Shown here piece after piece: positions 1 through 56,805 of a DNA stretch of 56,805 bases (its first letter is position 1; each line of letters opens with the position of its first letter). Origin of the DNA: a virus (taxonomy: Duplodnaviria; Caudoviricetes). Made by a program: the position numbers and the translations under genes. The notes beneath the pieces are model-generated. The model made no database searches and had not been told where the DNA came from. It worked only from the letters and a program-made list of their open reading frames with translations. The stretch is taken from the IMG/VR virus record IMGVR_UViG_3300011432_000003, positions 1 to 56,805 of that record; one strand, written 5' to 3'.

Positions 1-123
1 GATCGGCGACGGCGTCAACGACATTACGGCCGGCTTTTGGGTCGATCTGCCGCCGTGTGACATACCGGGGACGATCGTTTACGCCTCGATGCTGGCGAAC
101 GAAGACGGCGATCTCGAGGTCGA
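1..123. repeat. Terminal direct repeat (assembly overlap of a circular or circularly permuted genome), left copy
   Basis: Bases 1-123 are identical to 56683-56805, and an ORF reads in frame across the join. Confidence 0.95.
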
Positions 124-355
124 TCTCTATCGGTGCACGTTCGCCGAATTCGACGCCGGCGCGACGCATCCCGTCTCCGGAGATTCGATCGTCGCATCGG
201 CGCCGCTCGAGATTGTCGCGGACAACAAATCCGAAGACGCGACGCTCACCGGATGGGATCCGGATCTTGCCGTCGGCGATATACTCCGCGCGTGGGTCAA
301 TAGCGCGACGGATATTAAGCAGTGCACGATCGGGCTCCGGGTACTCCGGACGTAG
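2..355 (+). CDS. C-terminal part of the tail fibre protein that starts at 55619 (wraps the join)
   Basis: In frame with the ATG at 55619 once the 123-bp overlap is collapsed; ends ...CTIGLRVLRT* at 355. The 89..355 ORF in the track is only this tail. Confidence 0.85.
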   Translation: MGDGVNDITAGFWVDLPPCDIPGTIVYASMLANEDGDLEVDLYRCTFAEFDAGATHPVSGDSIVASAPLEIVADNKSEDATLTGWDPDLAVGDILRAWVNSATDIKQCTIGLRVLRT

Positions 356-382
356 GACACCACAACGGAAGAGGGTTCTCTC

Positions 383-586
383 ATGGCACGGTATCAAATC
401 AGCTTCACGCAAAAGCATCCGAGCGGCGGCGAGTCGACGAACACGGTCGAGCACGACGGGCCGAAAGGGCTCGGCGCCGCGCTCGCGGCGAAGCTGCTCG
501 AGGGTGAGAGCGAAGGGATCGTGACGACGTCAGTCACCGCAACACGGATCGAAGACACGCCGGCACCGACGGCGGAAACGCCGTAA
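383..586 (+). CDS. Hypothetical protein (67 aa)
   Basis: GGAAGAGG upstream, typical codon usage, lies in the tail operon. Confidence 0.7.
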   Translation: MARYQISFTQKHPSGGESTNTVEHDGPKGLGAALAAKLLEGESEGIVTTSVTATRIEDTPAPTAETP

Positions 587-604
587 TCACTCGAGGGTCG
601 ACCT

Positions 605-1048
605 ATGGGAAAGTGGCTCGCGGATCGCGCCGGGAATCCGGTCACGATCCTTTCGACGGAGCTCAATTCGTTGACGACGACGGGCTCGGCGCTCTCGTCG
701 GCGCTCGACAACGACGCCGATCTCGACGTGCTCGCGCGCGCGCAGCTCGATATTACCTATGCGAGCGCGCCGACGGCCGGCACGGTGATAGATCTCTACG
801 TCGTGACGCAGATCGGCGGCACGTATGAAGACGCGTCGACGACGGGACCGATCATCCCTAAAAACGGATGGGTCGCGAGTTTCGAGCTTCGCGCCGTAAC
901 GGGGCAGCAGCTCATCGCGAGCACGCCGTTCCTCGTGCCGCTCGGCGATCACAAGTACCTCGCCGTCGCACGGACAACCGGGCAGACGGCCGCCTCGAGC
1001 GGGAATACGATAAAGCTCATGCTTTACAAAACGGGACCGTCGGCGTGA
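605..1048 (+). CDS. Putative virion structural protein (beta-rich)
   Basis: GAGGG RBS; Thr/Ser/Ala-rich; lies in the tail module. Confidence 0.65.
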   Translation: MGKWLADRAGNPVTILSTELNSLTTTGSALSSALDNDADLDVLARAQLDITYASAPTAGTVIDLYVVTQIGGTYEDASTTGPIIPKNGWVASFELRAVTGQQLIASTPFLVPLGDHKYLAVARTTGQTAASSGNTIKLMLYKTGPSA

Positions 1049-1896
1049 CGGGGATTCTCTCGCCGCATCGCGGGCATATCTGCTCGCCACATCCGTTTTT
1101 CGCCAATTGCGCGACGGCGAGGGAGAAGCGATGGTGGCGCGGCTTACGCGCCGCGATTATTCCGCGCGTGGGAAGTAATCCAATCACCGGCGGCAGCGCG
1201 TGGGCGTCGCACGGTTATAATCTCGTGACACAGCGATTCTCGACGCACGACGGCGGCGTCGTGCATCGCGGCGAGACGCGCGGCCCGGCGATGCGTTTCG
1301 ACGGCGGACCGGGAATGATCTTTTCCATTCAATCCGGCGGCGGCTCCGGCGGCGGCGGCTTGCCGCTCGTGCCGCCGATGACGCTCTTCGGACAAGTGTA
1401 TATGCGTGCCGGCTTCTCGGGGAAACTCTTCTCGACGGGATACCTCTTTAGCGGCGGCGGTTACACGTTTCAGATGAATTACGGGAGCGCGAACCTTGGC
1501 CTAACGCGATGGGGGATCGCCGATCATCCGACGTCGCTCATCGTGCCGACGAGTCAAGAGTCTTCCGTGGCGCTCGCGTGGGATGGCACAACGGCGCGCT
1601 TTATGCTCAATCGCACCTTTGAGAATCAATCGATCGCGAGTAATACGTCGCTCGCCGGCTTCGGTTTCGGCTGCGATGCGAATTTCGCGAGCGGGAGCAC
1701 CGGGATCGCGGTCTTCGTCGGGTATGCGTGGGATCGCGTCCTCAACGACGACGAGCTCGGGGAGCTGCGAGAAGATCCGTGGCGCGTCGTGCGTTCTGGC
1801 CTCGTCTTCGATAGTGACGAGGACGACGAGGCCGGCGTCGCGCCGCCGGCGAATGTCGCACGGCGCGATCGTGTCGCCGGGATTATCGGCGGATGA
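1045..1896 (+). CDS. LamG/concanavalin-A-like domain tail-associated protein
   Basis: GTG start overlaps the previous stop; LamG-like motifs VALAWDGTTARFMLN and YAWDRVLNDDELGEL. Confidence 0.6.
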   Translation: MTGILSPHRGHICSPHPFFANCATAREKRWWRGLRAAIIPRVGSNPITGGSAWASHGYNLVTQRFSTHDGGVVHRGETRGPAMRFDGGPGMIFSIQSGGGSGGGGLPLVPPMTLFGQVYMRAGFSGKLFSTGYLFSGGGYTFQMNYGSANLGLTRWGIADHPTSLIVPTSQESSVALAWDGTTARFMLNRTFENQSIASNTSLAGFGFGCDANFASGSTGIAVFVGYAWDRVLNDDELGELREDPWRVVRSGLVFDSDEDDEAGVAPPANVARRDRVAGIIGG

Positions 1897-2135
1897 CGCC
1901 GCCGGCGGGAGCTCGGCCGCTCGAGACGCTCGATCAGATCATCGTCGAGCTGCAGCGCATTGCAACCGACGTCGCGCTGCTCGACGACACGGGCGCCGGC
2001 GATTGCGCAAAGGATCTCGAGCGCGTCGGCGGTGCACTCCTGCAGGCCTTCGCCGCGAGTCTCGCGCGGCCGCCGATGTTCGGATCGCCGGCGCCGTCCC
2101 TCGAGACACCGATCGCACCGAAGCCGCGGCCGTGA
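1893..2135 (+). CDS. Hypothetical protein
   Basis: ATGA overlap with the upstream gene. Confidence 0.6.
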   Translation: MTPPAGARPLETLDQIIVELQRIATDVALLDDTGAGDCAKDLERVGGALLQAFAASLARPPMFGSPAPSLETPIAPKPRP

Positions 2136-2274
2136 GTATGAGCTCGAGGATCCGGTCGGATCCCGGACGCATTTGGTATCACTAACGGGGGACTGGCACG
2201 CTCGAGGCTGCGCGCGTAACGTACGACGCATCAGGCCAAGGGCCGACGGGGCAGAATTCCGTTACCTCGAGCGA

Positions 2275-2703
2275 ATGAGCGACACGACGCCAAGGCCTGA
2301 CGACGTAACCGGCGAGCATGCTCGCCGAGAATCCTACGGCCGCCGGGACGAAGATCTCACGCTGCGGCAGATCTGGCAGATGATCCGCCGCGCACGATGG
2401 ATCGGCGCCTTCGCGATCTTTCTCGGGACCGGAACCGGATGGATCGGCGGCCAATTACTCGGGCCGGTCGCGCAGCGCGTCGCGACCGTCGACGGACGCG
2501 TGACGGTCGTCGACTCGCTGCATCAGCTCAATTTCTCCGCGCTGCGTGCCGAAGACGCGCGGATTCTGGCCTTAGTCGACGAGCTCGCGGATGCGACGAA
2601 GCTCGGGAATTATTTGATCTGCACGATGACGCGCCGGAATGATCCCGTCGCGGTGCCGGCCGAGTGTAACCGTGTGATCCTCGATTGGCGCCGCACGCGA
2701 TGA
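2275..2703 (+). CDS. Single-TM membrane protein with coiled coil (lysis-associated)
   Basis: TM segment WIGAFAIFLGTGTGWIGG; first gene of the lysis block; start taken at ATG 2275. Confidence 0.6.
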   Translation: MSDTTPRPDDVTGEHARRESYGRRDEDLTLRQIWQMIRRARWIGAFAIFLGTGTGWIGGQLLGPVAQRVATVDGRVTVVDSLHQLNFSALRAEDARILALVDELADATKLGNYLICTMTRRNDPVAVPAECNRVILDWRRTR

Positions 2704-3023
2704 GCGATCCGACGCAGGCACCGATCGAGCGGCGCGTCTCGGCGACGTCGCGCTCGGCGGCCTTCGTCGCCGGCTTCCGCGCGGCGGCATCGGTGATCGG
2801 GCGGATCCTGCTCGGCGTGACGCTGCTCGTCGGCGCGCTCGCGCTGCTCGGCGTCGAGATGCGGATCGCGCTCGACGTGAAGACGTCGCCGCATTGGGCA
2901 CATATCGCGATGTATGTCGGGCTCATCATCGCCGCGGCGTCGATCCTGCTTCCCGATTGGGCGAAGATGTTTTTCGGATGGCTCACGGCCTTAGCTCGAG
3001 GCGTCCGCAGTGGCAAAGAATAG
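2700..3023 (+). CDS. Holin-like 2-TM membrane protein
   Basis: Two hydrophobic helices and a basic C-terminus; overlapping start/stop. Confidence 0.55.
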   Translation: MSDPTQAPIERRVSATSRSAAFVAGFRAAASVIGRILLGVTLLVGALALLGVEMRIALDVKTSPHWAHIAMYVGLIIAAASILLPDWAKMFFGWLTALARGVRSGKE

Positions 3024-3363
3024 CGCGATCCGGAAGCCGTTCGAATGGCTCGAGGACTTTCCGACGACGGCGGCGACGTGCCTCGTCGCGCTCTCGATCA
3101 TCATCGCAACGGCGATCCGATACCTCTTCATGCAGCCGGAGCTCCCGGATCTCGGCGCGTGGCTCACGTTCTTAGGCTCGCTCGTGACGATCGTCGGCGG
3201 GACGGTCGTCGGGAAGCGCTTTAGCGCGGATCCGGCCGTGATTACCGCGGAAGCATCCGCGCGCCAGACGCCGCCGCCGTCGACGTTTGTCGATTCGGCC
3301 GGCGGGATCGAAGTCATCCCGCATTCGGACGCGACGCAGGATCCGCCGGCGCCGGCGCCGTGA
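3010..3363 (+). CDS. Holin-like 2-TM membrane protein
   Basis: Two hydrophobic segments (CLVALSIIIATAI; WLTFLGSLVTIVGG); upstream of the endolysin. Confidence 0.55.
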   Translation: MAKNSAIRKPFEWLEDFPTTAATCLVALSIIIATAIRYLFMQPELPDLGAWLTFLGSLVTIVGGTVVGKRFSADPAVITAEASARQTPPPSTFVDSAGGIEVIPHSDATQDPPAPAP

Positions 3364-3980
3364 GCACGGCCGCACGCCTCGCGCAGCTCCGCCTCGAGGC
3401 CGAGCCGCTGCTTGCGGCGTTCGAGCGATTCGATCCGCGGCAGCTCGAGGCGTGGCTCGGCCTCTCGCACGGTCGCGGCTTCCTGCCGCGCGGGATAAAG
3501 GTCTACACGCGGGCGCGATACTGGCACGTGAAGATCCGGATCGGTGTCGGCTCGCCGGCGGATCTCGTCTTTGAAGCCTCTTTCGGTCTGCCGTGGAAGC
3601 CGGGCGGCGTGCGCCTGACGACGGCGGCCGCGCACGCGCCGGCCGGTACGGACTGGTTTCCGATCGTCGGGATCACGTCGCTGCAGTGTCACGCGCTCGC
3701 GATGCGATGCCTCGAGGCACTCGGGGCGCCGTACGCGTGGCTCTCCGGGCTCCGCTTCGTGCCGATCGTGCGCGTCGTGCTCGGCGATCGCGAGAGCCGG
3801 CGCGATCGGCCGCGCTTCAATTGCTCTAAGTTTGCACTCGTCATGCTCCGGGCCGTCGGCCTCGAGCCGATCCCGCGGATGCCGGCCTTCCGGTGCGCGC
3901 CGGGACACTTCCTAAACTCGGCGATCCTCGCCGATCCCGTCACGCTCGATGCGTCCGGGCCGGAGCTCGTACCGGGATGA
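3360..3980 (+). CDS. Permuted papain-like (YiiX/YebB, NlpC/P60 superfamily) protein
   Basis: His before Cys: YWHVKI...FEAS...LGAPYAW...RFNCSKF...APGHF. Confidence 0.6.
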
Positions 3981-5002
3981 CGGACTTCCGAATATGGCAG
4001 CGGCTCCGCTTCGTCGTGTCGGACGAAGATCCCGGCGCGATCATCTCGAGGACCGTTACCGGATGGTGGTCGCCGCTCGCGCGGACGTTCCGCTTACGCG
4101 GGGATGACGCATGGAGCCCGGATTTATTGGCCGCCGGCGCCGGCGGCGTCGGGCCGCAGGGGCCGCAAGGCGAGCCCGGAGAGCAGGGACCGGCCGGTGC
4201 ACAAGGTCCGCAAGGGATCCAAGGCGTAGCGGGCGCGCAGGGGCCGGCAGGGGCAGCCGGAGCAGCAGGCGCACAAGGTCCGGCCGGCGCAGACGGGGCG
4301 GACGGTGCAGACGGCGCCGACGGTGCCGCCGGTGCGCAGGGGCCGCAGGGGATCCAAGGTCCGGCCGGGAATGACGGCGCGCCGGGCGCCGATGGAGCGG
4401 ACGGCGCACCGGGCGCACCGGGCGCAGACGGCGCCGACGGAGCGGCGGGAGCGGAAGGACCGGCAGGCGAGCAGGGGCCGCAGGGAATCCAAGGTCCGCA
4501 GGGGATCCAAGGGCCGGCCGGCGCCGATGGCTCGATCGCCGCCTGCTATCCGATCGGCGCGATCTTCCTCGCCGTCGTCTCGACGAATCCGGCGACGCTC
4601 TTCGGCTTCGGGACGTGGGCCGCCTTCGGCGCCGGGCGCGTGCTCGTCGGGCTCAATGCCGGCGATCCGGATTTCGACACGGTCGAAGAGACGGGCGGCG
4701 CGAAGACGCACACGCTCTCGGCGGCCGAGATGCCGGCACATACGCACGTTCAGGACGCGCACACGCATTTACAGAATGCGCACACGCATGTTCAAAACGT
4801 CAATTCCGCGGCGACGGGCGGGAACGTCGGCGCGGCGCCGGACGCCTCGACGAATACATCCGTCGCGTCCGGATACTCGACGGCGGCGACAACGGCCGTC
4901 AATCAGAACGCAACGGCCGTCAATCAGAGCACCGGCGGAGACGGCGCGCATAACAACTTGCAGCCGTATATCGTCGTCTATATGTGGAAGCGCACCGCAT
5001 GA
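3977..5002 (+). CDS. Collagen-like tail fibre with C-terminal baseplate/fibre-tip domain
   Basis: Long Gly-X-Y run, then YPIGAIF...[11 protein letters not shown]...GRVLVG...TGGAKTHTL...EMPAHTH...[17 protein letters not shown]. Confidence 0.85.
4151..4531 (+). repeat. Collagen Gly-X-Y coding repeat
   Basis: GPQ/GAD/GAQ/GIQ triplets with 9-bp periodicity. Confidence 0.9.
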
Positions 5003-5646
5003 CACCAATCCTCAAGCCGGCACCGGCGATCGAGATCCCGCTCGGCGGATGGATGGACGCGCCGGCGTACACCGAAGAGCAGCGGCGCCTCGTACGCCGC
5101 GCGCTCCGGGACGGGAATCATCACGAGTCGCCGCTCGGCTCCAATCGTTCACCGTACCTCGACGCCTTGTGCAGTTGGGCCGGTTCGCCGATCGGCTCGT
5201 ACTGGTGCGCGATCTGGCTCGGCGCCGTCTTCGCCTCGAGCGGCTGCCGGCTGCCGTACCTCTTCCCGGCGTGCGACTATTGGCTGCCGTACCTCGTCGA
5301 TCCGAAGACGCTCGAGCCGGCGGCGCGCGTCGGCTGCGCGATCGTGTACGGGAAGCGGGGCACGATCCCGATCGTCGCCTCGCATCGGCAGCGCGCGGAC
5401 GCCTCGCACGCCGGCGCCGGCGGCGTCGTCGCAGAGCTCAAGGCCGGCGGATGGGACGCGCAGCATATCGGGCTCGTGACGAATTGGCTCCGGGATCCGT
5501 ACGATCTTGTCCTGACGACGGAAGGGAATCGCGGGTATCAGGGGCTCGCCGTCGGGACGCCGAATAACGGGATCGCGATTGACACGGCGCCACTAACGCG
5601 AAAGGATGTACTCGGCCTCGTCCCGTGGCGTACCCTCTTGCCGTGA
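4999..5646 (+). CDS. Endolysin, CHAP-domain amidase/peptidase
   Basis: GSYWCAIW (catalytic Cys), HIGLV (His) and TTEGN, the CHAP signature order. Confidence 0.8.
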   Translation: MTPILKPAPAIEIPLGGWMDAPAYTEEQRRLVRRALRDGNHHESPLGSNRSPYLDALCSWAGSPIGSYWCAIWLGAVFASSGCRLPYLFPACDYWLPYLVDPKTLEPAARVGCAIVYGKRGTIPIVASHRQRADASHAGAGGVVAELKAGGWDAQHIGLVTNWLRDPYDLVLTTEGNRGYQGLAVGTPNNGIAIDTAPLTRKDVLGLVPWRTLLP

Positions 5647-5656
5647 GCTGCTCGCT

Positions 5657-6382
5657 ATGATCCCGCTCCCGAAGTGGATCCTCGTAATCGGTTTCGTGCT
5701 CGTCGCCGGCCTCGCCGCGGCGATCGTCGTCGGCGTCCGCAGCTCGGGCGCATGGAAGCAGGACGCCGCCGACTGGCAGACGAAGTACGCCGCGCTCGAG
5801 GCGAGCCGGGCGCAGGACTCGCTCGCGCTCGAGGCGCTCGTCGCACGGGCCGCCGGGATCCGGGTCGATCTCGACGCCGCACTCGTCACGAACGGCCGCC
5901 TCTCGAGCGAAGCCGCACGGCTCCGGCGGGAGCGCCTCGAGCTCATCGTCACGTCGAGCGTACCGGGATTGCCGCCGAGCGTCGGCGATACGCTCGCGAG
6001 CTGCCGGCACGGCCTGACGCTCTGCGCACGCGAGGCCGCGGTCGAGAAGCTGCGCGCCGACTCCCTCGCCGACGCCGCGCAGGGAGCGGCGATGCACGCC
6101 GCCTCGCTCGAGGACTCGGCGATTCACTTCCGCGAGGCGTACGATCGGCTCCGCCTGCTCACGGATGCCGCGCGTCCGATCATCGCGGCCGCGGATCCGC
6201 CGTGCTATCTGGCGAAGGCCGGCCCGATCCGGATCCATTGTCTCGGCCGGAAGGACGGCGCCGCACTCGCGGCCGCCGGGACGCTGCTCGTGACGTCGCA
6301 ATTCGCCTCGAGCGCGCAGGCGAAACGGATGCAGCTCGGCGCCGCCGGCGTCCTGATTCTCGGCTCGGTCGTGCTCTGGTGA
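5657..6382 (+). CDS. Spanin-like membrane-anchored coiled-coil protein
   Basis: N-terminal TM, long Ala/Leu/Glu/Arg helical region, hydrophobic C-terminus; directly after the endolysin. Confidence 0.55.
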   Translation: MIPLPKWILVIGFVLVAGLAAAIVVGVRSSGAWKQDAADWQTKYAALEASRAQDSLALEALVARAAGIRVDLDAALVTNGRLSSEAARLRRERLELIVTSSVPGLPPSVGDTLASCRHGLTLCAREAAVEKLRADSLADAAQGAAMHAASLEDSAIHFREAYDRLRLLTDAARPIIAAADPPCYLAKAGPIRIHCLGRKDGAALAAAGTLLVTSQFASSAQAKRMQLGAAGVLILGSVVLW

Positions 6383-6585
6383 GGCCTCTTGCGTGGATCA
6401 CTCGAGCCGCCGAGTGTATACGCACACTAACTCGCTCCGCGCTCATGCCTCGATCACGCACGCCTCGCACCGTCGATCCGTACAACGAAGTCGCCTCACG
6501 CGTGCTCTTTGAGCTCGTACAGGTGCACGCGCGGCTCGTCGAAGTGAGCTCTCGAGTGACCACTCTCTTTCACGAGGTACGACGT

Positions 6586-6813
6586 ATGCCAATTCATCCC
6601 GATACGCAGGCTGCACTCGATCGCGTCAAGGCGGCGATCGCGAAGGAAGGCGACGAGATCAAGGCGAAGGTTCAGGCCACGATCGACGCCGTGAACGCCG
6701 GCGCCGATCCGACGGAGATCGTCGCGCAGCTCAACGACATTACGGCCGCAGTCGACGCAATGTCCGAAGCGCTGCCGTCGACGCCGACGGCGCCGACGCC
6801 GCCGACACCGTAA
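6586..6813 (+). CDS. Hypothetical helical protein (alternative start 6445)
   Basis: GAGG RBS before ATG 6586; Pro/Thr tail. Confidence 0.6.
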   Translation: MPIHPDTQAALDRVKAAIAKEGDEIKAKVQATIDAVNAGADPTEIVAQLNDITAAVDAMSEALPSTPTAPTPPTP

Positions 6814-6817
6814 CACG

Positions 6818-7477
6818 GTGAAGGCTCTCGCAATACTCGTCGCTCTCTGTGTCGCTGCGGGGCATGCAGCGGCGCAGAGGGTGCCGACGGCCTTCGACTC
6901 GAGCACGGCCGCCGCGATCAAAGTCGCTCGAGACTCGACGCGCTGCACGACAAGTCCGCGCGCGTCGGCGGATCAGTGCAGCCGGGCACGCGTGCGCATG
7001 GACTCGATCCGGGCCGGGCTCACGTGTCCTCGAGCGCTCGCGCCGACGATTCCCGCGGGCTCGTGGTTCTGCCCGGCCGCTCCGGTGACGCCGCCGCCGG
7101 GACCGGGACCGATCGCGACGATCGAGGTCGTCGACGTCGGGCCGGTCACAGAGCCGCATTACGCCTCGAGGGCGCTCGACGCGTCAGGCGCGCCGATCCC
7201 GGCCGCCGGTGTCGATACTGTCACCGTGTGCGCCGTCGTGACGTGGTCGACGGGCGCGCGCAAAATCGGATGGCCGCCGGTCCGGATCCGACAAGTCGGC
7301 GATTCCGCGACGATGGGCGCGCGCGGCGGCAATCCGCTGCGGCAGATGTGCGCCGTCGTCGATAGCCTCGTGCCGGCGCCGGACTCGATCCCGGTCACGT
7401 GGTCGCTCGCATGGCTCACGTACAACGGCGCGCGGAAGCTGCGGCCGCTCGCCTTCGTCACGCCGCCGCCGGAATGA
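6818..7477 (+). CDS. Secreted/periplasmic protein with signal peptide
   Basis: N-terminus MKALAILVALCVAAGHAAAQ is a signal peptide with an A-x-A site; paired Cys. Confidence 0.65.
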   Translation: MKALAILVALCVAAGHAAAQRVPTAFDSSTAAAIKVARDSTRCTTSPRASADQCSRARVRMDSIRAGLTCPRALAPTIPAGSWFCPAAPVTPPPGPGPIATIEVVDVGPVTEPHYASRALDASGAPIPAAGVDTVTVCAVVTWSTGARKIGWPPVRIRQVGDSATMGARGGNPLRQMCAVVDSLVPAPDSIPVTWSLAWLTYNGARKLRPLAFVTPPPE

Positions 7478-7935
7478 GTCGGCGGAACGTCGTCGCCTTC
7501 GCGATCGCCTTCGTCGTCGTGACGGTCGTCATGATGCTGGCCGGGATCGGGCTCGGCGTGACGCTCGAGCAGCTCGCGCTCGCGGACGGCGGGCCGGATA
7601 GCGTCGAGGTCGTGCTCGGCGATTCCGTCGGCGAGGGGCCGGATGCGATCGCATCCGTCGCCGTGCTCTCAACCTCGAGGACGGTCGAGGATTCGACGAT
7701 CGCGTGCGCCGTGTACGTCACGGCCGATAAACGCGTCGGGCTCATGGCGCCGGCCTTCGTCGTGCGCCGAGTCGATCGATCGACCGTGCAGCCGTCATAC
7801 GATCGCGACGTCGTGACGCGCTGCGCACCGCTGCTCAAGGCGAACGGGCTCACGATCACGAGCCGCACGGTGCATCCGGTCGTCGCGTGGCGCCTGCGGA
7901 CGAAGGCGCGCCGGGCGCAGACGATACGCGTCTAG
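7474..7935 (+). CDS. Membrane-anchored hypothetical protein
   Basis: N-terminal TM helix; ATGA overlap. Confidence 0.6.
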   Translation: MSRRNVVAFAIAFVVVTVVMMLAGIGLGVTLEQLALADGGPDSVEVVLGDSVGEGPDAIASVAVLSTSRTVEDSTIACAVYVTADKRVGLMAPAFVVRRVDRSTVQPSYDRDVVTRCAPLLKANGLTITSRTVHPVVAWRLRTKARRAQTIRV

Positions 7936-7941
7936 CGCCTC

Positions 7942-8643
7942 GTGTGCGCGCTCTCGCCGGAGATCCTCGCGGCCGCGCGCGCCGAGCTCGATCGCCAGAC
8001 GGGCCGGCACGAGCGCTCGAGTCGATCGACGAAGCGGCCGGACTCGAGTCGCCGCTGCCGGGCGCGCGATCGTAAAGGCGGGAAGTGGTGCAACCGGCCG
8101 GCGATCGCCGGCTTCCGGTGCGTACGTCACTATCACCGCGATCGTCGCCGGCAGCTCGAGAGGCGGAAGCCGGGCGGCCCGGCACCGCTCGCGGACGTGT
8201 GCAAGTGCGGCCGCGGGATCGTCGTCGCGCTCGAGCGGTGTAATCCGTGCCTGCAGCGCTTTTATCGGACGCATCCGTGCACGTGCGAGGACTGCGGTGC
8301 ACGCTGCCGGGATCCGGGCCGCCGGTTCAAGCCGCGGTGTCCCTCGTGCCGCGCAGCTCGAGCGCCGCGGTATGGGCGCTGCACGGGCGCAGGATGCCGC
8401 CGGACGGCCGTCTCGCCGAGTGGCGAGTGCCGGCCTTGTCGGGCATGGCGAGAGGTCCGCGAGGGCTCACGGGCGCTCTGTGACTGCGGTCACGCGCCGG
8501 CCGTGTGGGATGGCCGGTGTACGCGCTGCGGCCTGAAGGACTACGCGCGGACGCCGCGAGGGAAGTCGGTTCGCCGGCGATCGCAGCGCGCCGGGCGGCG
8601 TCGCGGGAAACTCATCCGTGACACGGCGGACCGGGCCGCATAG
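7942..8643 (+). CDS. Cys/Arg-rich multi-zinc-finger protein
   Basis: 22 Cys with many CxxC; N-terminal C-x-A-x-x-R-x-G-x-x-x-C-x-x-P-A...C-x-x-H resembles HGGxSTG-type Zn fingers; start uncertain. Confidence 0.5.
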   Translation: MCALSPEILAAARAELDRQTGRHERSSRSTKRPDSSRRCRARDRKGGKWCNRPAIAGFRCVRHYHRDRRRQLERRKPGGPAPLADVCKCGRGIVVALERCNPCLQRFYRTHPCTCEDCGARCRDPGRRFKPRCPSCRAARAPRYGRCTGAGCRRTAVSPSGECRPCRAWREVREGSRALCDCGHAPAVWDGRCTRCGLKDYARTPRGKSVRRRSQRAGRRRGKLIRDTADRAA

Positions 8644-8653
8644 GTTGGTCGGT

Positions 8654-8771
8654 GAGCTGGCCGGCGTCTTGTCGGGCTCTTCACAATAAGGGCCGTCTCG
8701 ACTGGCGTAGTTGCGCGTTGCGATGAAGGAACCGAGCCGTAAGTCCCGCGACGGCAGGCCGCCGGCAGCTC
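8654..8771 (+). ncRNA. Candidate structured ncRNA (unknown family)
   Basis: Intergenic; closing stem GAGCTG-GCCGGCG...CGCCGGC-AGCTC; internal hairpins with G-U pairs that work on the + strand. Confidence 0.35.
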
Positions 8772-8790
8772 AACCTCGAGTGATAAGATC

Positions 8791-8865
8791 GGCCTTGCGC
8801 GATCGCACAAGGCCTTTTAGTTTCCGATCGTACGCTCTCACACTCTCACTCGAGGACTCACGATG
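8791..8865 (+). promoter_or_regulatory. Hairpin-promoter/RBS cassette, copy 1
   Basis: GGCC-TTGCGC-GATC-GCACAA-GGCC, 17-bp spacer, TAGTTT, then CTCTCACACTCTCACTCGAGGACTCACG-ATG. Confidence 0.85.
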
Positions 8866-9225
8866 AAGCGGCTCACGAGCAAGGCCTGCCCGAAGTGCGA
8901 CGGCACGGGTCACGGCGCTTTCGACTCATCCAATCGCGCCGGCGATTGCAAGCGGTGCGACGGTACGGGCCGGATCCCGGATAGCGTGAAGCGCGTCGCG
9001 CACGTCGAGGATCCGCAGATCGGCGACGTCGTGATCGAGCTGCGCGAGAATGGCGTCTTCATCCGCCGGAAGGGCAAGCGGACGGTATACGGGCCGCTTT
9101 CGTTCCTTGGGCTCTTCATGGCCGGCGCGCGCCAGTACGCCGAGCTCCGACGCCTCGAGGCGAAGGGACGCAAGGCCGGCCGGGCAACCGCTCGCCGGAA
9201 GCGCATCCGCCGCGGGGGGATCTGA
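8863..9225 (+). CDS. Basic protein with DnaJ-type CxxCxGxG zinc finger
   Basis: CPKCDGTG and CKRCDGTG; directly after cassette 1. Confidence 0.75.
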   Translation: MKRLTSKACPKCDGTGHGAFDSSNRAGDCKRCDGTGRIPDSVKRVAHVEDPQIGDVVIELRENGVFIRRKGKRTVYGPLSFLGLFMAGARQYAELRRLEAKGRKAGRATARRKRIRRGGI

Positions 9226-9227
9226 CG

Positions 9228-9557
9228 ATGCACCTTCTCTCCGGGCTCCATCCCGTACACGTGACGCCGGCCGGCGCGCCGGTGCACGTCTCCGCCGAGC
9301 GGCTGCTCGAGCTGGCTCGCTCGTGTCACAAGACGGCGCAGGCCTTCCGCCGGCTCGGGCAACCCGTCTCGGCCGCGCTCTTCGATATGCGCCGGGCGAT
9401 CCTGCTCGACGACGCGCGGCAGGCACGGCTCCGGCGGCCGCATGCGGCCCGGTGCGACGAGCGCGCCGGGTACGGCTTCCATGCCTGCGCGAAGGATCGC
9501 GGGCACCGCGGCGATTGCCGGTGCCGCTGCGGCGAGGCCTTCGGCGAGCCATTTTGA
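9228..9557 (+). CDS. Hypothetical protein with C-terminal Cys/His cluster
   Basis: Follows the upstream gene after 2 bp; C...HAC...H...CRCRC. Confidence 0.6.
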   Translation: MHLLSGLHPVHVTPAGAPVHVSAERLLELARSCHKTAQAFRRLGQPVSAALFDMRRAILLDDARQARLRRPHAARCDERAGYGFHACAKDRGHRGDCRCRCGEAFGEPF

Positions 9558-9624
9558 AGCAGGCGACACCTTAGCGAGCTCGCTCAACCTTCCCGGTGAG
9601 AAGCCGCTCCGGCCGCCGACTATC

Positions 9625-9694
9625 GGCCTTGCGCGATCGCGCAAGGCCGTTTAGTTTCCGGTCACACTCTCACACACTCGAGGTACTCACGATG
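9625..9694 (+). promoter_or_regulatory. Hairpin-promoter/RBS cassette, copy 2
   Basis: TTGCGC-17-TAGTTT inside GGCCTTGCGCGATCGCGCAAGGCC; 69/70 identical to copy 3. Confidence 0.88.
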
Positions 9695-10384
9695 CCCGCA
9701 ACGACGACGAAGACGAAGACGACGATCCGCGACCGGCACTACCCGCCGGCAGAGATCCGCGAGAACACGAAGGCGCGCCGCGCGTGGGTCGAGGCGAAGA
9801 TCGTCGAGCTGAAGGCGCAGCCGGACACGGATGCAAAGTCGGTGCAGTCGGGCAGCTATCAGCACGTCGTCGAGTACGCGCTCACGAAGGTTGCGGCCCG
9901 TGTGCAGATCCGCGGGACGTGCCAGTTCTGCGCGAATGAGCAGGCGCTCGAGAACGGCCTGCTCGTCCTGCACGGGTACACGCGGCCCGGCGACGGATAC
10001 ATCGAAGGCCGTTGCGCCGGCATGCACGGGCAGCCGGCCGAGATCTCGATCGACGACGCGAAGCGGTACGTCGGCTCGCTCCGGACGCAGGCGACGCAGG
10101 AAGAGCAGAAGCTCGCCGAGCTCGAGGCCGAGATGATTACGCTCGGCGAGTGGGCATACGACGTCTCCCGCGGCCGCAAGGCGCCGACGGTGAACATCTA
10201 CCGGCTGCGCTCCGCGCTCCGCGGCGGCTTCAAGCGCCGGAGCGAGCTCACGGCCGCCGAGACGCGGGCGATCGAATTCGACCGGATCGAGAACCTGATT
10301 CCGGCGCTCCGCGGGCAGGCGAAGACGATCGAGACGCACGTCTTCCCGAAGCTCGGCGGGAAGCTCCGCGAGGTTCTAATCTGA
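9692..10384 (+). CDS. Hypothetical protein (CxxC...HGY...C motif, coiled coil)
   Basis: Start at the cassette ATG; GTCQFC...LHGYTRP...GRC. Confidence 0.8.
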   Translation: MPATTTKTKTTIRDRHYPPAEIRENTKARRAWVEAKIVELKAQPDTDAKSVQSGSYQHVVEYALTKVAARVQIRGTCQFCANEQALENGLLVLHGYTRPGDGYIEGRCAGMHGQPAEISIDDAKRYVGSLRTQATQEEQKLAELEAEMITLGEWAYDVSRGRKAPTVNIYRLRSALRGGFKRRSELTAAETRAIEFDRIENLIPALRGQAKTIETHVFPKLGGKLREVLI

Positions 10385-10409
10385 CGGCTCCGGATCCCGA
10401 TCCTCTCGA

Positions 10410-10479
10410 GGCCTTGCGCGATCGCGCAAGGCCTTTTAGTTTCCGGTCACACTCTCACACACTCGAGGTACTCACGATG
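10410..10479 (+). promoter_or_regulatory. Hairpin-promoter/RBS cassette, copy 3
   Basis: TTGCGC-17-TAGTTT; leader CACTCTCACACACTCGAGGTACTCACG-ATG. Confidence 0.88.
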
Positions 10480-10785
10480 TACGCCTGCGCGACGCTCCCG
10501 AACGGCTTCCTCGTCGGCTCCCGCTTCACGTCCGCGGCGACGCTCACCGATGCGCAGGACGCGATCCGGAAAGTCCTCGCCGCCGCCTTCCCGCATTGCC
10601 GCATCTTGTCGCCGCGCGATGCGTGGACGTCCGACGTCGTCCTCGTCGAGTGCTTCCGCTCCCGCTCGACGTGGGGCGTGAGTCGCGCCGGCGGCGAGTT
10701 TGAGACGTGGGCCGTCGAGCTGCGGCCGCAAGGCGGCGTGATCCCGGTCCGCACGAGCAGCGACAACACGCTCGGGGGATTCTGA
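10477..10785 (+). CDS. Hypothetical protein
   Basis: Start at the cassette ATG (MYACATLPNG...). Confidence 0.7.
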   Translation: MYACATLPNGFLVGSRFTSAATLTDAQDAIRKVLAAAFPHCRILSPRDAWTSDVVLVECFRSRSTWGVSRAGGEFETWAVELRPQGGVIPVRTSSDNTLGGF

Positions 10786-10787
10786 CG

Positions 10788-11588
10788 ATGACGACGATCA
10801 CCGCAGAGAAGAGATGGACGGAGCGCCTCGAGCGATGGGTCACGCCGCGCGACGTCTTCCGGCCTGACGGCTTCGCCGTCGACGTCCTGCGCGATCGGGA
10901 CGCGAAGGCCTTCGTCACGCGCGAGCACTATTCCGGGACGTATCCGGCCGCGCGCTGCGCGATCGGCCTCTTCCTCGAGAAGTCCCTCGTCGGCGTCGCC
11001 GTCTTCTCGGTGCCGGCGAACGCGCGCGTCCTGCCGCACTACTTCGGCGAGGACGTCAACGCCGCGGAGCTCGGGCGCTTCGTGTGCGCGCCGTGCGTCG
11101 GGTACAATGGGGAATCATGGTTTCTCGCGCGCGCCTTCCGCGCGCTGCGGGAAGTGAAGCAGATCGTCGGCGTCCTCTCGTATGCGGATCCGCTCGAGCG
11201 CACGACGGCCGACGGTGAGATCGCGAAGCGGGCGCATTGGGGGACGATCTATCAGGCGAGTAATGCACGGTACGTCGGCCGCGCGGAGCCGCGGACGCTG
11301 CTCGTCACCGCGGACGGCCGAGTGATCTCGCCGCGCGCCTTGTCGAAGATCCGCAATGATGAACGCGGCGCACGGTACGCGGCCGCGCAGCTCGAGGCCT
11401 TCGGAGCGCCGGCCCGTGCCTTCGGTGAAGAGCCGGCGGCGTGGGTAACGCGCGTCTCGAGCGGCTTCCGTAAGATCCGGCATCCGGGGAATCTCGCGTA
11501 CGTTTTCGGCCTCACGCCGGCGATCCGCACGTCGATTGACGTGCAATGGGGCGCCGGGCAACCCTACCCAAAAGCGAAGGCAGCATGA
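10788..11588 (+). CDS. mom: Mom-family (GNAT-fold) DNA adenine modification protein
   Basis: Motifs FVTREHYS, ELGRF, NGESWFLA, SYADP, HWGTIYQASNARYVG match phage Mu Mom-like proteins. Confidence 0.75.
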   Translation: MTTITAEKRWTERLERWVTPRDVFRPDGFAVDVLRDRDAKAFVTREHYSGTYPAARCAIGLFLEKSLVGVAVFSVPANARVLPHYFGEDVNAAELGRFVCAPCVGYNGESWFLARAFRALREVKQIVGVLSYADPLERTTADGEIAKRAHWGTIYQASNARYVGRAEPRTLLVTADGRVISPRALSKIRNDERGARYAAAQLEAFGAPARAFGEEPAAWVTRVSSGFRKIRHPGNLAYVFGLTPAIRTSIDVQWGAGQPYPKAKAA

Positions 11589-11812
11589 CACAAGACAACG
11601 ACACGGCGCCGCCGTCCCGGCGCGCCGCCGCGCAGCTCGAGCGCGCGGAACGCATGAAGCGGATCGAGCAGGCGTATCTCGCGGCGCAAGTCGACGCGGG
11701 CATTCCGTCCGGGAAGCTCTTTCCGTTCCGGATCCTGCCGCCGCACGAGCGGAAGCTGCTCGAGCGCTTCGCCGTCCGCATCGAGGAATCACTCGAGGGC
11801 GCCGGCGAATGA
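11585..11812 (+). CDS. Hypothetical protein
   Basis: ATGA overlap. Confidence 0.6.
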   Translation: MTQDNDTAPPSRRAAAQLERAERMKRIEQAYLAAQVDAGIPSGKLFPFRILPPHERKLLERFAVRIEESLEGAGE

Positions 11813-12021
11813 TCTTCCTCATCAATGAATGGCCGGCGCATTGTCCGAAGTGCGGCGAAGAGCGCGGCACGCCGCGAGACGTGCACGCGCGCTCGGACTT
11901 TTTCGCCGGCTGCTCGCACTCGTGCAAGTGTGGGGCGAAGTGGCAATTCGTCGAGACGGCGACGCTCGTCGAGACGACGAAGGCGACGGGCGGCGATCTG
12001 CATCAGTACGTCGACCGATGA
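11809..12021 (+). CDS. Small zinc-ribbon protein
   Basis: CPKCG...CKCG; ATGA overlap. Confidence 0.65.
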   Translation: MIFLINEWPAHCPKCGEERGTPRDVHARSDFFAGCSHSCKCGAKWQFVETATLVETTKATGGDLHQYVDR

Positions 12022-12524
12022 GCGGCGGCCGTGCGTGCGCCTGCGCGAAGGATCGGCGCGATTGGGTCGTGCTCACGCGCGAGGGGAATCATTCAAAATT
12101 CAACGGGCGCCGGTTCCAGAGCTCCGCATACTCGGCGATCCGGTGCCTCACGTGTGCGGCCGTCTGGCGCACGCGCGCGGACTACGTCGCCGGGCTCCGG
12201 GATGCCTCGACCGACGAGCGCCGGCTGCCGGTATCCGATCTCTTCCGCGGAGCATGGACGTGTCCCGTGTGCGGCGCCGAGCGTCGCGGCCGCGGGCAGG
12301 CGTACGCGATCGACGTCGGCCGCGGCGTGACGTATCTCGGCCGCGAGGGAATGATCGTCCTCGAGGCCGGCGACTTCGTTTGCTGGTATCACGAGTCGAT
12401 CGAGCGGGAGATCCGCCGGCTCGAGCTCATCGTCGACGCCGGCGACGCCGCGGATCCTGACGAGCTGCAGCGGGAGCTCGCACGGCTGCGGGCAGGCCTT
12501 GCGCAATCGCACAAGGCCGACTAG
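12018..12524 (+). CDS. Zinc-ribbon hypothetical protein
   Basis: CAC, CLTC, CPVC; its stop TAG coincides with the -10 of cassette 4. Confidence 0.65.
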   Translation: MSGGRACACAKDRRDWVVLTREGNHSKFNGRRFQSSAYSAIRCLTCAAVWRTRADYVAGLRDASTDERRLPVSDLFRGAWTCPVCGAERRGRGQAYAIDVGRGVTYLGREGMIVLEAGDFVCWYHESIEREIRRLELIVDAGDAADPDELQRELARLRAGLAQSHKAD

Positions 12525-12561
12525 CTTCCGGGTACACTCTCACACTGAGGCTCACGTTATG
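12495..12561 (+). promoter_or_regulatory. Hairpin-promoter/RBS cassette, copy 4
   Basis: GGCCTTGCGCAATCGCACAAGGCC, 17-bp spacer, TAGCTT, then ACACTCTCACACTGAGGCTCACGTT-ATG. Confidence 0.85.
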
Positions 12562-13029
12562 GACTCTGCTACGCTCTCCGCCTTCGACGCCGCGCGCGAG
12601 AAGGCAAACCTCGTCGGCCGCCGGTATGCGATCGTCGCCGTCGACTTCCGACTCGGCCGGATCGGCGTCGACGAGTACCTCGTCGCACGCGCCGAGCGCG
12701 ACGCCGTCGAGCTCGAGTACGATCTCGCAGAGGCGGCCGTCTGCCGCGAGCAGGCGGAGATCGAGGCGCACGAGACGCCGGCAGAGGCGCCGGCGCCGTC
12801 GATCGCGCAGCGGCTCCGGTCCGTCGTCGCCTTCGCGATCGAAGAGCGCTCGACGCATATCCGCAACGGTGCGGATGCGTACGACGACGTCGCCGCCGTT
12901 CTGTATGACGTGTACCTCGATTGCACGCGCCTTGCCGGCCGTCTCGAGCGCGTCGACGAGCAGCGCGCACAGATCCTCGCACGCGCGCGCCGCGCGGCGG
13001 AACGGAAGACGAAGGCGGCCGCGCGATGA
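12559..13029 (+). CDS. Hypothetical helical protein
   Basis: Start at the cassette ATG. Confidence 0.7.
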   Translation: MDSATLSAFDAAREKANLVGRRYAIVAVDFRLGRIGVDEYLVARAERDAVELEYDLAEAAVCREQAEIEAHETPAEAPAPSIAQRLRSVVAFAIEERSTHIRNGADAYDDVAAVLYDVYLDCTRLAGRLERVDEQRAQILARARRAAERKTKAAAR

Positions 13030-13529
13030 AGTTTGTCGTCGACGACGGCGGCCGGGCCGCCGCGGGATTCAAGGGCTCGACGCGGGACTGCGTCGCACGC
13101 GCGATCGCGATCGCGTCGGGCCGGCCGTACCTCGAGATATACGACGCGCTTAACGCGCGCTCGAGCGGCGAGCGGCAGACAGTGCGCACGCGCCGCGACG
13201 GCCGCCGGCAGTTTGTGCGCGGCTCGTCAGCGCGTGACGGCGTGCTCACGTCGCGGAAGTGGTTCCGGGAATACATGCAGACGCTCGGCTTCCGATGGGT
13301 CGCGACGATGCGCATCGGCTCCGGCTGCACGGTGCATCTTCACGACGGCGAGCTGCCGGCCGGCCGGCTCGTCGTGAGCGTCTCGAGGCACCTTACGGCC
13401 GTGATCGACGGCGTCGTGCACGATACGCACGATCCGCAGCGCGCGACGCTGCACTATCACGGCGCCGAGCTGCTCCGGATCTCGCGCCGTTGTGTGTACG
13501 GGTATTGGATCCTCGAGGCGTCGGCGTGA
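13026..13529 (+). CDS. Conserved-looking phage hypothetical protein (DCVxRA...HLxAVxDG...DxxD)
   Basis: DDGGRAAAGFKG, DCVARAIAIA, HLTAVIDGVVHDTHD; a Cys-His-Asp triad is possible. Confidence 0.75.
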   Translation: MKFVVDDGGRAAAGFKGSTRDCVARAIAIASGRPYLEIYDALNARSSGERQTVRTRRDGRRQFVRGSSARDGVLTSRKWFREYMQTLGFRWVATMRIGSGCTVHLHDGELPAGRLVVSVSRHLTAVIDGVVHDTHDPQRATLHYHGAELLRISRRCVYGYWILEASA

Positions 13530-13885
13530 GCGCGCTCTTCCGCCGCGGCCTCGAGCGGCTCGCGCTCGTCGAGTCGAAGCACGGCGAGCTCACGGTGATT
13601 TCGTGCGCGCTCTGCGCAACGCAATGGGAGCGCACGAAGGATCTCGGGCCGACGGCGACGCGCAACGCACGGCAACTCGCCGGATGGCACGCACTCGAGC
13701 ACGAGCGCGCCGGCGAGAAGTCTCCGGCGTTCCTCGAGGCCGAGCGCGCGGCGATCGTCGCGGAGCTCGAGCAGGCGCGCACGAATTACGAGGACGTTAT
13801 CCGGGATCCGGAGTCGGCCGACAAGCGGGATCTCGCATGGAGTCGCCTCGAGCGCGCGCAGGCGGCCGCACGCGAGGCCGTATGA
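13526..13885 (+). CDS. Hypothetical protein (CxxC...HxxxH)
   Basis: GTG start overlaps the previous stop. Confidence 0.6.
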   Translation: MSALFRRGLERLALVESKHGELTVISCALCATQWERTKDLGPTATRNARQLAGWHALEHERAGEKSPAFLEAERAAIVAELEQARTNYEDVIRDPESADKRDLAWSRLERAQAAAREAV

Positions 13886-14343
13886 GCGACGACACGCGGC
13901 CGCGGATCCTCGAGGTATACACCGGCGAGGATCTCGGGCCGGCCGATCCCTCGAGGATCCGCGACGTCCCGATCGACGACGGGTATCTCGGCGACAAACC
14001 GAATCCCGTCTATCGCGGCCTTCCGCACGTGTGGCTCTTCATCGACGAGCACGGCGAGATCCGGCACGTCGGCGGAAAGGGCGCGTCCGAAGTCGACGCC
14101 GACGATAAAGACGCGGTGCACCGGGCGATCTATGAACGCACGCGCCGGCGGAGCCCGGACGGGATCGGCTCGGGCGGCGTCACCTTGCGCGCGGCGACAA
14201 GGGAGCCCATAATGCCGAAGCCGGCCGCGGATTGCTCCGGGCCGGCTTTCGGGGCGGCGCTCTCACACGCCGACTCACGAGAGGACGCTCACGACGCCGC
14301 TCGCTCTCACGAAGGTAATCACTCACGCTCACCGGACAACCGA
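13882..14343 (+). CDS. Hypothetical N-terminal ORF segment reading in frame into Gp157
   Basis: ATG 13882 overlaps the upstream stop; no stop codon before ATG 14344. Confidence 0.45.
14183..14213 (+). promoter_or_regulatory. Degenerate cassette-type promoter for the gp157-bet-ATPase operon
   Basis: CC-TTGCGC-GCGGCGACAAGGGAGCC(17)-CATAAT; followed by a hairpin (about 14215-14252) and a CTCAC-rich leader. Confidence 0.65.
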
Positions 14344-15135
14344 ATGACAACCGCAGCGAAGCCGAAGGCCGACGTCGTCGACGCCGGCAGTATTACGACG
14401 ATCGGGCCGGAGTCATCGCGGCCGGTCCTCACCTTGTACGATCTCTCCGATCGGCTGCTCGCGATCGAGGCCTTTATCGACGAGAACGCCGACGCGATCA
14501 TCGCGGCGAAGGGAGATCTCGACGCGATTCCCGGCCTCGTCGAGCAGCTCGAGCAGCTCGAGGGCGCTTTTTCGGCGAAGGTCGAGCGCGTCGCGCTCTT
14601 CATCGAGAACCGGAGCGCGATCGAGCAGACGCGCCGCGCGCAGGCGCAGCGCTTCGCGCATCTCGCCGACACGGATAAGAACGTCGTCGCGAGCCTGAAG
14701 GCGTACCTCGTGCGGTGCCAGCGACGCGCCGGGCAGATCAAAGTCGAGACGGCCGCGATCATCTCGCGCGTGCAACGCAACTCGCAGCAATCGATCGACC
14801 GGAAGGCGGACGCCGAGCCGCTCGAGATCATCCGCGACTCGGCGAGCTGCGGCTTCCTGAGTCTCCCGGAGATGAGCGACGACGCCGACGAATTCCGGGC
14901 CGCGGTCGTCGCGTGCATCGAGAAGGAAGTCCCGCCGCCGCTCTATTCGCTCAACCGGGAGAAGATCCTCGAGATCTGGCACGCAGCGTACGCGCGATCG
15001 AAGGCGGCACCGAAGCCGGGGAAGCTCTCCGATTACGACGCCGACGTATTCGATCAGGCCGCGGCGAATGGCGATCCCGTCCTGCGCGCGCTCGGCGTTA
15101 CGGTGACGCAAGGCTATCACGTCCGCTTGAAGTAG
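14344..15135 (+). CDS. Siphovirus Gp157-family protein
   Basis: LYDLSDRLL...LEGAFSAKVERVALFIEN...VASLKAYL...KVET...; ends GYHVRLK; next to the recombinase. Confidence 0.75.
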   Translation: MTTAAKPKADVVDAGSITTIGPESSRPVLTLYDLSDRLLAIEAFIDENADAIIAAKGDLDAIPGLVEQLEQLEGAFSAKVERVALFIENRSAIEQTRRAQAQRFAHLADTDKNVVASLKAYLVRCQRRAGQIKVETAAIISRVQRNSQQSIDRKADAEPLEIIRDSASCGFLSLPEMSDDADEFRAAVVACIEKEVPPPLYSLNREKILEIWHAAYARSKAAPKPGKLSDYDADVFDQAAANGDPVLRALGVTVTQGYHVRLK

Positions 15136-15298
15136 GACGATGGGAGAGCACGCCGAGCAGCAGAGTGACGACGGCCTCGAGGCGCTCGCCGCGCATGCCG
15201 CCGGCGAGTGTGAGGGACCGTGTCCATATTGTGACGAGGAAGATCGGGCCGAACGGGCAGCGGAACGCAAAACTAGACACGCTCCAAGGGGGCGCAGC

Positions 15299-16768
15299 AT
15301 GACACAAGAGACGCACACGACGACGGCCGTCGAGACGCCGCTCGATCCCGCACTCGAGATCTCGAGCGTGCCGAATGAGTCGGCGATGCCGGTCCCGGTG
15401 AAGCCGCCGGCGCCGAACGGCGATGCACTCCCGCCGGAGCTCCCGCCGCACGAAGCGGCCGAGCAGGCGGATCTCAACCGATGGACGCCGGCGCAGATCC
15501 AACTCCTGAAGGACACCGTTTGCCGCGGCGCGACGGATGACGAGCTGCGGCTCTTTCTCTACGTGTGCCAGCGGCGCCGCTTGGATCCGTTCACGAAGCA
15601 GATACACGCGATCAAGCGCCGGGTAAAAGAGGGCTCACGCTGGCGCGACTCGATCACGTTTCAAACCGGGATCGATGCCTTCCGGCTCGTCGCCGATCGG
15701 ACCGGGAAGTATCTCGGGCAAGCGCCGTTTGAGTGGTGCGGTGAGGATGGCGTATGGCGTGACGTGTGGCTTTCGAAGGACGCACCGAAGGCCGCGCGCT
15801 GCACGATCTATCGCGAGGGATTCCGGGAGCCGATCCGGGCCGTCGCGCTCTTCGACGAGTACGTGCAGACGGTCGACGAGTACAAGCGACAAGAGCAGGC
15901 GCCGGGCGAATTCGCCGACGTCAAGACGGGCCGCGAGGTTCCTAACGCGATGTGGACGCAGCGGCCGGCCGGGCAGCTCGCGAAGTGCGCGGAAGCGCTC
16001 GGCTTTCGAATGGCCTTCCCGGAAGAGCTCTCCGGGCTCTACACAAATGACGAGATGGGACAAGCGGATAATCCGTCGAAAGGCGCGCAGCGCGTCGGCG
16101 TCGATAGCGGGCAAGGCGATAGCATGAATGGGCGCGCCGGCGGCGAGACGCCGAGCTGCCCGAAGTGCGGCGGCGAGATGTGGGACAACCGCGAGAAAAA
16201 GCGCAGTCAAAAGGGATGGGCGACGGCGCCGGACTTCCGGTGCAAGAATAAGAACGGCTGCACCGGCGAGATCGCCGACATAGCAAACCCTCAACGGCCG
16301 GCGGAGCAGACAGCGAACGGGCCGAGCTCCGCCGGCTCGGCCGCTCCGCGATCCGACGCGCCGACAAGCGGCAGCGCGAGCAGCTCGAGCTCGGGCCGCG
16401 CGGCGTCGACGCCGGACACGAGGCCGACGTCGGAGAAGTCTCCCGGCTCTTCGACGAATTCCGCGAGCAGCGGCTCCGGATCCTCGAGCGCGACGGATAC
16501 GATCCCGACGTCGACGATCACGCGTGACGCGGTGATCGATTGGGGGCTCGGGAAGTTTTCCGTCGTGCAGGGGAAGCGGATCAAAGATCTCCGATGGGAG
16601 CAGCTCGACTACTTCATCCGCAATCGGCCGAGCGTGCTCCCGGCGGGATGGCTCGAGGCGATCGCGAAAGAGAAGGCGCTGCGCGAAGAGACGGGCGGCG
16701 ATGAGCGCGACGAGGACGACGGCGGCAGCATGCAAGGCGGCGATCCGTACACCGGCGCCGGCGCATGA
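15299..16768 (+). CDS. bet: Bet/RecT-family single-strand annealing recombinase with C-terminal Zn ribbon
   Basis: TDDELRLFLYVCQRRRLDPFTKQIH, TGIDAFRLVADRTGKY, WTQRPAGQLAKCAEALGFRMAFP, GLYTNDEM; alternative start 15140. Confidence 0.9.
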   Translation: MTQETHTTTAVETPLDPALEISSVPNESAMPVPVKPPAPNGDALPPELPPHEAAEQADLNRWTPAQIQLLKDTVCRGATDDELRLFLYVCQRRRLDPFTKQIHAIKRRVKEGSRWRDSITFQTGIDAFRLVADRTGKYLGQAPFEWCGEDGVWRDVWLSKDAPKAARCTIYREGFREPIRAVALFDEYVQTVDEYKRQEQAPGEFADVKTGREVPNAMWTQRPAGQLAKCAEALGFRMAFPEELSGLYTNDEMGQADNPSKGAQRVGVDSGQGDSMNGRAGGETPSCPKCGGEMWDNREKKRSQKGWATAPDFRCKNKNGCTGEIADIANPQRPAEQTANGPSSAGSAAPRSDAPTSGSASSSSSGRAASTPDTRPTSEKSPGSSTNSASSGSGSSSATDTIPTSTITRDAVIDWGLGKFSVVQGKRIKDLRWEQLDYFIRNRPSVLPAGWLEAIAKEKALREETGGDERDEDDGGSMQGGDPYTGAGA

Positions 16769-18690
16769 CGAAGACGCTCAAGATCTCGGCCGACTTCGCG
16801 CTGCCGTACGATGCGCAGACGCGCACCTTCGTTGTCTACGGCGGCAAGGGCAAAGGGAAGAGCAATCTCGGCGCCGTTATGTGCGAGGAATTCGCCGACG
16901 CCGGCCTGAAGTTCTGCGTCATCGATCCATTAGACGTCTTTTGGGGACTCCGGCACGGGAAGACGAAAGACGAGCAGGGGATCGACGTCGTCCTGCTCGG
17001 CGGCACGCACGGCGACTTAGCGATCGAGCCCGGCGCCGGCGCGACGGCGGCCGATTTCGTCGTCGACGAGACGGCGAGCGTGATAATCGTCATGCGCCGC
17101 GGAAACGGGGAGATGTGGACGAATGGCGAGCGGATCCGCTTTATGCGCGACTTCGCGACGCGCGTCTTTCAGCGGCAGGGGGAAGCGCGGCAGCCGTTGC
17201 ACTTGGTCGTCGACGAGGCCGGGCGCTTCGTGCCGCAGATGCCGGCAAAGAATGATCTCGCGATCGCCGAGTGCATCGGGGCGATCGAGCAGCTCGTCGA
17301 GTGGGGCCGGAATTTCGGGATCGGCGTCACGCTCATTACGCAGCGCTCCGCGCGGATGAATAAGAGCGTTAGTGAGCTGGCCGAGTGCATGGTCGCTTTC
17401 CAGACGGCCGGGCCGCGCTCGATCGGCGCCGTCGTCGACTGGTTCGGTGAGCACGTGCCGAAGGAACGGCAGCACGAGCTCGTCGGGATCCTGCGGAAGC
17501 TGCCCGTCGGCCGGGCGCTCATCGTGTCGCCGGAGTTTCTCGACTTCGAAGGCGAGGCGCAGATCCGGCACCGGCGCACCTTCGACTCGAGCGCGACACC
17601 GAAGGCCGGCGCGAAGCCGGCGAAGCCGGGCGGCCGGCGCGCGATCGATCTCGAGGCGTATCGCGTGAAGCTCGGCGAGACGATCGCGAAGGCCGAAGCG
17701 CAGGATCCGCGGGCGCTCATGAAGCGGATCCGGGATCTCGAGCAGCAACTCACGAAGCGGCTCGAGACGGCGAAGGCCGTCGCGGATCCGAAGGCGATCG
17801 AGCGAGCGGTCGCGGCGCTCGAGAAGACGCACGCGATCGCGCTCGGCCAGCTCCGGAAGCGCGTCGACGACGTGATCCGGAAGGCGACGCACGGCTTCGC
17901 GAGCCTGCAGGCGGCCGTCGAGAAGGCGAACGAAGCGGCGAAGCTCTTCGGCGAGGCCTTCCGGCATCAGCTCGAGAGCGTCCTCGAGGATCCGATATGG
18001 ACCGGGACGCCACGGCCGAGCGTGGACGATCACGCCGGCGACGGGTACGCCGCGCATGCGAGGATCGCGCAGGCCGTGCCATTCGCGCGGAAGGTAGCGC
18101 AGGCCTCACCGCTCACCGATGCGGCCGCACGCGCCGTCGTGGCTCGAGCGCGTCCCGATTCCGCGGTCGCAGAGAACGGGAACGGCAAAGGCCTGCCGAT
18201 CGGGATCCGGCACGTCGCGATCTTGAACGCCTTACTCGAGCTCGAGCAGCTCGGCGTCGGCGAGCCGTCCCGGATACAGCTCGGCGCCTTCGCCGGGCGC
18301 AACCTGACGGGCGGCACGGGCGGGATGGACGTCGCGGCGCTCGTCGAGGCCGGCCTCGCGCGGATCCCGTCGGCCGGGAAGGTCGCGATCACACGGGCCG
18401 GCGAGGCGCAGGCGTCACGGATCGAGGATCCGCTCACCCTCGAGGACGTGCACGCACGGGCTCGGGCACGCGTCCCGGAGCGCCTGCGGCCGATCCTCGA
18501 GCGGCTGCTCGAGATCTGGCCGGAGTCGGTTACACGGACGCAGCTCGGCGAGGTCGTCGGCCGGAACCTCACCGGCGGGACCGGCGGGATGGACGTCGCG
18601 GCCTTAGTGGCGCTCGGCTTCGCCGAGATCCCGCGGAGCGGGCACGTCGCCGCCGGCGGGATCCTCTTCCCGGAAAGTCTGCGGTCGTGA
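16765..18690 (+). CDS. HerA/FtsK-superfamily (DUF87-like) ATPase with two C-terminal winged-helix-like repeats
   Basis: Walker A GGKGKGKS, VIDP, Walker B LVVDEA, GRNFGIGVTLITQR; coiled coil; duplicated GRNLTGGTGGMDVAALV. Confidence 0.85.
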   Translation: MTKTLKISADFALPYDAQTRTFVVYGGKGKGKSNLGAVMCEEFADAGLKFCVIDPLDVFWGLRHGKTKDEQGIDVVLLGGTHGDLAIEPGAGATAADFVVDETASVIIVMRRGNGEMWTNGERIRFMRDFATRVFQRQGEARQPLHLVVDEAGRFVPQMPAKNDLAIAECIGAIEQLVEWGRNFGIGVTLITQRSARMNKSVSELAECMVAFQTAGPRSIGAVVDWFGEHVPKERQHELVGILRKLPVGRALIVSPEFLDFEGEAQIRHRRTFDSSATPKAGAKPAKPGGRRAIDLEAYRVKLGETIAKAEAQDPRALMKRIRDLEQQLTKRLETAKAVADPKAIERAVAALEKTHAIALGQLRKRVDDVIRKATHGFASLQAAVEKANEAAKLFGEAFRHQLESVLEDPIWTGTPRPSVDDHAGDGYAAHARIAQAVPFARKVAQASPLTDAAARAVVARARPDSAVAENGNGKGLPIGIRHVAILNALLELEQLGVGEPSRIQLGAFAGRNLTGGTGGMDVAALVEAGLARIPSAGKVAITRAGEAQASRIEDPLTLEDVHARARARVPERLRPILERLLEIWPESVTRTQLGEVVGRNLTGGTGGMDVAALVALGFAEIPRSGHVAAGGILFPESLRS

Positions 18691-18757
18691 GGCCTTGCGC
18701 AACCGCACAAGGCCTTTAGATTCCGGGTACACTCTCACGCTCGAGGTTCTCACGATG
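18691..18757 (+). promoter_or_regulatory. Hairpin-promoter/RBS cassette, copy 5
   Basis: GGCCTTGCGCAACCGCACAAGGCC, 16-bp spacer, TAGATT, then ACACTCTCACGCTCGAGGTTCTCACG-ATG. Confidence 0.85.
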
Positions 18758-19345
18758 ACGCAGCCGACGACCGAAAAAGCTCCCGCGATCCATCCCTTCG
18801 AAGAGTCAGGGCTCGGCGTCGGGCCGTTCCGCTGCGTCGGCGTCGAGACGCGCGTCGGACCGATCACGCTCGCCGACGGGACGCAAGTCGGCTCGCCGGG
18901 GCAGCCGATGGGCTCGTGCGCGCATTGCGGGACCGGGATTAAGGATTGCTATCTCATCCGCAGCGCAGACGGGAAGCGCTTTGTCGTCGGCTCGTCGTGC
19001 GTCCTCAAGACGAATCGGAAGAGCCTCGACACGCGCGGAATGTCGGAGCTCGAGCGCGACGTCCTGCGCGAGAAGCGGGCACTCGATCGCGAGAAGGCCG
19101 CGGCGAAGCGCGACGCGAAGTACCTCGCCGATCTGGCGAAGTTCAAGCCGTCATGGGACGCCGCGCGCGCCGCGCTCGAGGCCGATCCGACGCTCTGCGC
19201 CGGCGAGCCGCATCCGCAGATCTCGGGCCTGACGCTCCGGAATAAATACGAGTGGATGCTGCAGCATGCCGGCTTCGCCGGTCGGAACGCGACGGCGGCG
19301 TGCATCCTGCGCGCGGCCGCGGCGAAGGCCGGAGTCGCCGAGTGA
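18755..19345 (+). CDS. Hypothetical Zn-binding protein
   Basis: HPFE...GSCAHCGTGIK...FVVGSSCV; start at the cassette ATG. Confidence 0.75.
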   Translation: MTQPTTEKAPAIHPFEESGLGVGPFRCVGVETRVGPITLADGTQVGSPGQPMGSCAHCGTGIKDCYLIRSADGKRFVVGSSCVLKTNRKSLDTRGMSELERDVLREKRALDREKAAAKRDAKYLADLAKFKPSWDAARAALEADPTLCAGEPHPQISGLTLRNKYEWMLQHAGFAGRNATAACILRAAAAKAGVAE

Positions 19346-19539
19346 AGCCGCTCCCGCAATGGGCGCGCGTGCAGCAGCGCGCGCTCGAGACGGCGACGCT
19401 CTGCGCGACGTGCGGGAAAAAGACGCTCGTCGCGAACGTGTCGCCGCTGCGCGTGCGGCCGACGCTCGAGCCGGTGACGGCGGCGACGCACTGCACGTGT
19501 CCCGGCGGCCCGGCCGCGGAGATCTCGCATGTTCGGTGA
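19342..19539 (+). CDS. Small Cys-containing hypothetical protein
   Basis: GTGA overlap; CATC...CTC. Confidence 0.5.
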   Translation: MKPLPQWARVQQRALETATLCATCGKKTLVANVSPLRVRPTLEPVTAATHCTCPGGPAAEISHVR

Positions 19540-19882
19540 GCCCGGCGGGATCCGCGCGATCATGGTCGCACTCGTGCTCGAGGATGGCCGGCAGGTATGG
19601 ATCGCCGGCCGGTGCTCGCCGGAGTATTCCGACTGCACGATCGGTTTCGAGCGCGACGTCGTTCCCATATGGGACAAGCCATTCGGGCCGCCGATCGGGC
19701 ACTTCGTCCGCGATCTGACTTTCAAGATCGAAGGCCGTTTTCCCGGCTTCGTCGGCGGCGAGACGTGGAAGGAAGGCACGCCGGATCCGGACGCGCTGCG
19801 CACCGTCGCCGGCGATCTCCCGGAGCCGCCGAAGCAGATCGCGGCCGGGCCGATCGCCGTCATCGAGGCGCCGAAAGAATGA
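19529..19882 (+). CDS. Hypothetical protein
   Basis: GGAG RBS; typical codon usage. Confidence 0.65.
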   Translation: MFGEPGGIRAIMVALVLEDGRQVWIAGRCSPEYSDCTIGFERDVVPIWDKPFGPPIGHFVRDLTFKIEGRFPGFVGGETWKEGTPDPDALRTVAGDLPEPPKQIAAGPIAVIEAPKE

Positions 19883-20037
19883 CGACGCTCGCCGCGGTGT
19901 CTCTGTATCTCGCGATCGTCGCCGGCGTCGGGACGGGTCGTGCGCGCGTGCATTCGCCGGCATGGTGGATCGCGATCGTCTTGTGCGTCGGCTTCTGCCG
20001 GATCTTCGTCGAGCTCTTACTCCGGATCCCTCGATGA
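19879..20037 (+). CDS. Small 2-TM membrane protein
   Basis: Two hydrophobic segments; ATGA overlaps at both ends. Confidence 0.6.
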   Translation: MTTLAAVSLYLAIVAGVGTGRARVHSPAWWIAIVLCVGFCRIFVELLLRIPR

Positions 20038-20546
20038 GCCGGCATCCGCACGCCGGCGAGAAACGGAAGCCGACGCTCGAGCGGCAACTCGAGGGGACGG
20101 GGCTCTTCGGCGGATTGCCAGAGCCGGGCAGCGACGCCGAGCTGCGGGAAGCCGCGCGCGCTCTCGCGCTCCCGATCGAGGACGTGCGCGTACTCCGGGA
20201 CGGCGTCGACATAGCACCGGGGCCGCAGCGGCTCGGCCGCCGCGCGATCGCGCAGGACGTCGCGCTCGGGAAGGCGCTCATCGTCAAAGGGACGAAGATC
20301 GAGCAGATCCTTGCGTTTCTACGCAAGGACTATAAACTCGGATGCACGCGGGAGCAGATCGCGAAAGCGCTCGGCTTCAAGCTGCAAACCGTTTGCGGGC
20401 GCGTAAACGATCTGCTCTATCGGAAAGCTGCAGGCCTGCCGGCGCCGCTCGTGTATGAGCGCGGCGAAGATTCGACCGGGGCCGCTTATGTGTACGCATT
20501 CACGCCGGAAGCTCTCTCACTCTCTCGACTCACGGACACAAAATGA
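20034..20546 (+). CDS. Winged helix-turn-helix DNA-binding protein
   Basis: GCTREQIAKALGFKLQTVCGRVNDL. Confidence 0.7.
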   Translation: MSRHPHAGEKRKPTLERQLEGTGLFGGLPEPGSDAELREAARALALPIEDVRVLRDGVDIAPGPQRLGRRAIAQDVALGKALIVKGTKIEQILAFLRKDYKLGCTREQIAKALGFKLQTVCGRVNDLLYRKAAGLPAPLVYERGEDSTGAAYVYAFTPEALSLSRLTDTK

Positions 20547-20950
20547 AGACACAGATCCTCGCCGCGCTCGTCACCGATTCGCCAGAGGCGGCGACACTCG
20601 GCCTCGAGGCCGCCGAGCTCTCGATCGAGCAACTCCTGCAGGCGGAGCCGATCGCCGATCGCATGCTCGCGGAAGTCCGGACGGCGATCGGGACGAAGCT
20701 CCGCGATGAGCGCGCCGCGCTCGGGCTCTCGCTCGAGGAAGTGCGCGACAAGTCGGGCCGCTCGATTGACTCCGGCGGCCTCTCGCGGCTCGAGCGCGGG
20801 CAGTCATGGAGCGGCGAGCTTGCCGGCACGGCGCGCAAGTTCTACGCGCGCGAGCGCGCCAAGCAGGCGAAGGCCGACGCACGGAAGCAGGCGAAGGCAG
20901 CGGCATCGTATGCCGTCGTCACCGAAGGACGCCGCAGAGCCGGCGCGTGA
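20543..20950 (+). CDS. XRE/Cro-family HTH regulator
   Basis: IGTKLRDERAALGLSLEEV...LSRLERG. Confidence 0.75.
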   Translation: MKTQILAALVTDSPEAATLGLEAAELSIEQLLQAEPIADRMLAEVRTAIGTKLRDERAALGLSLEEVRDKSGRSIDSGGLSRLERGQSWSGELAGTARKFYARERAKQAKADARKQAKAAASYAVVTEGRRRAGA

Positions 20951-21366
20951 GATCGTCGCGGAAGCAGCTCGATCCGGAGCTCGAGGCGCTCAAGGCGTAC
21001 GGGAAGCACGTCCGCGCGTGGATCGATAAAGACGAGCCGCGGCGGCTCGAGCTGCTCAAGGCGCAGTGCGAGCGCTTCGGGATCGCGCTCCGGCAGCTCT
21101 CGCCGCACTCGTGGCGCCTCACGCTCGGCGAGACGTGGTGCGACTACTTCCCGCGGCGCCGGACCGTCACACACGGGAACGAACGCGTCGGCGACGGGCT
21201 CGCGGCCGCGCTCGAGTATCTCGGGATCCCGAAGCGCGACGCCGTCCGGCTCGAGCCGCGGCGACGTGGACAACGTGTGTGGACAACCGACGTGGACAAT
21301 ACGGCCGGAGATTCCACACGGGATCCCACATTGCCCAATGTGGAACGGAAAGCGCCGCCGGCGTGA
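20947..21366 (+). CDS. Hypothetical protein whose 3' end overlaps the putative origin
   Basis: GTGA overlap; HSWRL...CDYFP; the last ~35 codons run over DnaA-box-like repeats. Confidence 0.6.
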   Translation: MRSSRKQLDPELEALKAYGKHVRAWIDKDEPRRLELLKAQCERFGIALRQLSPHSWRLTLGETWCDYFPRRRTVTHGNERVGDGLAAALEYLGIPKRDAVRLEPRRRGQRVWTTDVDNTAGDSTRDPTLPNVERKAPPA

Positions 21367-21440
21367 CGGTTAGCTCGGTTCTGCACGTTTCAACACGTCT
21401 CTACTGTTACTGATTCTGTAAGTCTTTAGTCCTACTATCA
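21265..21440. other. Putative oriC-like replication origin (DnaA boxes, DnaA-trios, AT-rich tract)
   Basis: YGTGGACAA at 21265, 21278 and 21291 (reverse complement of TTGTCCACA/G, 13-bp period); tandem TTCTGCACG/GTTTCAACA at 21379-21395; CTA CTG TTA CTG ATT CTG at 21401-21418; among the lowest-GC tracts of the genome. Confidence 0.6.
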
Positions 21441-21461
21441 GAACCCGCTCACGAGGGGAGA

Positions 21462-21887
21462 ATGCCAGCAACGAAAGCAAAGCCGAAGGCTCGCGCGGCT
21501 CGCGCGAAGCGCTTCGCAGAGTACATGCTCGAGAATTTCCGGAACGCATTCGCCGAGCTGCGCGCGATCTCCGGGCAGATCTCGCAACTCGGGCACATGG
21601 TCGAAGGGCTCAAGGCACGGATCCCGGACACGCTCGCGAAGACGAATCGATTCGGCGAGCCGATTCGTGTCACGTCGTGGAAGATCGCGCGGCCGCTTAC
21701 GGTGCCGATGTACAATCCCGACGCCGATCGGGATCGGCAGCTCACGGAGCCGGCCGAGCTGGCCGTCGTGCTCTTTGAGCTCGTCGCACGAGCGGACACA
21801 CTCGGGGCGACGAATCGAATCGCGAGCGTCACCTTCGACGAGCGCGAGGGGAAGCTCGAGCTCTACGCGCGGGAGCGCCTCACGTGA
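21462..21887 (+). CDS. Hypothetical protein
   Basis: GAGGGGAG RBS. Confidence 0.7.
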   Translation: MPATKAKPKARAARAKRFAEYMLENFRNAFAELRAISGQISQLGHMVEGLKARIPDTLAKTNRFGEPIRVTSWKIARPLTVPMYNPDADRDRQLTEPAELAVVLFELVARADTLGATNRIASVTFDEREGKLELYARERLT

Positions 21888-22066
21888 GCGCCGAAACATT
21901 CGCGCGCGGCGCGTACGCCGTCGCCGCGATCGCCTTCGTGCTCGCGGTCGTCGTCTTCATGCTGCAGTCGCATCTCCGGTATCGCGCGGCCCGGCGCCGG
22001 CACGAAGAGCAGTATCGGCGCGTCCTCGCGTCGATCCGGAGCACGCTCGAGAACCTCGAGCGGTGA
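21884..22066 (+). CDS. Small membrane protein
   Basis: One TM followed by a basic tail; overlaps at both ends. Confidence 0.6.
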   Translation: MSAETFARGAYAVAAIAFVLAVVVFMLQSHLRYRAARRRHEEQYRRVLASIRSTLENLER

Positions 22067-22356
22067 CGACGCTCTGCGCGACGTGTCCGCTCAATCGGGA
22101 TCCGACGCAACCGCTCTCCGGGCGGCAGGCGCAGCTCTTGCGCTTTCTCGGCCAGTATCACCGGCGCTCGGGCATCATGCCGGCGTATTCCGAGATCGCC
22201 GAAGCGCTCGGCGTCCGCTCGCTCGCGAGTGTATCGGAGCTCGTCGGGACGCTCGAGGGGAAGGGATGGATCTCCCGCCGGCATAACGTCGCGCGCTCGA
22301 TCACGCTCACCGCGGCCGCGGTCGAATGGGTCGCACAGTACGGAGACGCGGCATGA
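22063..22356 (+). CDS. LexA N-terminal DNA-binding-domain-only protein
   Basis: LSGRQAQLLRFL...GIMPAYSEIAEALGVRSLASVSELVGTLEGKGWISR...ARSI; no peptidase domain. Confidence 0.85.
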   Translation: MTTLCATCPLNRDPTQPLSGRQAQLLRFLGQYHRRSGIMPAYSEIAEALGVRSLASVSELVGTLEGKGWISRRHNVARSITLTAAAVEWVAQYGDAA

Positions 22357-22649
22357 TGAGCGCGGCCGATCTATGTCCGAAGTGCGGCGGGCAGCGGATG
22401 CGACAAGCCGGGTGGATGCTCTGCGCTTGTCCCGGTCCCGGTATTCGTGAAGCGGGCATGCTCGCCGAAGCCGAGAACGTGCTCCGGCTCTCCGGCGACG
22501 GATTGCTGCTCGCCGAGCTGCTCCGCGACGGCGCCGAGATCACGATTTATCGGGACAAAAGCATCGGGATTAACCGGCTCGACGGCTCGACGGTGCCGTT
22601 TAGCGATGACGTCGATCGGCACGCGATCGCGAGGATCCTCTGCCGATGA
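22353..22649 (+). CDS. Hypothetical protein with N-terminal Zn ribbon
   Basis: CPKCGG...CAC. Confidence 0.6.
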   Translation: MMSAADLCPKCGGQRMRQAGWMLCACPGPGIREAGMLAEAENVLRLSGDGLLLAELLRDGAEITIYRDKSIGINRLDGSTVPFSDDVDRHAIARILCR

Positions 22650-22927
22650 TCCCGCCGGAGCTCGCGCATCTCAACCCGGCGAACGTCCGGGAATTCCTGC
22701 CGCTCGTCGAGCAGTACAAGCGCCGCGGATACACGGCCGCTGCCTGCGCGAATGCGATCGTCAGGCCTTGGTCGCAGCAGGCGACGCGAGACGCGAAGGC
22801 CGGGCTCCGGCCGGCAATCCTCATCGAGCAGGATCTCGCGAAGGCCTGCGCGATGCTCGGCGACATTATTCACACGGTGTACCGGACACGTGTCCTCTTT
22901 ACCAATCACGGGAGCGTACTCTCATGA
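22646..22927 (+). CDS. Hypothetical protein
   Basis: ATGA overlaps. Confidence 0.55.
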   Translation: MIPPELAHLNPANVREFLPLVEQYKRRGYTAAACANAIVRPWSQQATRDAKAGLRPAILIEQDLAKACAMLGDIIHTVYRTRVLFTNHGSVLS

Positions 22928-23151
22928 CTTTGCTAACCTCACCGCAGCTCGGGCCGATCCTCTTCGTGATCCTCGTCTTCGTCGGGATCGGCGTCTTCAC
23001 CCTCGCACGTTCGCTCATCCTCGCCGGCGCCTGCGTTTACGAATATCGCCAGCACAAGCGCCGCGGCGGCCGGCTCACGTTCCGCGGCTTCCTCGAGGCC
23101 TTCGGCGTGCGGAACATGCTCGAGCGGCACGAGTGGATCCGGCCGCAATGA
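22924..23151 (+). CDS. Small membrane protein
   Basis: TM ILFVILVFVGIGVFTLA. Confidence 0.6.
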   Translation: MTLLTSPQLGPILFVILVFVGIGVFTLARSLILAGACVYEYRQHKRRGGRLTFRGFLEAFGVRNMLERHEWIRPQ

Positions 23152-23648
23152 TCGACGCCGTGAGTATGTCGGCGATCGTCTTCGTCGTGCTCGTCGGCCT
23201 CTCCGCGATCGGCGCGCTCACGGTCACGCATCGGCTCCGCGATTGGGTCGAGGCACGCCTCGATCCCGATCGCCTGCACTGCGGGTATCACGAGGCACTC
23301 GAGCGGATTCGTGAGGCGATCGGGCTCCCGCCGCGGATCGCGCACTCGACGATCGCCGACGAGGCGATCCGGATCATCCGGGAGCCGATCCTCTCGCTCG
23401 CGGCGGATCCGTACAAGGCCGAAGCCGTCGACGTGCTCGAGATCTCGTATGACGTTCGGGCATTGTGGGGCCGGTGCGATGTGTGCGGCGCCGGGCACGG
23501 TATGCAGTGTCGGAACGTGATCGACGCCGGCCTTTTCCGGGAAGGTGATCGAGGCGTTTCGGCGGCCGCGCATTTTGGCCGGCTCGCGAAGGCGCCGCTC
23601 TCGGTCCGTCTCGAGTGGTCACGTGCGAGGCTCGCCGGCAAGGCATAG
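23148..23648 (+). CDS. Membrane-anchored protein with C-terminal phage Zn finger
   Basis: N-terminal TM; [12 protein letters not shown]...HFGR. Confidence 0.6.
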
Positions 23649-23706
23649 ATTCCGCGGCGAGGCCGGAAGCCGGCCGACACACACACTTGCTCGAGGATCG
23701 TCCGCA

Positions 23707-23916
23707 ATGGCTCGCGAGTCTGGCATCGTGAAGTGGTTCAACGATCAAAAAGGGTTCGGCTTTATCACGCGCGACAATGGCGGGAAGGACGTTTTCGTAC
23801 ATCAGACGGCGATCAAAGCCGACGGATTCCGCACCCTCTCGGAAGGCGAGCGCGTGACGTTCGACGTCGAGAACGCGGAGAAGGGACCGGCGGCGAAAGA
23901 CGTCGAGAAGTCATAA
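23707..23916 (+). CDS. cspA: Cold-shock protein (CSD)
   Basis: [15 protein letters not shown] (RNP1), DVFVH (RNP2), KGPAAKDV; GAGGA RBS. Confidence 0.97.
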
Positions 23917-23983
23917 ATCGATCGATCCCGCCGGCCGGGGGGCCGGCGTGGGTCGTCGCTCTCACTCTCACGGACCTATCACG

Positions 23984-24418
23984 ATGACGGCAGCCGGGAC
24001 GCTTTCGATCTCACTCAATCGTCGCGAGGGCGAATGCATCGCGTGCGGCGCCGCCGTTACGGATCCGCGGCAAGGGCTGCCGATGCGCGACGGCGAGATC
24101 GTCGATCTCGAGGATAACGGCGAGTGGGGCGGCTTCCATGCGTGCCGCGATTGTTATAACGCATACATCGTCGCCGGTCCGGCCGGCGTCCGGATTCGCC
24201 TGCAGGCGATCGCCGGTGCCGCGGATCGGTTCGAGGTCGTCGGGCCTGACGGTCAAGTTGAGTGGGACAGTGAGGCCGCATATCGCAACTCGCCAGAGAT
24301 GAGCAGCGCGGAGCGGGCGGCCGTCGCCGTGAAGATCGCGACCGTCGGCGTCGGCGGCATTGGCCGAGACGTCCGCCGCTCGATTGTGATCCGGTCCTCG
24401 CTCCATCTCTCCCGATGA
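23984..24418 (+). CDS. Hypothetical Zn-binding protein
   Basis: CIAC...ACRDC; CTCTCACTCTCAC leader. Confidence 0.65.
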   Translation: MTAAGTLSISLNRREGECIACGAAVTDPRQGLPMRDGEIVDLEDNGEWGGFHACRDCYNAYIVAGPAGVRIRLQAIAGAADRFEVVGPDGQVEWDSEAAYRNSPEMSSAERAAVAVKIATVGVGGIGRDVRRSIVIRSSLHLSR

Positions 24419-24536
24419 TCTCGATCGATCGCGCCACATACGCACAGACGCTCACCTTCGCCGTCCGCCGGCTTCGCAAGGCCGCGCGCTATTTCGTGCG
24501 CTGCGTCGGGCGCGCCTTCCTCGCCGGCGCGCGCTC

Positions 24537-25022
24537 GTGAGGATCCTCACCCTCTGGCAGCCGTGGGCGACGCTCGTCGCGCTCGACGAGAAAGCGATCG
24601 AGACGCGCGGATGGGGCACGAGCTATCGGGGGCCGCTCGCGATCCATGCCGCGCAGAAATTCGACGCCGTTAGTCGCGAGTGGTGCACGCGGGATCCGTT
24701 CCGCTTCGTCCTGCGCACGCACGGGATCCTCGAGCCGGAGCAGCTCCCGCTCGGCGCGATCGTCTGCGTGACGAAGCTCGTCGACTGCATCCCGACGGAC
24801 GGCCTCGAGGCGCTCGGGCGGATCCTCGCCGGCGGCCGCTTCGAAAAGAATTTCGGCGACTACCGGCCCGGCCGGCGCGCGTGGATCCTGCAGCGGCCGC
24901 CGATCCGTCTCGAGCCGCCGATCCCGTTCAAAAACGGGCAAGGCCTGCGCGCGATGCCGGGCGCACTCGCCGGCGAGCTCGCGCAGCGTCTCATCGCCTC
25001 GAGTGGCGCGCCGCACGCATGA
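24537..25022 (+). CDS. ASCH domain protein
   Basis: LTLWQPWATLVA..EKAIETRGW.TSYRGPLAIHA; GDYRPGRRAW; GQGL. Confidence 0.9.
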   Translation: MRILTLWQPWATLVALDEKAIETRGWGTSYRGPLAIHAAQKFDAVSREWCTRDPFRFVLRTHGILEPEQLPLGAIVCVTKLVDCIPTDGLEALGRILAGGRFEKNFGDYRPGRRAWILQRPPIRLEPPIPFKNGQGLRAMPGALAGELAQRLIASSGAPHA

Positions 25023-25080
25023 CGTTTATACTCGCACTCCCGCCTCATCATGTACGCCGAGACACTCAAGGGGTATCTCG

Positions 25081-25665
25081 ATGATCGTCGACTTCATCGT
25101 GCCGGACTTCCCGCTCGTGCAGTCCGCGCACAAGCTCATTAAGAAAGCGCTCGAGCGAGCCGCAAGCGCCGTCCGTCAGATCGGCCACAACGACGACGCG
25201 ATCGCGACGGATCTCCATCATCTCGAGGCCTTCGAAGCGCGGTACAATCGCGCACGCGTGAAGGCGAACGGCGAGGACAACGGGCAGACGTCGCAGGGAT
25301 TCGCGTCCGCGGTCGACGTGCCGGCCGTCGAGGCCGCGGTGATCCGGACCGGGATCTTACTTCTCCTGCAGCGGCACACGGGCACCGCGGATAAGCTGCA
25401 GTCCGAGATCGATCTCGAGGACAAAGAGCTCGGCGCGCGGCTCGGCGATATGCGTAATCTCGGCCTGCGGCTCGGCGGGCAGGGCGACTTATTCGCCGCC
25501 GCGGCGACGGCCGAGAAGCGGGCGCTCGTCGAAGGTATGGGGCTCTCGGCGTCGGCCGTCGGCGTCGAGAAGGTTCGGAAGCCGCGAGTCATGCACAAGC
25601 GGTCGACGGAGAAGGGGACACCTAGCGAGCCGGCCGGACGCCGAAAGGGGAAGCGGGGCCGATAG
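25081..25665 (+). CDS. Hypothetical protein
   Basis: AAGGGG RBS; preceded by TGGCGC-17-TATACT. Confidence 0.7.
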   Translation: MIVDFIVPDFPLVQSAHKLIKKALERAASAVRQIGHNDDAIATDLHHLEAFEARYNRARVKANGEDNGQTSQGFASAVDVPAVEAAVIRTGILLLLQRHTGTADKLQSEIDLEDKELGARLGDMRNLGLRLGGQGDLFAAAATAEKRALVEGMGLSASAVGVEKVRKPRVMHKRSTEKGTPSEPAGRRKGKRGR

Positions 25666-25666
25666 G

Positions 25667-26380
25667 ATGCAGCGCGCGCTCCGCATGCGGAAAAGCGATT
25701 TCGAGCGCGCCGTCGCGCTCTCGCGGAATGGGGATACGGCCGGCGCGCTCGAGGCGATGGCGCCGAAGCGGAAACGGGCCGCCGCGGCCGCCGGCGCCGA
25801 GCGGAAGGGACAACGGGCGGACCAAGCGGGAAAGGCCTTTCAGAAGGCAATCCGCGAGACGCTCGAGCTCGAGGCGAAGGCCGGCCGCTGCGTCTTCATC
25901 GAAGGGAATCCGCGCGTCGGCGGCGCGCCGGGCGGCATGTTCCCGATCGAGGCGACGCGCGTCGACTTTCAGGTACTCGCCGGCGGGATCTCGATCGCGT
26001 TTGACTGTAAGGCCGTGTCCGGGATGGCCGAGTTTTCCGTCCGGAATTACGTCGGGACGCCGAAGGCGATCGAGAAGCTCGAGCGGCAGATCCGGTACTT
26101 ACTCGACTTCCGGAAGCAGGGGGGAATCGCCTTCCTCTTGCTGCAGGAAGAGAAGCACGCGCGCGCGTGGCTCTGCTTTCAGCTCAAGACGTTACTCGAC
26201 GGCGGCAGCGTCCCGATCCGGACGCTCGAGCGGGAGCGCGGCGGCATCCCGGCCCGTGTCGTCGATCATCTCCCGGTCATCGTCGAGTCACCGCGACTCG
26301 TCGGGCCGAGCTGGCCGATCCTCGACGCCGCACGTACGCACGGGACAAAGACGATCCCGCTCGCCGGCGAGCCGTCATGA
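25667..26380 (+). CDS. recU: RecU-family Holliday junction resolvase
   Basis: VDF...ISIAFDCK...RQIRYLLDFRKQGGIAFLL. Confidence 0.75.
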   Translation: MQRALRMRKSDFERAVALSRNGDTAGALEAMAPKRKRAAAAAGAERKGQRADQAGKAFQKAIRETLELEAKAGRCVFIEGNPRVGGAPGGMFPIEATRVDFQVLAGGISIAFDCKAVSGMAEFSVRNYVGTPKAIEKLERQIRYLLDFRKQGGIAFLLLQEEKHARAWLCFQLKTLLDGGSVPIRTLERERGGIPARVVDHLPVIVESPRLVGPSWPILDAARTHGTKTIPLAGEPS

Positions 26381-27324
26381 AGTCCGCGCTCGTCATCCTC
26401 GCGTCCGGGATCGGGAATGTCATCCGATGGACGCCGATCGTCCCGATCCTCGTCGAGCGCGGATACATCGTCGACGTGTGGATCGTGGCGCCGGATTATC
26501 CCGAAGTGGCCTCGCTGCTCGAGCCGTCGCCGATGATCCGGCGCGTCATGATCTCGGGACTCCTGACGAAAGCGGAAGCGCCGCCGGACGCGTACGATCT
26601 GGCGATCGTCACGCGATGGGTTCCGCCGTTCATTCTCGAGCAGATCCTCGCCGTCGAGCGGCTCGAGGCGCCGGCCGAGTTTTGGCTGCAGCACGGGGAC
26701 CGGGGCGCCGTCGTGTGGACGGCGACGCAGCTCGGGTATATCAACCCGATTCCGAAGCCATTCGTTCACGCCTCGAGCCGGCGCTTCGGCCTCGAGCCGA
26801 GTACGATCGCGATCCATGCCGGCCGGAAGGCGGGATGGGATCAAAAGCAGTGGCACGGCTTCGGCGAGCTGCTCCGGTATTTCGAGCGCTTCGTCCTCAT
26901 CGGCGCCGGCGAAGATTGGACGGGGCACGAGCTCGGCGACTACGCGCGGCATCTCGCGCGCGGCCGCGACTACGTCGGGCAGCTCACGCTCCGGGATACG
27001 GCGGCGCTGCTCACCGAATGCGTCGGCGTCGTGACGATCGACTCGGGGATTTCGCATATCGCCGCAGCGCTCGGGATTGCGACGTTCCCGATCTACGGGA
27101 TCACGCGCGCGCGGCGCGAGGCGTTCGCCTTGCCGAACGTGTACCCGATCGAGAACCGGGCCGCCTGCGCGCCGAGCTGCGCGACGATCCGGTACAATGC
27201 GCGCACGTGTCCCGGCGGCCTCGCCTGCTTGTCGACGCTCACCGCGGAGACGGTCGCGGCGAAGGTCCGGAGCGTCCTCATGCTCGAGGCGCCGGCGGAC
27301 GCACCGGCGGCGGCTGCGGAATGA
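26377..27324 (+). CDS. Glycosyltransferase family 9 (ADP-heptose transferase-like)
   Basis: GIGNVI..TP, KQW, GQLTLRDTAALL, IDSGISHIAAALG, C-terminal Cys cluster. Confidence 0.85.
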   Translation: MKSALVILASGIGNVIRWTPIVPILVERGYIVDVWIVAPDYPEVASLLEPSPMIRRVMISGLLTKAEAPPDAYDLAIVTRWVPPFILEQILAVERLEAPAEFWLQHGDRGAVVWTATQLGYINPIPKPFVHASSRRFGLEPSTIAIHAGRKAGWDQKQWHGFGELLRYFERFVLIGAGEDWTGHELGDYARHLARGRDYVGQLTLRDTAALLTECVGVVTIDSGISHIAAALGIATFPIYGITRARREAFALPNVYPIENRAACAPSCATIRYNARTCPGGLACLSTLTAETVAAKVRSVLMLEAPADAPAAAAE

Positions 27325-27575
27325 TACGCGTCACCGTGGAGCTCATTAGCGCGATCAGTCCGGACCGGAATCGGGTGCTCGGAATCGCGGAGATCGCGAA
27401 CGAATCCGGCGACGAGCTGCATGCAGACTATAGCGTTCGGTTATCGAAGTGGGCGCCGAAGACGGGGGAGACGTGGAAGCGCGGCGAGGTCCGCGGCTTC
27501 GATAAAGTGCATCGGGGCGCGTGGGATCTCTTGTATCTGGCGCTGCGGGCATGCGTCGGAGATCGGAACCGATGA
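27321..27575 (+). CDS. Conserved-looking phage hypothetical protein
   Basis: MIRVTVEL...LGIAEIAN...DYSV...GAWDLLYLAL; ATGA overlaps. Confidence 0.7.
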   Translation: MIRVTVELISAISPDRNRVLGIAEIANESGDELHADYSVRLSKWAPKTGETWKRGEVRGFDKVHRGAWDLLYLALRACVGDRNR

Positions 27576-29422
27576 CACGGCCGCTCACGATCGCCGTCCG
27601 GCTCACCGGCGGGATGGGGGACGTCCTACTCGCGTCGCCGTTCCTCGAGCAGATGCACGAGATCCTCGAGAGCTGCGAGATCACGGCGTACTATCACTCG
27701 CCGAAGGTCGCGGAGTTTGTCCTCGCCGGCGCGCGCTTCGTGCACGCGATCCGGGACGTCGCGGATCTCAATCGGGCCGCGCTGCAGCGCGCGGATGTGC
27801 TCGTGCATACGGGACACTTTCCGCGCTATGTGCCGCAGAACCGGCGCGCGCTCGCGCTGCTCGGCGGCTCGGCGTTTCGGTTCCTCGTCGAAAGGAATCA
27901 GGCGGCGATCGCCGAGATCGAGGGATTCGTCACGCATCATCCGCGGTTAGACGGCGTATGGGCGCGCATGCTGCAGGGGAACGGGCACGCGATGAATTAC
28001 CTCGACGGGATCGGCCAGCTCTCCGGCTTCCCGATCGACCGGCACACGCGGCCGTTCCTCACCTTGGATCCGGGACACCGCGGCCCGGTATCGATCGCGC
28101 TCGAGCGCCGGCCGTATATCACCGTGCACGACGGTTTCGATAACCGGCAGGCACCGGCGGCCGGGCGCGCGTCAAAATGCTGGCCGCTCGAGCACTGGCA
28201 GGCGCTCGTCGCACTCCTGCGCGCCGCGCATCCCGACTACTTCATCGTACAGCTCGGCGCCGGGAAGAGCCGGCCGATCGCCGGCGTCGACGCGTGCCTG
28301 ATTGACAAGACGACGCTCGCGGAAACGGCATGGATCCTGAAGGACGCCGCGCTGCACGTCGATACGGACTCCGGCCTCGCGCATCTCGCGTACGCGCTGC
28401 ATACGCCGGCCGTCGTGCTCTTCGGGCCGACGCCGGCGCGCTACTTCGGGCACGATCCGAATACAAACGTCGCCGTCGGGCCGTGCTCGGATTGCTGGTG
28501 GAGTACGCCGGATTGGCTCGCAAAGTGTCCGCGCGGCCTCGCGACGCCGGCGTGCATGCAGGCGATCACGCCGGCACTCATCGAGGCCAAGGCGCGCGAC
28601 GTCCTCGCGCAGCGGGCACGCCAGACGCCAAAGTTCCGGGCCGGCGTGCTCCGATGTTACGACGGCATGAACGACGAGGCGCGCGCGATCGCCGACGTGA
28701 TCGCGATCACGTCCGGGCTCGAGCCGGGACCGATCACCGGGCATCTTGTCGACGGCGCGACGGGCGTCTATGTGCACGCGTCGAAGCAATGGGAATACGC
28801 GTACGCCGTGCGGTCGATCGTGGAGTACGCCGGAATCCGGAAGGCACCGGACGGCCTCGAGATTGCGCAATGCGCCGGCCTGAAGATCGCAGACGTCGGC
28901 GGCGGCCGCGGCGCGCTCGCGGCCTTCCTCGCCGCCGCCGGGGCGACGGTCGAGCAATTCGACCGGGATTACCAATGGGGCCGCAACGGGCACACGGAGC
29001 CGGCGTATCAGCGATGGAGCCGCTCCAAGGGATACCGGGCGCGCTTCGGCTCGATCTATAACCTGCCGGCGGCGTCGGAGTCATTCGACGTCGTCCTTTG
29101 CATCTCGGTCCTCGAGCACCTTCCCGACAAGCGCGCGGCGCTCCGCGAGCTCGTGCGCCTGCTCCGGCCCGGCGGGATCTGCGTCCTCACCTTCGATCTC
29201 GCGCTCGAGCCGGAGCGCTTCCGGGATGCCTTGCGCGTCGACGTCGCGGATCCGGACCGGCTCGCGGAATGGCTCGCCGCGATCGGGATCGAGTACGAGC
29301 TGCTCCCGAATGCACTTCCCGCGATCGTCGAGCTGAGTCAATCGCGGATCCAATTCGACGGCGTCGCCGGGATCCCGGACGGGATGACGGTCGCCGGCCT
29401 CACGATCACGCGCGTGCGATGA
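27572..29422 (+). CDS. GT9 glycosyltransferase fused to a class I SAM methyltransferase
   Basis: N-terminal GGMGDVLL, KCWPLEHW, DTDSGLAHLA, VLFGPT; C-terminal WEY, DVGGGRG, FDVVLCISVLEH, LLRPGG. Confidence 0.88.
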   Translation: MTRPLTIAVRLTGGMGDVLLASPFLEQMHEILESCEITAYYHSPKVAEFVLAGARFVHAIRDVADLNRAALQRADVLVHTGHFPRYVPQNRRALALLGGSAFRFLVERNQAAIAEIEGFVTHHPRLDGVWARMLQGNGHAMNYLDGIGQLSGFPIDRHTRPFLTLDPGHRGPVSIALERRPYITVHDGFDNRQAPAAGRASKCWPLEHWQALVALLRAAHPDYFIVQLGAGKSRPIAGVDACLIDKTTLAETAWILKDAALHVDTDSGLAHLAYALHTPAVVLFGPTPARYFGHDPNTNVAVGPCSDCWWSTPDWLAKCPRGLATPACMQAITPALIEAKARDVLAQRARQTPKFRAGVLRCYDGMNDEARAIADVIAITSGLEPGPITGHLVDGATGVYVHASKQWEYAYAVRSIVEYAGIRKAPDGLEIAQCAGLKIADVGGGRGALAAFLAAAGATVEQFDRDYQWGRNGHTEPAYQRWSRSKGYRARFGSIYNLPAASESFDVVLCISVLEHLPDKRAALRELVRLLRPGGICVLTFDLALEPERFRDALRVDVADPDRLAEWLAAIGIEYELLPNALPAIVELSQSRIQFDGVAGIPDGMTVAGLTITRVR

Positions 29423-29640
29423 GTGTCGCGGAACGTCGCGGCGATCTGCCGCAAGTCGCCGAAGCCGCCTTTCGGAAATTCGTCGAGCGCGTCGGCTCGC
29501 TCGAGAAGGCGGCCCGGATCTTATACGCCGAGAATTACCACTTCCGCCGGCGGCTCAAGCTGCACGACGAGCCGCTAAAGCAGCGCGCCGAGCCGATGGA
29601 TCTCGATCCCGCCTCACCCTATCGCAACCCGCGGCGATGA
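29419..29640 (+). CDS. Hypothetical protein
   Basis: ATGA overlaps. Confidence 0.6.
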   Translation: MSVAERRGDLPQVAEAAFRKFVERVGSLEKAARILYAENYHFRRRLKLHDEPLKQRAEPMDLDPASPYRNPRR

Positions 29641-29903
29641 GCGCGCTCCCGGTGTCGAAGCCATTCCGCGAGGCCTTTTGCATCCGGTGCCTCTGCACGG
29701 AGTCGAAGGCGTGCGCCGGCGGCTGCTCATGGTCCTACTTCAACGATCGGCACCGGATCGGGATCTGCTCGAGCTGCACGACGCGCGGCGATAGCACGGT
29801 CGAGGCGAAGCGCCGGGAGACACGGGAGAAGATGAAGAGCGAAGTCGATCGATTCATTAAGAGCGCGCGCGACACCTTCGCGACGCCGGATCCGCCGCGA
29901 TGA
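29637..29903 (+). CDS. Cys-rich small protein
   Basis: CIRCLCTESKACAGGCSW...ICSSC. Confidence 0.7.
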   Translation: MSALPVSKPFREAFCIRCLCTESKACAGGCSWSYFNDRHRIGICSSCTTRGDSTVEAKRRETREKMKSEVDRFIKSARDTFATPDPPR

Positions 29904-30217
29904 ACGCGATCGTAGTCGTGAGCGTCGCCGCGGCGCTCTTCGTCGGGCTCGGGATCATGGTCGCAGCGGCGTACGAGTATTCCCTCGTCCGGTATCGCGT
30001 CGAGCTCGAGGGCGCCGGCGTGCGGCTGCCGGCCGGGCGCCGGCGGCTCTGGCAATTCCTGCAGCGCGTCATCCTCTGGCCTTATGTCGTGTGGTCGACA
30101 CTGGCGACGATTCGTGACGCCGGCGATCGATCGCGGCAGGTACGGCGCGCGCAGGATCGAAGCGCGACGCGGCACGTTGAGAAGCCGCAGCGGCCGTACA
30201 AGCGGGGCAAGCGATGA
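29900..30217 (+). CDS. Membrane protein
   Basis: N-terminal TM; ILWP motif. Confidence 0.6.
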   Translation: MNAIVVVSVAAALFVGLGIMVAAAYEYSLVRYRVELEGAGVRLPAGRRRLWQFLQRVILWPYVVWSTLATIRDAGDRSRQVRRAQDRSATRHVEKPQRPYKRGKR

Positions 30218-30666
30218 AGCGGCCGCGCAAACTCCGGAAGGCGCCGCCGGCCCGGAAGGTCGATCGAGCCGCGGTGAAGTGGATCCAAGCGGACGACGGC
30301 GAAGGGCGCGAGCCGCTCGGCGACGATATGCTCGATCGCCGTCCGCTCCCGACGGTCGTCGAATTCTCCGCACGGGCCGGGCGATGGGAGTTACGCGTAC
30401 AGCGCTCCGGCGAGGATCCCGACGGGCCGTATCACGGGGAGCTATGGGACAACACCGACGCCGGGAATTGCCGCGCGCGCTTCCAATGCGATGACGTCGG
30501 CGACGCGATGAAGCGCCTCGAGGATCTCGTGCACACGTGGTCGACGTGCGTCGGCTGCGGGAAGCCGATCGGCGCGACGGAGCCGCTCGAGCTTGTGCGC
30601 GGCGCCGCTTGTCACGCCGGCTCGCACGCGATCGCCGTCCGTGAAATGATGGGAGCGAATCGATGA
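30214..30666 (+). CDS. Hypothetical protein
   Basis: ATGA overlaps; CVGC...CH. Confidence 0.6.
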   Translation: MKRPRKLRKAPPARKVDRAAVKWIQADDGEGREPLGDDMLDRRPLPTVVEFSARAGRWELRVQRSGEDPDGPYHGELWDNTDAGNCRARFQCDDVGDAMKRLEDLVHTWSTCVGCGKPIGATEPLELVRGAACHAGSHAIAVREMMGANR

Positions 30667-30848
30667 GTCGACGACGAGGTTATTACGATCCGGGCCGCAG
30701 TCCGTACCCGCGGAAGGCGGAGAGCACACGGCCGGCGGCGCCGCCGAAGGACCGGCCGCTCACACGGCAGCAACGGCGGAAGCTCGAGCGCGACGCCGCA
30801 AAGGGAGACGTCGCCGCGGCGCGTCGGCTCGGGATCGTGAAAGAATGA
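30663..30848 (+). CDS. Small basic protein
   Basis: LTRQQRRKLER; overlaps at both ends. Confidence 0.55.
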   Translation: MSRRRGYYDPGRSPYPRKAESTRPAAPPKDRPLTRQQRRKLERDAAKGDVAAARRLGIVKE

Positions 30849-31264
30849 CGCCGATAGAAGTCGTCGCGGCCGTTCGCATCTGGCATCGTCAGGTATGGAT
30901 CTGCCGGCGCCTGCACGACGGAGACAGCTCGCATAACGCGGCGAGTTTTGCCGGCTCGTGGGAGTTTCCCGGCGGCAAGGTTGAGGCTACCGACGCGACG
31001 CTCGGCGCAGCGCTAAAGCGCGAGATGCTCGAGGAATTCGATGCGCGGATCGTCGTCCGCGAGTTACTCGCCTCGATCGACGCGGATCATCTCGGCAAGC
31101 GGTATCGCGTACACTTTTTCCGGGTCGTCTTCGTGCAGACGCCGGCGCTCAAGGTTCACAGTGAAACGCGATGGATGATGCCGGAAGATGCTGCAGCGCT
31201 GCCGCATCTTCCGAGCGGTGTCGAATTTTTACGCCGGCTGCAGGCCGGGGAGATCGTCGTATGA
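30845..31264 (+). CDS. Nudix hydrolase (MutT/NudG-like)
   Basis: WEFPGGKVE...ALKREMLEE Nudix box. Confidence 0.9.
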   Translation: MTPIEVVAAVRIWHRQVWICRRLHDGDSSHNAASFAGSWEFPGGKVEATDATLGAALKREMLEEFDARIVVRELLASIDADHLGKRYRVHFFRVVFVQTPALKVHSETRWMMPEDAAALPHLPSGVEFLRRLQAGEIVV

Positions 31265-32058
31265 CGCCGCTCGTCAGTTACGCGCAGATGACGCACGTCG
31301 CACGGGCCGCCGGCGCGCAGCGCGTGCGCGAGCAGCTCGGCCGGCCGATCGACGTCCATATCGACCGGGAGAGCCGCGGCCCGTGGAGCTCCGCGCGCGC
31401 GGCGTGGGAAGCGACGCCGGGCTCGTGCCGATGGCGCGTACTCCTGCAGGACGACGTCGATCTCGCGCCGGACTTCGCCGACGCGCTCGAGTGGCTGCTC
31501 ATGGAATACGGGAGCCTACTCGCTGGCCGGCCGCTCGCTCTGTATAACGGGCTCGGGGATCAACCGGACGCCGGCGAGCATTGGATCGAGCGCCGGGACG
31601 GCGTGCAGGGGCCGGCAATCGTGCTCGGGCAGCCGGACGTCGCACCTATGCTCGAGTGGTGCGAGCGCTTCGTCCGGGATTCGCCGGCGATGACGTCGAG
31701 CGATATACGGCCGTCCCTCTGGCTCGAGGCGATGGGGCGGACGTCACTCTGCCCGTCGCCGTCGTGGCTCAATCACCGCGGGTACGAGCCGTCGCTCAAC
31801 GGGACGCGCAGCTCGAGATCGCAGCCGCGGACGGCGCCGACGTGGGATCCGCATCGCCGCCTCGCCTCGATCGATTGGACGCTCGGCCTCGCACCGCGGA
31901 TCCGTGAGCTGCGCGGCCGCCGGCTCGGGGCATCGGAGCGCGTGCGCTGGCATCTCTGGCGCACGTGGCAGCGGGAGCCCGATCACGAGCTCTATCGGCT
32001 CGGCCTCGATCCGTGGGAAGGGATGCCGCGGCACCGCGGCGGACTGGCCGGGATATGA
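31261..32058 (+). CDS. GT-A fold glycosyltransferase
   Basis: MTH..R, W..ARAAW, LLQDDV (DxD-like), PSWLNH...S. Confidence 0.65.
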   Translation: MTPLVSYAQMTHVARAAGAQRVREQLGRPIDVHIDRESRGPWSSARAAWEATPGSCRWRVLLQDDVDLAPDFADALEWLLMEYGSLLAGRPLALYNGLGDQPDAGEHWIERRDGVQGPAIVLGQPDVAPMLEWCERFVRDSPAMTSSDIRPSLWLEAMGRTSLCPSPSWLNHRGYEPSLNGTRSSRSQPRTAPTWDPHRRLASIDWTLGLAPRIRELRGRRLGASERVRWHLWRTWQREPDHELYRLGLDPWEGMPRHRGGLAGI

Positions 32059-32060
32059 GA

Positions 32061-32088
32061 AGAGCCCGGCGATTGCTCGCCGGGCTCT
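32061..32088. terminator. Hairpin terminator between convergent transcription units
   Basis: AGAGCCCGGCGA-ttgc-TCGCCGGGCTCT, a perfect 12-bp stem where the + and - gene blocks meet. Confidence 0.75.
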
Positions 32089-32142
32089 CTCGCTCCGCTT
32101 ACTCCGCTCGATCGATCGCACTTGTCCAGACGCGAGGGAAAT

Positions 32143-32469
32143 CTAATGGCCGCGACGCCGGCGAGGATACGCCGCGCGGAAGGCGCGCCATGCCTCGCGA
32201 CGGGCCGCTTCCGTCCACACGAGCGCCGACGCCTTGAATCCGCACGCCTTCGCATCGGCGAGGATCTGCATCTGCCCGGCCAGCAGGCCGCCGACTTGCT
32301 TCCCGTCGGCACCGTGATACGTCACGGACCAATCGCCGATCATGCCGGACGTCGCGGCCATATTGCCCGGATGGAAGTCGATCACGGCCTTAACGGCCGG
32401 CGCCGAGTGGAAGCGCTTCGGATCGACGGGAGCGGATGCCGCGAGGCGGCGCGAGAGCTGCGTCTTCAT
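32143..32469 (-). CDS. Hypothetical protein
   Basis: Preceded by a half cassette CACTCTCACTCTCGAGGATCCTCACG-ATG. Confidence 0.7.
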   Translation of the reverse strand: MKTQLSRRLAASAPVDPKRFHSAPAVKAVIDFHPGNMAATSGMIGDWSVTYHGADGKQVGGLLAGQMQILADAKACGFKASALVWTEAARREAWRAFRAAYPRRRRGH

Positions 32470-32702
32470 CGTGAGGATCCTCGAGAGTGAGAGTGACGAC
32501 GGGGAATGAGGCCGAGATATTCGGCCGCTGCAGTGAGGGACCGGATCCGACGCGGGAATTCCGTCGGATCATTGCGATAGATCGTGCCGGTATCGGTGAT
32601 CTCGACGAAGTCATCGCCGCACGCGTAGATCGTCGAGAACGGCCGGCTCTCGATGGAGAGCCGGGCCGTCTTCGCGAGCTCGTCGAATTGCGCGCGGCGC
32701 AT
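32466..32702 (-). CDS. Hypothetical protein
   Basis: Tightly packed in the - strand block. Confidence 0.65.
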   Translation of the reverse strand: MRRAQFDELAKTARLSIESRPFSTIYACGDDFVEITDTGTIYRNDPTEFPRRIRSLTAAAEYLGLIPRRHSHSRGSSR

Positions 32703-32705
32703 CGG

Positions 32706-33050
32706 TTAGCGCGCCTCGCGAATGAACCGGACGGCCTTCGCCGTCATCGTGACGATCGCGCGCTCGCTCGAGTCGCGGATCCCGGACCAATCGCCGCCGG
32801 CCGTCCCGATCCCGCGGCCGAACCCGTCGGCGAGCGCTTCGAAGTCACAACCGGCGGACCATGCCGCTTGAATCACGTACAGATCGGCACGGGCCGAGAA
32901 CGCGAATCCGTTCCGCATCCCGCGGAATCGGCTCGTCGGCTCGCCGGCTTCGATGCACGCGAGCGCATGCGTGAGGACAACCGTCACGTCACCGGCGACG
33001 TACGGCAGGGAGTCGAGATCGGAGAGGATCGAAGCGGCGGCGGACGTCAT
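32706..33050 (-). CDS. Hypothetical protein
   Basis: Start at the cassette-6 ATG; DWSGIRDSS. Confidence 0.7.
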   Translation of the reverse strand: MTSAAASILSDLDSLPYVAGDVTVVLTHALACIEAGEPTSRFRGMRNGFAFSARADLYVIQAAWSAGCDFEALADGFGRGIGTAGGDWSGIRDSSERAIVTMTAKAVRFIREAR

Positions 33051-33115
33051 CGTGAGTACCTCGAGTGAGAGTGTATGCACATTCTAAACGTCCTTGTGCG
33101 ATTGCACAAGGGGCC
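33048..33115 (-). promoter_or_regulatory. Hairpin-promoter/RBS cassette, copy 6
   Basis: Reverse complement CC-TTGTGC-AATC-GCACAA-GG, 17-bp spacer, TAGAAT, then ACACTCTCACTCGAGGTACTCACG-ATG. Confidence 0.85.
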
Positions 33116-33315
33116 TAGAGGCGCCAATCGATGACGCAGGCGTTTACGGCGTCCGCCGCGGCCGTGCGCTCGCACCACTTCCGCACGATCCGCTCGGCGT
33201 GCGCGCGCGTCGGGGCCGTCACGATCGTACCGTCGGGCAGCATGACGAGCAGCTCGCCGGCCTCGCCGCGCTCGACGACGGCCTTCCCTTGCACGTTCAC
33301 GCGGGGCGCCGTCAT
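33115..33315 (-). CDS. Hypothetical protein
   Basis: MTAPRVNVQG...IDWRL; overlaps the upstream stop. Confidence 0.65.
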   Translation of the reverse strand: MTAPRVNVQGKAVVERGEAGELLVMLPDGTIVTAPTRAHAERIVRKWCERTAAADAVNACVIDWRL

Positions 33316-33536
33316 CGCGACGTATCCGGATCGAAGGCGATCCCGCCGATTTCGAAGCTCACGCGGTACGTCTCGGTCGTGCCGCGGCGCGTCACGCGCG
33401 CGATCCAAAGGCTGCGGGAAGGATCGTAATCGACGCGGACGCTTCGCGCCTGCAGGACACGGCGGCCGGCGCGCTCGATGCGTGAAACGTACGTCTCGCT
33501 CGGCGTCATGCCTTTGCTATACCGTGAGTAACGCAT
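33312..33536 (-). CDS. Hypothetical protein (alternative start 33509)
   Basis: Downstream of cassette 7. Confidence 0.65.
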   Translation of the reverse strand: MRYSRYSKGMTPSETYVSRIERAGRRVLQARSVRVDYDPSRSLWIARVTRRGTTETYRVSFEIGGIAFDPDTSR

Positions 33537-33600
33537 ACCGTAACCTCGAGCGTGAGAGTGTATGCACAAACTAAGAGGCCTTGTGCAATCGCACAAGGCC
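33534..33600 (-). promoter_or_regulatory. Hairpin-promoter/RBS cassette, copy 7
   Basis: Reverse complement GGCCTTGTGCGATTGCACAAGGCC, 17-bp spacer, TAGTTT, then ACACTCTCACGCTCGAGGTTACGGT-ATG. Confidence 0.85.
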
Positions 33601-33636
33601 TCGAGGCAACAAAGATCCGGGAACCTCGCCGGCGTC

Positions 33637-33897
33637 TTACCTCTGCTCGGCGGCGATCATCGCCTGCGCGACGTCGTGCCAATTGCGGACCGGGACGCCG
33701 GCGAAGCCGCGGATACATACCGTGCGCGGCTCGGCGAGGAATGGCACGAGCTCGATCGGCTCGTCAGGGATCACCGATGGCTCGATCGTGGCGACGATCG
33801 AGGGGCCGGATTCCGGCGTGACGATGAGCGCAACGTTTATGTCACCGAAGCGGGCGATCGTGTCCGCGAGCCGAGCCTGCAGTTCCGATGCTAACAT
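33637..33897 (-). CDS. Hypothetical protein
   Basis: MLASELQARLADTIARFGDINV; start at the cassette-8 ATG. Confidence 0.7.
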   Translation of the reverse strand: MLASELQARLADTIARFGDINVALIVTPESGPSIVATIEPSVIPDEPIELVPFLAEPRTVCIRGFAGVPVRNWHDVAQAMIAAEQR

Positions 33898-33961
33898 CGT
33901 GAGTAACCTCGAGTGAGAGTGTGCACACATACTAAGCGGCCTTGCGCAGTCGCACAAGGCC
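33895..33961 (-). promoter_or_regulatory. Hairpin-promoter/RBS cassette, copy 8
   Basis: Reverse complement GGCCTTGTGCGACTGCGCAAGGCC, 17-bp spacer, TAGTAT, then ACACTCTCACTCGAGGTTACTCACG-ATG. Confidence 0.85.
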
Positions 33962-33966
33962 TCGCG

Positions 33967-34212
33967 CTATTTCCAGCGCTCGAGCGGGTACTTCCGCCGA
34001 AGCTGCCGGAAGGCCGCACGCAGCGGCGCGTCGAGCTCGAGCCGATCGTCGAGCGTCATCTTCACGCCGTACGTTTCCTCGTACCAAAGTTGCATCTCGC
34101 CGCGGCCGACACGCGTCGGCGGCAGGATCTCGTCGATCTGCGTCGCCGGCGTGCGCGCTTCGAAGCGGCGCACAAACTCGGCGACGTACGCGGTGATCTG
34201 CTCGGCCGTCAT
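33967..34212 (-). CDS. Hypothetical protein
   Basis: MTAEQITAYVAEF...; ATGA overlap. Confidence 0.65.
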   Translation of the reverse strand: MTAEQITAYVAEFVRRFEARTPATQIDEILPPTRVGRGEMQLWYEETYGVKMTLDDRLELDAPLRAAFRQLRRKYPLERWK

Positions 34213-34454
34213 CGCTCGATCGCTCCGCTGCCGATCGCGCCGACACCGGCCGGCGTGCCGCTCGCCTGCCGCGCTTCCTCGACCCATTGCTCGACCGTGA
34301 AGGCGCCGAGCTGCGCGACGTACACGGCCGTCCGCGGCCAGCGTCCGACGTCGCCGGTAAAATACCAATAGTCCCGGCCGTGTACGATCTCGACACCGAC
34401 GAAGCCGGCACGGGCAAGCGCCGCATTGACGAGAGAGCGAGTGACGCGAGCCAT
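34209..34454 (-). CDS. Hypothetical protein
   Basis: MARVTRSLVNAAL...GRDYWYF...VYV...TVEQW; start at the cassette-9 ATG. Confidence 0.7.
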   Translation of the reverse strand: MARVTRSLVNAALARAGFVGVEIVHGRDYWYFTGDVGRWPRTAVYVAQLGAFTVEQWVEEARQASGTPAGVGAIGSGAIER

Positions 34455-34521
34455 CGTGAGAACCTCGAGCGTGAGAGTGTATGGAGAAGCTAACCGTCCT
34501 TGCGCGATCGCACAAGGGGCC
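34452..34521 (-). promoter_or_regulatory. Hairpin-promoter/RBS cassette, copy 9
   Basis: Reverse complement CC-TTGTGC-GATC-GCGCAA-GG, 17-bp spacer, TAGCTT, then ACACTCTCACGCTCGAGGTTCTCACG-ATG. Confidence 0.85.
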
Positions 34522-34582
34522 GCGGGAACGCCGGCGCGAGCTCCATTTTCAGCGGGCATTTTGCCGGAGCGTCCTCGAGGCA

Positions 34583-34780
34583 ATGGGCCGGGCCGCCGTC
34601 GCCGGCGATCAGGCCGCGCGCGACTTCCTGACGGATTGCGCCGTGCTCGAGCAGCTCGAGGGCACCGCGACACGGCCGGCCGGGCGCATCGTCGCCGGGA
34701 TGGATCCGGACGCCGTCGAGTATCATCTCGAGCACGTCGACGTCCGCCGGCGGACTGGCCGAAAACGCCGCGGACGCTAA
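34583..34780 (+). CDS. Possible small hypothetical protein
   Basis: GAGG before ATG 34583; codon usage plausible; start and strand uncertain. Confidence 0.35.
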   Translation: MGRAAVAGDQAARDFLTDCAVLEQLEGTATRPAGRIVAGMDPDAVEYHLEHVDVRRRTGRKRRGR

Positions 34781-34932
34781 TCTTCCGCTCGATCCCTCGA
34801 CCTAACTCCATGCAGCACACGAGCACACTCGCACGAGCACGGCAGCCGCGGACGACGCGCGCGAGCCGGAATGTCCGTCCCGTTCGCCGGCAATCCTGCT
34901 CGATCCCGTCCTGACGCCGCGGCCGCGACGCT

Positions 34933-35640
34933 ATGCCTCGACCGGCGCACCGGCCGTCCAAGATCACCGCGGATCTCGTCGAACGGATCGCCGCCTCGAT
35001 CCGCGGGGGAGCCTACAAAGAGACGGCGAGCGCACTCGTCGACGTGCACCGGGACACGTTGAACGAATGGCTCCGCCGCGGGGCGAAGGAAAAAGAGCGA
35101 GTTAAGTCCTTATGGGCCAAGGGAGAACGCCGCGCGCGCGTCCATGCCGGCGAATCCTTGTACGTCCGGTTATCCGACGCAGTCGAAAAGGCTCTTGCGG
35201 AAGCCGACGAGCGAGATCTCGGGCACGTCGACGCCGGCGCGCGCGGCGGGCAGCCGGTCGTCGTCCGCACGACGCGCACGCGATCGCAGCCGGTGATCGA
35301 CGACAAGGGGAAGCCGGTCACGAAGCGGAACGGGAAGCCGATCCTCATCGTCGAGACGATCGTCGAGGAACGCACGACGGCGACGGCGCCGAGCTGGCAG
35401 GCGGCCGCATGGAAGCTCGAGCGGCGGAACCCGCGGCTCTACGGCCGCCGGACGTATGCCGAAGTCACGGGCCGGGACGGGCAGGATCTCATCCCGCTAA
35501 CCGCGATCCGGGCCGCGCTCGCGGCGAATGACGAGATCGAAGACGCCGAATGGGAAGAGCTCGAGGAACCGGCCGGCCTGCTCGGTCCCGGTGCCGGCGA
35601 AGGTGATCCCGGCACGCCGGCGCCGGACTTCCCGGAGTGA
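34933..35640 (+). CDS. terS: Terminase small subunit
   Basis: RPSKIT + HTH (ETASALVDVHRDTLNEWL), WQAAAWKLERR, EVTGRDG; directly upstream of TerL. Confidence 0.8.
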   Translation: MPRPAHRPSKITADLVERIAASIRGGAYKETASALVDVHRDTLNEWLRRGAKEKERVKSLWAKGERRARVHAGESLYVRLSDAVEKALAEADERDLGHVDAGARGGQPVVVRTTRTRSQPVIDDKGKPVTKRNGKPILIVETIVEERTTATAPSWQAAAWKLERRNPRLYGRRTYAEVTGRDGQDLIPLTAIRAALAANDEIEDAEWEELEEPAGLLGPGAGEGDPGTPAPDFPE

Positions 35641-37169
35641 CGGCGACAAACGGCGCGCCGCGGCCGCCGACGAACGCCGAGATAAAGCGATGGCTCGCGG
35701 ATCCCGTCGAGTATTCCCGCCGGTTCCTGCGTCACCGCTCATGGTCCATGCAGCGCGACGTTATGCGCTCGGTGCAGACGCAGCGGCGGACGGCCGTTAA
35801 GGGGTGTCACGCCTCGAGTAAGACGTTCACCGCGGCCGACGTCGTGCTCTGGTGGATCACGCACGATCCGCGCGCGGTCGTCGTCACGACGGCGCCGACG
35901 TGGAAGCAGGTACTTCTCACGATGTGGGGCGAGATCGGGAAGGCGATCGCGAGCTCGATCGTCGCCTATCCGGCACCGGGCCGCGCGCAGCTCTGGCTCG
36001 CACGCGCCGGCGTCCGCGGGGCCGCCTTCGATAACTTCGCGATCGGCCTCTCGACGAATGAGGCGGATCGGTTCCAAGGCCTGCCGCGACTGAAGACGCT
36101 AATCGTCATCGACGAGGCGCCGGGCGTGAAGCCGCCGATCTGGACAGCGATCGAGGGCATCCGGGCCGGCGGCGACGTGCGCGTGCTCGCGCTCGGGAAT
36201 CCGACGTACGCCGGCGGCCCGTTCTATGAGGCCTTCACGTCTAACCGGATGGGCTGGTCGACGTTCACGGTCGACGCGCTCGATACGCCGAACACGCGGC
36301 CGCTCGGCCGGACGGTCGAGGAACGCCTCGACGTGATCGTGCGCGCGTACGATGAAGGCGACGGCGCGCTGCTCGATGGGGACGTCGTCCCGTATCTCGT
36401 CGGCCGCCGGTGGATCGGCGAGAAGTTCAAAGAGTGGGGGCCGGACTCGCCGCAATGGGAAGCGCGCGTGCGCGGGACGTTTCCCACATACAGCGAGGTA
36501 TCCGTCTATCCGCTCGCGTGGCTCGAGCGCGCCGAGCAGCTCGAGCTCGAGGATCTCGAGGCGGACGATCTCGCCGCGACGCTCTCGGCCGATTTCGACG
36601 TCGGGATCGATCCGGCGGGACCGGGCCGGGCCGAGTGCGCCGTCACGATCGCGCAGCGCTCACACGTCGTCGCACAAAAGTTTTTCGCACAAGCGGATCC
36701 GCGCGGCCCGGTCGCGGAATTCCTCGCGCACTTTCGCTCGAGGATTCGCCGGCTCAAGATCGATACGAGCGGGATCGGGTACTTTTTCGCGACGCACTTC
36801 CGGGATATGGGATACGAAGTGCACATGATTAACGCCGAAGGGAATCCCGTTTTCGACTTCCCGGATCGGAGCGGCCGCCGGAAGTTTGCGAACCGGAAGG
36901 CGGAGACGTATTGGCACACGCGGCAGCTCTTCGAAGCCGATCAGATCACCGGCCTTAAGGATCCGAAGACGATTACGCAGCTCTCGCTCATACACTGGCA
37001 ACCCGACTCGGCCGGCCGTATCATGATTGAGCCAAAAGAGAAGGCGCAGGCCGAGCGGGGCATGCCGTCTCCCGATCGCGCCGAGTCTTTGATTCTGGCG
37101 CTCGCGCCGGTCCGGGATCTCCCGGCGGACGACGAGCTGCCGCCGTCGACAGTGTACCGGAGTTTCTGA
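35637..37169 (+). CDS. terL: Terminase large subunit
   Basis: Walker A-like GCHASSKT, TAPTWKQV, Walker B IVIDEA, LGNP, nuclease GIDPA...IDTSGIG...SPDRAE. Confidence 0.93.
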   Translation: MTATNGAPRPPTNAEIKRWLADPVEYSRRFLRHRSWSMQRDVMRSVQTQRRTAVKGCHASSKTFTAADVVLWWITHDPRAVVVTTAPTWKQVLLTMWGEIGKAIASSIVAYPAPGRAQLWLARAGVRGAAFDNFAIGLSTNEADRFQGLPRLKTLIVIDEAPGVKPPIWTAIEGIRAGGDVRVLALGNPTYAGGPFYEAFTSNRMGWSTFTVDALDTPNTRPLGRTVEERLDVIVRAYDEGDGALLDGDVVPYLVGRRWIGEKFKEWGPDSPQWEARVRGTFPTYSEVSVYPLAWLERAEQLELEDLEADDLAATLSADFDVGIDPAGPGRAECAVTIAQRSHVVAQKFFAQADPRGPVAEFLAHFRSRIRRLKIDTSGIGYFFATHFRDMGYEVHMINAEGNPVFDFPDRSGRRKFANRKAETYWHTRQLFEADQITGLKDPKTITQLSLIHWQPDSAGRIMIEPKEKAQAERGMPSPDRAESLILALAPVRDLPADDELPPSTVYRSF

Positions 37170-37172
37170 GTC

Positions 37173-39035
37173 GTGACGCTTCCCGCTGCCGCGACGCCGT
37201 CGCCGACGTCGGCCATGAATGCAAGCCGCGGATCCGTGCACCGGCCGCCGGCGGATCCGGCCGAGTGGACTTTGAACGACGCGCAGGGAGTCGTCGCCGC
37301 GCAGACGCCGCAATGGATCCCGACGGCGCGCCTCTTCGTCGTCGACGGCGATCACTGGCAGAACGGAACCGGATGGATCGGGCCGATGCCGCTTCCCGGA
37401 TCCGAAGGCTACGCCGAGACGGCGCTACTCATCCGGAACGGCTTCACCTTCCGGAACGCGCTCGCCGAAGTGTCGAAGCGGTATACGAACGGCGTCGTCG
37501 GGACGGAAGCCGATTGGAGCCTGACGCCGGCGCGCGCGATGGAAGCGGACGATGACGAGCCGAATCCGGCCGAGCAGGCGCTCATCGATGAAGCAGAGGC
37601 CGCGCTTACGGGCTGGTGGGACCGGGACAAGATCGGCGCGCTCTTTTGGGCCTTCGCCTATCAAATGGCGTGGGGCCAGCGCTCGGCGATGCGGCTCTTC
37701 CTCTCGCGCTCGGCCTTCGTCGACGTCGGGACGGATCCGCCGACGGATACGACGGCGCCGGCGAGCGACGATGCGAACGGCGCCGAGCCGGCACCGAAGC
37801 AGCGCGCCGTCCCGAAGCAGGCGACGCTCGAGGATGCGCTGCGTCTAATCCTGCTCGACGTGCCGAAGGTCGAGAACGCGGCCGTTTACATGGATCCGGA
37901 CACGCATCGCGAGGTCGGGGTCTATCTCTTCAAGACGGCCGACGGGAACGACGCCGCGGAGATCTCATACGTCGACGCCGCAAAGGTCGTGATCCGGACG
38001 CTCGGCGGCGCGACGCCGACGACGGTCGAGGTCGATCTCGGCGGCCACTTGCCGCATTATCAGGTGATCCGGCAGACGCGGCTCTTAACCGATGCCGCTT
38101 TCTCGCTGCAGCGGGCGCTCAACCTCGCGCTTTCGGTCGTGCCGCGGACGATCACGACGGCCGGCTTTCTCGAGCGCGTCCTGCTCAATGCGAAGCTGCC
38201 CGGAAAGTGGATCGAGCAAGGCGGCAAAAAGACGTGGCAGCCGGAGCCGAATCTCGGCTTTGGGCCGGGCGCGACGGCGTCGCTCCAAGGCGTCGAGTTT
38301 ACCGATGAGCAGGGGAAAAAGGTCGTCAAGGATCCCGGCGTACAGTATCGGCCGCCGGTCGACGCCGGCCCGTCCGTCGACGCCGCCGAGAAGATTTACG
38401 GCGCGCTGCTCGCCGAAGTCGGGCAGGCGCATATCATGCTCTCGAGCGAGGCCTCGCCGAGCGGCCGCTCGAGACGGGAAGCGCGCGCGGATTACGAGAG
38501 CTCGCTCGAGGAAGCGGTGCATCCGATCGAGAACGCCGGCCGCTGGCTGCTCGGCGCCGTGCTCTCGCTCGCCGAGTACCTCATGCAGACGCCGGGCCGG
38601 TATACGGAGCCGCTGCGCGTCGTCTTCAACATCATACCGGACGCCGGGCCGCTCGCGTCAGAGGATCGGCAGCAGAACCTCGCCGAATGGGAGAAAGGCG
38701 CACGGTCGCTCGAGTCGGTTATGCTCGGCGCCGGCCTCAAGGATCCGGACGCCGAGCAGACGCGCATCTCGCAAGAGCGCGGCGCGCGGCTCGATCTGCT
38801 CCGGCGTCAGGCGGAAGTCGCGCAGTTATGGATCGATCTCGGCGCGTCCGTCGCACTCGTCGGCGAGCTCGTCGGCCTCGATGATGACGTCGTCGAGCAG
38901 CTCGAGAAGGATCGTAAATTGCAAGAGCCCAAGGGGACCGAAGAGAACACGGATCCCGCAGGGGGGAGCAATGGCGATCCGCAAGCAGGCGATCCGGCCG
39001 GTGGCGATCCCGCCGACGAAGGCGCCGCCTCGTGA
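37173..39035 (+). CDS. Portal protein
   Basis: 620 aa directly after TerL; GDHWQNGTGWIGP; acidic C-terminal tail. Confidence 0.8.
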   Translation: MTLPAAATPSPTSAMNASRGSVHRPPADPAEWTLNDAQGVVAAQTPQWIPTARLFVVDGDHWQNGTGWIGPMPLPGSEGYAETALLIRNGFTFRNALAEVSKRYTNGVVGTEADWSLTPARAMEADDDEPNPAEQALIDEAEAALTGWWDRDKIGALFWAFAYQMAWGQRSAMRLFLSRSAFVDVGTDPPTDTTAPASDDANGAEPAPKQRAVPKQATLEDALRLILLDVPKVENAAVYMDPDTHREVGVYLFKTADGNDAAEISYVDAAKVVIRTLGGATPTTVEVDLGGHLPHYQVIRQTRLLTDAAFSLQRALNLALSVVPRTITTAGFLERVLLNAKLPGKWIEQGGKKTWQPEPNLGFGPGATASLQGVEFTDEQGKKVVKDPGVQYRPPVDAGPSVDAAEKIYGALLAEVGQAHIMLSSEASPSGRSRREARADYESSLEEAVHPIENAGRWLLGAVLSLAEYLMQTPGRYTEPLRVVFNIIPDAGPLASEDRQQNLAEWEKGARSLESVMLGAGLKDPDAEQTRISQERGARLDLLRRQAEVAQLWIDLGASVALVGELVGLDDDVVEQLEKDRKLQEPKGTEENTDPAGGSNGDPQAGDPAGGDPADEGAAS

Positions 39036-39180
39036 GCAACTCCGATCGTGGAGCGCCGCAGAGATCGCGCGTCGATCACTCGTGACGGATAGCGATCTCG
39101 CACGCGCGCGCGGCGCATGGCAGCGTCACGCGGACGGCGTCTTTCGGACACTACTCGACGCCGACGAACGGCGGCCGTGA
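38971..39180 (+). CDS. Small hypothetical protein overlapping the portal 3' end
   Basis: GGGGGGAG RBS before ATG 38971; WSAAEIARRSLVTDSDLARARGAW...LLDA. Confidence 0.55.
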   Translation: MAIRKQAIRPVAIPPTKAPPREQLRSWSAAEIARRSLVTDSDLARARGAWQRHADGVFRTLLDADERRP

Positions 39181-39341
39181 ACGTCAATCTCGAGAAGGCA
39201 CTCGTCGAGAACGTCGACGCCGAGATTCTCGACGCCGAGCGCCGCGCAGCGTCGGCGCTCGCGTCGTACGTGTCGGCGAGGCAGGAGAAAACACGGCTCG
39301 AGGCGATCCGGGACGTACAGCAGGCAATGAGCAAGGCGTAA
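39177..39341 (+). CDS. Small hypothetical protein
   Basis: GTGA overlap; helical. Confidence 0.5.
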   Translation: MNVNLEKALVENVDAEILDAERRAASALASYVSARQEKTRLEAIRDVQQAMSKA

Positions 39342-39345
39342 ACGC

Positions 39346-39984
39346 GTGCCGATCGCACGCCGGCCGTTTCTCTCCGCCTTCGAATGGGACGCGAAGAGCT
39401 CGCAATACCGCTCCAAAGTGTCGGGCCGTTTCGTCTCGAGGGACGTCATCCGCGGATCCCTCGAGCGCGCGCTTAACCGGGCGAAGCGGGAGATCGATCT
39501 CACGGGCGCGAACCTGCAGAACGGGCTAATTAGTGTCGACCAATGGCGGGAGCAGATGGCGACGCACGTCAAGTCGACGCACCTTTACTCGGCCGCGATT
39601 CCGCGCGGCGGATGGGCGCAACTCACGTCGGCGGACTTCGGGCGCGTCGGGCGGCTCGTGCGCTTTCAGTACGAGCGGCTCAATAAGTTTGCGCTCGAGC
39701 TGGCCGCCGGAAAGAAAACGGACGGATCTTTTCGGATGCGCGCGCGGATGTATGCCGGCGCGAGCATGCAGATGTATCACGAGAGCGAGCGCGTCGAGAT
39801 GAAGGACGTCCAAGGGATGACACACGAGCGGAACGTGCGGACGCGCGGCGATAGCTGCGACGGCTGCGTGCACGAGTCATCTCGAGGATGGGTGCCGATC
39901 GGGAAGCTCCGGCCGATCGGGACGCGGACGTGCCTCACAAATTGCCGGTGTCACATACGCTATCGATCGGGAGACTCGAGATGA
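39346..39984 (+). CDS. Minor head/head morphogenesis protein (MuF-like C-terminus)
   Basis: GRFVS; CDGC...PIGTRTCLTNCRC; follows the portal. Confidence 0.7.
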   Translation: MPIARRPFLSAFEWDAKSSQYRSKVSGRFVSRDVIRGSLERALNRAKREIDLTGANLQNGLISVDQWREQMATHVKSTHLYSAAIPRGGWAQLTSADFGRVGRLVRFQYERLNKFALELAAGKKTDGSFRMRARMYAGASMQMYHESERVEMKDVQGMTHERNVRTRGDSCDGCVHESSRGWVPIGKLRPIGTRTCLTNCRCHIRYRSGDSR

Positions 39985-40295
39985 GACTGCGCGAGATTGT
40001 CGTCGACGTTCTCGAGGACGGGCCGCGGCTCATTCTCAATGCGACCGGGGACGGCGGGCACGTGTGGCTCGAGTGTCCGCATTGCATCCTCGCCGGCGTG
40101 CCGGACGTCGAGCGTCCGCGCGTCCGGCTGCCGTTCGAACGGGGCAAGGGCAAAAGCTCGCCGGTCGTGTGGGGATGGAACGGCGAGGCGGATCTCGAGA
40201 AGGTGACATTCACGCCGAGCGTACATATTCTCGGCGGACACTGGCACGGGCACGTCATCAACGGCGAAGTCACGCAGCCGTCGAATACCAACTAA
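39981..40295 (+). CDS. Zn-binding DUF6527-like protein
   Basis: CPHC...WGWNG...TFTPSV...HWHGHVINGE. Confidence 0.65.
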   Translation: MRLREIVVDVLEDGPRLILNATGDGGHVWLECPHCILAGVPDVERPRVRLPFERGKGKSSPVVWGWNGEADLEKVTFTPSVHILGGHWHGHVINGEVTQPSNTN

Positions 40296-40310
40296 CGGGG
40301 GAGTCGACCA

Positions 40311-40526
40311 ATGTTGAACGCCTTCCGGGAATCTCTCGCTCGCATCGTCGAGCTCATGATCGGCGTCGCCGCCGGCGTCTTCCTCGTCGGGCAGCTCGCC
40401 GATCCGCCGCGGACGGAATTCTCGAGTCTCGGTGTCGTCGTCGTGATCGCCGGCGTGACGGTCGTCGGCGCCGTGCTCGCCGCCGCGATCCATACGAGCC
40501 GGATCGGCCGGCCGCCGGCGGCGTGA
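40311..40526 (+). CDS. Small 2-TM membrane protein
   Basis: GGGGGAG RBS; two hydrophobic helices. Confidence 0.6.
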   Translation: MLNAFRESLARIVELMIGVAAGVFLVGQLADPPRTEFSSLGVVVVIAGVTVVGAVLAAAIHTSRIGRPPAA

Positions 40527-40771
40527 TCCTCGTCACTGGCGAGCGGCGCGTCCGCGACTGGCGAGAGCTCGAGCGGCAGATCGTGATCGGCCGGCAGCCG
40601 CCGCGGCGCTTCGCCGCGCTCCCGATCGCCGAGCAGGCGCACGTCGTCGCCTTCCTCGCCGGGCAGGCCTTCCGGAAGGCGGAAGAGGACCGGCGCGCGG
40701 AGCGGCTGCTCGAGACGCCTCGAGGCCGGCGCGTCGTCGCGGATCTCGCGCTCGAGGCGCTCGAGCGATGA
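40523..40771 (+). CDS. Hypothetical protein
   Basis: GTGA/ATGA overlaps. Confidence 0.5.
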   Translation: MILVTGERRVRDWRELERQIVIGRQPPRRFAALPIAEQAHVVAFLAGQAFRKAEEDRRAERLLETPRGRRVVADLALEALER

Positions 40772-41016
40772 CGCCGCGGCCGTTCACGTGGTATACGATC
40801 CCGGCCGGCACGAAGCCTCGACCATGCCGCGGCAGCTCGTGCGAGGCGATGATCTTCGACATTCCGAGCGAGAAAACGCCGGGCGCGAAGATCCCGATCT
40901 CGATCGAGCCCGAAGGCGCATACGCGCCGACGTCGACGGATACCGGATCCGGCGTGAATCACTTCCAAGATTGCCCGGACGCCGACGAATTCACGGCCGC
41001 ACGCCGGAAGCGGTAA
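40768..41016 (+). CDS. Small Zn-binding phage protein
   Basis: CRGSSCEAMI...KIPI...NHFQDCPDADEF. Confidence 0.7.
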   Translation: MTPRPFTWYTIPAGTKPRPCRGSSCEAMIFDIPSEKTPGAKIPISIEPEGAYAPTSTDTGSGVNHFQDCPDADEFTAARRKR

Positions 41017-41129
41017 GTCCTTCCCGTCTGGCCGATTCGGCTCTAATTGCTTAGGTTGTCGGCCGTGAGCCGGCGCCGGCACTCACGGCCGATGCCTCGA
41101 CCGATCCGTATCGACCGAGCCATTCCGTC

Positions 41130-41981
41130 ATGACATTTCTCCGCCGCGGCCGCCGCTTTCTCGATCCGAACACGCAACCGGGCACGGGCTCGGGTACTCC
41201 GGATCCGTCACCGGGGCCGCGGCCGGCGCCGGTTCCCGGCACGACGACGCGACTCCCGGCGAACGTGGAGCCGGAATTTCAAACGCTCGTCACGCGCGCC
41301 GGGAACGCCGAAGCGGCCGCGCGAAGTCTCTTCGACGAGAATTACCGGCTCCGCCGGCGCGTCCGCGATCAGAAAAAGGCGCTCGAGGCGTACGAGACGC
41401 GCAACCCGCAGGGCTCCATCGTGCTACACGGTGAGCAGCTCGCCGAGTACAACGCACTAAAGACGCTCGGGAAGCCGGCCGAGCTGAAGGCGAAGCTCGA
41501 CGAGGCGACGAAGACGGCGACGGAGCTCGCCGCGGCGAAGGTGAAGGACGCGCGCGCGAAGGCGGCCGGCCTTATGAAGTGGGGCGCCGCGACGCTGGCC
41601 GATCGTCTCGTCGCGGATCCGCGCGATCTCGAGATTCGGAATGAGACGGGCAGCGACGGGAAGCCGCGCGAGGTCGTGTACGCGCGGAAGCCGGGCGATC
41701 CTAACGCGACGTGGGAGACGCTCGAGACGGTCGCTAACCGCGATTGGACAAAGGAACATCTCGCCGCACTAAAGGCGGGCGCCGCGGGTACGAATGGCGC
41801 CGGCGCTGCAGCGGGTAACGGTCAACCGGCGTCGTACGTTACATTCCCGGATAACGGCGGGGGCAACGGCAGCAGCGGCTCCGGCTCGATCCTCGAGAGC
41901 TTCACGAAGTCTCGCGCCGAAGCGGCGCGCGCAGTGACAAACCCGTTGCAGCCGCAAGGCGCGCGCACCGGAACGAAGTAG
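41130..41981 (+). CDS. Capsid scaffolding protein
   Basis: Pro/Gly-rich N-terminus, coiled coil, Gly-rich C-terminus; upstream of the capsid genes. Confidence 0.7.
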   Translation: MTFLRRGRRFLDPNTQPGTGSGTPDPSPGPRPAPVPGTTTRLPANVEPEFQTLVTRAGNAEAAARSLFDENYRLRRRVRDQKKALEAYETRNPQGSIVLHGEQLAEYNALKTLGKPAELKAKLDEATKTATELAAAKVKDARAKAAGLMKWGAATLADRLVADPRDLEIRNETGSDGKPREVVYARKPGDPNATWETLETVANRDWTKEHLAALKAGAAGTNGAGAAAGNGQPASYVTFPDNGGGNGSSGSGSILESFTKSRAEAARAVTNPLQPQGARTGTK

Positions 41982-42011
41982 GCTCACCCTACCAGTAACA
42001 CGGGGTTACGC

Positions 42012-42458
42012 ATGCCGCGGACAGAATACACGAACATGCTCCCGAATTTCATCGCGGATCCGGGCTTTATGCGCCGGCATCCTTCGGGGCGTCAAGTCAA
42101 GTGGGCCGCCGTCTCTGAAGATTTCATAGACGAGGCGACGGGGAAAAAGCGGCTCAAGGCCGGGCAAGTGGTGAGCGAGCTCGCCGACGGATCCGTGATC
42201 GAGTACGGCGGAACCGATGCGAGCGCGTCACCGGACGAAACGCCGACGACGGCCGTCGGCCTGCTCGCCAGCGAAGCGAACGAAGACGCACCGGCGGAAG
42301 CGCTTTCCGGGTACGGCATTATCACCGGCGGCGTCGTGTGGGAGAACCTGCTTCCGAATGCGGAAGCCGGAGAGCTGCCGGCGGGCACGAAGACGGCGCT
42401 CACGAACGGCGGCGCCGCTTTCCAGTATCACACGTACGAGGACGATCGCGCCGTATAG
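42012..42458 (+). CDS. Head decoration/minor capsid protein
   Basis: GKKRLKAGQV...GLL...LP; between scaffold and MCP. Confidence 0.7.
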   Translation: MPRTEYTNMLPNFIADPGFMRRHPSGRQVKWAAVSEDFIDEATGKKRLKAGQVVSELADGSVIEYGGTDASASPDETPTTAVGLLASEANEDAPAEALSGYGIITGGVVWENLLPNAEAGELPAGTKTALTNGGAAFQYHTYEDDRAV

Positions 42459-42601
42459 GCGCTCGCGCGGCCGCGTCCCAAGGGGCGCGCGGCTCACTGT
42501 GGGACGGCGCCGGCATCCTCTGACGATGCCGGCGATCGGAAGGTGAGACGAACGGCTGCCCAAGGGCGCAGCGCAACCCAAGCACAACGGGATCCGCCTC
42601 A

Positions 42602-43708
42602 ATGTTCATCAATTTTGCGGCACTCATCGCCGCGCTCGGGCCGGGCGCCGCGGCCGTCATCGCGAATCGCGCGCGCGCGCCGGGGAGTTACCTCTTCAAC
42701 ACGTTGCTGCCCGAAGAAACGCGTTTCGGGTACAGCGTGCAGTCCGGGAATATCACGATCCGGGCCACGATGGCCGGCCTCGTCGGTATGGATTCGCCGT
42801 ATCCGCCGGGCGGCGCGATCGGCTCAACGTCCCTGCAGGAGCAGACGGCGAAGATCGCGAATGAGATTCCGATCAATGAGCAGACGATGCGCACACTTCA
42901 GGAGATGATGCTGCGTCTCCAAGTGTCGCAGGCGCCGACGAACGACGTCGTCCTTCGGCAGCTCTTGAATTTCGTCGCGAAAGTCATCGTGCAGCCGCAT
43001 CTCGATACGGCCGAGTGGATGCGCGGCCGCGCGCTGCAGACGGGCCGCCTCGACTGGGTAATGAACGGGATCACGCTCGCCGTCGATTACGGCGTGCCGA
43101 CGGGGAATATCCTCACGGTGCGCTCGGGGAACGACGCGTACGGCGGCTCGGCGTCCAAGTTCCACACGGACGTACGCGAGGCACGCCGGATCCTGAAGCG
43201 GATCCGCGCGATCATCGCGCATCCGACGACGATCGACGAGATCCGATACAACACGGTGAACAACCTCGTGACGATCGGCGAGTCGGAAGGCACCGTGACG
43301 CTCCGCCGGGTCACGTCGGACGGGATCTTTACGAATGACTCGCAGGACGTAATTACGATGATTCCGTATGATCTCGAGGCCGAAGTTCTCGATCCGGCCG
43401 CTCCGGCGACGCCGCAGAAACTCCCGTTCATGGATCCGGGGAAGCTGCTTTTCGTGGCGCCGAACACGGTCGACGGCTTCGCCGTCAACGTGGACGAAGG
43501 GAGCACGGAAGATCCGAATCGGGCGAACCGGCTCGGGTATACGCACGTCGCACCGACGGTCGAAGGCGGCGGGATTCCGGGCCGATGGGCCGATCTCTTC
43601 ACGCCGCAGCACGAGCCGTATAAGGTGATCGGTCGAGGCGTCACGAACCTGCTCCCGGTCCTCGAGGCCGCGGATAAGATCGTCGTCGCCGAGACAGATC
43701 TCGCGTAA
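42602..43708 (+). CDS. Major capsid protein (lambda gpE-like/HK97 fold)
   Basis: 368 aa; EWMRGRALQTG...VDYGVP; position; followed by a terminator hairpin. Confidence 0.85.
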   Translation: MFINFAALIAALGPGAAAVIANRARAPGSYLFNTLLPEETRFGYSVQSGNITIRATMAGLVGMDSPYPPGGAIGSTSLQEQTAKIANEIPINEQTMRTLQEMMLRLQVSQAPTNDVVLRQLLNFVAKVIVQPHLDTAEWMRGRALQTGRLDWVMNGITLAVDYGVPTGNILTVRSGNDAYGGSASKFHTDVREARRILKRIRAIIAHPTTIDEIRYNTVNNLVTIGESEGTVTLRRVTSDGIFTNDSQDVITMIPYDLEAEVLDPAAPATPQKLPFMDPGKLLFVAPNTVDGFAVNVDEGSTEDPNRANRLGYTHVAPTVEGGGIPGRWADLFTPQHEPYKVIGRGVTNLLPVLEAADKIVVAETDLA

Positions 43709-43729
43709 GGCAGGACGCACACGGATAGG

Positions 43730-43775
43730 GTGAGCCGGCTCGTCGGAATCCGCCGGGCCGGCTCGCTTCACTTTC
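43730..43775 (+). terminator. Terminator-like hairpin after MCP
   Basis: GTGAGCCGGCTCG...CGGGCCGGCTCGC followed by TTCACTTT. Confidence 0.6.
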
Positions 43776-43793
43776 TCACCGTCGGGAGCTGCG

Positions 43794-44225
43794 GTGCCTC
43801 TCTCAAGTTCGGACTTGCTGCAGCCGGTCGGAGAGCTCGAGACGCAGCTCTTCCCGCATCTCGACGCGGCGTTAAGTCCGCCGCCGCCGGTCACGCTCGA
43901 GGAACGTCTCGAGCAGTATCTCGACGAGGGATACACACGGGCCGCGGACTTCTCCCTCGACGACGAAGATCACGACACGTACGCGCGCGCGTGGGCCTAT
44001 TACCGCGCGTATTTCGCCGTATATCAGCGCATGATCGCGACGGCGGCAGAGGCACGGATCGACGGGCAGGGCTCGCGCCGATACGATCCGAAGCAGGCGC
44101 TCGCCTTCCTCGAGCTGGCGAACGCAAAGAAAGGGGAAGCGGACGCGCTCGTGCCGGTCGACGAAGACGAGACGGCGCCGGACGTGCCGCCGTCCTCGAG
44201 CTTCCGGCATCGGATCGAGTGGTAA
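43794..44225 (+). CDS. Head-tail adaptor
   Basis: Position after MCP; GGGAG RBS; acidic helical. Confidence 0.6.
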   Translation: MPLSSSDLLQPVGELETQLFPHLDAALSPPPPVTLEERLEQYLDEGYTRAADFSLDDEDHDTYARAWAYYRAYFAVYQRMIATAAEARIDGQGSRRYDPKQALAFLELANAKKGEADALVPVDEDETAPDVPPSSSFRHRIEW

Positions 44226-44229
44226 CGGG

Positions 44230-44625
44230 ATGCCGGGCTTCCCGCTGCTTGACGGCTTCACGAAGGCCGAGCTCACGAGCCTACACCGGGCGAACCTGCC
44301 GCACTGGTGCACCGTCGAGACGATCGACGCAGACGACGTATGGAGCGCCGCCGCGACGAGCGTCCCGTGCCGGCTCATGCACGTATCGGCCGCGGCGAAA
44401 GTCGGCGCCGATCAGGCCTTACGGCCGGAGACGGAGTGGCTGCTCGGCTTCGCCGCGAGCTCACCGCACGCCGGGCCGCGGCGCCGGTACACCGTGAACG
44501 GGAAGCGGCCGGACGGGACGCCGTTTGTCTCGAGGTTGCTCTACGCGCTCGGCGCGCACGTGCCGCACGTCGAGGAATCCGTCGCGCTCGTCGAATGCGC
44601 CGAGACGGCGCCGGCGGGAGTGTAG
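44230..44625 (+). CDS. Head closure/stopper protein
   Basis: Position; WSAAATSVPCRL. Confidence 0.6.
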   Translation: MPGFPLLDGFTKAELTSLHRANLPHWCTVETIDADDVWSAAATSVPCRLMHVSAAAKVGADQALRPETEWLLGFAASSPHAGPRRRYTVNGKRPDGTPFVSRLLYALGAHVPHVEESVALVECAETAPAGV

Positions 44626-44629
44626 CGCG

Positions 44630-45067
44630 ATGGCGAATGCCGCCTTCCGCCTCGATATGCGCGTGACGGAGAAGACGCAGCGCGCAACGGTCGCAAACCT
44701 GCGGCAATACGGCCGCGGCGTCTCGCGCGATCTCGAGCGGATCACCGTCCGGAGCGGCGAGCGCGCGCAGGCGATGGCCGAGCACTTCGCGCCGGTCGAC
44801 GAGGGATACATGCGATCGAAGATCCGCCTCGTGATCTCGGCGAAGCGCCTCGCGTGGCAGCTCGGGTACAATCAGGCCGATTTCTCCGGGCAGGGGCTCG
44901 CGGATTACTACCTTTTCCAAGAGCTCGGTTTTCGGCATTGGATCACCGGGCAATTCATACAGAACGCGCACCTTCGGCCGGCGTTTGAGCTCGAGCGGCC
45001 GCGGTATCTGCGCGAAGTCGCGCAGGCGTTACGCGTGAACGCGGCGCGATTGGCGAGGGCGCAGTAA
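44630..45067 (+). CDS. HK97 gp10-family neck/tail completion protein
   Basis: APVDEGYMRSKI...YLFQELG...HLRPAFE. Confidence 0.8.
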   Translation: MANAAFRLDMRVTEKTQRATVANLRQYGRGVSRDLERITVRSGERAQAMAEHFAPVDEGYMRSKIRLVISAKRLAWQLGYNQADFSGQGLADYYLFQELGFRHWITGQFIQNAHLRPAFELERPRYLREVAQALRVNAARLARAQ

Positions 45068-45510
45068 TGCAGGCGTCTCTCGAGGCGATCGGGCCGCTCA
45101 CGGATGCCGTGGTAACGGCGCTCCGCGCGAATACGTCACTCAATAGCCTGCTCGATGCCGGCACGGAGAAAGGCGTACACGACGGCGGCGCACCGAATCC
45201 GACGGACGGCGCGCAGCCGCTCCGGTACATCGTCGTCCGCTCGCCGTCGACGTCACCGACGGGCGTCTTCTCGAGCGTCGGCGGGCTCTGTGTCCTCGAG
45301 CTGCACGTATGGTATCCGACGCGGCAAGAGGGGCCGATACGCGCGATCGCCGCGCAATGCGGGATCACGCTCGAGGGGACGCGCCTCACGCTCTCCGGCA
45401 GCTTTCGCCATTGGGGCGGCTCGTGCTTCCTGATTGGTATTCTCGACGATAACGCGGCACGTCCGCCGCTGAAGCACGGGATCATCCGATATGAGGCGAG
45501 GGTGCAATGA
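45067..45510 (+). CDS. Tail terminator (DUF3168-like)
   Basis: VHD..P...YIVV...LHVW...KHGIIRY. Confidence 0.75.
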   Translation: MQASLEAIGPLTDAVVTALRANTSLNSLLDAGTEKGVHDGGAPNPTDGAQPLRYIVVRSPSTSPTGVFSSVGGLCVLELHVWYPTRQEGPIRAIAAQCGITLEGTRLTLSGSFRHWGGSCFLIGILDDNAARPPLKHGIIRYEARVQ

Positions 45511-45773
45511 ACGCGAGCGATCTCCGGGCCGTGCGGCAGATCGCGCTTACGATCGCGAGTGCGACGTCGGCGCTTCTCGAGATCCTCGAGGATGCGACGC
45601 CGGCGGAAGTCGGCGCCGGCGATGCCGGCGTGCCGAAGGAACCGATCCCGGAGAAGCTCCGGAACGCAGGCGTCCCAATGTTCGGCCGGAAGCCGGTCGA
45701 CGAGATTCAAGCGGCTGCCGCGGCCGCGAGTAGTGTCGGAAGTGGCGCCGCGGACTCGCCGGCGACAGATTGA
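45507..45773 (+). CDS. Hypothetical protein
   Basis: ATGA overlap. Confidence 0.5.
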   Translation: MNASDLRAVRQIALTIASATSALLEILEDATPAEVGAGDAGVPKEPIPEKLRNAGVPMFGRKPVDEIQAAAAAASSVGSGAADSPATD

Positions 45774-45850
45774 CGCAGGACAAAACAACGGGCCGCGCTC
45801 CAAGGGCGCGCCGGCCGTAACGCCGCAGTGGAACAACGGAGCGCGCTCTT

Positions 45851-46279
45851 ATGCCGGATCCGGTCCTTGGGAAAGATTTCGAGCTCTACGTGCTCGATAC
45901 GGCGCAGTCGCCGGACGCGTATGTGCTCGTCGACGGTATCAATCAGTGGGACGATCAGATTAACCGTGAGCGTCAGAGCTGGCCGATGTTCGGCCGGGCG
46001 ACGGACTACCAGACGGTAGGCTCGCGCGAGATCACGTACTCGATGGGCGGCTTCCTCATCCTCACGGATCCGGGGCAAGTCATCATCCGGACGGCGGAGC
46101 TGGCCGATTCCACGGTCGGAATCAAAGTCTTATGGGAAGGCGGTTCCGACGGGTACACGCAGAACGTCCGTATCGGCACGCGCTCCGGCAGCCGCACGCC
46201 GGAAGGCCTGCAGACGCTCACGTACGAAGTCGCCGCGATCGACGACGCCGTGATCGTCGGCTCGGGTCCGCTGCCGTAG
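45851..46279 (+). CDS. Tail tube (major tail) protein, TP901-1-like
   Basis: GKDFELYV...DPGQ...; followed by a hairpin and the chaperone gene. Confidence 0.8.
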   Translation: MPDPVLGKDFELYVLDTAQSPDAYVLVDGINQWDDQINRERQSWPMFGRATDYQTVGSREITYSMGGFLILTDPGQVIIRTAELADSTVGIKVLWEGGSDGYTQNVRIGTRSGSRTPEGLQTLTYEVAAIDDAVIVGSGPLP

Positions 46280-46295
46280 TCGCTGCACGATCGAA

Positions 46296-46325
46296 GCGGC
46301 CGGCGTCACTTCCGATGCCGGCCGC
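46296..46325 (+). terminator. Hairpin after the tail tube gene
   Basis: GCGGCCGGCGTC-acttcc-GATGCCGGCCGC; no strong U tract. Confidence 0.45.
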
Positions 46326-46361
46326 CTGCCCGTTCCTCACGCCTTGGAGTACGCTCGAGCA

Positions 46362-46817
46362 ATGTCCGACACGCCAGACACCGACGGCACGGCCGCCGGC
46401 ACGCCAGACGCCGGCGAGACGCCGGCCAGCACGCCGAAGGCACCGCTTCGACTGCTCCGGAAAGATTCCTTCCTGAAGCGGGCGGACGTCCGGTATGAGT
46501 GGATCCCGGTCCCGGAGTGGGAAGAGGACGGGCAGATTCCCGAAGTCCGCATTCGGAGCCTGACGGGCGCCGAGTGGGAAGAGTTCGAGATGGCCGTCAG
46601 CAAGACGGGCGCCGACGGTGTCACGAAAACGGATATGCGGAACGCGCGCGCAAAGTTGCTCGTGAAGGTCGTCGTCGACGAGAACGGCGGGCTCGTCTTC
46701 GATGCGAGCGACGTCGGCCAGCTCGCACAGAAAAACGCCGGCGCCTTGTCGCGGCTCTTCGATGCCGCTTCGAAGCTCTCCGGCGTCATGAAGCGCGAGG
46801 ACGCGGTAAAAAACTAG
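46362..46817 (+). CDS. Tail assembly chaperone (G)
   Basis: VPEW...VRIRSLTG...VVDENG..VF...; ends AVKN. Confidence 0.85.
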   Translation: MSDTPDTDGTAAGTPDAGETPASTPKAPLRLLRKDSFLKRADVRYEWIPVPEWEEDGQIPEVRIRSLTGAEWEEFEMAVSKTGADGVTKTDMRNARAKLLVKVVVDENGGLVFDASDVGQLAQKNAGALSRLFDAASKLSGVMKREDAVKN

Positions 46818-47035
46818 AAGGTCGGCCGCTCCGGGAGCTCATGCTCGCGCTCGCGGTCGACGTCTTCAAGAAACGAATTTCGAAGGTCGAAAAGTGGCCG
46901 CGGGAAGAGATCGCCGAGTACGAAACGTATTTCGCGCTCAAGGATAAACGCGAGAAAGAGCGCGAAGCCAATACGACGGGGAGCGGGCAAGGCCGACGGA
47001 CTCCCGGACGGGCTACACGAGGACGCCGCCGATGA
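46808..47035 (+). CDS. Tail assembly chaperone G-T extension via -1 programmed frameshift
   Basis: Slippery heptamer A AAA AAC at 46808-46814 before TAG; the -1 frame stays open to 47035, overlapping the TMP start. Confidence 0.8.
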   Translation, partial: KKLEGRPLRELMLALAVDVFKKRISKVEKWPREEIAEYETYFALKDKREKEREANTTGSGQGRRTPGRATRGRRR

Positions 47036-50000
47036 CGACAGTCGCAGGGCTGCAAGTCGGCATCGGTGGTGATCCTACCGGCCTGATAAACGCGCTCAAC
47101 GCCTCGACGCGCGCCGTCACGCAGTTTTCGACGAACGTCACGCAGATGAACGCGCGCGTAAACTCGAGCGCGCTCTCGATCGGCCGCCTGCTCGCGGCAC
47201 TCGGCGTCGGGATCTCATTCCGTGAGGTCGTGAATTACGCCGACGCGTGGAAGCAAGTCGAGGCACGGCTCGGGATCGTCACGCGATCGACCGAAGAGTT
47301 ACGCCGAGTGCAGCGGGAGCTCTTCGCGATCGCGCAGGAATCGCGCGCGGAGTTTGAATCGACGGCGACGCTCTACACGCGCCTTGCGCAATCGCAGAAG
47401 CAGCTCGGGCTCTCGAGCCGGGATCTTGTCAAGATCACGCGCACCGTCACGCAGGCACTCGCGATCGAGGGGCGCAGCGCGTCGGAAGTGTCCTCGACGA
47501 TCCGGCAGCTCGCGCAGGCCTTTGGCTCTGGCAAGTTCGCCGGCGATGAGCTGCGGAGCGTCTCGGAAAACGCATCCCTACTCTTCGGCAAAATGGCCGA
47601 GTCGCTCGGCCTGACGATCGGCGAGTTTCGGAAGCTCTCGAGCGAGGGAAAGATCTCGGTCGAGCAAGTCGCGCGCGCGATCCTCGAGTCGGGCGACGCG
47701 ATCGCCGCGCAGGCCGGCCGGCTCCCGACAACCGTCGGCGGCGCCTTGACGCAGCTCCGGAATAGCGTGCAGCGCTTTATCGGGGAGACGGACGCGGCGA
47801 CGGGCGCGACGAAAAAGCTCGTCGAGATGATAAACGCGCTCGGGAACGCCTTCGATAATCACCGGGCGGCCGTTGAGACGTTTGCCTTCGTGATCGGCGC
47901 CGGCGTGCTCGTGAAGGCGATCAATCTCGCGATCGGAGCGCTCGGCCGGCTCGCCGCCGGGACGGCGCTCGCCGGCCTGCTCTCGCTCATCCCGGCGATC
48001 CGGTCGCTGCGGGATGCGTTCGCCTTTCTGCAGCTTGCGATCGCGGGCGCATGGCGGACGCTACTCGGGCCGATCGGCATCATCGCAACGGCGATCGGGA
48101 TCGCGGCCGCCGTCTTTTTCAAGTGGCGGAAGGGAGTCGAAGAGACACGGAAGGAAGCGGAGAAGCTCCGGACCGGCCTCGAGAAGATGGATCCGAAAGA
48201 GCTCACGACACGGATCGAGGACTCGCTCCGGGATCTTACGCGCATGAACGCCGAAGCGCGTCGACTGCGCGCGAATATCGAAGCGGCCGCGCGCGGCGGC
48301 GGCGTCGCGCCGGGCGATTCCGACGAGCTCGTGACGCTCGAGCGGCGGATCACGAGCGTTCAGAAAGCGCTTAACGCGATGATCGAAGTCCGGAACGCCG
48401 CCGGCGCCGATGCGACGCCGATCATTAAGCCGTCGGCAGAGGATGAGCTAAAGAAATTCGCCGACGGCGTATCTCGTGTGATCGAGACGTTTCGGATCAT
48501 GCAGAAGCAGGGAGAACACGTGCACCGGGTCGTCGATCGGCTGCGCGTCCTCTTCGACGAGACGCAGCGGAAGCTCCGCGGCCTGAAGGATCCTTTCGGC
48601 GAGGAAGCGCTCCGGCTCCGGAAGATCCTCGCCGATCTGCTCGAGCTGCCGGAGATAAAGCTGCGCGTCCGGATCGATACGTCGACGCGCGAGATCCGGC
48701 AGCTCGCCGAAGCGGAAGTAAAAAAGCTCACCGAAGCGCTCACGGCGAAGGATTCCGGGCTCATTCCTAAGATCACCGTGCAGCCGATCATCGATACGTC
48801 GCTCGCGTCGTCCTCGATGCAGCGGCTCGCGCAACGGCTGCCGGCGGAGATGGCTGCAGCAATCGGGAAGGTCCGTTTCGACACGCTCCGCGATCGCCTC
48901 GCGCAGCAACTCGGGAGCCTGCCGATTAAGATCGAGCCGGCCGGCCTCGACATATTCAACCGGGCCGTAGATCAGGCCGTCGCCGCGCAGAACCGGCTCA
49001 ACCTCGCGCGGCTCGGCGGCGATCGGCACGAGATCATCAGTGCGGAGCAGCAGTACGCGGCCGCGATCGATACCGTGCGGAACGCGCTCGGCGGCCTCGC
49101 GCGCTCGCTTGACTCGACGAATATCAAAGCGGACGATCAGGCGCTCGCGATCGCGGCGATCAACGAAGCCGCCGGCAAGCTGCAGGCGACGCTCTCGAGC
49201 ACGACGTCGCGGCTCGACAAGCTCATGAATTTTGCGCGCGCGGCGACGGGCATCGGCCGGGCGATCTTGGGCCTCGCGGACGCGATGCGGAGCGTCGACG
49301 AGAACATTCGCCGCACGCTGCAGAGCGCCGTCAATCTCACCGATGCACTCGTCGATCTGGCGCAGGCGCAGAAGGATCTCCGCGCGGGCACGGGCTCCGC
49401 GGTGACGGTCGCAGCGTCCGCGCTCGGCGCCGCCGGCGCCGGCCTTTCTATCGTGAATTCCATCGTCACCGCGATACAGTCGGACAATGAAAAGCTGCGT
49501 CAGGTAGTGCGCGAGCAGACGGAGATCCAGCGCGAAAACAATCGGAACCTCGAGAGGCTCCGCATCGAGGTAGGGGGATTTACCGGCGCGATCGGCGACT
49601 TCCGGACGGCGCTTACAGCGCTCCGCGGCCCATTGGATCCGAGCCGCGGGGGCACGATCGGCGCCGGCTTTACGAGCGTGCAGCAGCTCATCGAGCGGCT
49701 CGCAGATATTCAGCGAGAAACGGACGGCCGATCTTTCACGCAGAACATTCTCGGCGGCGTCCTGCGGGAGTTCGGGACGTCGCTTGCGGAAGTGTCGGCG
49801 ATCGCCGACGAGCTTAACGTCACGCTCTTTGACTCGGCCGGCCGGATCATCCCGGAAGCCTTTGGGCTGCTCGCGGACAAGATCGAGCTAAATATCCGGC
49901 GGCTCACGGAATGGAGTAACACGCTAGACGATACGCGGCAGCGGATGGAGCTCGAGGCGAACGTCTTCGACTTCGAAGCAACGGCACAGCGGACCATTCA

Positions 50001-50586
50001 GCAGGGGATCGCGCAACTGCAGACACTCGCGCCGGCGATCTTCGATAAGTTTTTCGGGAGCATCGATCCGAACAATGCCGGGCAAGTCGAGGCCGCGCTG
50101 CGGTTACTCACGCGGACGCTACTCGACAACGTCGCGAGCCTCTCCGGCGACTTCGATGCACTTTTCGGCCGCGACGAGCTCATACAGATAATCGAGCTCG
50201 TCGAGTCGGGCCTCGACGGACTCGCGAAAGCGGCGAACGAAGTCACGGCGTCACTCTTGAACGTGCCGCAGGGATTCAAGCTCGAGCGGGCGCGCTTCGA
50301 GGCGACACTCGCACGCACCGTCGACTCGATCGCCGGCACCTTCGACTCGATCGAGATCGACAAGATCAAGCCGGGCGCACTCACGCTCACCGGGCGGCAG
50401 TCGCTCGACACCGTGCAGGATCAGAACATCTCCGCCGGCGGCGACGTCTTCATCATCGAGCAGCTCAACGTCGACGCTCGAGAGCGGCCGGCCGCGGAGC
50501 TCGTCGACGCGATTAAGTATGAGCTGAAGACGAAAGCACGGAATCACGGCCTCACGGCGCGTCCGTCATCCATGCTCGATATATAG
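47032..50586 (+). CDS. Tape measure protein
   Basis: 1184 aa; tape-measure motif QLAQAFGSGKFAGDELRSVSEN; hydrophobic segment; position. Confidence 0.95.
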   Translation: MTTVAGLQVGIGGDPTGLINALNASTRAVTQFSTNVTQMNARVNSSALSIGRLLAALGVGISFREVVNYADAWKQVEARLGIVTRSTEELRRVQRELFAIAQESRAEFESTATLYTRLAQSQKQLGLSSRDLVKITRTVTQALAIEGRSASEVSSTIRQLAQAFGSGKFAGDELRSVSENASLLFGKMAESLGLTIGEFRKLSSEGKISVEQVARAILESGDAIAAQAGRLPTTVGGALTQLRNSVQRFIGETDAATGATKKLVEMINALGNAFDNHRAAVETFAFVIGAGVLVKAINLAIGALGRLAAGTALAGLLSLIPAIRSLRDAFAFLQLAIAGAWRTLLGPIGIIATAIGIAAAVFFKWRKGVEETRKEAEKLRTGLEKMDPKELTTRIEDSLRDLTRMNAEARRLRANIEAAARGGGVAPGDSDELVTLERRITSVQKALNAMIEVRNAAGADATPIIKPSAEDELKKFADGVSRVIETFRIMQKQGEHVHRVVDRLRVLFDETQRKLRGLKDPFGEEALRLRKILADLLELPEIKLRVRIDTSTREIRQLAEAEVKKLTEALTAKDSGLIPKITVQPIIDTSLASSSMQRLAQRLPAEMAAAIGKVRFDTLRDRLAQQLGSLPIKIEPAGLDIFNRAVDQAVAAQNRLNLARLGGDRHEIISAEQQYAAAIDTVRNALGGLARSLDSTNIKADDQALAIAAINEAAGKLQATLSSTTSRLDKLMNFARAATGIGRAILGLADAMRSVDENIRRTLQSAVNLTDALVDLAQAQKDLRAGTGSAVTVAASALGAAGAGLSIVNSIVTAIQSDNEKLRQVVREQTEIQRENNRNLERLRIEVGGFTGAIGDFRTALTALRGPLDPSRGGTIGAGFTSVQQLIERLADIQRETDGRSFTQNILGGVLREFGTSLAEVSAIADELNVTLFDSAGRIIPEAFGLLADKIELNIRRLTEWSNTLDDTRQRMELEANVFDFEATAQRTIQQGIAQLQTLAPAIFDKFFGSIDPNNAGQVEAALRLLTRTLLDNVASLSGDFDALFGRDELIQIIELVESGLDGLAKAANEVTASLLNVPQGFKLERARFEATLARTVDSIAGTFDSIEIDKIKPGALTLTGRQSLDTVQDQNISAGGDVFIIEQLNVDARERPAAELVDAIKYELKTKARNHGLTARPSSMLDI

Positions 50587-50595
50587 GGATCAGCG

Positions 50596-50946
50596 ATGCC
50601 TTTTCTCGTGGTCGCAGGAATCACGCTCGAGATCCTCGTCGCCGGCGCGACGCAGGAAGAGGGCGAATACATCGGCGAGGCGAAGCGCTCATTCTCGGGC
50701 CTCATGCGCTCGAGCCGTCAGGCGAATAAAGAGCGCTACCGCTTCACCGTCGGGCCGATCACGCAGTCGGCGGCCGCGACGCTGCGCACGGCCGCCGCGG
50801 CGACGGGCGGGATCGTGAGCTGCTCCGGCGACGCGATCACGTCCGGGAATTACCTCGTCACGCTCAATAGCTCCGACTTCATCAAAGACGCGAGCGAGAC
50901 GGCCGACTTCCGCCGCACGGTGCAGCTCACGCTCGAGCGAGCTTAG
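50596..50946 (+). CDS. Distal tail protein-like
   Basis: Position directly after TMP. Confidence 0.6.
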   Translation: MPFLVVAGITLEILVAGATQEEGEYIGEAKRSFSGLMRSSRQANKERYRFTVGPITQSAAATLRTAAAATGGIVSCSGDAITSGNYLVTLNSSDFIKDASETADFRRTVQLTLERA

Positions 50947-50952
50947 TCCCGC

Positions 50953-53538
50953 ATGCGGACGATCACGGCGCCGGAACGGGCGACGATCGGCGGCCAGTCG
51001 ATCGAGTATCATCTCCGGGTCGAGATTCAAAACGAATCCGGGACGTGGGTCAATTACTCCGATGATCCCGTCGGCGGCCTCGATTGGGTCGACGAGGTCA
51101 CGCTCACGGACTCGATCGATCAACCCGTCGCCGGCGGGACGCTCCGGCTCAAGCGGGAAGCGCACGACGGCTCGCAATTGCTCTCGCTCGCGCCGTTCAT
51201 GGCGACGTCGCCGCTCAACGTCGACGATCTGCTCGCGTATTCGCCGGTCATCCATCCGGGCCGCGGCGTCCGGATCTGGCTCGCGCCGATCGCGAACGGG
51301 ACCGGCCGGCCGGCCGACGTGTCGGCGCTCTGGCGGAAGATCTTCGACGGCATTCTCGGGAAGCCGCAATGGGGGCCAGAGCATACGATCGAGGTCGGGC
51401 TCCGGGATCTCGGCGCGCGCCTCGCCGACGCGATCATCGAAGAGCTGCGGGAATACGGCTCGACGGCCGGCGTCCGGCTCGATCTCGTCATTCAGCAGAT
51501 CCTCGACGACAACGGGCTCGGCGCGATCACGCTCTCGGTTCCCGTCATCCCGAATTGGTTCCTCGAGCCGTACGAGCAGGCACGCGTCCCGGTCTTCGAA
51601 GCGATCCGCGCGCTCGCGCTGCAGATCGGATGGGATCTCCGGTATCGGTACGCCGGCGCCGGCGTGCTTCCGGTGCTCACGCTCTTTGCGCCGGAGCGGA
51701 ATCCCGTCTTCGTGAACCTCACAAACGGGATACAGATCACCGCGGATGAGTATTCGAAAGTCACCGACTTACAGATCGGCGACGACGAGGTACGCAACTT
51801 CGGCCGCCTGAAGTACGTCACATCGGCCGGCACGACGGCCGAAGTCACGGCGTCGGATCCCGCCTCGATCGGCACCTTCGGGCGCCGGTATATCGAGATC
51901 GGCGAAGCGCATACGAGCAACATCAATACAGCCGTCGAAGCGCAGGCGATGATCGATTATGTGATCGAGGATCTCGCGACGCCGTTCGCCGATCACGCGA
52001 TCGAGACGTTTCATCTCTGGCCGCTGCAGCTCGGCGATCTGCTCGAGTTTGCAGCGAACGACGTGCACTATTCCGACGATCAGACGTACGCGATCGTCGC
52101 GATGACGCACCGCTTCGCCAAAGGGCACGGCGACTCGACGATACAGACACGCGGGAAGCCGGCCGGCGCGTACCGGACGTGGATCAACATGCACGGCAGC
52201 GGGCCGGGGAACGCCGCCGGCGTGCCGGCGCCGATCTTCACCTTCCTGCTCGGCGAGGAATCGCACGGCGGCGGCGTCACCGGAGACGGCATGGTATGGA
52301 TCGGCGTCGTCTTCGAAAAGAATACGGAGTATGTCGAGTTTTGGGCCGAAGAGGGCGACAGCGCCGCGACGCCGGCGCCGGATATTGCGAATAACTCGAG
52401 CGCGCTTCGGCTCTTCCGGCAGGAAGGGATCCACACGGCCGGCGTCATCTTTTCGGACGTCGTGAAAACGAAGACGCCGAAAACGAAGTTCCCGGACTGG
52501 CAGACGGTCGTCGGGATCGCGACGCGTCCGTTCCGCTGGCGCAAGATCCGCGCGTGCGGCTTCGGCCGGACGGGCATCAAAGGGCCGGATTGGACGCCGC
52601 CGGCCGTGCAGGCGATCGATCCGACGCCGACGCCGATCGACGGCGTGATCGCATCCTTCGCCGTGTCCTCAGTCCTCGACGTGAATATTCTCGACGTCAC
52701 GCCGGGCGCGATCGATCCCGGCGGCGGGAATTTTATCTTCATCCGGCGGGACGGCGTCGACATTTTTCAGCTCTTCATCGATGCGGACACGTCGCCGCGG
52801 GCGTTTAGTGACACGTTCATAAACCCGCAGACGCCGTACAATTACGAGGTTTTCATCTGGAATAACGGCGTCAGCGGGAAGCATCGCCGGCACGCCGGCG
52901 GGATTGCGATCCCGTCTACGTTCACGTGGGACGGGCAGGCGCCTAAACTCGTGTGGGACTCCGGGCTCGGGCTCTACAAGGTTGCGCTAATGTGGCTCGT
53001 CACCGGGCATCCGACGGCCGATCATATCGTTTTCGAGTACGCGCCGGACGGGATTCACTTCGTCGAGTTTGCGACGACGTCGATCGTCTCGACGGTGATT
53101 TCCGACTTCAACATTCTGCCGAAGTGGTATCGGATGCGCCTCGAGGATGCGGCGGACGCCGTCCTCGCGTACTCGACGCCGGCGTACTTCGCCGGGCAGG
53201 GATTGCCGCCGTCGCAGGGAGCGCTCGAGCCGCCGACGTGGAATCCGGAGCCCGGTGTCGAGTATCTGCGCGCGCCGACGCTCTCGATCGGGATCGCGTC
53301 GCTCGTCATGGGCTTTATCTGCGTGACGTCGGGCGCGCGCACGTGCGCGATTCAGCGATCGGACGACGACGGCATTATCGATCCGTGGGTCGATCAATAC
53401 GAATCCGGCCAGCTCGCCGGCGATCAGTGGCACGCCGGGCCGGGCATCGGGCCGGGCTACTATCGCCTTGCGGCGAAGGACGCCGCGGGTAGCGTTCTGG
53501 TCGTGTCGAATTCGATCCTCTGGCCGGGCTTCGTATGA
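50953..53538 (+). CDS. Tail tip/baseplate hub protein with C-terminal Fn3/Ig-like domains
   Basis: 861 aa; hub-like N-terminal half (SIGTFGRR); beta-sandwich repeats (FSDT...YNYEV, YRMRL, YYRLAA). Confidence 0.7.
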   Translation: MRTITAPERATIGGQSIEYHLRVEIQNESGTWVNYSDDPVGGLDWVDEVTLTDSIDQPVAGGTLRLKREAHDGSQLLSLAPFMATSPLNVDDLLAYSPVIHPGRGVRIWLAPIANGTGRPADVSALWRKIFDGILGKPQWGPEHTIEVGLRDLGARLADAIIEELREYGSTAGVRLDLVIQQILDDNGLGAITLSVPVIPNWFLEPYEQARVPVFEAIRALALQIGWDLRYRYAGAGVLPVLTLFAPERNPVFVNLTNGIQITADEYSKVTDLQIGDDEVRNFGRLKYVTSAGTTAEVTASDPASIGTFGRRYIEIGEAHTSNINTAVEAQAMIDYVIEDLATPFADHAIETFHLWPLQLGDLLEFAANDVHYSDDQTYAIVAMTHRFAKGHGDSTIQTRGKPAGAYRTWINMHGSGPGNAAGVPAPIFTFLLGEESHGGGVTGDGMVWIGVVFEKNTEYVEFWAEEGDSAATPAPDIANNSSALRLFRQEGIHTAGVIFSDVVKTKTPKTKFPDWQTVVGIATRPFRWRKIRACGFGRTGIKGPDWTPPAVQAIDPTPTPIDGVIASFAVSSVLDVNILDVTPGAIDPGGGNFIFIRRDGVDIFQLFIDADTSPRAFSDTFINPQTPYNYEVFIWNNGVSGKHRRHAGGIAIPSTFTWDGQAPKLVWDSGLGLYKVALMWLVTGHPTADHIVFEYAPDGIHFVEFATTSIVSTVISDFNILPKWYRMRLEDAADAVLAYSTPAYFAGQGLPPSQGALEPPTWNPEPGVEYLRAPTLSIGIASLVMGFICVTSGARTCAIQRSDDDGIIDPWVDQYESGQLAGDQWHAGPGIGPGYYRLAAKDAAGSVLVVSNSILWPGFV

Positions 53539-55349
53539 CGTCGCCGCGACTCCCGCCGCCGCTCGATTATTACAACCGGCCGCCGAAAGAGCTCGCCGGG
53601 TATCAGAATTCGACCGTCGACGATGGCGACGAGACGCCGGCGCCGACGCGCTCGATCGTCGCCGGCGAAGCTATTTCCCTGCTCGCCGGCTTCGGGCCGG
53701 TGACACTGTATCAGCAAGGCGCCGCGCTCGATCCGTACACGCTGGCGTTCAAGCGGACGAAGTACAACGCAGCGGCGTACAACTACGTCCGCCTCACGGT
53801 CGACGTCCTCGAGGCCGGCGCCTCGAGCTCGAGGATGCAAGTCTTCTATTCCCTGACGGGCGCACCGGGAACCTTCGTAAGCGCCGGGCTCACCGGGCCG
53901 GCGCAGGTATCGATCGGCACCGTCGGGATTCAAGTCGGCGGCGGATTCTTTGTCGCGGCCGCCGGCGCGGACGTGTATTGGGCCGTGCAGGCGTACGGCG
54001 GCGACGGATCCGCCTCGCCGCGGCTCGATCTCGTGACGCTGCAATTCGAATTGCAGCAGAACGTCACGCTCCCGCCGGAGACGTTGTACGTCCGGCACGC
54101 GGCGCCGTCGGCGCACTCGTGCCTCGCGAAGTATGACGGCGGATGGATCGACCGCTTCGGCGTGAATAGCCTCGAGACGCTCGGCGTCGTGCGCGAGGAT
54201 CTGCAATACGCCAATGTCCTGCAGCAATTCGTCCTCACGAGTGATCCGGCGTCGGCGGGATGGACGCCGGGCGTCGGCGGGAGCGGGCTCGGGGGATGGA
54301 CTGGAATCACGGACGACGAATCAAACGGCGCGATCGCACGCGCCGGGATCATCCTCTTGAATTGCTTCAACGCCTCGCAGGGGTTTAGCCGGTCCTTCAC
54401 GCTCCCGGCGGCGACGGATCCGTGCGGCGTCGGCGCAGAGGTCCGGATGAAGTTCCGCAAGCAAGGCGGGACGTGGACCGTCGTCGGCTTTCCGGGGCAG
54501 TGCTCGGGCACGTGGGGGCCGACGCAATGCGGCCCGTCGGATCTTTGCGCCTGCCCGGTATGGGCGATGATTACGATCTCGGGATCCTTCGGCACGCGGT
54601 GTATGTCGGCGAGGGTCGCAGAGTACGGAATGGGATGGGACGGCTCGGCGCCTTGGGCGACGATGCGCTTCCGGCTGCCGGCCGGCGCGAGCGGATCGGT
54701 GACGATCGGTTTCGAGCTCGGCAGCGATTGCTCCGGCGCGAGCTGCTACGGCGTCGGGTACGGCTCATGGACGGCCGCGCTCTCGGCGATTGTTATCACG
54801 GATCCGGCGCCGCCGATGCTCATCTTCTCGTCGACGAAGGGCTCGAGCGCACGGATCGCGAAGCCGGAGACGGATTACGATTCGAAGCGCGCGAGCGGTG
54901 GCTTCGCTCGAGTGTACGGGGCGCCGCTGGCCGCGCAGACGGTGCCGGCGTGGACGTATCAGCTCCGGATCGCGGCCGCGATGGCTGCGTCGACGCGGTA
55001 CGCCGAAGGGCACGTGACCGGGCGCTTATGGGTCTGGCGCTCGACGGGCGATGTTGACGTCGGGACGATCGGCACGTTTGTGTCCGCGGCGATCGCCGGG
55101 ACGTCGCTCGTCGAGCAAGATATTTCTTTCGCCGGCGCCTCGATCGACGTGCAGGCCGGCGATCAGCTCGTGCTCGATCTCGCGGGATCCGCGGACGCAC
55201 CGGCGGGGCAAAAGCTCGAGAGCTCGGCGCCTTGGTTCCAATTCGACGGGACCGATGACGCTTTCTCTACGGGCTCGGCGCCGGCCGTCGGCGGCGCCGC
55301 GACGCACCTTACCGTACCGGGCCTGCAGTACACGGGAGCGGCACCGTGA
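53535..55349 (+). CDS. Tail/receptor-binding structural protein
   Basis: 604 aa; Gly/Ser/Thr/Trp-rich beta protein with a Cys-rich centre; ATGA overlap. Confidence 0.65.
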   Translation: MTSPRLPPPLDYYNRPPKELAGYQNSTVDDGDETPAPTRSIVAGEAISLLAGFGPVTLYQQGAALDPYTLAFKRTKYNAAAYNYVRLTVDVLEAGASSSRMQVFYSLTGAPGTFVSAGLTGPAQVSIGTVGIQVGGGFFVAAAGADVYWAVQAYGGDGSASPRLDLVTLQFELQQNVTLPPETLYVRHAAPSAHSCLAKYDGGWIDRFGVNSLETLGVVREDLQYANVLQQFVLTSDPASAGWTPGVGGSGLGGWTGITDDESNGAIARAGIILLNCFNASQGFSRSFTLPAATDPCGVGAEVRMKFRKQGGTWTVVGFPGQCSGTWGPTQCGPSDLCACPVWAMITISGSFGTRCMSARVAEYGMGWDGSAPWATMRFRLPAGASGSVTIGFELGSDCSGASCYGVGYGSWTAALSAIVITDPAPPMLIFSSTKGSSARIAKPETDYDSKRASGGFARVYGAPLAAQTVPAWTYQLRIAAAMAASTRYAEGHVTGRLWVWRSTGDVDVGTIGTFVSAAIAGTSLVEQDISFAGASIDVQAGDQLVLDLAGSADAPAGQKLESSAPWFQFDGTDDAFSTGSAPAVGGAATHLTVPGLQYTGAAP

Positions 55350-55615
55350 CGCCGCCGATCACGATCCGGAGCAAGGTTGCATACGTCCGGGACGATTCCG
55401 TTCCCGGTACGGCGCAGCAGCTCGAGATCGATATTCGCCTTATCGGTGTCCGGATCCCGGCCGATTGGGCATCGAAGCAGTACGTCCCGCTCGTCATTCC
55501 CGATCCGGACGATCCGACGAAGCCGGTCCTCGAGTTTGTCGATCTCGCCTCTTTGATCGCGCTCGGCGGCACCGGATGGGGTTACTATGGGACTTATATC
55601 ATGGGGACTCTCTAA
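55346..55615 (+). CDS. Small tail-associated protein
   Basis: GTGA overlap; GGGAG RBS. Confidence 0.6.
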   Translation: MTPPITIRSKVAYVRDDSVPGTAQQLEIDIRLIGVRIPADWASKQYVPLVIPDPDDPTKPVLEFVDLASLIALGGTGWGYYGTYIMGTL

Positions 55616-55618
55616 AAA

Positions 55619-56805
55619 ATGCCGCCGATTCAGCTTCCGATTAACGGGATATACGCCGACGCGACGCTCGGCGAGAATGTCGCGGCGGAAGCGAGCGCGC
55701 AGGCGCGCACGCTCGACGCGTCCCTAAGTCCGCACTGGCGGATCGATCTCTCGGGATGGCCGGCCAGCGCGGCGACGTGGCCGACGCTCAACGTCTCCGG
55801 CTTCGGCGGCCCGATCGTCGACGAGAACGGCGTCACGACGCCGGGCTCGGACTGGGGGCCGATCGCACTCACGGACGACGACACGAATTATCTCGAGCGT
55901 ACGCACGCCGGCGTCGTGAGCGTCGACGTCGGCGGCTTCACGCCGGACGCGCTCGCGATGTACGAGATAACAACCGTCGGCGGCGAGATCACGGCGATCG
56001 TCGATCGACGCGTGCAGGCGGCCGCGGCGAACCTCGCGGCCGCGATCCTCGCCTTGCGCGCACTCACGCCGGCGGCGGATAAACTCGCGTATTACACGAG
56101 CTCGAGCGCGGCCGCCTTAACGGATCTCTCGGCCTTCGCGCGGACGCTGCTCGACGACGCCGACGCCGCCGCGATGCGGACGACGCTCGGGATTCAGGCG
56201 CTACTCGATGCCGCGATCGCCGGGCTCGATCAGAAGGCGAGCGTCCGTGTCGCGACGACGGCGCCGATCGCGATCGCGACGGATCTCGAGAACGGCGATA
56301 CGATCGACGGCGTGACACTCGTCACCGGCGATCGCGTGCTCGTCAAAGATCAGGCGTCCGCGCTCGAGAACGGGATATACGTCGTCCCGGTGAGCGGCGC
56401 CGCCTCGAGGTCGACGGACGCCGACGCATGGACGGAGCTCGTCGCCGCCTTCGTGGTCGTCGAGATCGGGACGGCGAATGCGGATACGTTCTGGCTCTCG
56501 ACGGTGAATGCCGGCGGGACGCTCGGCGTGACGGCCGTCAATTGGGCGCAGTTCGGCGGCGGGACCGTGCTCTCGACCGGGATCACCGACTCGACGACGG
56601 CCGGCCGGGATATGCTCACGGCCGCCGACGCCGACGCGCAGCGCGCGCTCTTGAACGTCGAGCACTATACGATCCCGATCGTGATCGGCGACGGCGTCAA
56701 CGACATTACGGCCGGCTTTTGGGTCGATCTGCCGCCGTGTGACATACCGGGGACGATCGTTTACGCCTCGATGCTGGCGAACGAAGACGGCGATCTCGAG
56801 GTCGA
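55619..56805 (+). CDS. Tail fibre protein (472 aa when joined through the terminal overlap to 355); missing from the ORF track
   Basis: ATG 55619; fibre motifs AADKLAYYT...LTDLSAFARTLLDDADAAAMRTTLG and KASVRVATTA...TIDGVTL..GDRVLVKDQ...ENGIYV. Confidence 0.85.
   Translation, partial: MPPIQLPINGIYADATLGENVAAEASAQARTLDASLSPHWRIDLSGWPASAATWPTLNVSGFGGPIVDENGVTTPGSDWGPIALTDDDTNYLERTHAGVVSVDVGGFTPDALAMYEITTVGGEITAIVDRRVQAAAANLAAAILALRALTPAADKLAYYTSSSAAALTDLSAFARTLLDDADAAAMRTTLGIQALLDAAIAGLDQKASVRVATTAPIAIATDLENGDTIDGVTLVTGDRVLVKDQASALENGIYVVPVSGAASRSTDADAWTELVAAFVVVEIGTANADTFWLSTVNAGGTLGVTAVNWAQFGGGTVLSTGITDSTTAGRDMLTAADADAQRALLNVEHYTIPIVIGDGVNDITAGFWVDLPPCDIPGTIVYASMLANEDGDLEV
56683..56805. repeat. 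Terminal direct repeat, right copy
   Basis: Identical to 1-123. Confidence 0.95.

Follow-up and report, generated by a model that had tools for sequence, protein, structure and literature searches.

Nine composite promoter, hairpin and leader elements as putative early expression cassettes of a siphovirus-like phage

What is the role of an element of about 70 bp that recurs nine times in a high-GC phage genome, each time directly ahead of a gene? The window analysed here is a complete virus record of 56,805 bp. Judged from sequence features, the elements are best read as early promoters of the host sigma70 type, combined with a GC-rich hairpin whose 5' arm contains the -35 hexamer. The complete explanation comprises four steps (promoter, leader, hairpin and operator), according to which the nine elements would be composite cassettes for early expression in a siphovirus-like phage that is probably lytic. 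We regard this explanation as fairly likely, the promoter step appearing to be its best-supported part. The nine copies are given with their covariance model score, the predicted free energy of the hairpin and the start codon.

Copy 1: 8791..8865, plus strand; 63.5 bits; hairpin -16.2 kcal/mol; ATG at 8863; stem GGCCTTGCGC-GATC-GCACAAGGCC, 17 bp from the -35 to TAGTTT, TCGAGG before the ATG
Copy 2: 9625..9694, plus strand; 75.7 bits; hairpin -23.3 kcal/mol; TAGTTT; ATG at 9692
Copy 3: 10410..10479, plus strand; 77 bits; hairpin -23.7 kcal/mol; ATG at 10477
Copy 4: 12495..12561, plus strand; 65.7 bits; hairpin -17.5 kcal/mol; TAGCTT; ATG at 12559
Copy 5: 18691..18757, plus strand; 75.1 bits; hairpin -18.2 kcal/mol; ATG at 18755
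Copy 6: 33048..33113, minus strand; 69.1 bits; hairpin -14.9 kcal/mol; TAGAAT; ATG at 33050
Copy 7: 33534..33600, minus strand; 69.1 bits; hairpin -24.6 kcal/mol; TAGTTT; ATG at 33536
Copy 8: 33895..33961, minus strand; 69.6 bits; hairpin -20.1 kcal/mol; TAGTAT; ATG at 33897
Copy 9: 34452..34521, minus strand; 73.6 bits; hairpin -17.3 kcal/mol; TAGCTT; ATG at 34454

The consensus reads GGCC-TTGYGC-N4-GCRCAA-GGCC, followed by a -10 hexamer TAGNNT, 6 nt, the leader motif ACACTCTCAC, (CTC)GAGG and the ATG. The places of the nine copies, as listed in a preliminary description, were confirmed both by pattern scans and by a covariance model. This sequence-only model, whose construction from the nine copies had been proposed there, was run over the window and returned exactly nine full-length matches (63.5-77 bits) and no full element beyond these, the next-best match (25.5 bits) being the palindrome on the opposite strand. 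The exact palindrome CCTTGYGC-N4-GCRCAAGG has nine sites in the window without mismatch and 13 sites with up to three mismatches, compared to a mean of 1.68 and a maximum of 6 in 100 shuffles. ACACTCTCAC occurs nine times exactly and 14 times with at most one mismatch (shuffle mean 1.44). Measurement bears out the spacing given earlier, i.e., 17 bp separating -35 from -10 in eight copies and 16 bp in copy 5. Exactly 6 nt separate the -10 hexamer from ACACTCTCAC in 8 out of 9 copies; in copy 1, with an 8-nt duplication in its leader (ACGCTCTCACACTCTCAC), the distance is 8 nt. Across the nine copies, the leader and GAGG are invariant, as are TTG in the -35 hexamer and T, A, G and T in the -10 hexamer; the loop, the discriminator and the spacer between Shine-Dalgarno sequence and ATG vary, copy 7 having a divergent spacer, GAGGTTACGGTATG. 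Each copy has the orientation of the gene that follows it and ends, as had been claimed, on an ATG that opens an ORF.

In the promoter step, unmodified host RNA polymerase with the housekeeping sigma factor would recognise TTGYGC and TAGNNT at a distance of 16-17 bp and start at the A of ACACTCTCAC, 7 nt past the -10 hexamer. A combined promoter and translation-start unit, as initially proposed, is well supported by sequence logic: the sigma70-critical positions (TTG of the -35; T1, A2 and T6 of the -10) are invariant, the spacing is fixed, and the conserved leader starts exactly at the predicted +1. Against it, the -35 hexamer agrees with TTGACA in only three of six positions, and a consensus promoter scanner tuned to E. 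coli called none of the nine elements. Between 8 and 46 kb, the same scanner reported just three other weak sigma70-like sites, which is chance level, so that without the nine elements the leftward gene cluster and the early region would lack recognisable promoters. Among the public sequencing runs listed as holding the sequence, there is no RNA run.

The host may belong to the Gemmatimonadota, a weak assignment hinted at by four out of five organism-named matches among the 120 cold-shock matches listed and by one named portal match (41% identity). Against this assignment, a relative of the portal protein was found in none of 401 Gemmatimonadota genomes, and phage and genomes are 7-fold apart in their density of CTCGAG. 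Cellular promoters of this candidate phylum appear to use the same hexamers as the elements, which we count in favour of the promoter step. Upstream of cold-shock genes (72 Gemmatimonadota loci), TTGNNN-N16-18-TANNNT gave 42 forward and three reverse hits, with a mean of 6.6 and a maximum of 13 in the shuffle control; the hexamers include TTGCGC and TACCTT (four times each), TAGCTT (three times), TACTTT (twice) and TAGTTT (once). Two Gemmatimonadota lexA promoters read TTGCTC-17-TAGGTT and TTGCCC-17-TATGTT, and two or three such sites lie upstream of 5 out of 6 rRNA loci of the phylum, a raw count without control.

For comparison with relatives one phage was used, L049, represented by 5 kb (terminase 84% identical in amino acids, terminase genes 76% in nucleotides). 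It has two copies of the element (44 and 37 bits), whose -10 hexamers TACTTT and TACCTT lie 17 bp from TTGCGC/TTGCGT, and two further putative promoters on a CCTTGCG...CGCAAG frame with TATATT and TAGTAT and a different leader. Thus, the -10 retains T1, A2 and T6, with drift at position 3.

The hairpin step is predicted as follows. A GC-rich hairpin of 8-12 bp would have the -35 hexamer as its 5' arm, its 3' arm would fill the promoter spacer, and the last spacer bases together with the -10 box would provide a T-rich tail. Most likely, such a hairpin would serve as terminator or attenuator for transcripts arriving from upstream, a role to which we give about even chances, and would thereby insulate each unit from the preceding one. 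Predicted free energies range from -14.9 to -24.6 kcal/mol. Three of the nine copies were flagged as terminator-like, namely the two best of 18 sites in a first region and the best of five in a second; copy 2 with a perfect 10-bp stem and copy 7 with a 12-bp stem are among them. The arms of copy 6 comprise just 8 bp, with the flanks CCCC...GGAC. Against the preferred explanation, copies 4, 8 and 9 have poor U-tracts, and part of the T-rich tail is paired in the best fold of copies 6 and 9. The stem of copy 5 adjoins the TGA stop of the upstream gene. In copy 4, the palindrome sits within the final codons of the upstream ORF, with the TAG of TAGCTT as its stop codon, which also speaks against the preferred explanation. 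A likely terminator of the ordinary kind in this phage is provided as reference by the following hairpin.

Reference hairpin: 32062..32091, no strand assigned; GAGCCCGGCGA-TTGC-TCGCCGGGCTC, in the gap between g58 and g59, which are convergent

With -35.1 kcal/mol (-26.6 in shuffles), it is likely a bidirectional terminator, and it consists of a stem followed by a T-poor tail. The arms of the nine palindromes had been described as staying paired, which does not hold throughout: the sixth pair is C-G in two copies and T-A in two, whereas copies 8 and 9 have T/G there and copies 1, 4 and 5 a C/A mismatch (three of the 13 elements from both phages), and the outer GG/CC pairs are absent in copies 6 and 9. 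Covariation lends the hairpin no support: over the 13 elements, the score was 0.101 compared to 0.107 in shuffled data, 280 out of 500 shuffles reaching at least the observed value.

The operator step is more speculative and, in our view, doubtful. The 20-bp palindrome spans about -38 to -18, and a dimeric repressor bound to it would silence the nine promoters simultaneously. The candidate is a LexA-type winged-helix protein of the phage encoded in the copy-5 operon.

g40: 22063..22356, plus strand; 97 aa; phrog_362 (transcriptional repressor) 1e-10; Pfam LexA_DNA_bind 3.6e-11

Carried further, the palindrome could be mainly a protein operator rather than a terminator, at which a dimeric phage regulator, possibly g40, would lie across the -35 and the spacer and switch the nine early promoters off together, making the early regulon self-limiting; we hold this to be a possible but lesser reading. 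It is in agreement with the outer half-sites CCTTG / CAAGG, which are invariant at constant spacing in all 13 elements of the two phages and are kept even in the two L049 promoters with unpaired inner bases. The variable pair assorts independently on both arms, as expected of two half-sites, and the palindrome is centred near -28, a repressing position. The LexA-type DNA-binding domain is the only one in g40, which has no cleavage domain, and the g40 family (2062 proteins, E <=0.001) includes two-domain tandem forms. A comparable arrangement of 6-bp arms with N4 between them, CGAACN4GTTCG, is bound by Gram-positive LexA according to the available text of PMC3091678. However, nothing links g40 to the palindrome sequence, so that we name it as candidate binder by inference only, and the left arm is constrained anyway as -35, so that the hairpin requirement alone would fix the right arm.

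Taken together, the nine units span the genome's entire non-structural half (8.8-34.5 kb), all of which they would drive, with 1 to 14 or more genes per operon. Copy 1 heads g16 (120 aa, CxxCxGxG zinc-finger-like) and g17, copy 2 g18 alone (230 aa; it belongs to a viral family without known function), and copy 3 five genes (10477-12524), one of which encodes a Mom-like DNA-modification protein (10788-11588; Pfam Mom 7.3e-25). About seven genes up to 18690 follow copy 4, among them genes for Gp157/Gam-like, RecT and 641-aa nuclease-like proteins, and copy 5 heads the long rightward run that includes g40. On the other strand, the predicted leftward promoters begin with copy 9, which diverges from the terminase genes and heads g64 and g63; copy 8 heads g62 (86 aa), copy 7 a 74-aa ORF (33312-33536) with weaker coding statistics (GC3 0.77 versus a genome mean of 0.84) plus g61, and copy 6 g60 (32706-33050), which is conserved in L049.

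Leftward cluster: 32143..34454, minus strand; seven small ORFs and one doubtful ORF, with copies 6-9 and the leader-only copy L2

None of the ORFs in this cluster has a known function, g64 matching PHROG families of unknown function. The initial characterisation of the cargo as small unknown genes is correct insofar as most of it lacks a known function, but it does not fit the plus-strand copies with their multi-gene operons and recognisable families. Likewise, an early host-takeover and anti-defence regulon is only partly supported: it agrees with the Mom-like, Gam/Gp157-like, RecT and nuclease-like proteins, which occur beside the LexA-type and cold-shock proteins, whereas the majority of the cargo is functionally blank.

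It was also suggested that the cassettes promote gene shuffling. As PeSL-type mobile regulatory cassettes, they would be recombination substrates as well, and RecT-aided exchange between copies would delete, duplicate, circularise or swap the intervening genes and explain the mosaic leftward cluster. We consider this rather unlikely. In its favour, L049 shares with the window 3 out of 10 of its leftward ORFs (g63, g59 and g60), corresponding to three of the seven confident ones in the window; g59 and g60 are swapped in order. Such different gene sets and order, despite 76% identity of the terminase genes, indicate modular mosaicism. Copies 2 and 3 differ in one base over 70 nt, suggesting recent exchange or duplication. 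In one public metagenome contig (run X17), 9649 is joined to 10435, a junction that takes out g18 precisely from copy 2 to copy 3 (shorter side 164 nt, 45 nt ambiguous); a contig from run X15 jumps back from 10434 to 9650, a circle or duplication junction. The phage encodes Gam-like, RecT and Holliday-junction-resolvase-like proteins, and PeSL mini-circles and such deletions were demonstrated in RB49/phi1, as stated in the available part of PMC2839356. However, depth is about 4-5 in both junction contigs, and each crosses an exact repeat of 45 nt, longer than the assembler word; a misjoin in the de Bruijn graph would give the same junctions, and the same run also covers g18. The L049 breakpoints map to gene borders or into ORFs (the g63 start codon, 15-18 nt into the terminase small subunit gene, 27 nt into g60, whose L049 homologue is longer by about 50 N-terminal residues), none of those mapped lying inside an element. 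Elements or leaders fill most intergenic gaps of the cluster, so proximity of a breakpoint to an element is uninformative. What stands of the shuffling claim is the mosaic of gene content and order; recombination at the elements is a candidate cause of it.

In the leader step of the preferred explanation, the transcript would open with a 24-31-nt leader, G-poor until GAGG and weakly structured, with GAGG as Shine-Dalgarno sequence 7-9 nt ahead of the ATG. Folded together with the ORF's initial 30 nt, the leader is less stable than the shuffle mean in all nine copies. Presumably, the leader is a translation-initiation module that is also used without promoter before internal genes. The earlier list was right in its nine full copies; it lacked two leader-only copies and a third, looser one upstream of 23707.

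L1: 23917..23986, plus strand; leader-only, no -35 or -10; ATG at 23984 (g46)
L2: 32467..32496, minus strand; leader-only, TCACTCTCACTCTCGAGGATCCTCACGATG; ATG at 32469, ahead of g59; covariance model match at 32466-32495, 17.2 bits

L1 has an unrelated GC hairpin, CCCGCCGGCC-GGGG-GGCCGGCGTGGG (-32.5 kcal/mol versus -26.2 in shuffles), followed by TCACTCTCAC...CACGATG; the leader-only sites 23917 and 23649 are each preceded by a hairpin of unrelated sequence. L2, likewise without promoter boxes, is possibly contained in the 3' end of a doubtful ORF of 78 aa, and L049 shows the same leader arrangement before its g59 homologue. CTCGAG is found within 20 nt upstream of the start codon in 21 out of 94 ORFs, which makes it a general RBS context in this phage. 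These promoterless leaders at three gene starts and the general RBS context, together with a resemblance to the Cluster K ESAS (available text of PMC3203893), would also suit elements that are not promoters at all: few long early transcripts would exist, and palindrome and leader would act post-transcriptionally in RNA processing or stability and translation initiation, like the Cluster K SAS/ESAS. This is improbable, since it leaves unexplained the invariant TTG and TA(G)NNT at a fixed 16-17 bp, the constant 6-nt distance between hexamer and conserved leader and the retention of TANNNT in L049 despite the change in position 3, and it would deprive the leftward cluster and the early region of recognisable promoters. 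A selfish or neutral palindromic element of MITE-like or REP-like type without regulatory role, for which high copy identity, palindromic core and clustering might be quoted, is hardly credible, given that every one of the nine copies shares the orientation of the following gene and ends exactly at its ATG, that terminal inverted repeats and target duplications are absent around the 70-bp unit, that variation is limited to positions without predicted function, and that the palindrome pattern occurs only as single sites in 59 other viral contigs (about chance level by our own estimate, one contig being the true relative L049).

Among known systems, the likeness to an integron without integrase is not supported; neither a recombinase nor an attC-like site was seen. 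The ESAS of Cluster K mycobacteriophages similarly combine an inverted repeat with a conserved RBS-containing motif directly before ATG starts in the non-structural genome half, as far as the available text of PMC3203893 describes them. The analogy to the PeSL cassettes of T4-like phages drawn in the preliminary description is apt, the promoter-terminator arrangement being close to theirs in the accessible part of PMC2839356. There, promoter and terminator activities were demonstrated via lacZ fusions, and insulation by termination was shown for T4-like PeSLs, whereas here the role of the hairpin is deduced from sequence. The architecture of the elements falls within the published PeSL subclasses, and we file them as a PeSL analogue in an unrelated siphovirus-like phage.

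The nine elements of approximately 70 bp, copies 1-5 on the plus strand and copies 6-9 on the minus strand, are a real and non-random feature, and they appear well explained as composite early expression cassettes similar to the promoter-early stem-loops (PeSLs). They represent a composite cassette in a new phage lineage, the functional class itself being already known. A preliminary description had reported nine palindromes of the form CCTTGYGC-N4-GCRCAAGG, and nine sites were indeed found at zero mismatches and 13 at up to three, against a shuffle mean of 1.68. The model scan proposed there, carried out with a sequence-only covariance model built from the nine copies, returned nine full matches with 63.5-77 bits, the next best site scoring 25.5. 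The spacing of the promoter boxes is in good agreement with the description: TTGYGC is followed by TAGNNT after 17 bp in eight of nine copies, and after 16 bp in copy 5. Exactly 6 nt separate the -10 hexamer from the leader core ACACTCTCAC in eight of nine copies (nine exact occurrences of the core in the window), and the conserved leader begins 7 nt past the hexamer, which is the expected point of sigma70-type initiation. All nine copies carry a GAGG Shine-Dalgarno (SD) sequence 7-9 nt upstream of the ATG, and each is co-oriented with an ORF and terminates on its start codon, as had been claimed. With this arrangement, both a promoter role and a translation-start role of the elements are likely.

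Invariant columns are the TTG of the -35 box, the T, A, G and T of TAGNNT, the leader and GAGG. Loop, 6-nt discriminator and the spacer between SD and ATG vary freely, chiefly between plus- and minus-strand copies, and thus the copies are old enough to have drifted where no function is predicted. Of three points that had to be corrected, two concern the elements themselves. The arms were said to stay paired, but one pair is C/A in copies 1, 4 and 5, and the outer GG/CC pairs are gone in copies 6 and 9. Furthermore, the list of copies was incomplete, as the leader is separable and also occurs without promoter boxes:

23984, plus strand: ATG of g46, preceded by a leader-only copy
32469, minus strand: ATG of g59, a small ORF of the leftward cluster, preceded by a leader-only copy
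23707, plus strand: start of the cold-shock gene, preceded by a looser version of the leader

The predicted 5'UTR of the nine copies has 24-31 nt and is almost free of G ahead of the GAGG. Together with the first 30 nt of the ORF, the leader folds less stably than the shuffle mean in every copy. We infer that it may serve as an unstructured translation-initiation region. Compared with 16S rRNA (six Gemmatimonadales rRNA loci), it shows no meaningful complementarity past GAGG/CCUC; the matches are 7-mers only and were taken as chance-level without a control run. A search of viral contigs with the leader pattern gave seven single matches, three of which lie in coding sequence of one unrelated phage group. 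A similar leader, TACACACACTCTCACCCTCGAGGAGGAGAAGCCGATG, stands behind a TAGACT box at positions 2732-2849 of an unrelated viral contig with 67% GC (L073), none of whose proteins matches the window. It may reflect convergence or a shared host translation signal.

The record represents a complete virus of 56,805 bp with approximately 67% GC and a 123-bp terminal repeat, in which 94 ORFs were called with a purpose-built codon-bias model. Rightward structural genes extend from approximately 34.9 kb via the record end to about 5 kb and include the small and large terminase subunits, the portal, an 1184-aa gene of tape-measure size and a collagen-like tail fibre. Rightward non-structural genes fill 8.8-32 kb, and a small leftward gene cluster occupies 32.1-34.5 kb. 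No tRNA was found in the window, and no Rfam family at gathering score. Since neither an integrase nor a CI-type repressor was found among approximately 60 of the 94 ORFs, scanned with Pfam and/or PHROGs, the phage is probably lytic.

The preliminary description had each copy heading small unknown genes. This does not hold for the plus strand, where copies 1-5 head 2, 1, 5, approximately 7 and at least 14 genes, respectively.

Genes headed by the elements
Copy 1: a zinc-finger-like protein (weak PHROG matches including a Q-like antiterminator family, 2.5e-4) and a protein of no assigned function
Copy 2: one protein (g18) of a viral family without assigned function, for which an ESM Atlas search gave viral hypothetical proteins only
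Copy 3: a run of five genes, one of which encodes a Mom-like DNA-modification protein (Pfam 7.3e-25)
Copy 4: RecT, a Gp157/Gam-like protein and a protein of 641 aa, part of which resembles a terminase nuclease
Copy 5 onward: a winged-helix (wHTH) protein, a cold-shock protein, a Holliday-junction-resolvase-like protein, two GT9-like glycosyltransferases (one methyltransferase-fused), a NUDIX protein and a glucosyltransferase-like protein
Copies 6-9: small ORFs, seven in all, none of them with an assigned function

Single features of the window
1-123 and 56683-56805: exact 123-bp direct repeat at both ends, either a true DTR or a circular-assembly overlap
7942-8643, plus strand: Cys-rich ORF of 233 aa (GC3 0.81, no PHROG match), missed by the codon-bias gene calling and occupying most of the apparent 927-bp gap upstream of copy 1
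16765-18690, plus strand: the 641-aa protein directly after RecT, the first 235 residues of which match the nuclease end of a PHROG for the large terminase subunit (1.9e-12) and which may be the exonuclease partner of RecT
22063-22356, plus strand: g40, 97 aa, a LexA-type winged-helix domain alone (Pfam 3.6e-11) without cleavage domain, within the copy-5 operon
23707-23916, plus strand: cold-shock protein (Pfam CSD 1.4e-29)
26377-27324 and 27572-29422, plus strand: GT9 (heptosyltransferase-like) domains, the second fused to a class-I methyltransferase
30845-31264: NUDIX protein near the GT9 genes
31261-32058: glucosyltransferase-like protein, likewise near the GT9 genes

The GT9, NUDIX and glucosyltransferase-like group may form a DNA or cell-envelope modification module. 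The proposed anti-defence and host-takeover regulon is plausible for part of the cargo, i.e., Mom and Gam, but the genes behind the elements are simply the whole non-structural half of the genome.

When 12 kb and 21 kb of the window were compared by megablast with 50,697 phage records, no DNA match appeared, and no catalogued phage has a terminase more than 31% identical to that of the window. The full-element pattern had no match in viral contigs; the palindrome alone occurs in 59 contigs, one site each, which is about chance by a rough estimate, and only L049, a 5,015-bp IMG/VR contig, is a true relative among them. Portal searches gave only contigs of 1.7-7.3 kb that lack the element region, and no hit in species-representative genomes or in 401 Gemmatimonadota genomes. 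Portal homologues on longer contigs are P0002 (86% identity, 56.6 kb), P0003 (73%, 51.7 kb), P0004 (71%, 38 kb) and P0005 (57%, 58.3 kb). A search with g30 found no relatives, and one with the large terminase subunit found L049 and two relatives at 28-29% identity, with no others.

L049 is the sole relative showing the region, with 84% identity in the large and 73% in the small terminase subunit and 76% at the DNA level. It carries two copies of the same element (44 and 37 bits), in which TTGCGC/TTGCGT is followed after 17 bp by the -10 boxes TACTTT/TACCTT, and the leader stands before its g59 homologue and one other gene. A second promoter type occurs twice, at 3258-3170 and 1886-1800 on the minus strand: it has the same CCTTGCG...CGCAAG frame with TATATT/TAGTAT, and a different leader containing a conserved hairpin of its own, GTCCGGGCAAYGCCGCCCGAC. 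With TAGNNT in the window against TACTTT, TACCTT, TATATT and TAGTAT in L049, T1, A2 and T6 are kept while position 3 drifts. T1, A2 and T6 are the positions that -10 hexamers typically conserve.

The description had further assumed that the elements serve for gene-cassette shuffling, with breakpoints at the element to be expected between relatives. Gene content and order do differ. Three of the ten ORFs in the leftward cluster of L049 have window homologues (g63 57%, g59 58% and g60 68% identity) and seven have none, and three of the seven confident ORFs of the window cluster are common to both. The order of g59 and g60 is swapped, and the first gene after the terminase-proximal promoter is replaced in L049, together with the promoter type. 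No similarity was found between the 78-aa ORF at 32466-32702 and ORF B1 of L049, nor between g64 and ORF A1 of L049. Modular mosaicism beside the conserved terminase genes is thus real. However, its breakpoints map to gene borders or to the interior of g60. Homology stops at the start codon of g63, 15-18 nt into the gene of the small terminase subunit, and 27 nt into g60; the L049 homologue of g60 is longer by approximately 50 residues at its N-terminus. These junctions are of the ordinary gene-border or in-gene type.

Public sediment and groundwater metagenome contigs offer a second view. One contig of run X17 joins 9649 to 10435, that is copy 2 to copy 3 without the single gene between them, g18, and one contig of run X15 contains the reciprocal junction that goes back from 10434 to 9650. 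The two match the deletion and circle products in the published account of PeSLs (PMC2839356). They are indistinguishable from misjoins, because the depth is about 4-5x and the exact repeat of 45 nt exceeds the assembler word. A joint from 9658 to 18728, with TCCA between its sides, probably arose where a copy-9-like element was mapped onto copies 2 and 5; the remaining contig joints, with sides of just 20-25 nt, are noise.

Hints at the host come from the cold-shock protein, which is 69-72% identical to cellular ones. Among the matches listed (at least 120), five are named by organism, four of them Gemmatimonadota. Relatives encode the protein as well, with 82-84% identity, on the long contigs that also carry the portal homologues; many foreign metagenome contigs accumulate over its conserved 5' end (23728-23768). 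One named portal homologue (41% identity) stems from a Gemmatimonadaceae MAG. In the regions upstream of the cold-shock genes of 72 Gemmatimonadota loci, the gene strand has 42 occurrences of TTGNNN-N16-18-TANNNT and the other strand three, against a shuffle mean of 6.6 (maximum 13), and the hexamers found there, including TTGCGC, TAGCTT, TACCTT, TACTTT and TAGTTT, are those of the phage elements. Two lexA promoters read TTGCTC-17-TAGGTT and TTGCCC-17-TATGTT, and five of six rRNA loci have two or three such promoter-like sites upstream (without a control run). The elements would fit a housekeeping promoter of Gemmatimonadota, but such a pattern is found in bacteria at large, and the assignment of the host is weak. 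Against such a host speak the lack of a portal relative in all 401 genomes and CTCGAG, which is seven times denser in the phage than in those genomes.

CTCGAG occurs 258 times in the window, i.e., 4.5 per kb, where 52.8 are expected under a second-order Markov model (z approximately 31). The close relatives L049, L009 and L010 have 3.2-4.0 per kb, and about 248 kb of Gemmatimonadota loci 0.65 per kb. The motif lies in frame CTC-GAG (Leu-Glu) at 183 of 234 genic sites and at most 20 nt upstream of the start in 21 of the 94 ORFs; one idea is that it is the target of phage DNA-modifying enzymes. CCCGGG, GGGCCC, AAGCTT and TGATCA are absent from the window, with about 12, 10, 9 and 9 expected, respectively, and the first two occur at approximately 0.7 per kb in Gemmatimonadota loci. 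The absence of these four 6-bp palindromes looks like restriction-site avoidance.

The element palindrome occupies about -38 to -18 and admits several roles besides that of carrying the -35 box. Its predicted RNA stems of 8-12 bp, with -14.9 to -24.6 kcal/mol, overlap the -35 box and the spacer; behind them come the last, T-rich bases of the spacer and the -10 box. A simple terminator scan of two regions is passed by three of the nine copies, namely 2, 3 and 7, which rank as its best sites, and two of the leader-only sites also have hairpins ahead of them, unrelated in sequence. That the hairpin acts as a terminator would seem to have about equal chances either way. A covariation count over 13 elements gave a score of 0.101, against 0.107 in shuffles, 280 of 500 shuffles being at least as high, and four pairs of the palindrome are invariant over these elements. 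The result is neutral on the hairpin, neither for nor against; since the left arm is already fixed as the -35 box, the right arm would be fixed by the need for pairing alone.

The alternative is a dimeric protein on the invariant half-sites CCTTG/CAAGG. The half-sites keep constant spacing even where the inner bases are unpaired, as in elements Ea and Eb of L049, which suggests protein binding. The candidate binder is g40, the winged-helix protein of the copy-5 operon; its family comprises 2062 representative proteins at E <= 0.001, many being approximately 100 aa long and some having two domains in tandem, and the family consensus has an N-terminal CxxC. That one 20-bp palindrome should be -35 box, terminator, g40 operator and RecT crossover point at once, in a phage possibly of the almost unstudied phylum Gemmatimonadota, is improbable. 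If it were so, the copy 2/3 deletion and circle-type junctions would be genuine exchange products, g40 would close the whole early regulon, and RecT-mediated exchange would excise, circularise and swap cassettes.

Two further candidates were rejected. A host regulon site does not fit, with four of five Gemmatimonadales genomes lacking any copy and the palindrome not being a repeated intergenic site. The fifth genome (G004, 8.4 Mb, Gemmatimonadales; loci L170-L175) has 11 exact copies of CTTGCGCGTGAGCACAAG, and the six inspected all lie inside a repeated IS transposase gene with identical flanks; this is a chance match to the phage pattern. A host SOS box is likewise dismissed, as the lexA upstream regions of two Gemmatimonadales genomes show direct repeats of the GTTC-N7-GTTC type, not TTGCGC-N4-GCGCAA. 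Each of these promoters (MAG loci L160 and L161) has two such repeats, e.g., GTTCGGAGTCCGTTCGG. They correspond to the alphaproteobacterial type of SOS box, of which we know of no description for Gemmatimonadota.

PeSLs were described for T4-like myoviruses (Arbiol et al. 2010, PMC2839356; Comeau et al. 2014, PMC4122927). According to these accounts, their sigma70-like boxes are spaced at N17, and the stem-loop may overlap the -35 box, sit between the boxes or overlap the -10 box; a terminal SD and ATG, a location among ORFans, recombination between copies and demonstrated promoter and terminator activity are also reported (PMC2839356, PMC4122927). Our elements would fit this functional class feature by feature, and the analogy drawn by the preliminary description is borne out at the sequence level, as far as the published features go. 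They are small repeated intergenic cassettes with a sigma70-like N17 promoter, a stable stem-loop and, at the end, the SD and the ATG of the next gene; they are concentrated where small genes of unknown function abound, adjacent cassettes flank genes that differ between relatives, and the hairpin position over -35 box and spacer is that of one published PeSL subclass.

The differences are equally clear. The phage lineage is unrelated: a siphovirus-like phage of 57 kb and 67% GC with RecT and an 1184-aa tape-measure-sized gene, in which no T4 core genes were seen. The architecture is fixed around a sequence-conserved 20-bp palindrome, whereas PeSLs, as published, have variable G-tract/C-tract stems in five positions. 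The AT-rich upstream region of PeSLs is missing, and the entire 5'UTR is conserved and exists also as a leader-only module of its own. PeSLs have demonstrated promoter, terminator and mini-circle activities, which in the present elements are putative. Because of the unrelated lineage, the fixed palindrome and the modular conserved 5'UTR, the element is a PeSL analogue and not a member by descent.

The comparison with the start-associated sequences (SAS) and their extended form (ESAS) of Cluster K mycobacteriophages holds in part. In the published description, SAS are 13-bp motifs, GGGATAGGAGCCC, located 3-8 bp before start codons without -35 or -10 boxes, ESAS repeats have imperfect 17-bp arms, and a role in translation, not transcription, was proposed (Pope et al. 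2011, PMC3203893). The syntax of leader plus inverted repeat is alike: an RBS-core motif stands few bases before the ATG and is confined to the non-structural half of the genome, in about half of the cases an inverted repeat with a short, variable spacer comes first, and sites with and without repeat coexist. In contrast to SAS/ESAS as described, the repeat here holds the -35 box, with a -10 box behind it at the distance expected of a promoter, and the conserved leader, ACACTCTCAC...(CTC)GAGG, does not match the SAS motif. A further analogue is found in the temperate, high-GC Streptomyces phage phiC31, which also has a family of near-identical early promoters with conserved inverted repeats (CIRs). 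These are bound by the phage repressor, and the promoters are not known to resemble sigma70 promoters. The suggested likeness to an integron without integrase is not borne out: no integrase or recombinase family was found among approximately 60 of the 94 ORFs scanned, and the element, a promoter-like unit, stands in front of genes, where an attC would follow a cassette.

As PeSL analogues, the elements would extend composite promoter-terminator-RBS cassettes past the T4-like myoviruses, the sole group described in detail so far, to an uncultivated siphovirus-like phage of high GC. This suggests that phage genomes have repeatedly adopted insulated, self-contained units of expression around small accessory genes. 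If the host guess holds, they provide a compact promoter/5'UTR/RBS consensus for bacteria and phages essentially without genetic tools, and nine identical candidate operators with one candidate repressor would make a simple system for studies of early shut-off. Exchange at the cassettes, if shown, would support modular shuffling of the PeSL type as a general mechanism.

Follow-up and report, generated by a model that had tools for sequence, protein, structure and literature searches.

Where does this phage start replicating its DNA, and which protein recognizes the site? The question is raised by a cluster of short repeats at 21260-21445 of the window (the whole 56,805-nucleotide stretch of viral DNA analyzed here, IMG/VR record IMGVR_UViG_3300011432_000003), which the original prediction interpreted as a mimic of a bacterial chromosome origin that host DnaA alone would open. 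The region is most likely a replication-origin-like element, and we infer that DnaA binds to it and that replication starts there.

The strongest part of the element consists of three direct repeats on the plus strand (21262-21299) with an exact 13-bp period, i.e. CGTGGACAA at 21265-21273, TGTGGACAA at 21278-21286, and CGTGGACAA at 21291-21299, which on the minus strand read TTGTCCACG/A/G. The 12-mer CGACGTGGACAA is common to copies 1 and 3. Because the spacers differ, the three repeats are not a recent tandem duplication, and because a period of 13 bp does not preserve the reading frame, the repeat is kept at the DNA level. Two weaker sites in the opposed orientation (minus strand) follow at 21310-21318 (GATTCCACA, read on the minus strand as TGTGGAATC) and 21322-21330 (GATCCCACA, read as TGTGGGATC), with three and four mismatches to either DnaA-box consensus. 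All motifs on which the original prediction was built, including the exact period of the strong sites, were recovered in place. Two features had gone unnoticed in it, namely TGTGGAACG at 21339-21347, which is a further, sixth site, and an 8-2-8 inverted repeat, CCACATTG-CC-CAATGTGG (21326-21343), that is made of sites 5 and 6 and has operator-like dyad symmetry. Next comes a GC-rich segment (21351-21378; GC 0.75) with the palindrome CGCCGGCG at 21356-21363 and a TGA stop codon at 21364-21366, followed by an AT-rich tract (21379-21445; GC 0.40). At the start of this tract lie two weak box-like 9-mers on the plus strand, TTCTGCACG (21379-21387) and GTTTCAACA (21387-21395), the spacer CGTCT (21396-21400), and six NTN triplets, CTA CTG TTA CTG ATT CTG (21401-21418, plus strand; complement 3'-GAT GAC AAT GAC TAA GAC-5'). 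In order, the layout is thus a TGTGG-core array, a GC-rich clamp, and the genome's least stable duplex.

The repeat cluster is real, unique in the genome, and non-random. Specifically, GTGGACAA has three matches in the 56.8-kb genome, all of them in the array (21266, 21279, and 21292), against 0.43 expected; three matches were reached in 3 of 100 shuffles, in which clustering was not demanded. With at most one mismatch, TTGTCCACA has six matches in the genome against 2.1 expected (1/100 shuffles). Taking the three strong and three weaker TGTGG-core sites together, the array holds six YGTGGRM sites in 100 bp, while the maximum across 300 first-order Markov simulations was four (2/300). This density, together with the exact phasing, the non-identical spacers, and the stability minimum alongside, makes it very improbable that the array arose by chance or persists as a neutral, functionless remnant.

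The sequence of the strong sites points to DnaA as a candidate binder. They match the high-GC box TTGTCCACA at 9/9, 8/9, and 8/9 positions, with the reservation that the host's own box may differ, and they match the general box TTATCCACA at only 8/9, 7/9, and 7/9 positions. The array therefore includes several 9-mers that agree with a DnaA-box consensus (0, 1, and 1 mismatches to TTGTCCACA). Table 1 of PMC4285127 lists TTGTCCACA as a high-affinity DnaA box for M. tuberculosis and S. coelicolor, and with perfect or near-perfect agreement of all three sites with this tabulated box, their description as a high-GC DnaA-box variant holds. By our own rough estimate, which is not a computed value, an arbitrary 8-mer repeat consensus would be this DnaA-box-like by chance with a probability of roughly 1e-4 to 1e-3. 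The triple GTGGACAA-N5-GTGGACAA-N5-GTGGACAA was seen in 22 bacterial loci, of which 12 carry the label Actinomycetota, a count that does not amount to a measured enrichment; 16 of the 22 are near-perfect 13-mer tandem repeats, and this was counted against the origin reading. In one of the 22 loci, an actinomycetotal oriC (L022), the triple lies between dnaA and dnaN in an array of boxes with 11-13-bp spacings. As far as actinomycetotal oriC arrays are described in PMC4285127 and PMC3583192, the phage array resembles them and L022 in the identical 9-mer TTGTCCACA, three boxes on the same strand, and the 13-bp phase. Two further features were counted for the origin reading, namely that the weak sites keep a CCACA core and that, as in the L022 oriC, both orientations are present. 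The exact triple-box pattern gave 0 loci in IMG/VR.

If DnaA binds the array, is the flanking DNA of the kind that could be opened? The AT-rich tract is a candidate for a DNA-unwinding element: no other 80-bp window in the genome has a GC content as low (0.45), and for windows of 30, 50, and 80 nt the least stable duplex genome-wide also lies in this tract. The least stable 50-mer (21388-21437) has a value of -60.8 kcal/mol, compared with a genome mean of -81.7 (sd 4.4). The triplets at its edge are less telling, and the NTN run by itself is unremarkable: runs of at least six (.T.) or (.A.) triplets occur nine times in the genome versus 1.8 in simulations. A relaxed pattern defined post hoc (two boxes with at most three mismatches each, then at least five NTN triplets within 16 bp) is unique to the 21379-21418 region within the genome and arose in 1/60 whole-genome simulations and 8/5000 local-composition simulations.

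The original prediction went further in proposing that tandem boxes, trios, and AT-rich tract together reproduce the basal unwinding system (BUS) of bacterial origins, which in the B. subtilis model, as laid out in PMC8287927, consists of DnaA-boxes, a spacer, and DnaA-trios. There is a likeness, in that the phage has 9-mers in the TTATCCACA orientation, then 5 bp, six NTN (NAN on the other strand), and AT-rich DNA, and the order and strand logic are the same as in the BUS of the L022 oriC. The six triplets at 21401-21418 also satisfy the description of trios as at least three consecutive triplets with a central A that run 3' to 5' away from the box. However, the proximal boxes are weak, with three mismatches each both to TTATCCACA and to TTGTCCACA. 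The tandem-box description allows up to four mismatches and a distance of 0-3 bp; both 9-mers lie within the mismatch limit, yet instead of abutting, as had been proposed, they overlap by one base (21387), an arrangement that the BUS layout published in PMC8287927 does not foresee. The search rule given in the same paper places a box with at most two mismatches to the species' standard 0-16 bp from the trios. Applied to both strands of 21200-21450 with either TTATCCACA or TTGTCCACA as the standard box, this rule returned zero candidates; the host's own box may differ from both. That a tract resembling an unwinding element adjoins the array is supported; the claim of a BUS is not. In addition, the three good boxes lie ~100 bp away from the AT-rich tract and trios and, in contrast to a BUS, face away from them. 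The L022 oriC has 13 box-like 9-mers (at most two mismatches) over ~200 bp and, immediately beside the trios, a tandem pair, whereas the phage array has three strong and three weak sites; and unlike a bacterial oriC, the phage element has no dnaA/dnaN context. We consider it improbable that the element is a stripped-down oriC look-alike opened by host DnaA alone, in which the strong boxes would serve as an anchor and the weak boxes and triplets would edge the unwinding element.

In the gene map, the array lies at the 3' end of a gene. The gene at 20947-21366 (plus strand), whose GTG start overlaps the TGA of the upstream gene, encodes a 139-aa protein without an assigned function (gp20947), and the array begins at codon 106, at the end of the conserved domain of the family. 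This domain ends near residue 103 (nt ~21256), such that the array lies past the conserved part of the gene and is spanned by a 36-codon tail. Three gp20947 homologues of 103-124 aa align to residues 1-111 only; in the AF2 model, residues 10-97 are ordered and pLDDT is <50 from residue 100; and the GC3 frame signal, strong at 20880-21200, has faded by ~21240. The out-of-frame 13-bp phase and the start of the array where gp20947 conservation and order end were both counted for the origin reading. As for the fold of gp20947, Foldseek gave a best E of 0.27, a wide VIA-align search gave a best Z of 6.1, which is below the informative range, and the Atlas places the protein in unnamed viral clusters only. 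PDB sequence searches with gp19962 and gp20947 returned nothing meaningful.

The first gene after the gap (21462-21887, plus strand; 141 aa) is preceded by GAGGGGAG at 21453-21460, and its product matched only itself among 5.8 billion proteins and had no Pfam or PHROG match. Because the gap is the sole sizeable non-conserved stretch in a tightly packed block of same-strand genes, we considered that the region might instead be a transcriptional control region with operators or activator sites for a gap promoter that drives 21462 onward, bound by an HTH protein and with no direct role in replication. The -10-like TACTAT at 21433-21438 inside the AT-rich tract, the Shine-Dalgarno sequence before 21462, the flanking regulator-type genes, and the operator-like palindrome are all in line with this. 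However, a consensus scan detected no sigma-70 promoter in 19800-22200, with the proviso that the consensus may not be of the host's type, and the last of the six sites stops at 21347, which leaves 60 bp or more to any plausible -35 that could go with this -10; bound sites could therefore hardly occlude such a promoter. Moreover, the motif is absent elsewhere in the genome, whereas repressor operators usually recur, and a promoter would account for neither the extreme stability minimum nor the likeness to DnaA boxes. A purely transcriptional role is thus unlikely. The promoter/terminator scan also gave five terminator-like matches, every one on the minus strand; Rfam had zero matches in 20900-21900; and no tRNA genes were found in the genome. 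The idea of a sigma-54 promoter in the gap was set aside, since no GG-N10-GC motif was apparent by eye, and readings as a LexA-box, parS, or pac site were dropped with nothing among the features supporting them.

Which proteins other than DnaA could act at the site? The array sits mid-way along the non-structural gene block, downstream of Gam-like, RecT, and HerA-like ATPase genes, in a phage in which most ORFs carry no annotation. As the original prediction had it, no polymerase, primase, DnaB/DnaC, O-like, or Rep family was recognizable in the 60 ORF translations, and the genes adjoining the array had no match to an initiator family (O, Rep, RepA) in Pfam or PHROGs. The neighborhood does encode DNA-binding proteins. 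The product of 20034-20546 (plus strand) is a candidate binder with a MarR-like winged-helix C-terminal domain, as judged from an Atlas feature and structure look-alikes, and has no Pfam or PHROG match. A second candidate binder, the 135-aa product of 20543-20950 (plus strand), has a weak XRE-type HTH (Pfam HTH_3, E 0.003, 18 bits against a cut-off of 23; phrog_3 transcriptional repressor, E 0.0018). Downstream, the gene at 22063-22356 (plus strand; start provisional) encodes a small LexA-type winged-helix protein and candidate regulator (Pfam LexA_DNA_bind, E 2e-10, 40.7 bits, above the cut-off; phrog_362 repressor). Finally, 2.6 kb upstream of the site, 16765-18690 (plus strand) encodes a HerA/FtsK-type P-loop ATPase that comprises an ATPase domain (residues 1-290) with Walker A and B motifs, a coiled coil (296-408), and two C-terminal winged-helix domains; its AF2 model has a pLDDT of 85, Foldseek matched it to HerA structures 9x1m and 4d2i (E 1e-11 to 1e-10), and a profile search gave a weak DtxR-type wHTH match (E 0.02-0.1). 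This protein could be a sequence-specific DNA motor. Because these DNA-binding proteins and the HerA-type ATPase are encoded beside the site, the proposal that host DnaA acts alone is unsupported.

The same genes raise the possibility that the repeats are phage-specific iterons of an origin of the lambda, SaPI, or iteron-plasmid type, bound by gp20034, gp20543, gp20947, or the winged-helix domains of the ATPase, with a coincidental likeness to DnaA boxes. With at least three repeated sites adjoining an AT-rich unwinding element, the array has the makeup of an iteron origin, and genes for four candidate DNA binders lie no more than 1.3 kb from the site, in addition to the gene for the ATPase with its two winged-helix domains. 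The 12-mer shared by two copies is longer than a DnaA box, and the palindrome formed by sites 5 and 6 is typical of dimeric HTH proteins; both features would equally fit a phage HTH protein and were counted against the origin reading with DnaA. In lambda, ori lies inside gene O, and SaPI and plasmid iteron origins have their repeats within a gene or at its end, with an AT-rich tract behind them. The phage element is reminiscent of these systems in that its sites are at the 3' end of a gene, with an AT-rich tract next to them, in the early non-structural region. It differs from them in that no O, Rep, or RepA protein was detected, in that its units are 9-13 bp rather than ~19 bp long, and in that its motif is a DnaA box. 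Against phage-specific iterons, one 9/9 and two 8/9 matches to a known DnaA box are improbable by chance, and no neighboring protein resembles any initiator family in sequence and fold searches.

Relatives of the phage bear on this alternative mainly through the ATPase. Its family has at least 442 members, and many matches cover just 51-64% of the query, such that in many members the C-terminal winged-helix half is much less conserved than the motor, which was counted for phage-specific iterons. Among 26 IMG/VR loci of ATPase relatives, six carry repeat clusters of a different kind at a distance of 0.9-3.7 kb from the ATPase gene, for the most part where the GC content is lower; these six were picked by eye from 18 of 26 loci with any cluster, compared with 4 of 26 shuffled loci, after clusters at contig ends (L030, L041, and L043) and all GC-rich clusters of a single 8-mer had been left out. 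A DnaA-box cluster was found in 0/26 of these loci and 0/5 whole records of ATPase relatives, which was counted, as were the six different clusters, against the origin reading with DnaA. Because only the ATPase is shared and none of the genes surrounding the site, the repeats of these relatives say little about the module studied here. The sole syntenic locus, with Gam-like, RecT, and ATPase genes, is on a contig (L049) that stops 366 bp past the ATPase gene, and among phage records the ATPase matched a single distant one, which is annotated 'hera helicase'. Contigs of presumably closer relatives are those that carry P0004 (71% for the ATPase; 56,630 bp), P0009 and P0131 (58,311 bp), P0005 and P0128 (18,262 bp), and P0127 (51,676 bp); with P0009 as the query, IMG/VR did not yield its 58-kb contig. 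The searches gave no relative that spans the array: a Megablast search of phages with 19000-24000 produced zero matches, gp20947 had no phage match by tblastn and none in a metagenome scan, IMG/VR scans with the single proteins gp20947, gp21462, and the ATPase gave no matches, and the tail protein (50953-53538) had no match by tblastn. Metagenome contigs from four runs (X17-X20) aligned to 20500-22500 had 0 differing letters where the repeat region was covered. Overall, we regard phage-specific iterons as possible, and as the less likely explanation when set against an origin with a DnaA contribution.

For the host, the only hint comes from the cold-shock gene. Among 120 matches listed for relatives of the cold-shock gene, Gemmatimonadota account for four of the five rows that name an organism, a weak hint that the host belongs to Gemmatimonadota rather than Actinomycetota; on this weak ground, the host is probably not actinomycetotal. 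The cumulative GC skew climbs monotonically without a turning point at 21 kb and is uninformative. This monotonic skew, the host hint, the lower scores of the strong sites against the general box TTATCCACA, their distance from the AT-rich tract and their orientation, and the outcome of the published BUS rule were counted against the origin reading.

We also considered that host DnaA binds the array for a purpose other than initiation, either as a sink that would hold back initiation in the host or as a T5-like membrane/DnaA tether. The three good boxes would suit such a role, and there is a precedent in phage T5, for which the account in bioRxiv 10.1101/866236 describes eight DnaA boxes in the first-step-transfer region and proposes that they serve injection arrest, not replication. 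As in the T5 injection-stop region described there, consensus and near-consensus boxes are clustered among direct and inverted repeats in non-coding DNA. By contrast, the T5 box pairs are reported in the same preprint to lie 3 bp apart inside inverted repeats of the terminal repeat, whereas the three phage boxes are 4 bp apart, mid-genome, and beside a tract resembling an unwinding element. Three strong sites would provide a small titration capacity, the adjacency to the most meltable DNA of the genome would be left unexplained, and the array has no terminal-repeat context. Such a role is therefore quite improbable.

Taken together, our tentative first choice is that 21260-21445 is the replication origin of the phage, or its main replication-control site, with input from host DnaA. 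In this working model, the element would comprise six TGTGG-core binding sites, the GC-rich clamp, and an unwinding element of ~65 bp. Host DnaA, recruited by the three strong sites with their 13-bp phase, would act jointly with at least one neighboring phage DNA-binding protein to put strain on the adjacent least-stable duplex; the strained duplex would open, and the helicase and replisome of the host could enter. The DnaA boxes of P1 oriR and iteron plasmids lie by an AT-rich region and cooperate with a DNA-binding protein encoded by the element. We favor the view that the candidate element resembles such DnaA-assisted plasmid and phage origins more than a self-sufficient copy of oriC, given the candidate DnaA boxes beside an AT-rich region; it differs from the P1 oriR type in having neither a recognizable Rep gene nor an iteron family separate from the boxes. 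Among the papers listed by full-text literature searches, none described a directly comparable phage DnaA-dependent origin or HerA-type initiator.

If host DnaA fires the element, this phage would clearly exemplify how a tailed phage can leave even origin recognition to its host, and the element would be a compact natural substrate to learn how few boxes, and in which geometry, suffice to open DNA. Should DnaA in fact act alone, a virus without its own initiator, helicase loader, primase, and polymerase would start replication like the host chromosome, and its element and the host origin would be rivals for DnaA. Were the binder a phage protein, the site would still show where replication probably begins in these sediment and soil phages, a group with very poor annotation, and would point to a candidate new initiator among gp20034, gp20543, gp20947, and the winged-helix HerA-type ATPase. 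Under either reading, the region provides a defined 200-bp target for the study of binding and replication.

The record is a complete viral sequence of 56,805 bp with a GC content of ~67%, in which no tRNA genes were found. Gene calls from GC3 frame analysis place a plus-strand non-structural block at ~5-32 kb, with the repeat array in its middle, a minus-strand block of small genes at 32143-34480 (32.1-34.5 kb), and the structural genes from the small terminase (34933) to the window end, wrapping to a collagen-like tail fibre gene (3830-5002). Because an ORF runs off the right end (55619-56805) and a virion-protein-like ORF is open at the left (1-355), cutting the record within the tail-fibre/virion module, the genome is circular or circularly permuted and the window ends are biologically meaningless. 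In the minus-strand block, at least three genes start behind a near-identical leader (…CACTCTCAC(GC)TCGAGGTT…ATG) and the same GC-rich hairpin (GGCCTTGTGCGA.TGC.CAAGGCC) follows two genes, so that the block looks like a repeated expression cassette; its proteins had no Pfam or PHROGs match. There is no close isolated phage: the large terminase has <31% identity to anything in the phage collection, and megablast of a 5-kb stretch against phages gave no match. We found the sequence of 20500-22500 in 20 metagenome runs, which come from sediment or groundwater and are assigned to 20 studies; contigs from four of these runs are identical over the repeat region. The phage population is therefore widespread and very uniform. 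Several of the 20 runs may themselves be the source of the record.

On re-reading the sequence, we found, at its given coordinates, every motif on which the original prediction of a bacterial oriC mimic at 21265-21440 was built. The two proximal box-like 9-mers, TTCTGCACG (21379-21387) and GTTTCAACA (21387-21395), are both present but overlap by one base rather than abutting. Two features had been missed: a sixth TGTGG-core site, TGTGGAACG at 21339-21347, and an 8-2-8 inverted repeat, CCACATTG-CC-CAATGTGG at 21326-21343, formed by this site and site 5 (21322-21330). All three genomic copies of GTGGACAA (0.43 expected) lie in the array, at a 13-bp period (21266, 21279 and 21292), and six YGTGGRM sites fall inside 100 bp, while clusters in 300 Markov simulations did not exceed four sites, a size reached in two of them. 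Because the spacers between the repeats are non-identical, the array is not a fresh tandem duplication, and because a 13-bp period is incompatible with a peptide repeat, the repeat is maintained as a DNA feature.

The array starts at codon 106 of ORF 20947-21366, the protein of which has three homologues (124, 105 and 103 aa) among 1.84 billion representatives. Because these homologues align to residues 1-111 only, the GC3 signal fades by ~21240 and the AF2 model loses order from residue 100 onwards, we conclude that the ORF tail across the array is unconserved and that the DNA here is functionally non-coding. Downstream, a GC-rich segment (21351-21378; GC 0.75) carries the stop codon as well as the palindrome CGCCGGCG and is followed by an AT-rich tract (21379-21445; GC 0.40). 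The lowest-GC 80-bp window of the genome falls within this tract, which is also the least stable duplex of the genome at 30-, 50- and 80-nt windows, the 50-mer 21388-21437 lying ~4.7 sd above the genome mean at the least stable end. The next gene (21462-21887) had no homologue but itself.

As originally proposed, no initiator is visible: among 60 ORF translations run through Pfam and/or PHROGs, with the late genes 37173-53538 represented by the terminase (tblastn), no polymerase, primase, DnaB/DnaC, O, P or Rep family was matched. Because most ORFs gave no match, these profile searches are weak evidence for the absence of an initiator. The families matched were Mom-like, Gp157/Gam-like, RecT, cold-shock protein, two GT9-like proteins (one fused to a methyltransferase) and a LexA-type winged helix; a RecU-like resolvase scored under the Pfam cut-off and had a PHROG E of 4e-13. 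The Mom-like, two GT9 (heptosyltransferase-like, one with a class I methyltransferase) and glucosyltransferase-like proteins (10707-11588, 26167-27324, 27521-29422 and 31171-32058) are candidate modifiers of DNA, virions or the host envelope. Because a MarR-like wHTH protein (20034-20546), an XRE-type HTH protein (20543-20950; weak Pfam match) and a LexA-like wH protein are encoded near the site, the phage is not short of candidate binders. Their presence speaks for the main rival explanation, namely that the sites are iterons for a phage protein and their likeness to DnaA boxes is coincidental.

The three strong sites share 9/9, 8/9 and 8/9 positions with TTGTCCACA, in agreement with their earlier description as the high-GC DnaA-box variant; this variant is actinomycetotal. 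Against TTATCCACA, they match at 8/9, 7/9 and 7/9. In Table 1 of PMC4285127, the high-affinity box is TTGTCCACA for M. tuberculosis and S. coelicolor, while TTATCCACA is given for E. coli, B. subtilis and Pseudomonas, and 17 TTGTCCACA boxes are cited for S. lividans oriC in a passage of PMC3583192. When one genome of each prokaryote species was scanned, the exact gapped triple of GTGGACAA at a 13-bp period was found at 22 loci (12 labelled Actinomycetota), a raw count rather than a measured enrichment; 16 of the 22 are near-perfect 13-mer tandem repeats. Among the eight loci with flanking ORFs searched with Pfam, one triple (L022) sits between dnaA and dnaN and the other seven adjoin unrelated genes. 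The L022 triple belongs to a run of boxes at 11-13-bp spacing, and in this oriC a tandem box pair is followed by a short GC-rich spacer, then by TTA CTA CTA and finally by its lowest-GC window. Read by eye, the array lies just upstream of a TnpB-like gene start at three loci of one MAG and upstream of an rpsF-like start at one cyanobacterial locus. By our own estimate, which is not a computed value, an arbitrary iteron would match a DnaA box this well in only ~1 in 1,000 to 10,000 cases; this counts against coincidence, and we therefore favour DnaA as one binder of the array.

The cold-shock protein (23707-23916) has 69-72% identity to proteins named Gemmatimonadales or Gemmatimonadetes, to which four of the five organism-named entries among the 120 matches listed belong. 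These are its best organism-named cellular relatives and point to Gemmatimonadota. Together with the GT9-like genes, they hint weakly at a host that is diderm and not actinomycetotal; should this be correct, the perfect fit to an actinomycetotal box variant loses some weight. Cold-shock relatives with 82-91% identity lie on other phage-sized contigs, and thus closer kin of the phage exist.

The L022 oriC and a statement on the 5'-tail in PMC8287927 fix the strand logic of the basal unwinding system (BUS) of bacterial origins, and the orientation originally assumed agrees with both. The search rule in the Methods of PMC8287927 asks for a box with ≤2 mismatches located 0-16 bp from at least three DnaA-trios. 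Scanning with either box consensus gave no candidate in 21200-21450, and both proximal 9-mers (21379-21395) have three mismatches. A relaxed BUS-like pattern, tailored post hoc to the site, occurs nowhere else in the genome and was found in 1/60 whole-genome and 8/5000 local-composition simulations, a rarity that we regard as no more than suggestive. The genome contains nine NTN runs of this kind, the six-triplet run at the site included. The site fails the BUS rule, its good boxes lie far from the AT-rich tract and are inverted relative to it, and genes for several phage DNA-binding proteins are close by; for these reasons we do not adopt the readings of an oriC mimic and of initiation by DnaA alone.

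A functional protein-binding array beside an unwinding element is well supported. We favour a putative replication origin because this reading uses all features of the site, i.e. its uniqueness, the array, the GC clamp, the global stability minimum and the position in the replication/recombination block.

A 641-aa P-loop ATPase (16765-18690) with Walker A and B motifs is encoded immediately after the Gam-like and RecT proteins. Its confident AF2 model (pLDDT 85) is of HerA/FtsK type (Foldseek E 1e-11 to 1e-10 to HerA), with a coiled coil of ~110 residues and two C-terminal winged helices; its profile weakly matches DtxR-type wHTH. At least 442 proteins belong to its family; many lie on phage-sized contigs, and nearly all of those listed are without a Pfam match. 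The protein could be part of a Gam/RecT recombination module, a sequence-specific DNA motor, an origin factor or a packaging-like pump; no HerA-type initiator is known to us, and none appeared among the papers listed by a full-text literature search.

We compared 26 IMG/VR and 80 metagenome loci encoding relatives of the ATPase. They share no neighbouring genes with the window, except one syntenic contig (L049) that ends before the repeat region, and phage, IMG/VR, metagenome and protein searches found no relative covering this region. No DnaA-box cluster was present at the 26 IMG/VR loci or in five whole records. Six of the 26 have multi-copy repeats of their own, all different in sequence, at 0.9-3.7 kb from the start of the ATPase gene and for the most part in DNA of lower GC content (L025, 4922-4993; L026, 1902-1988; L029, 7235-7396; L039, 6607-6739; L044, 9286-9376; L045, 6420-6487), which favours phage-protein iterons a little. 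These clusters may be origins, or cis sites of another kind, and may vary together with the wHTH half of the ATPase, which is itself variable. Their presence shows phage-specific repeat-plus-AT modules to be common in the loose group that shares the ATPase.
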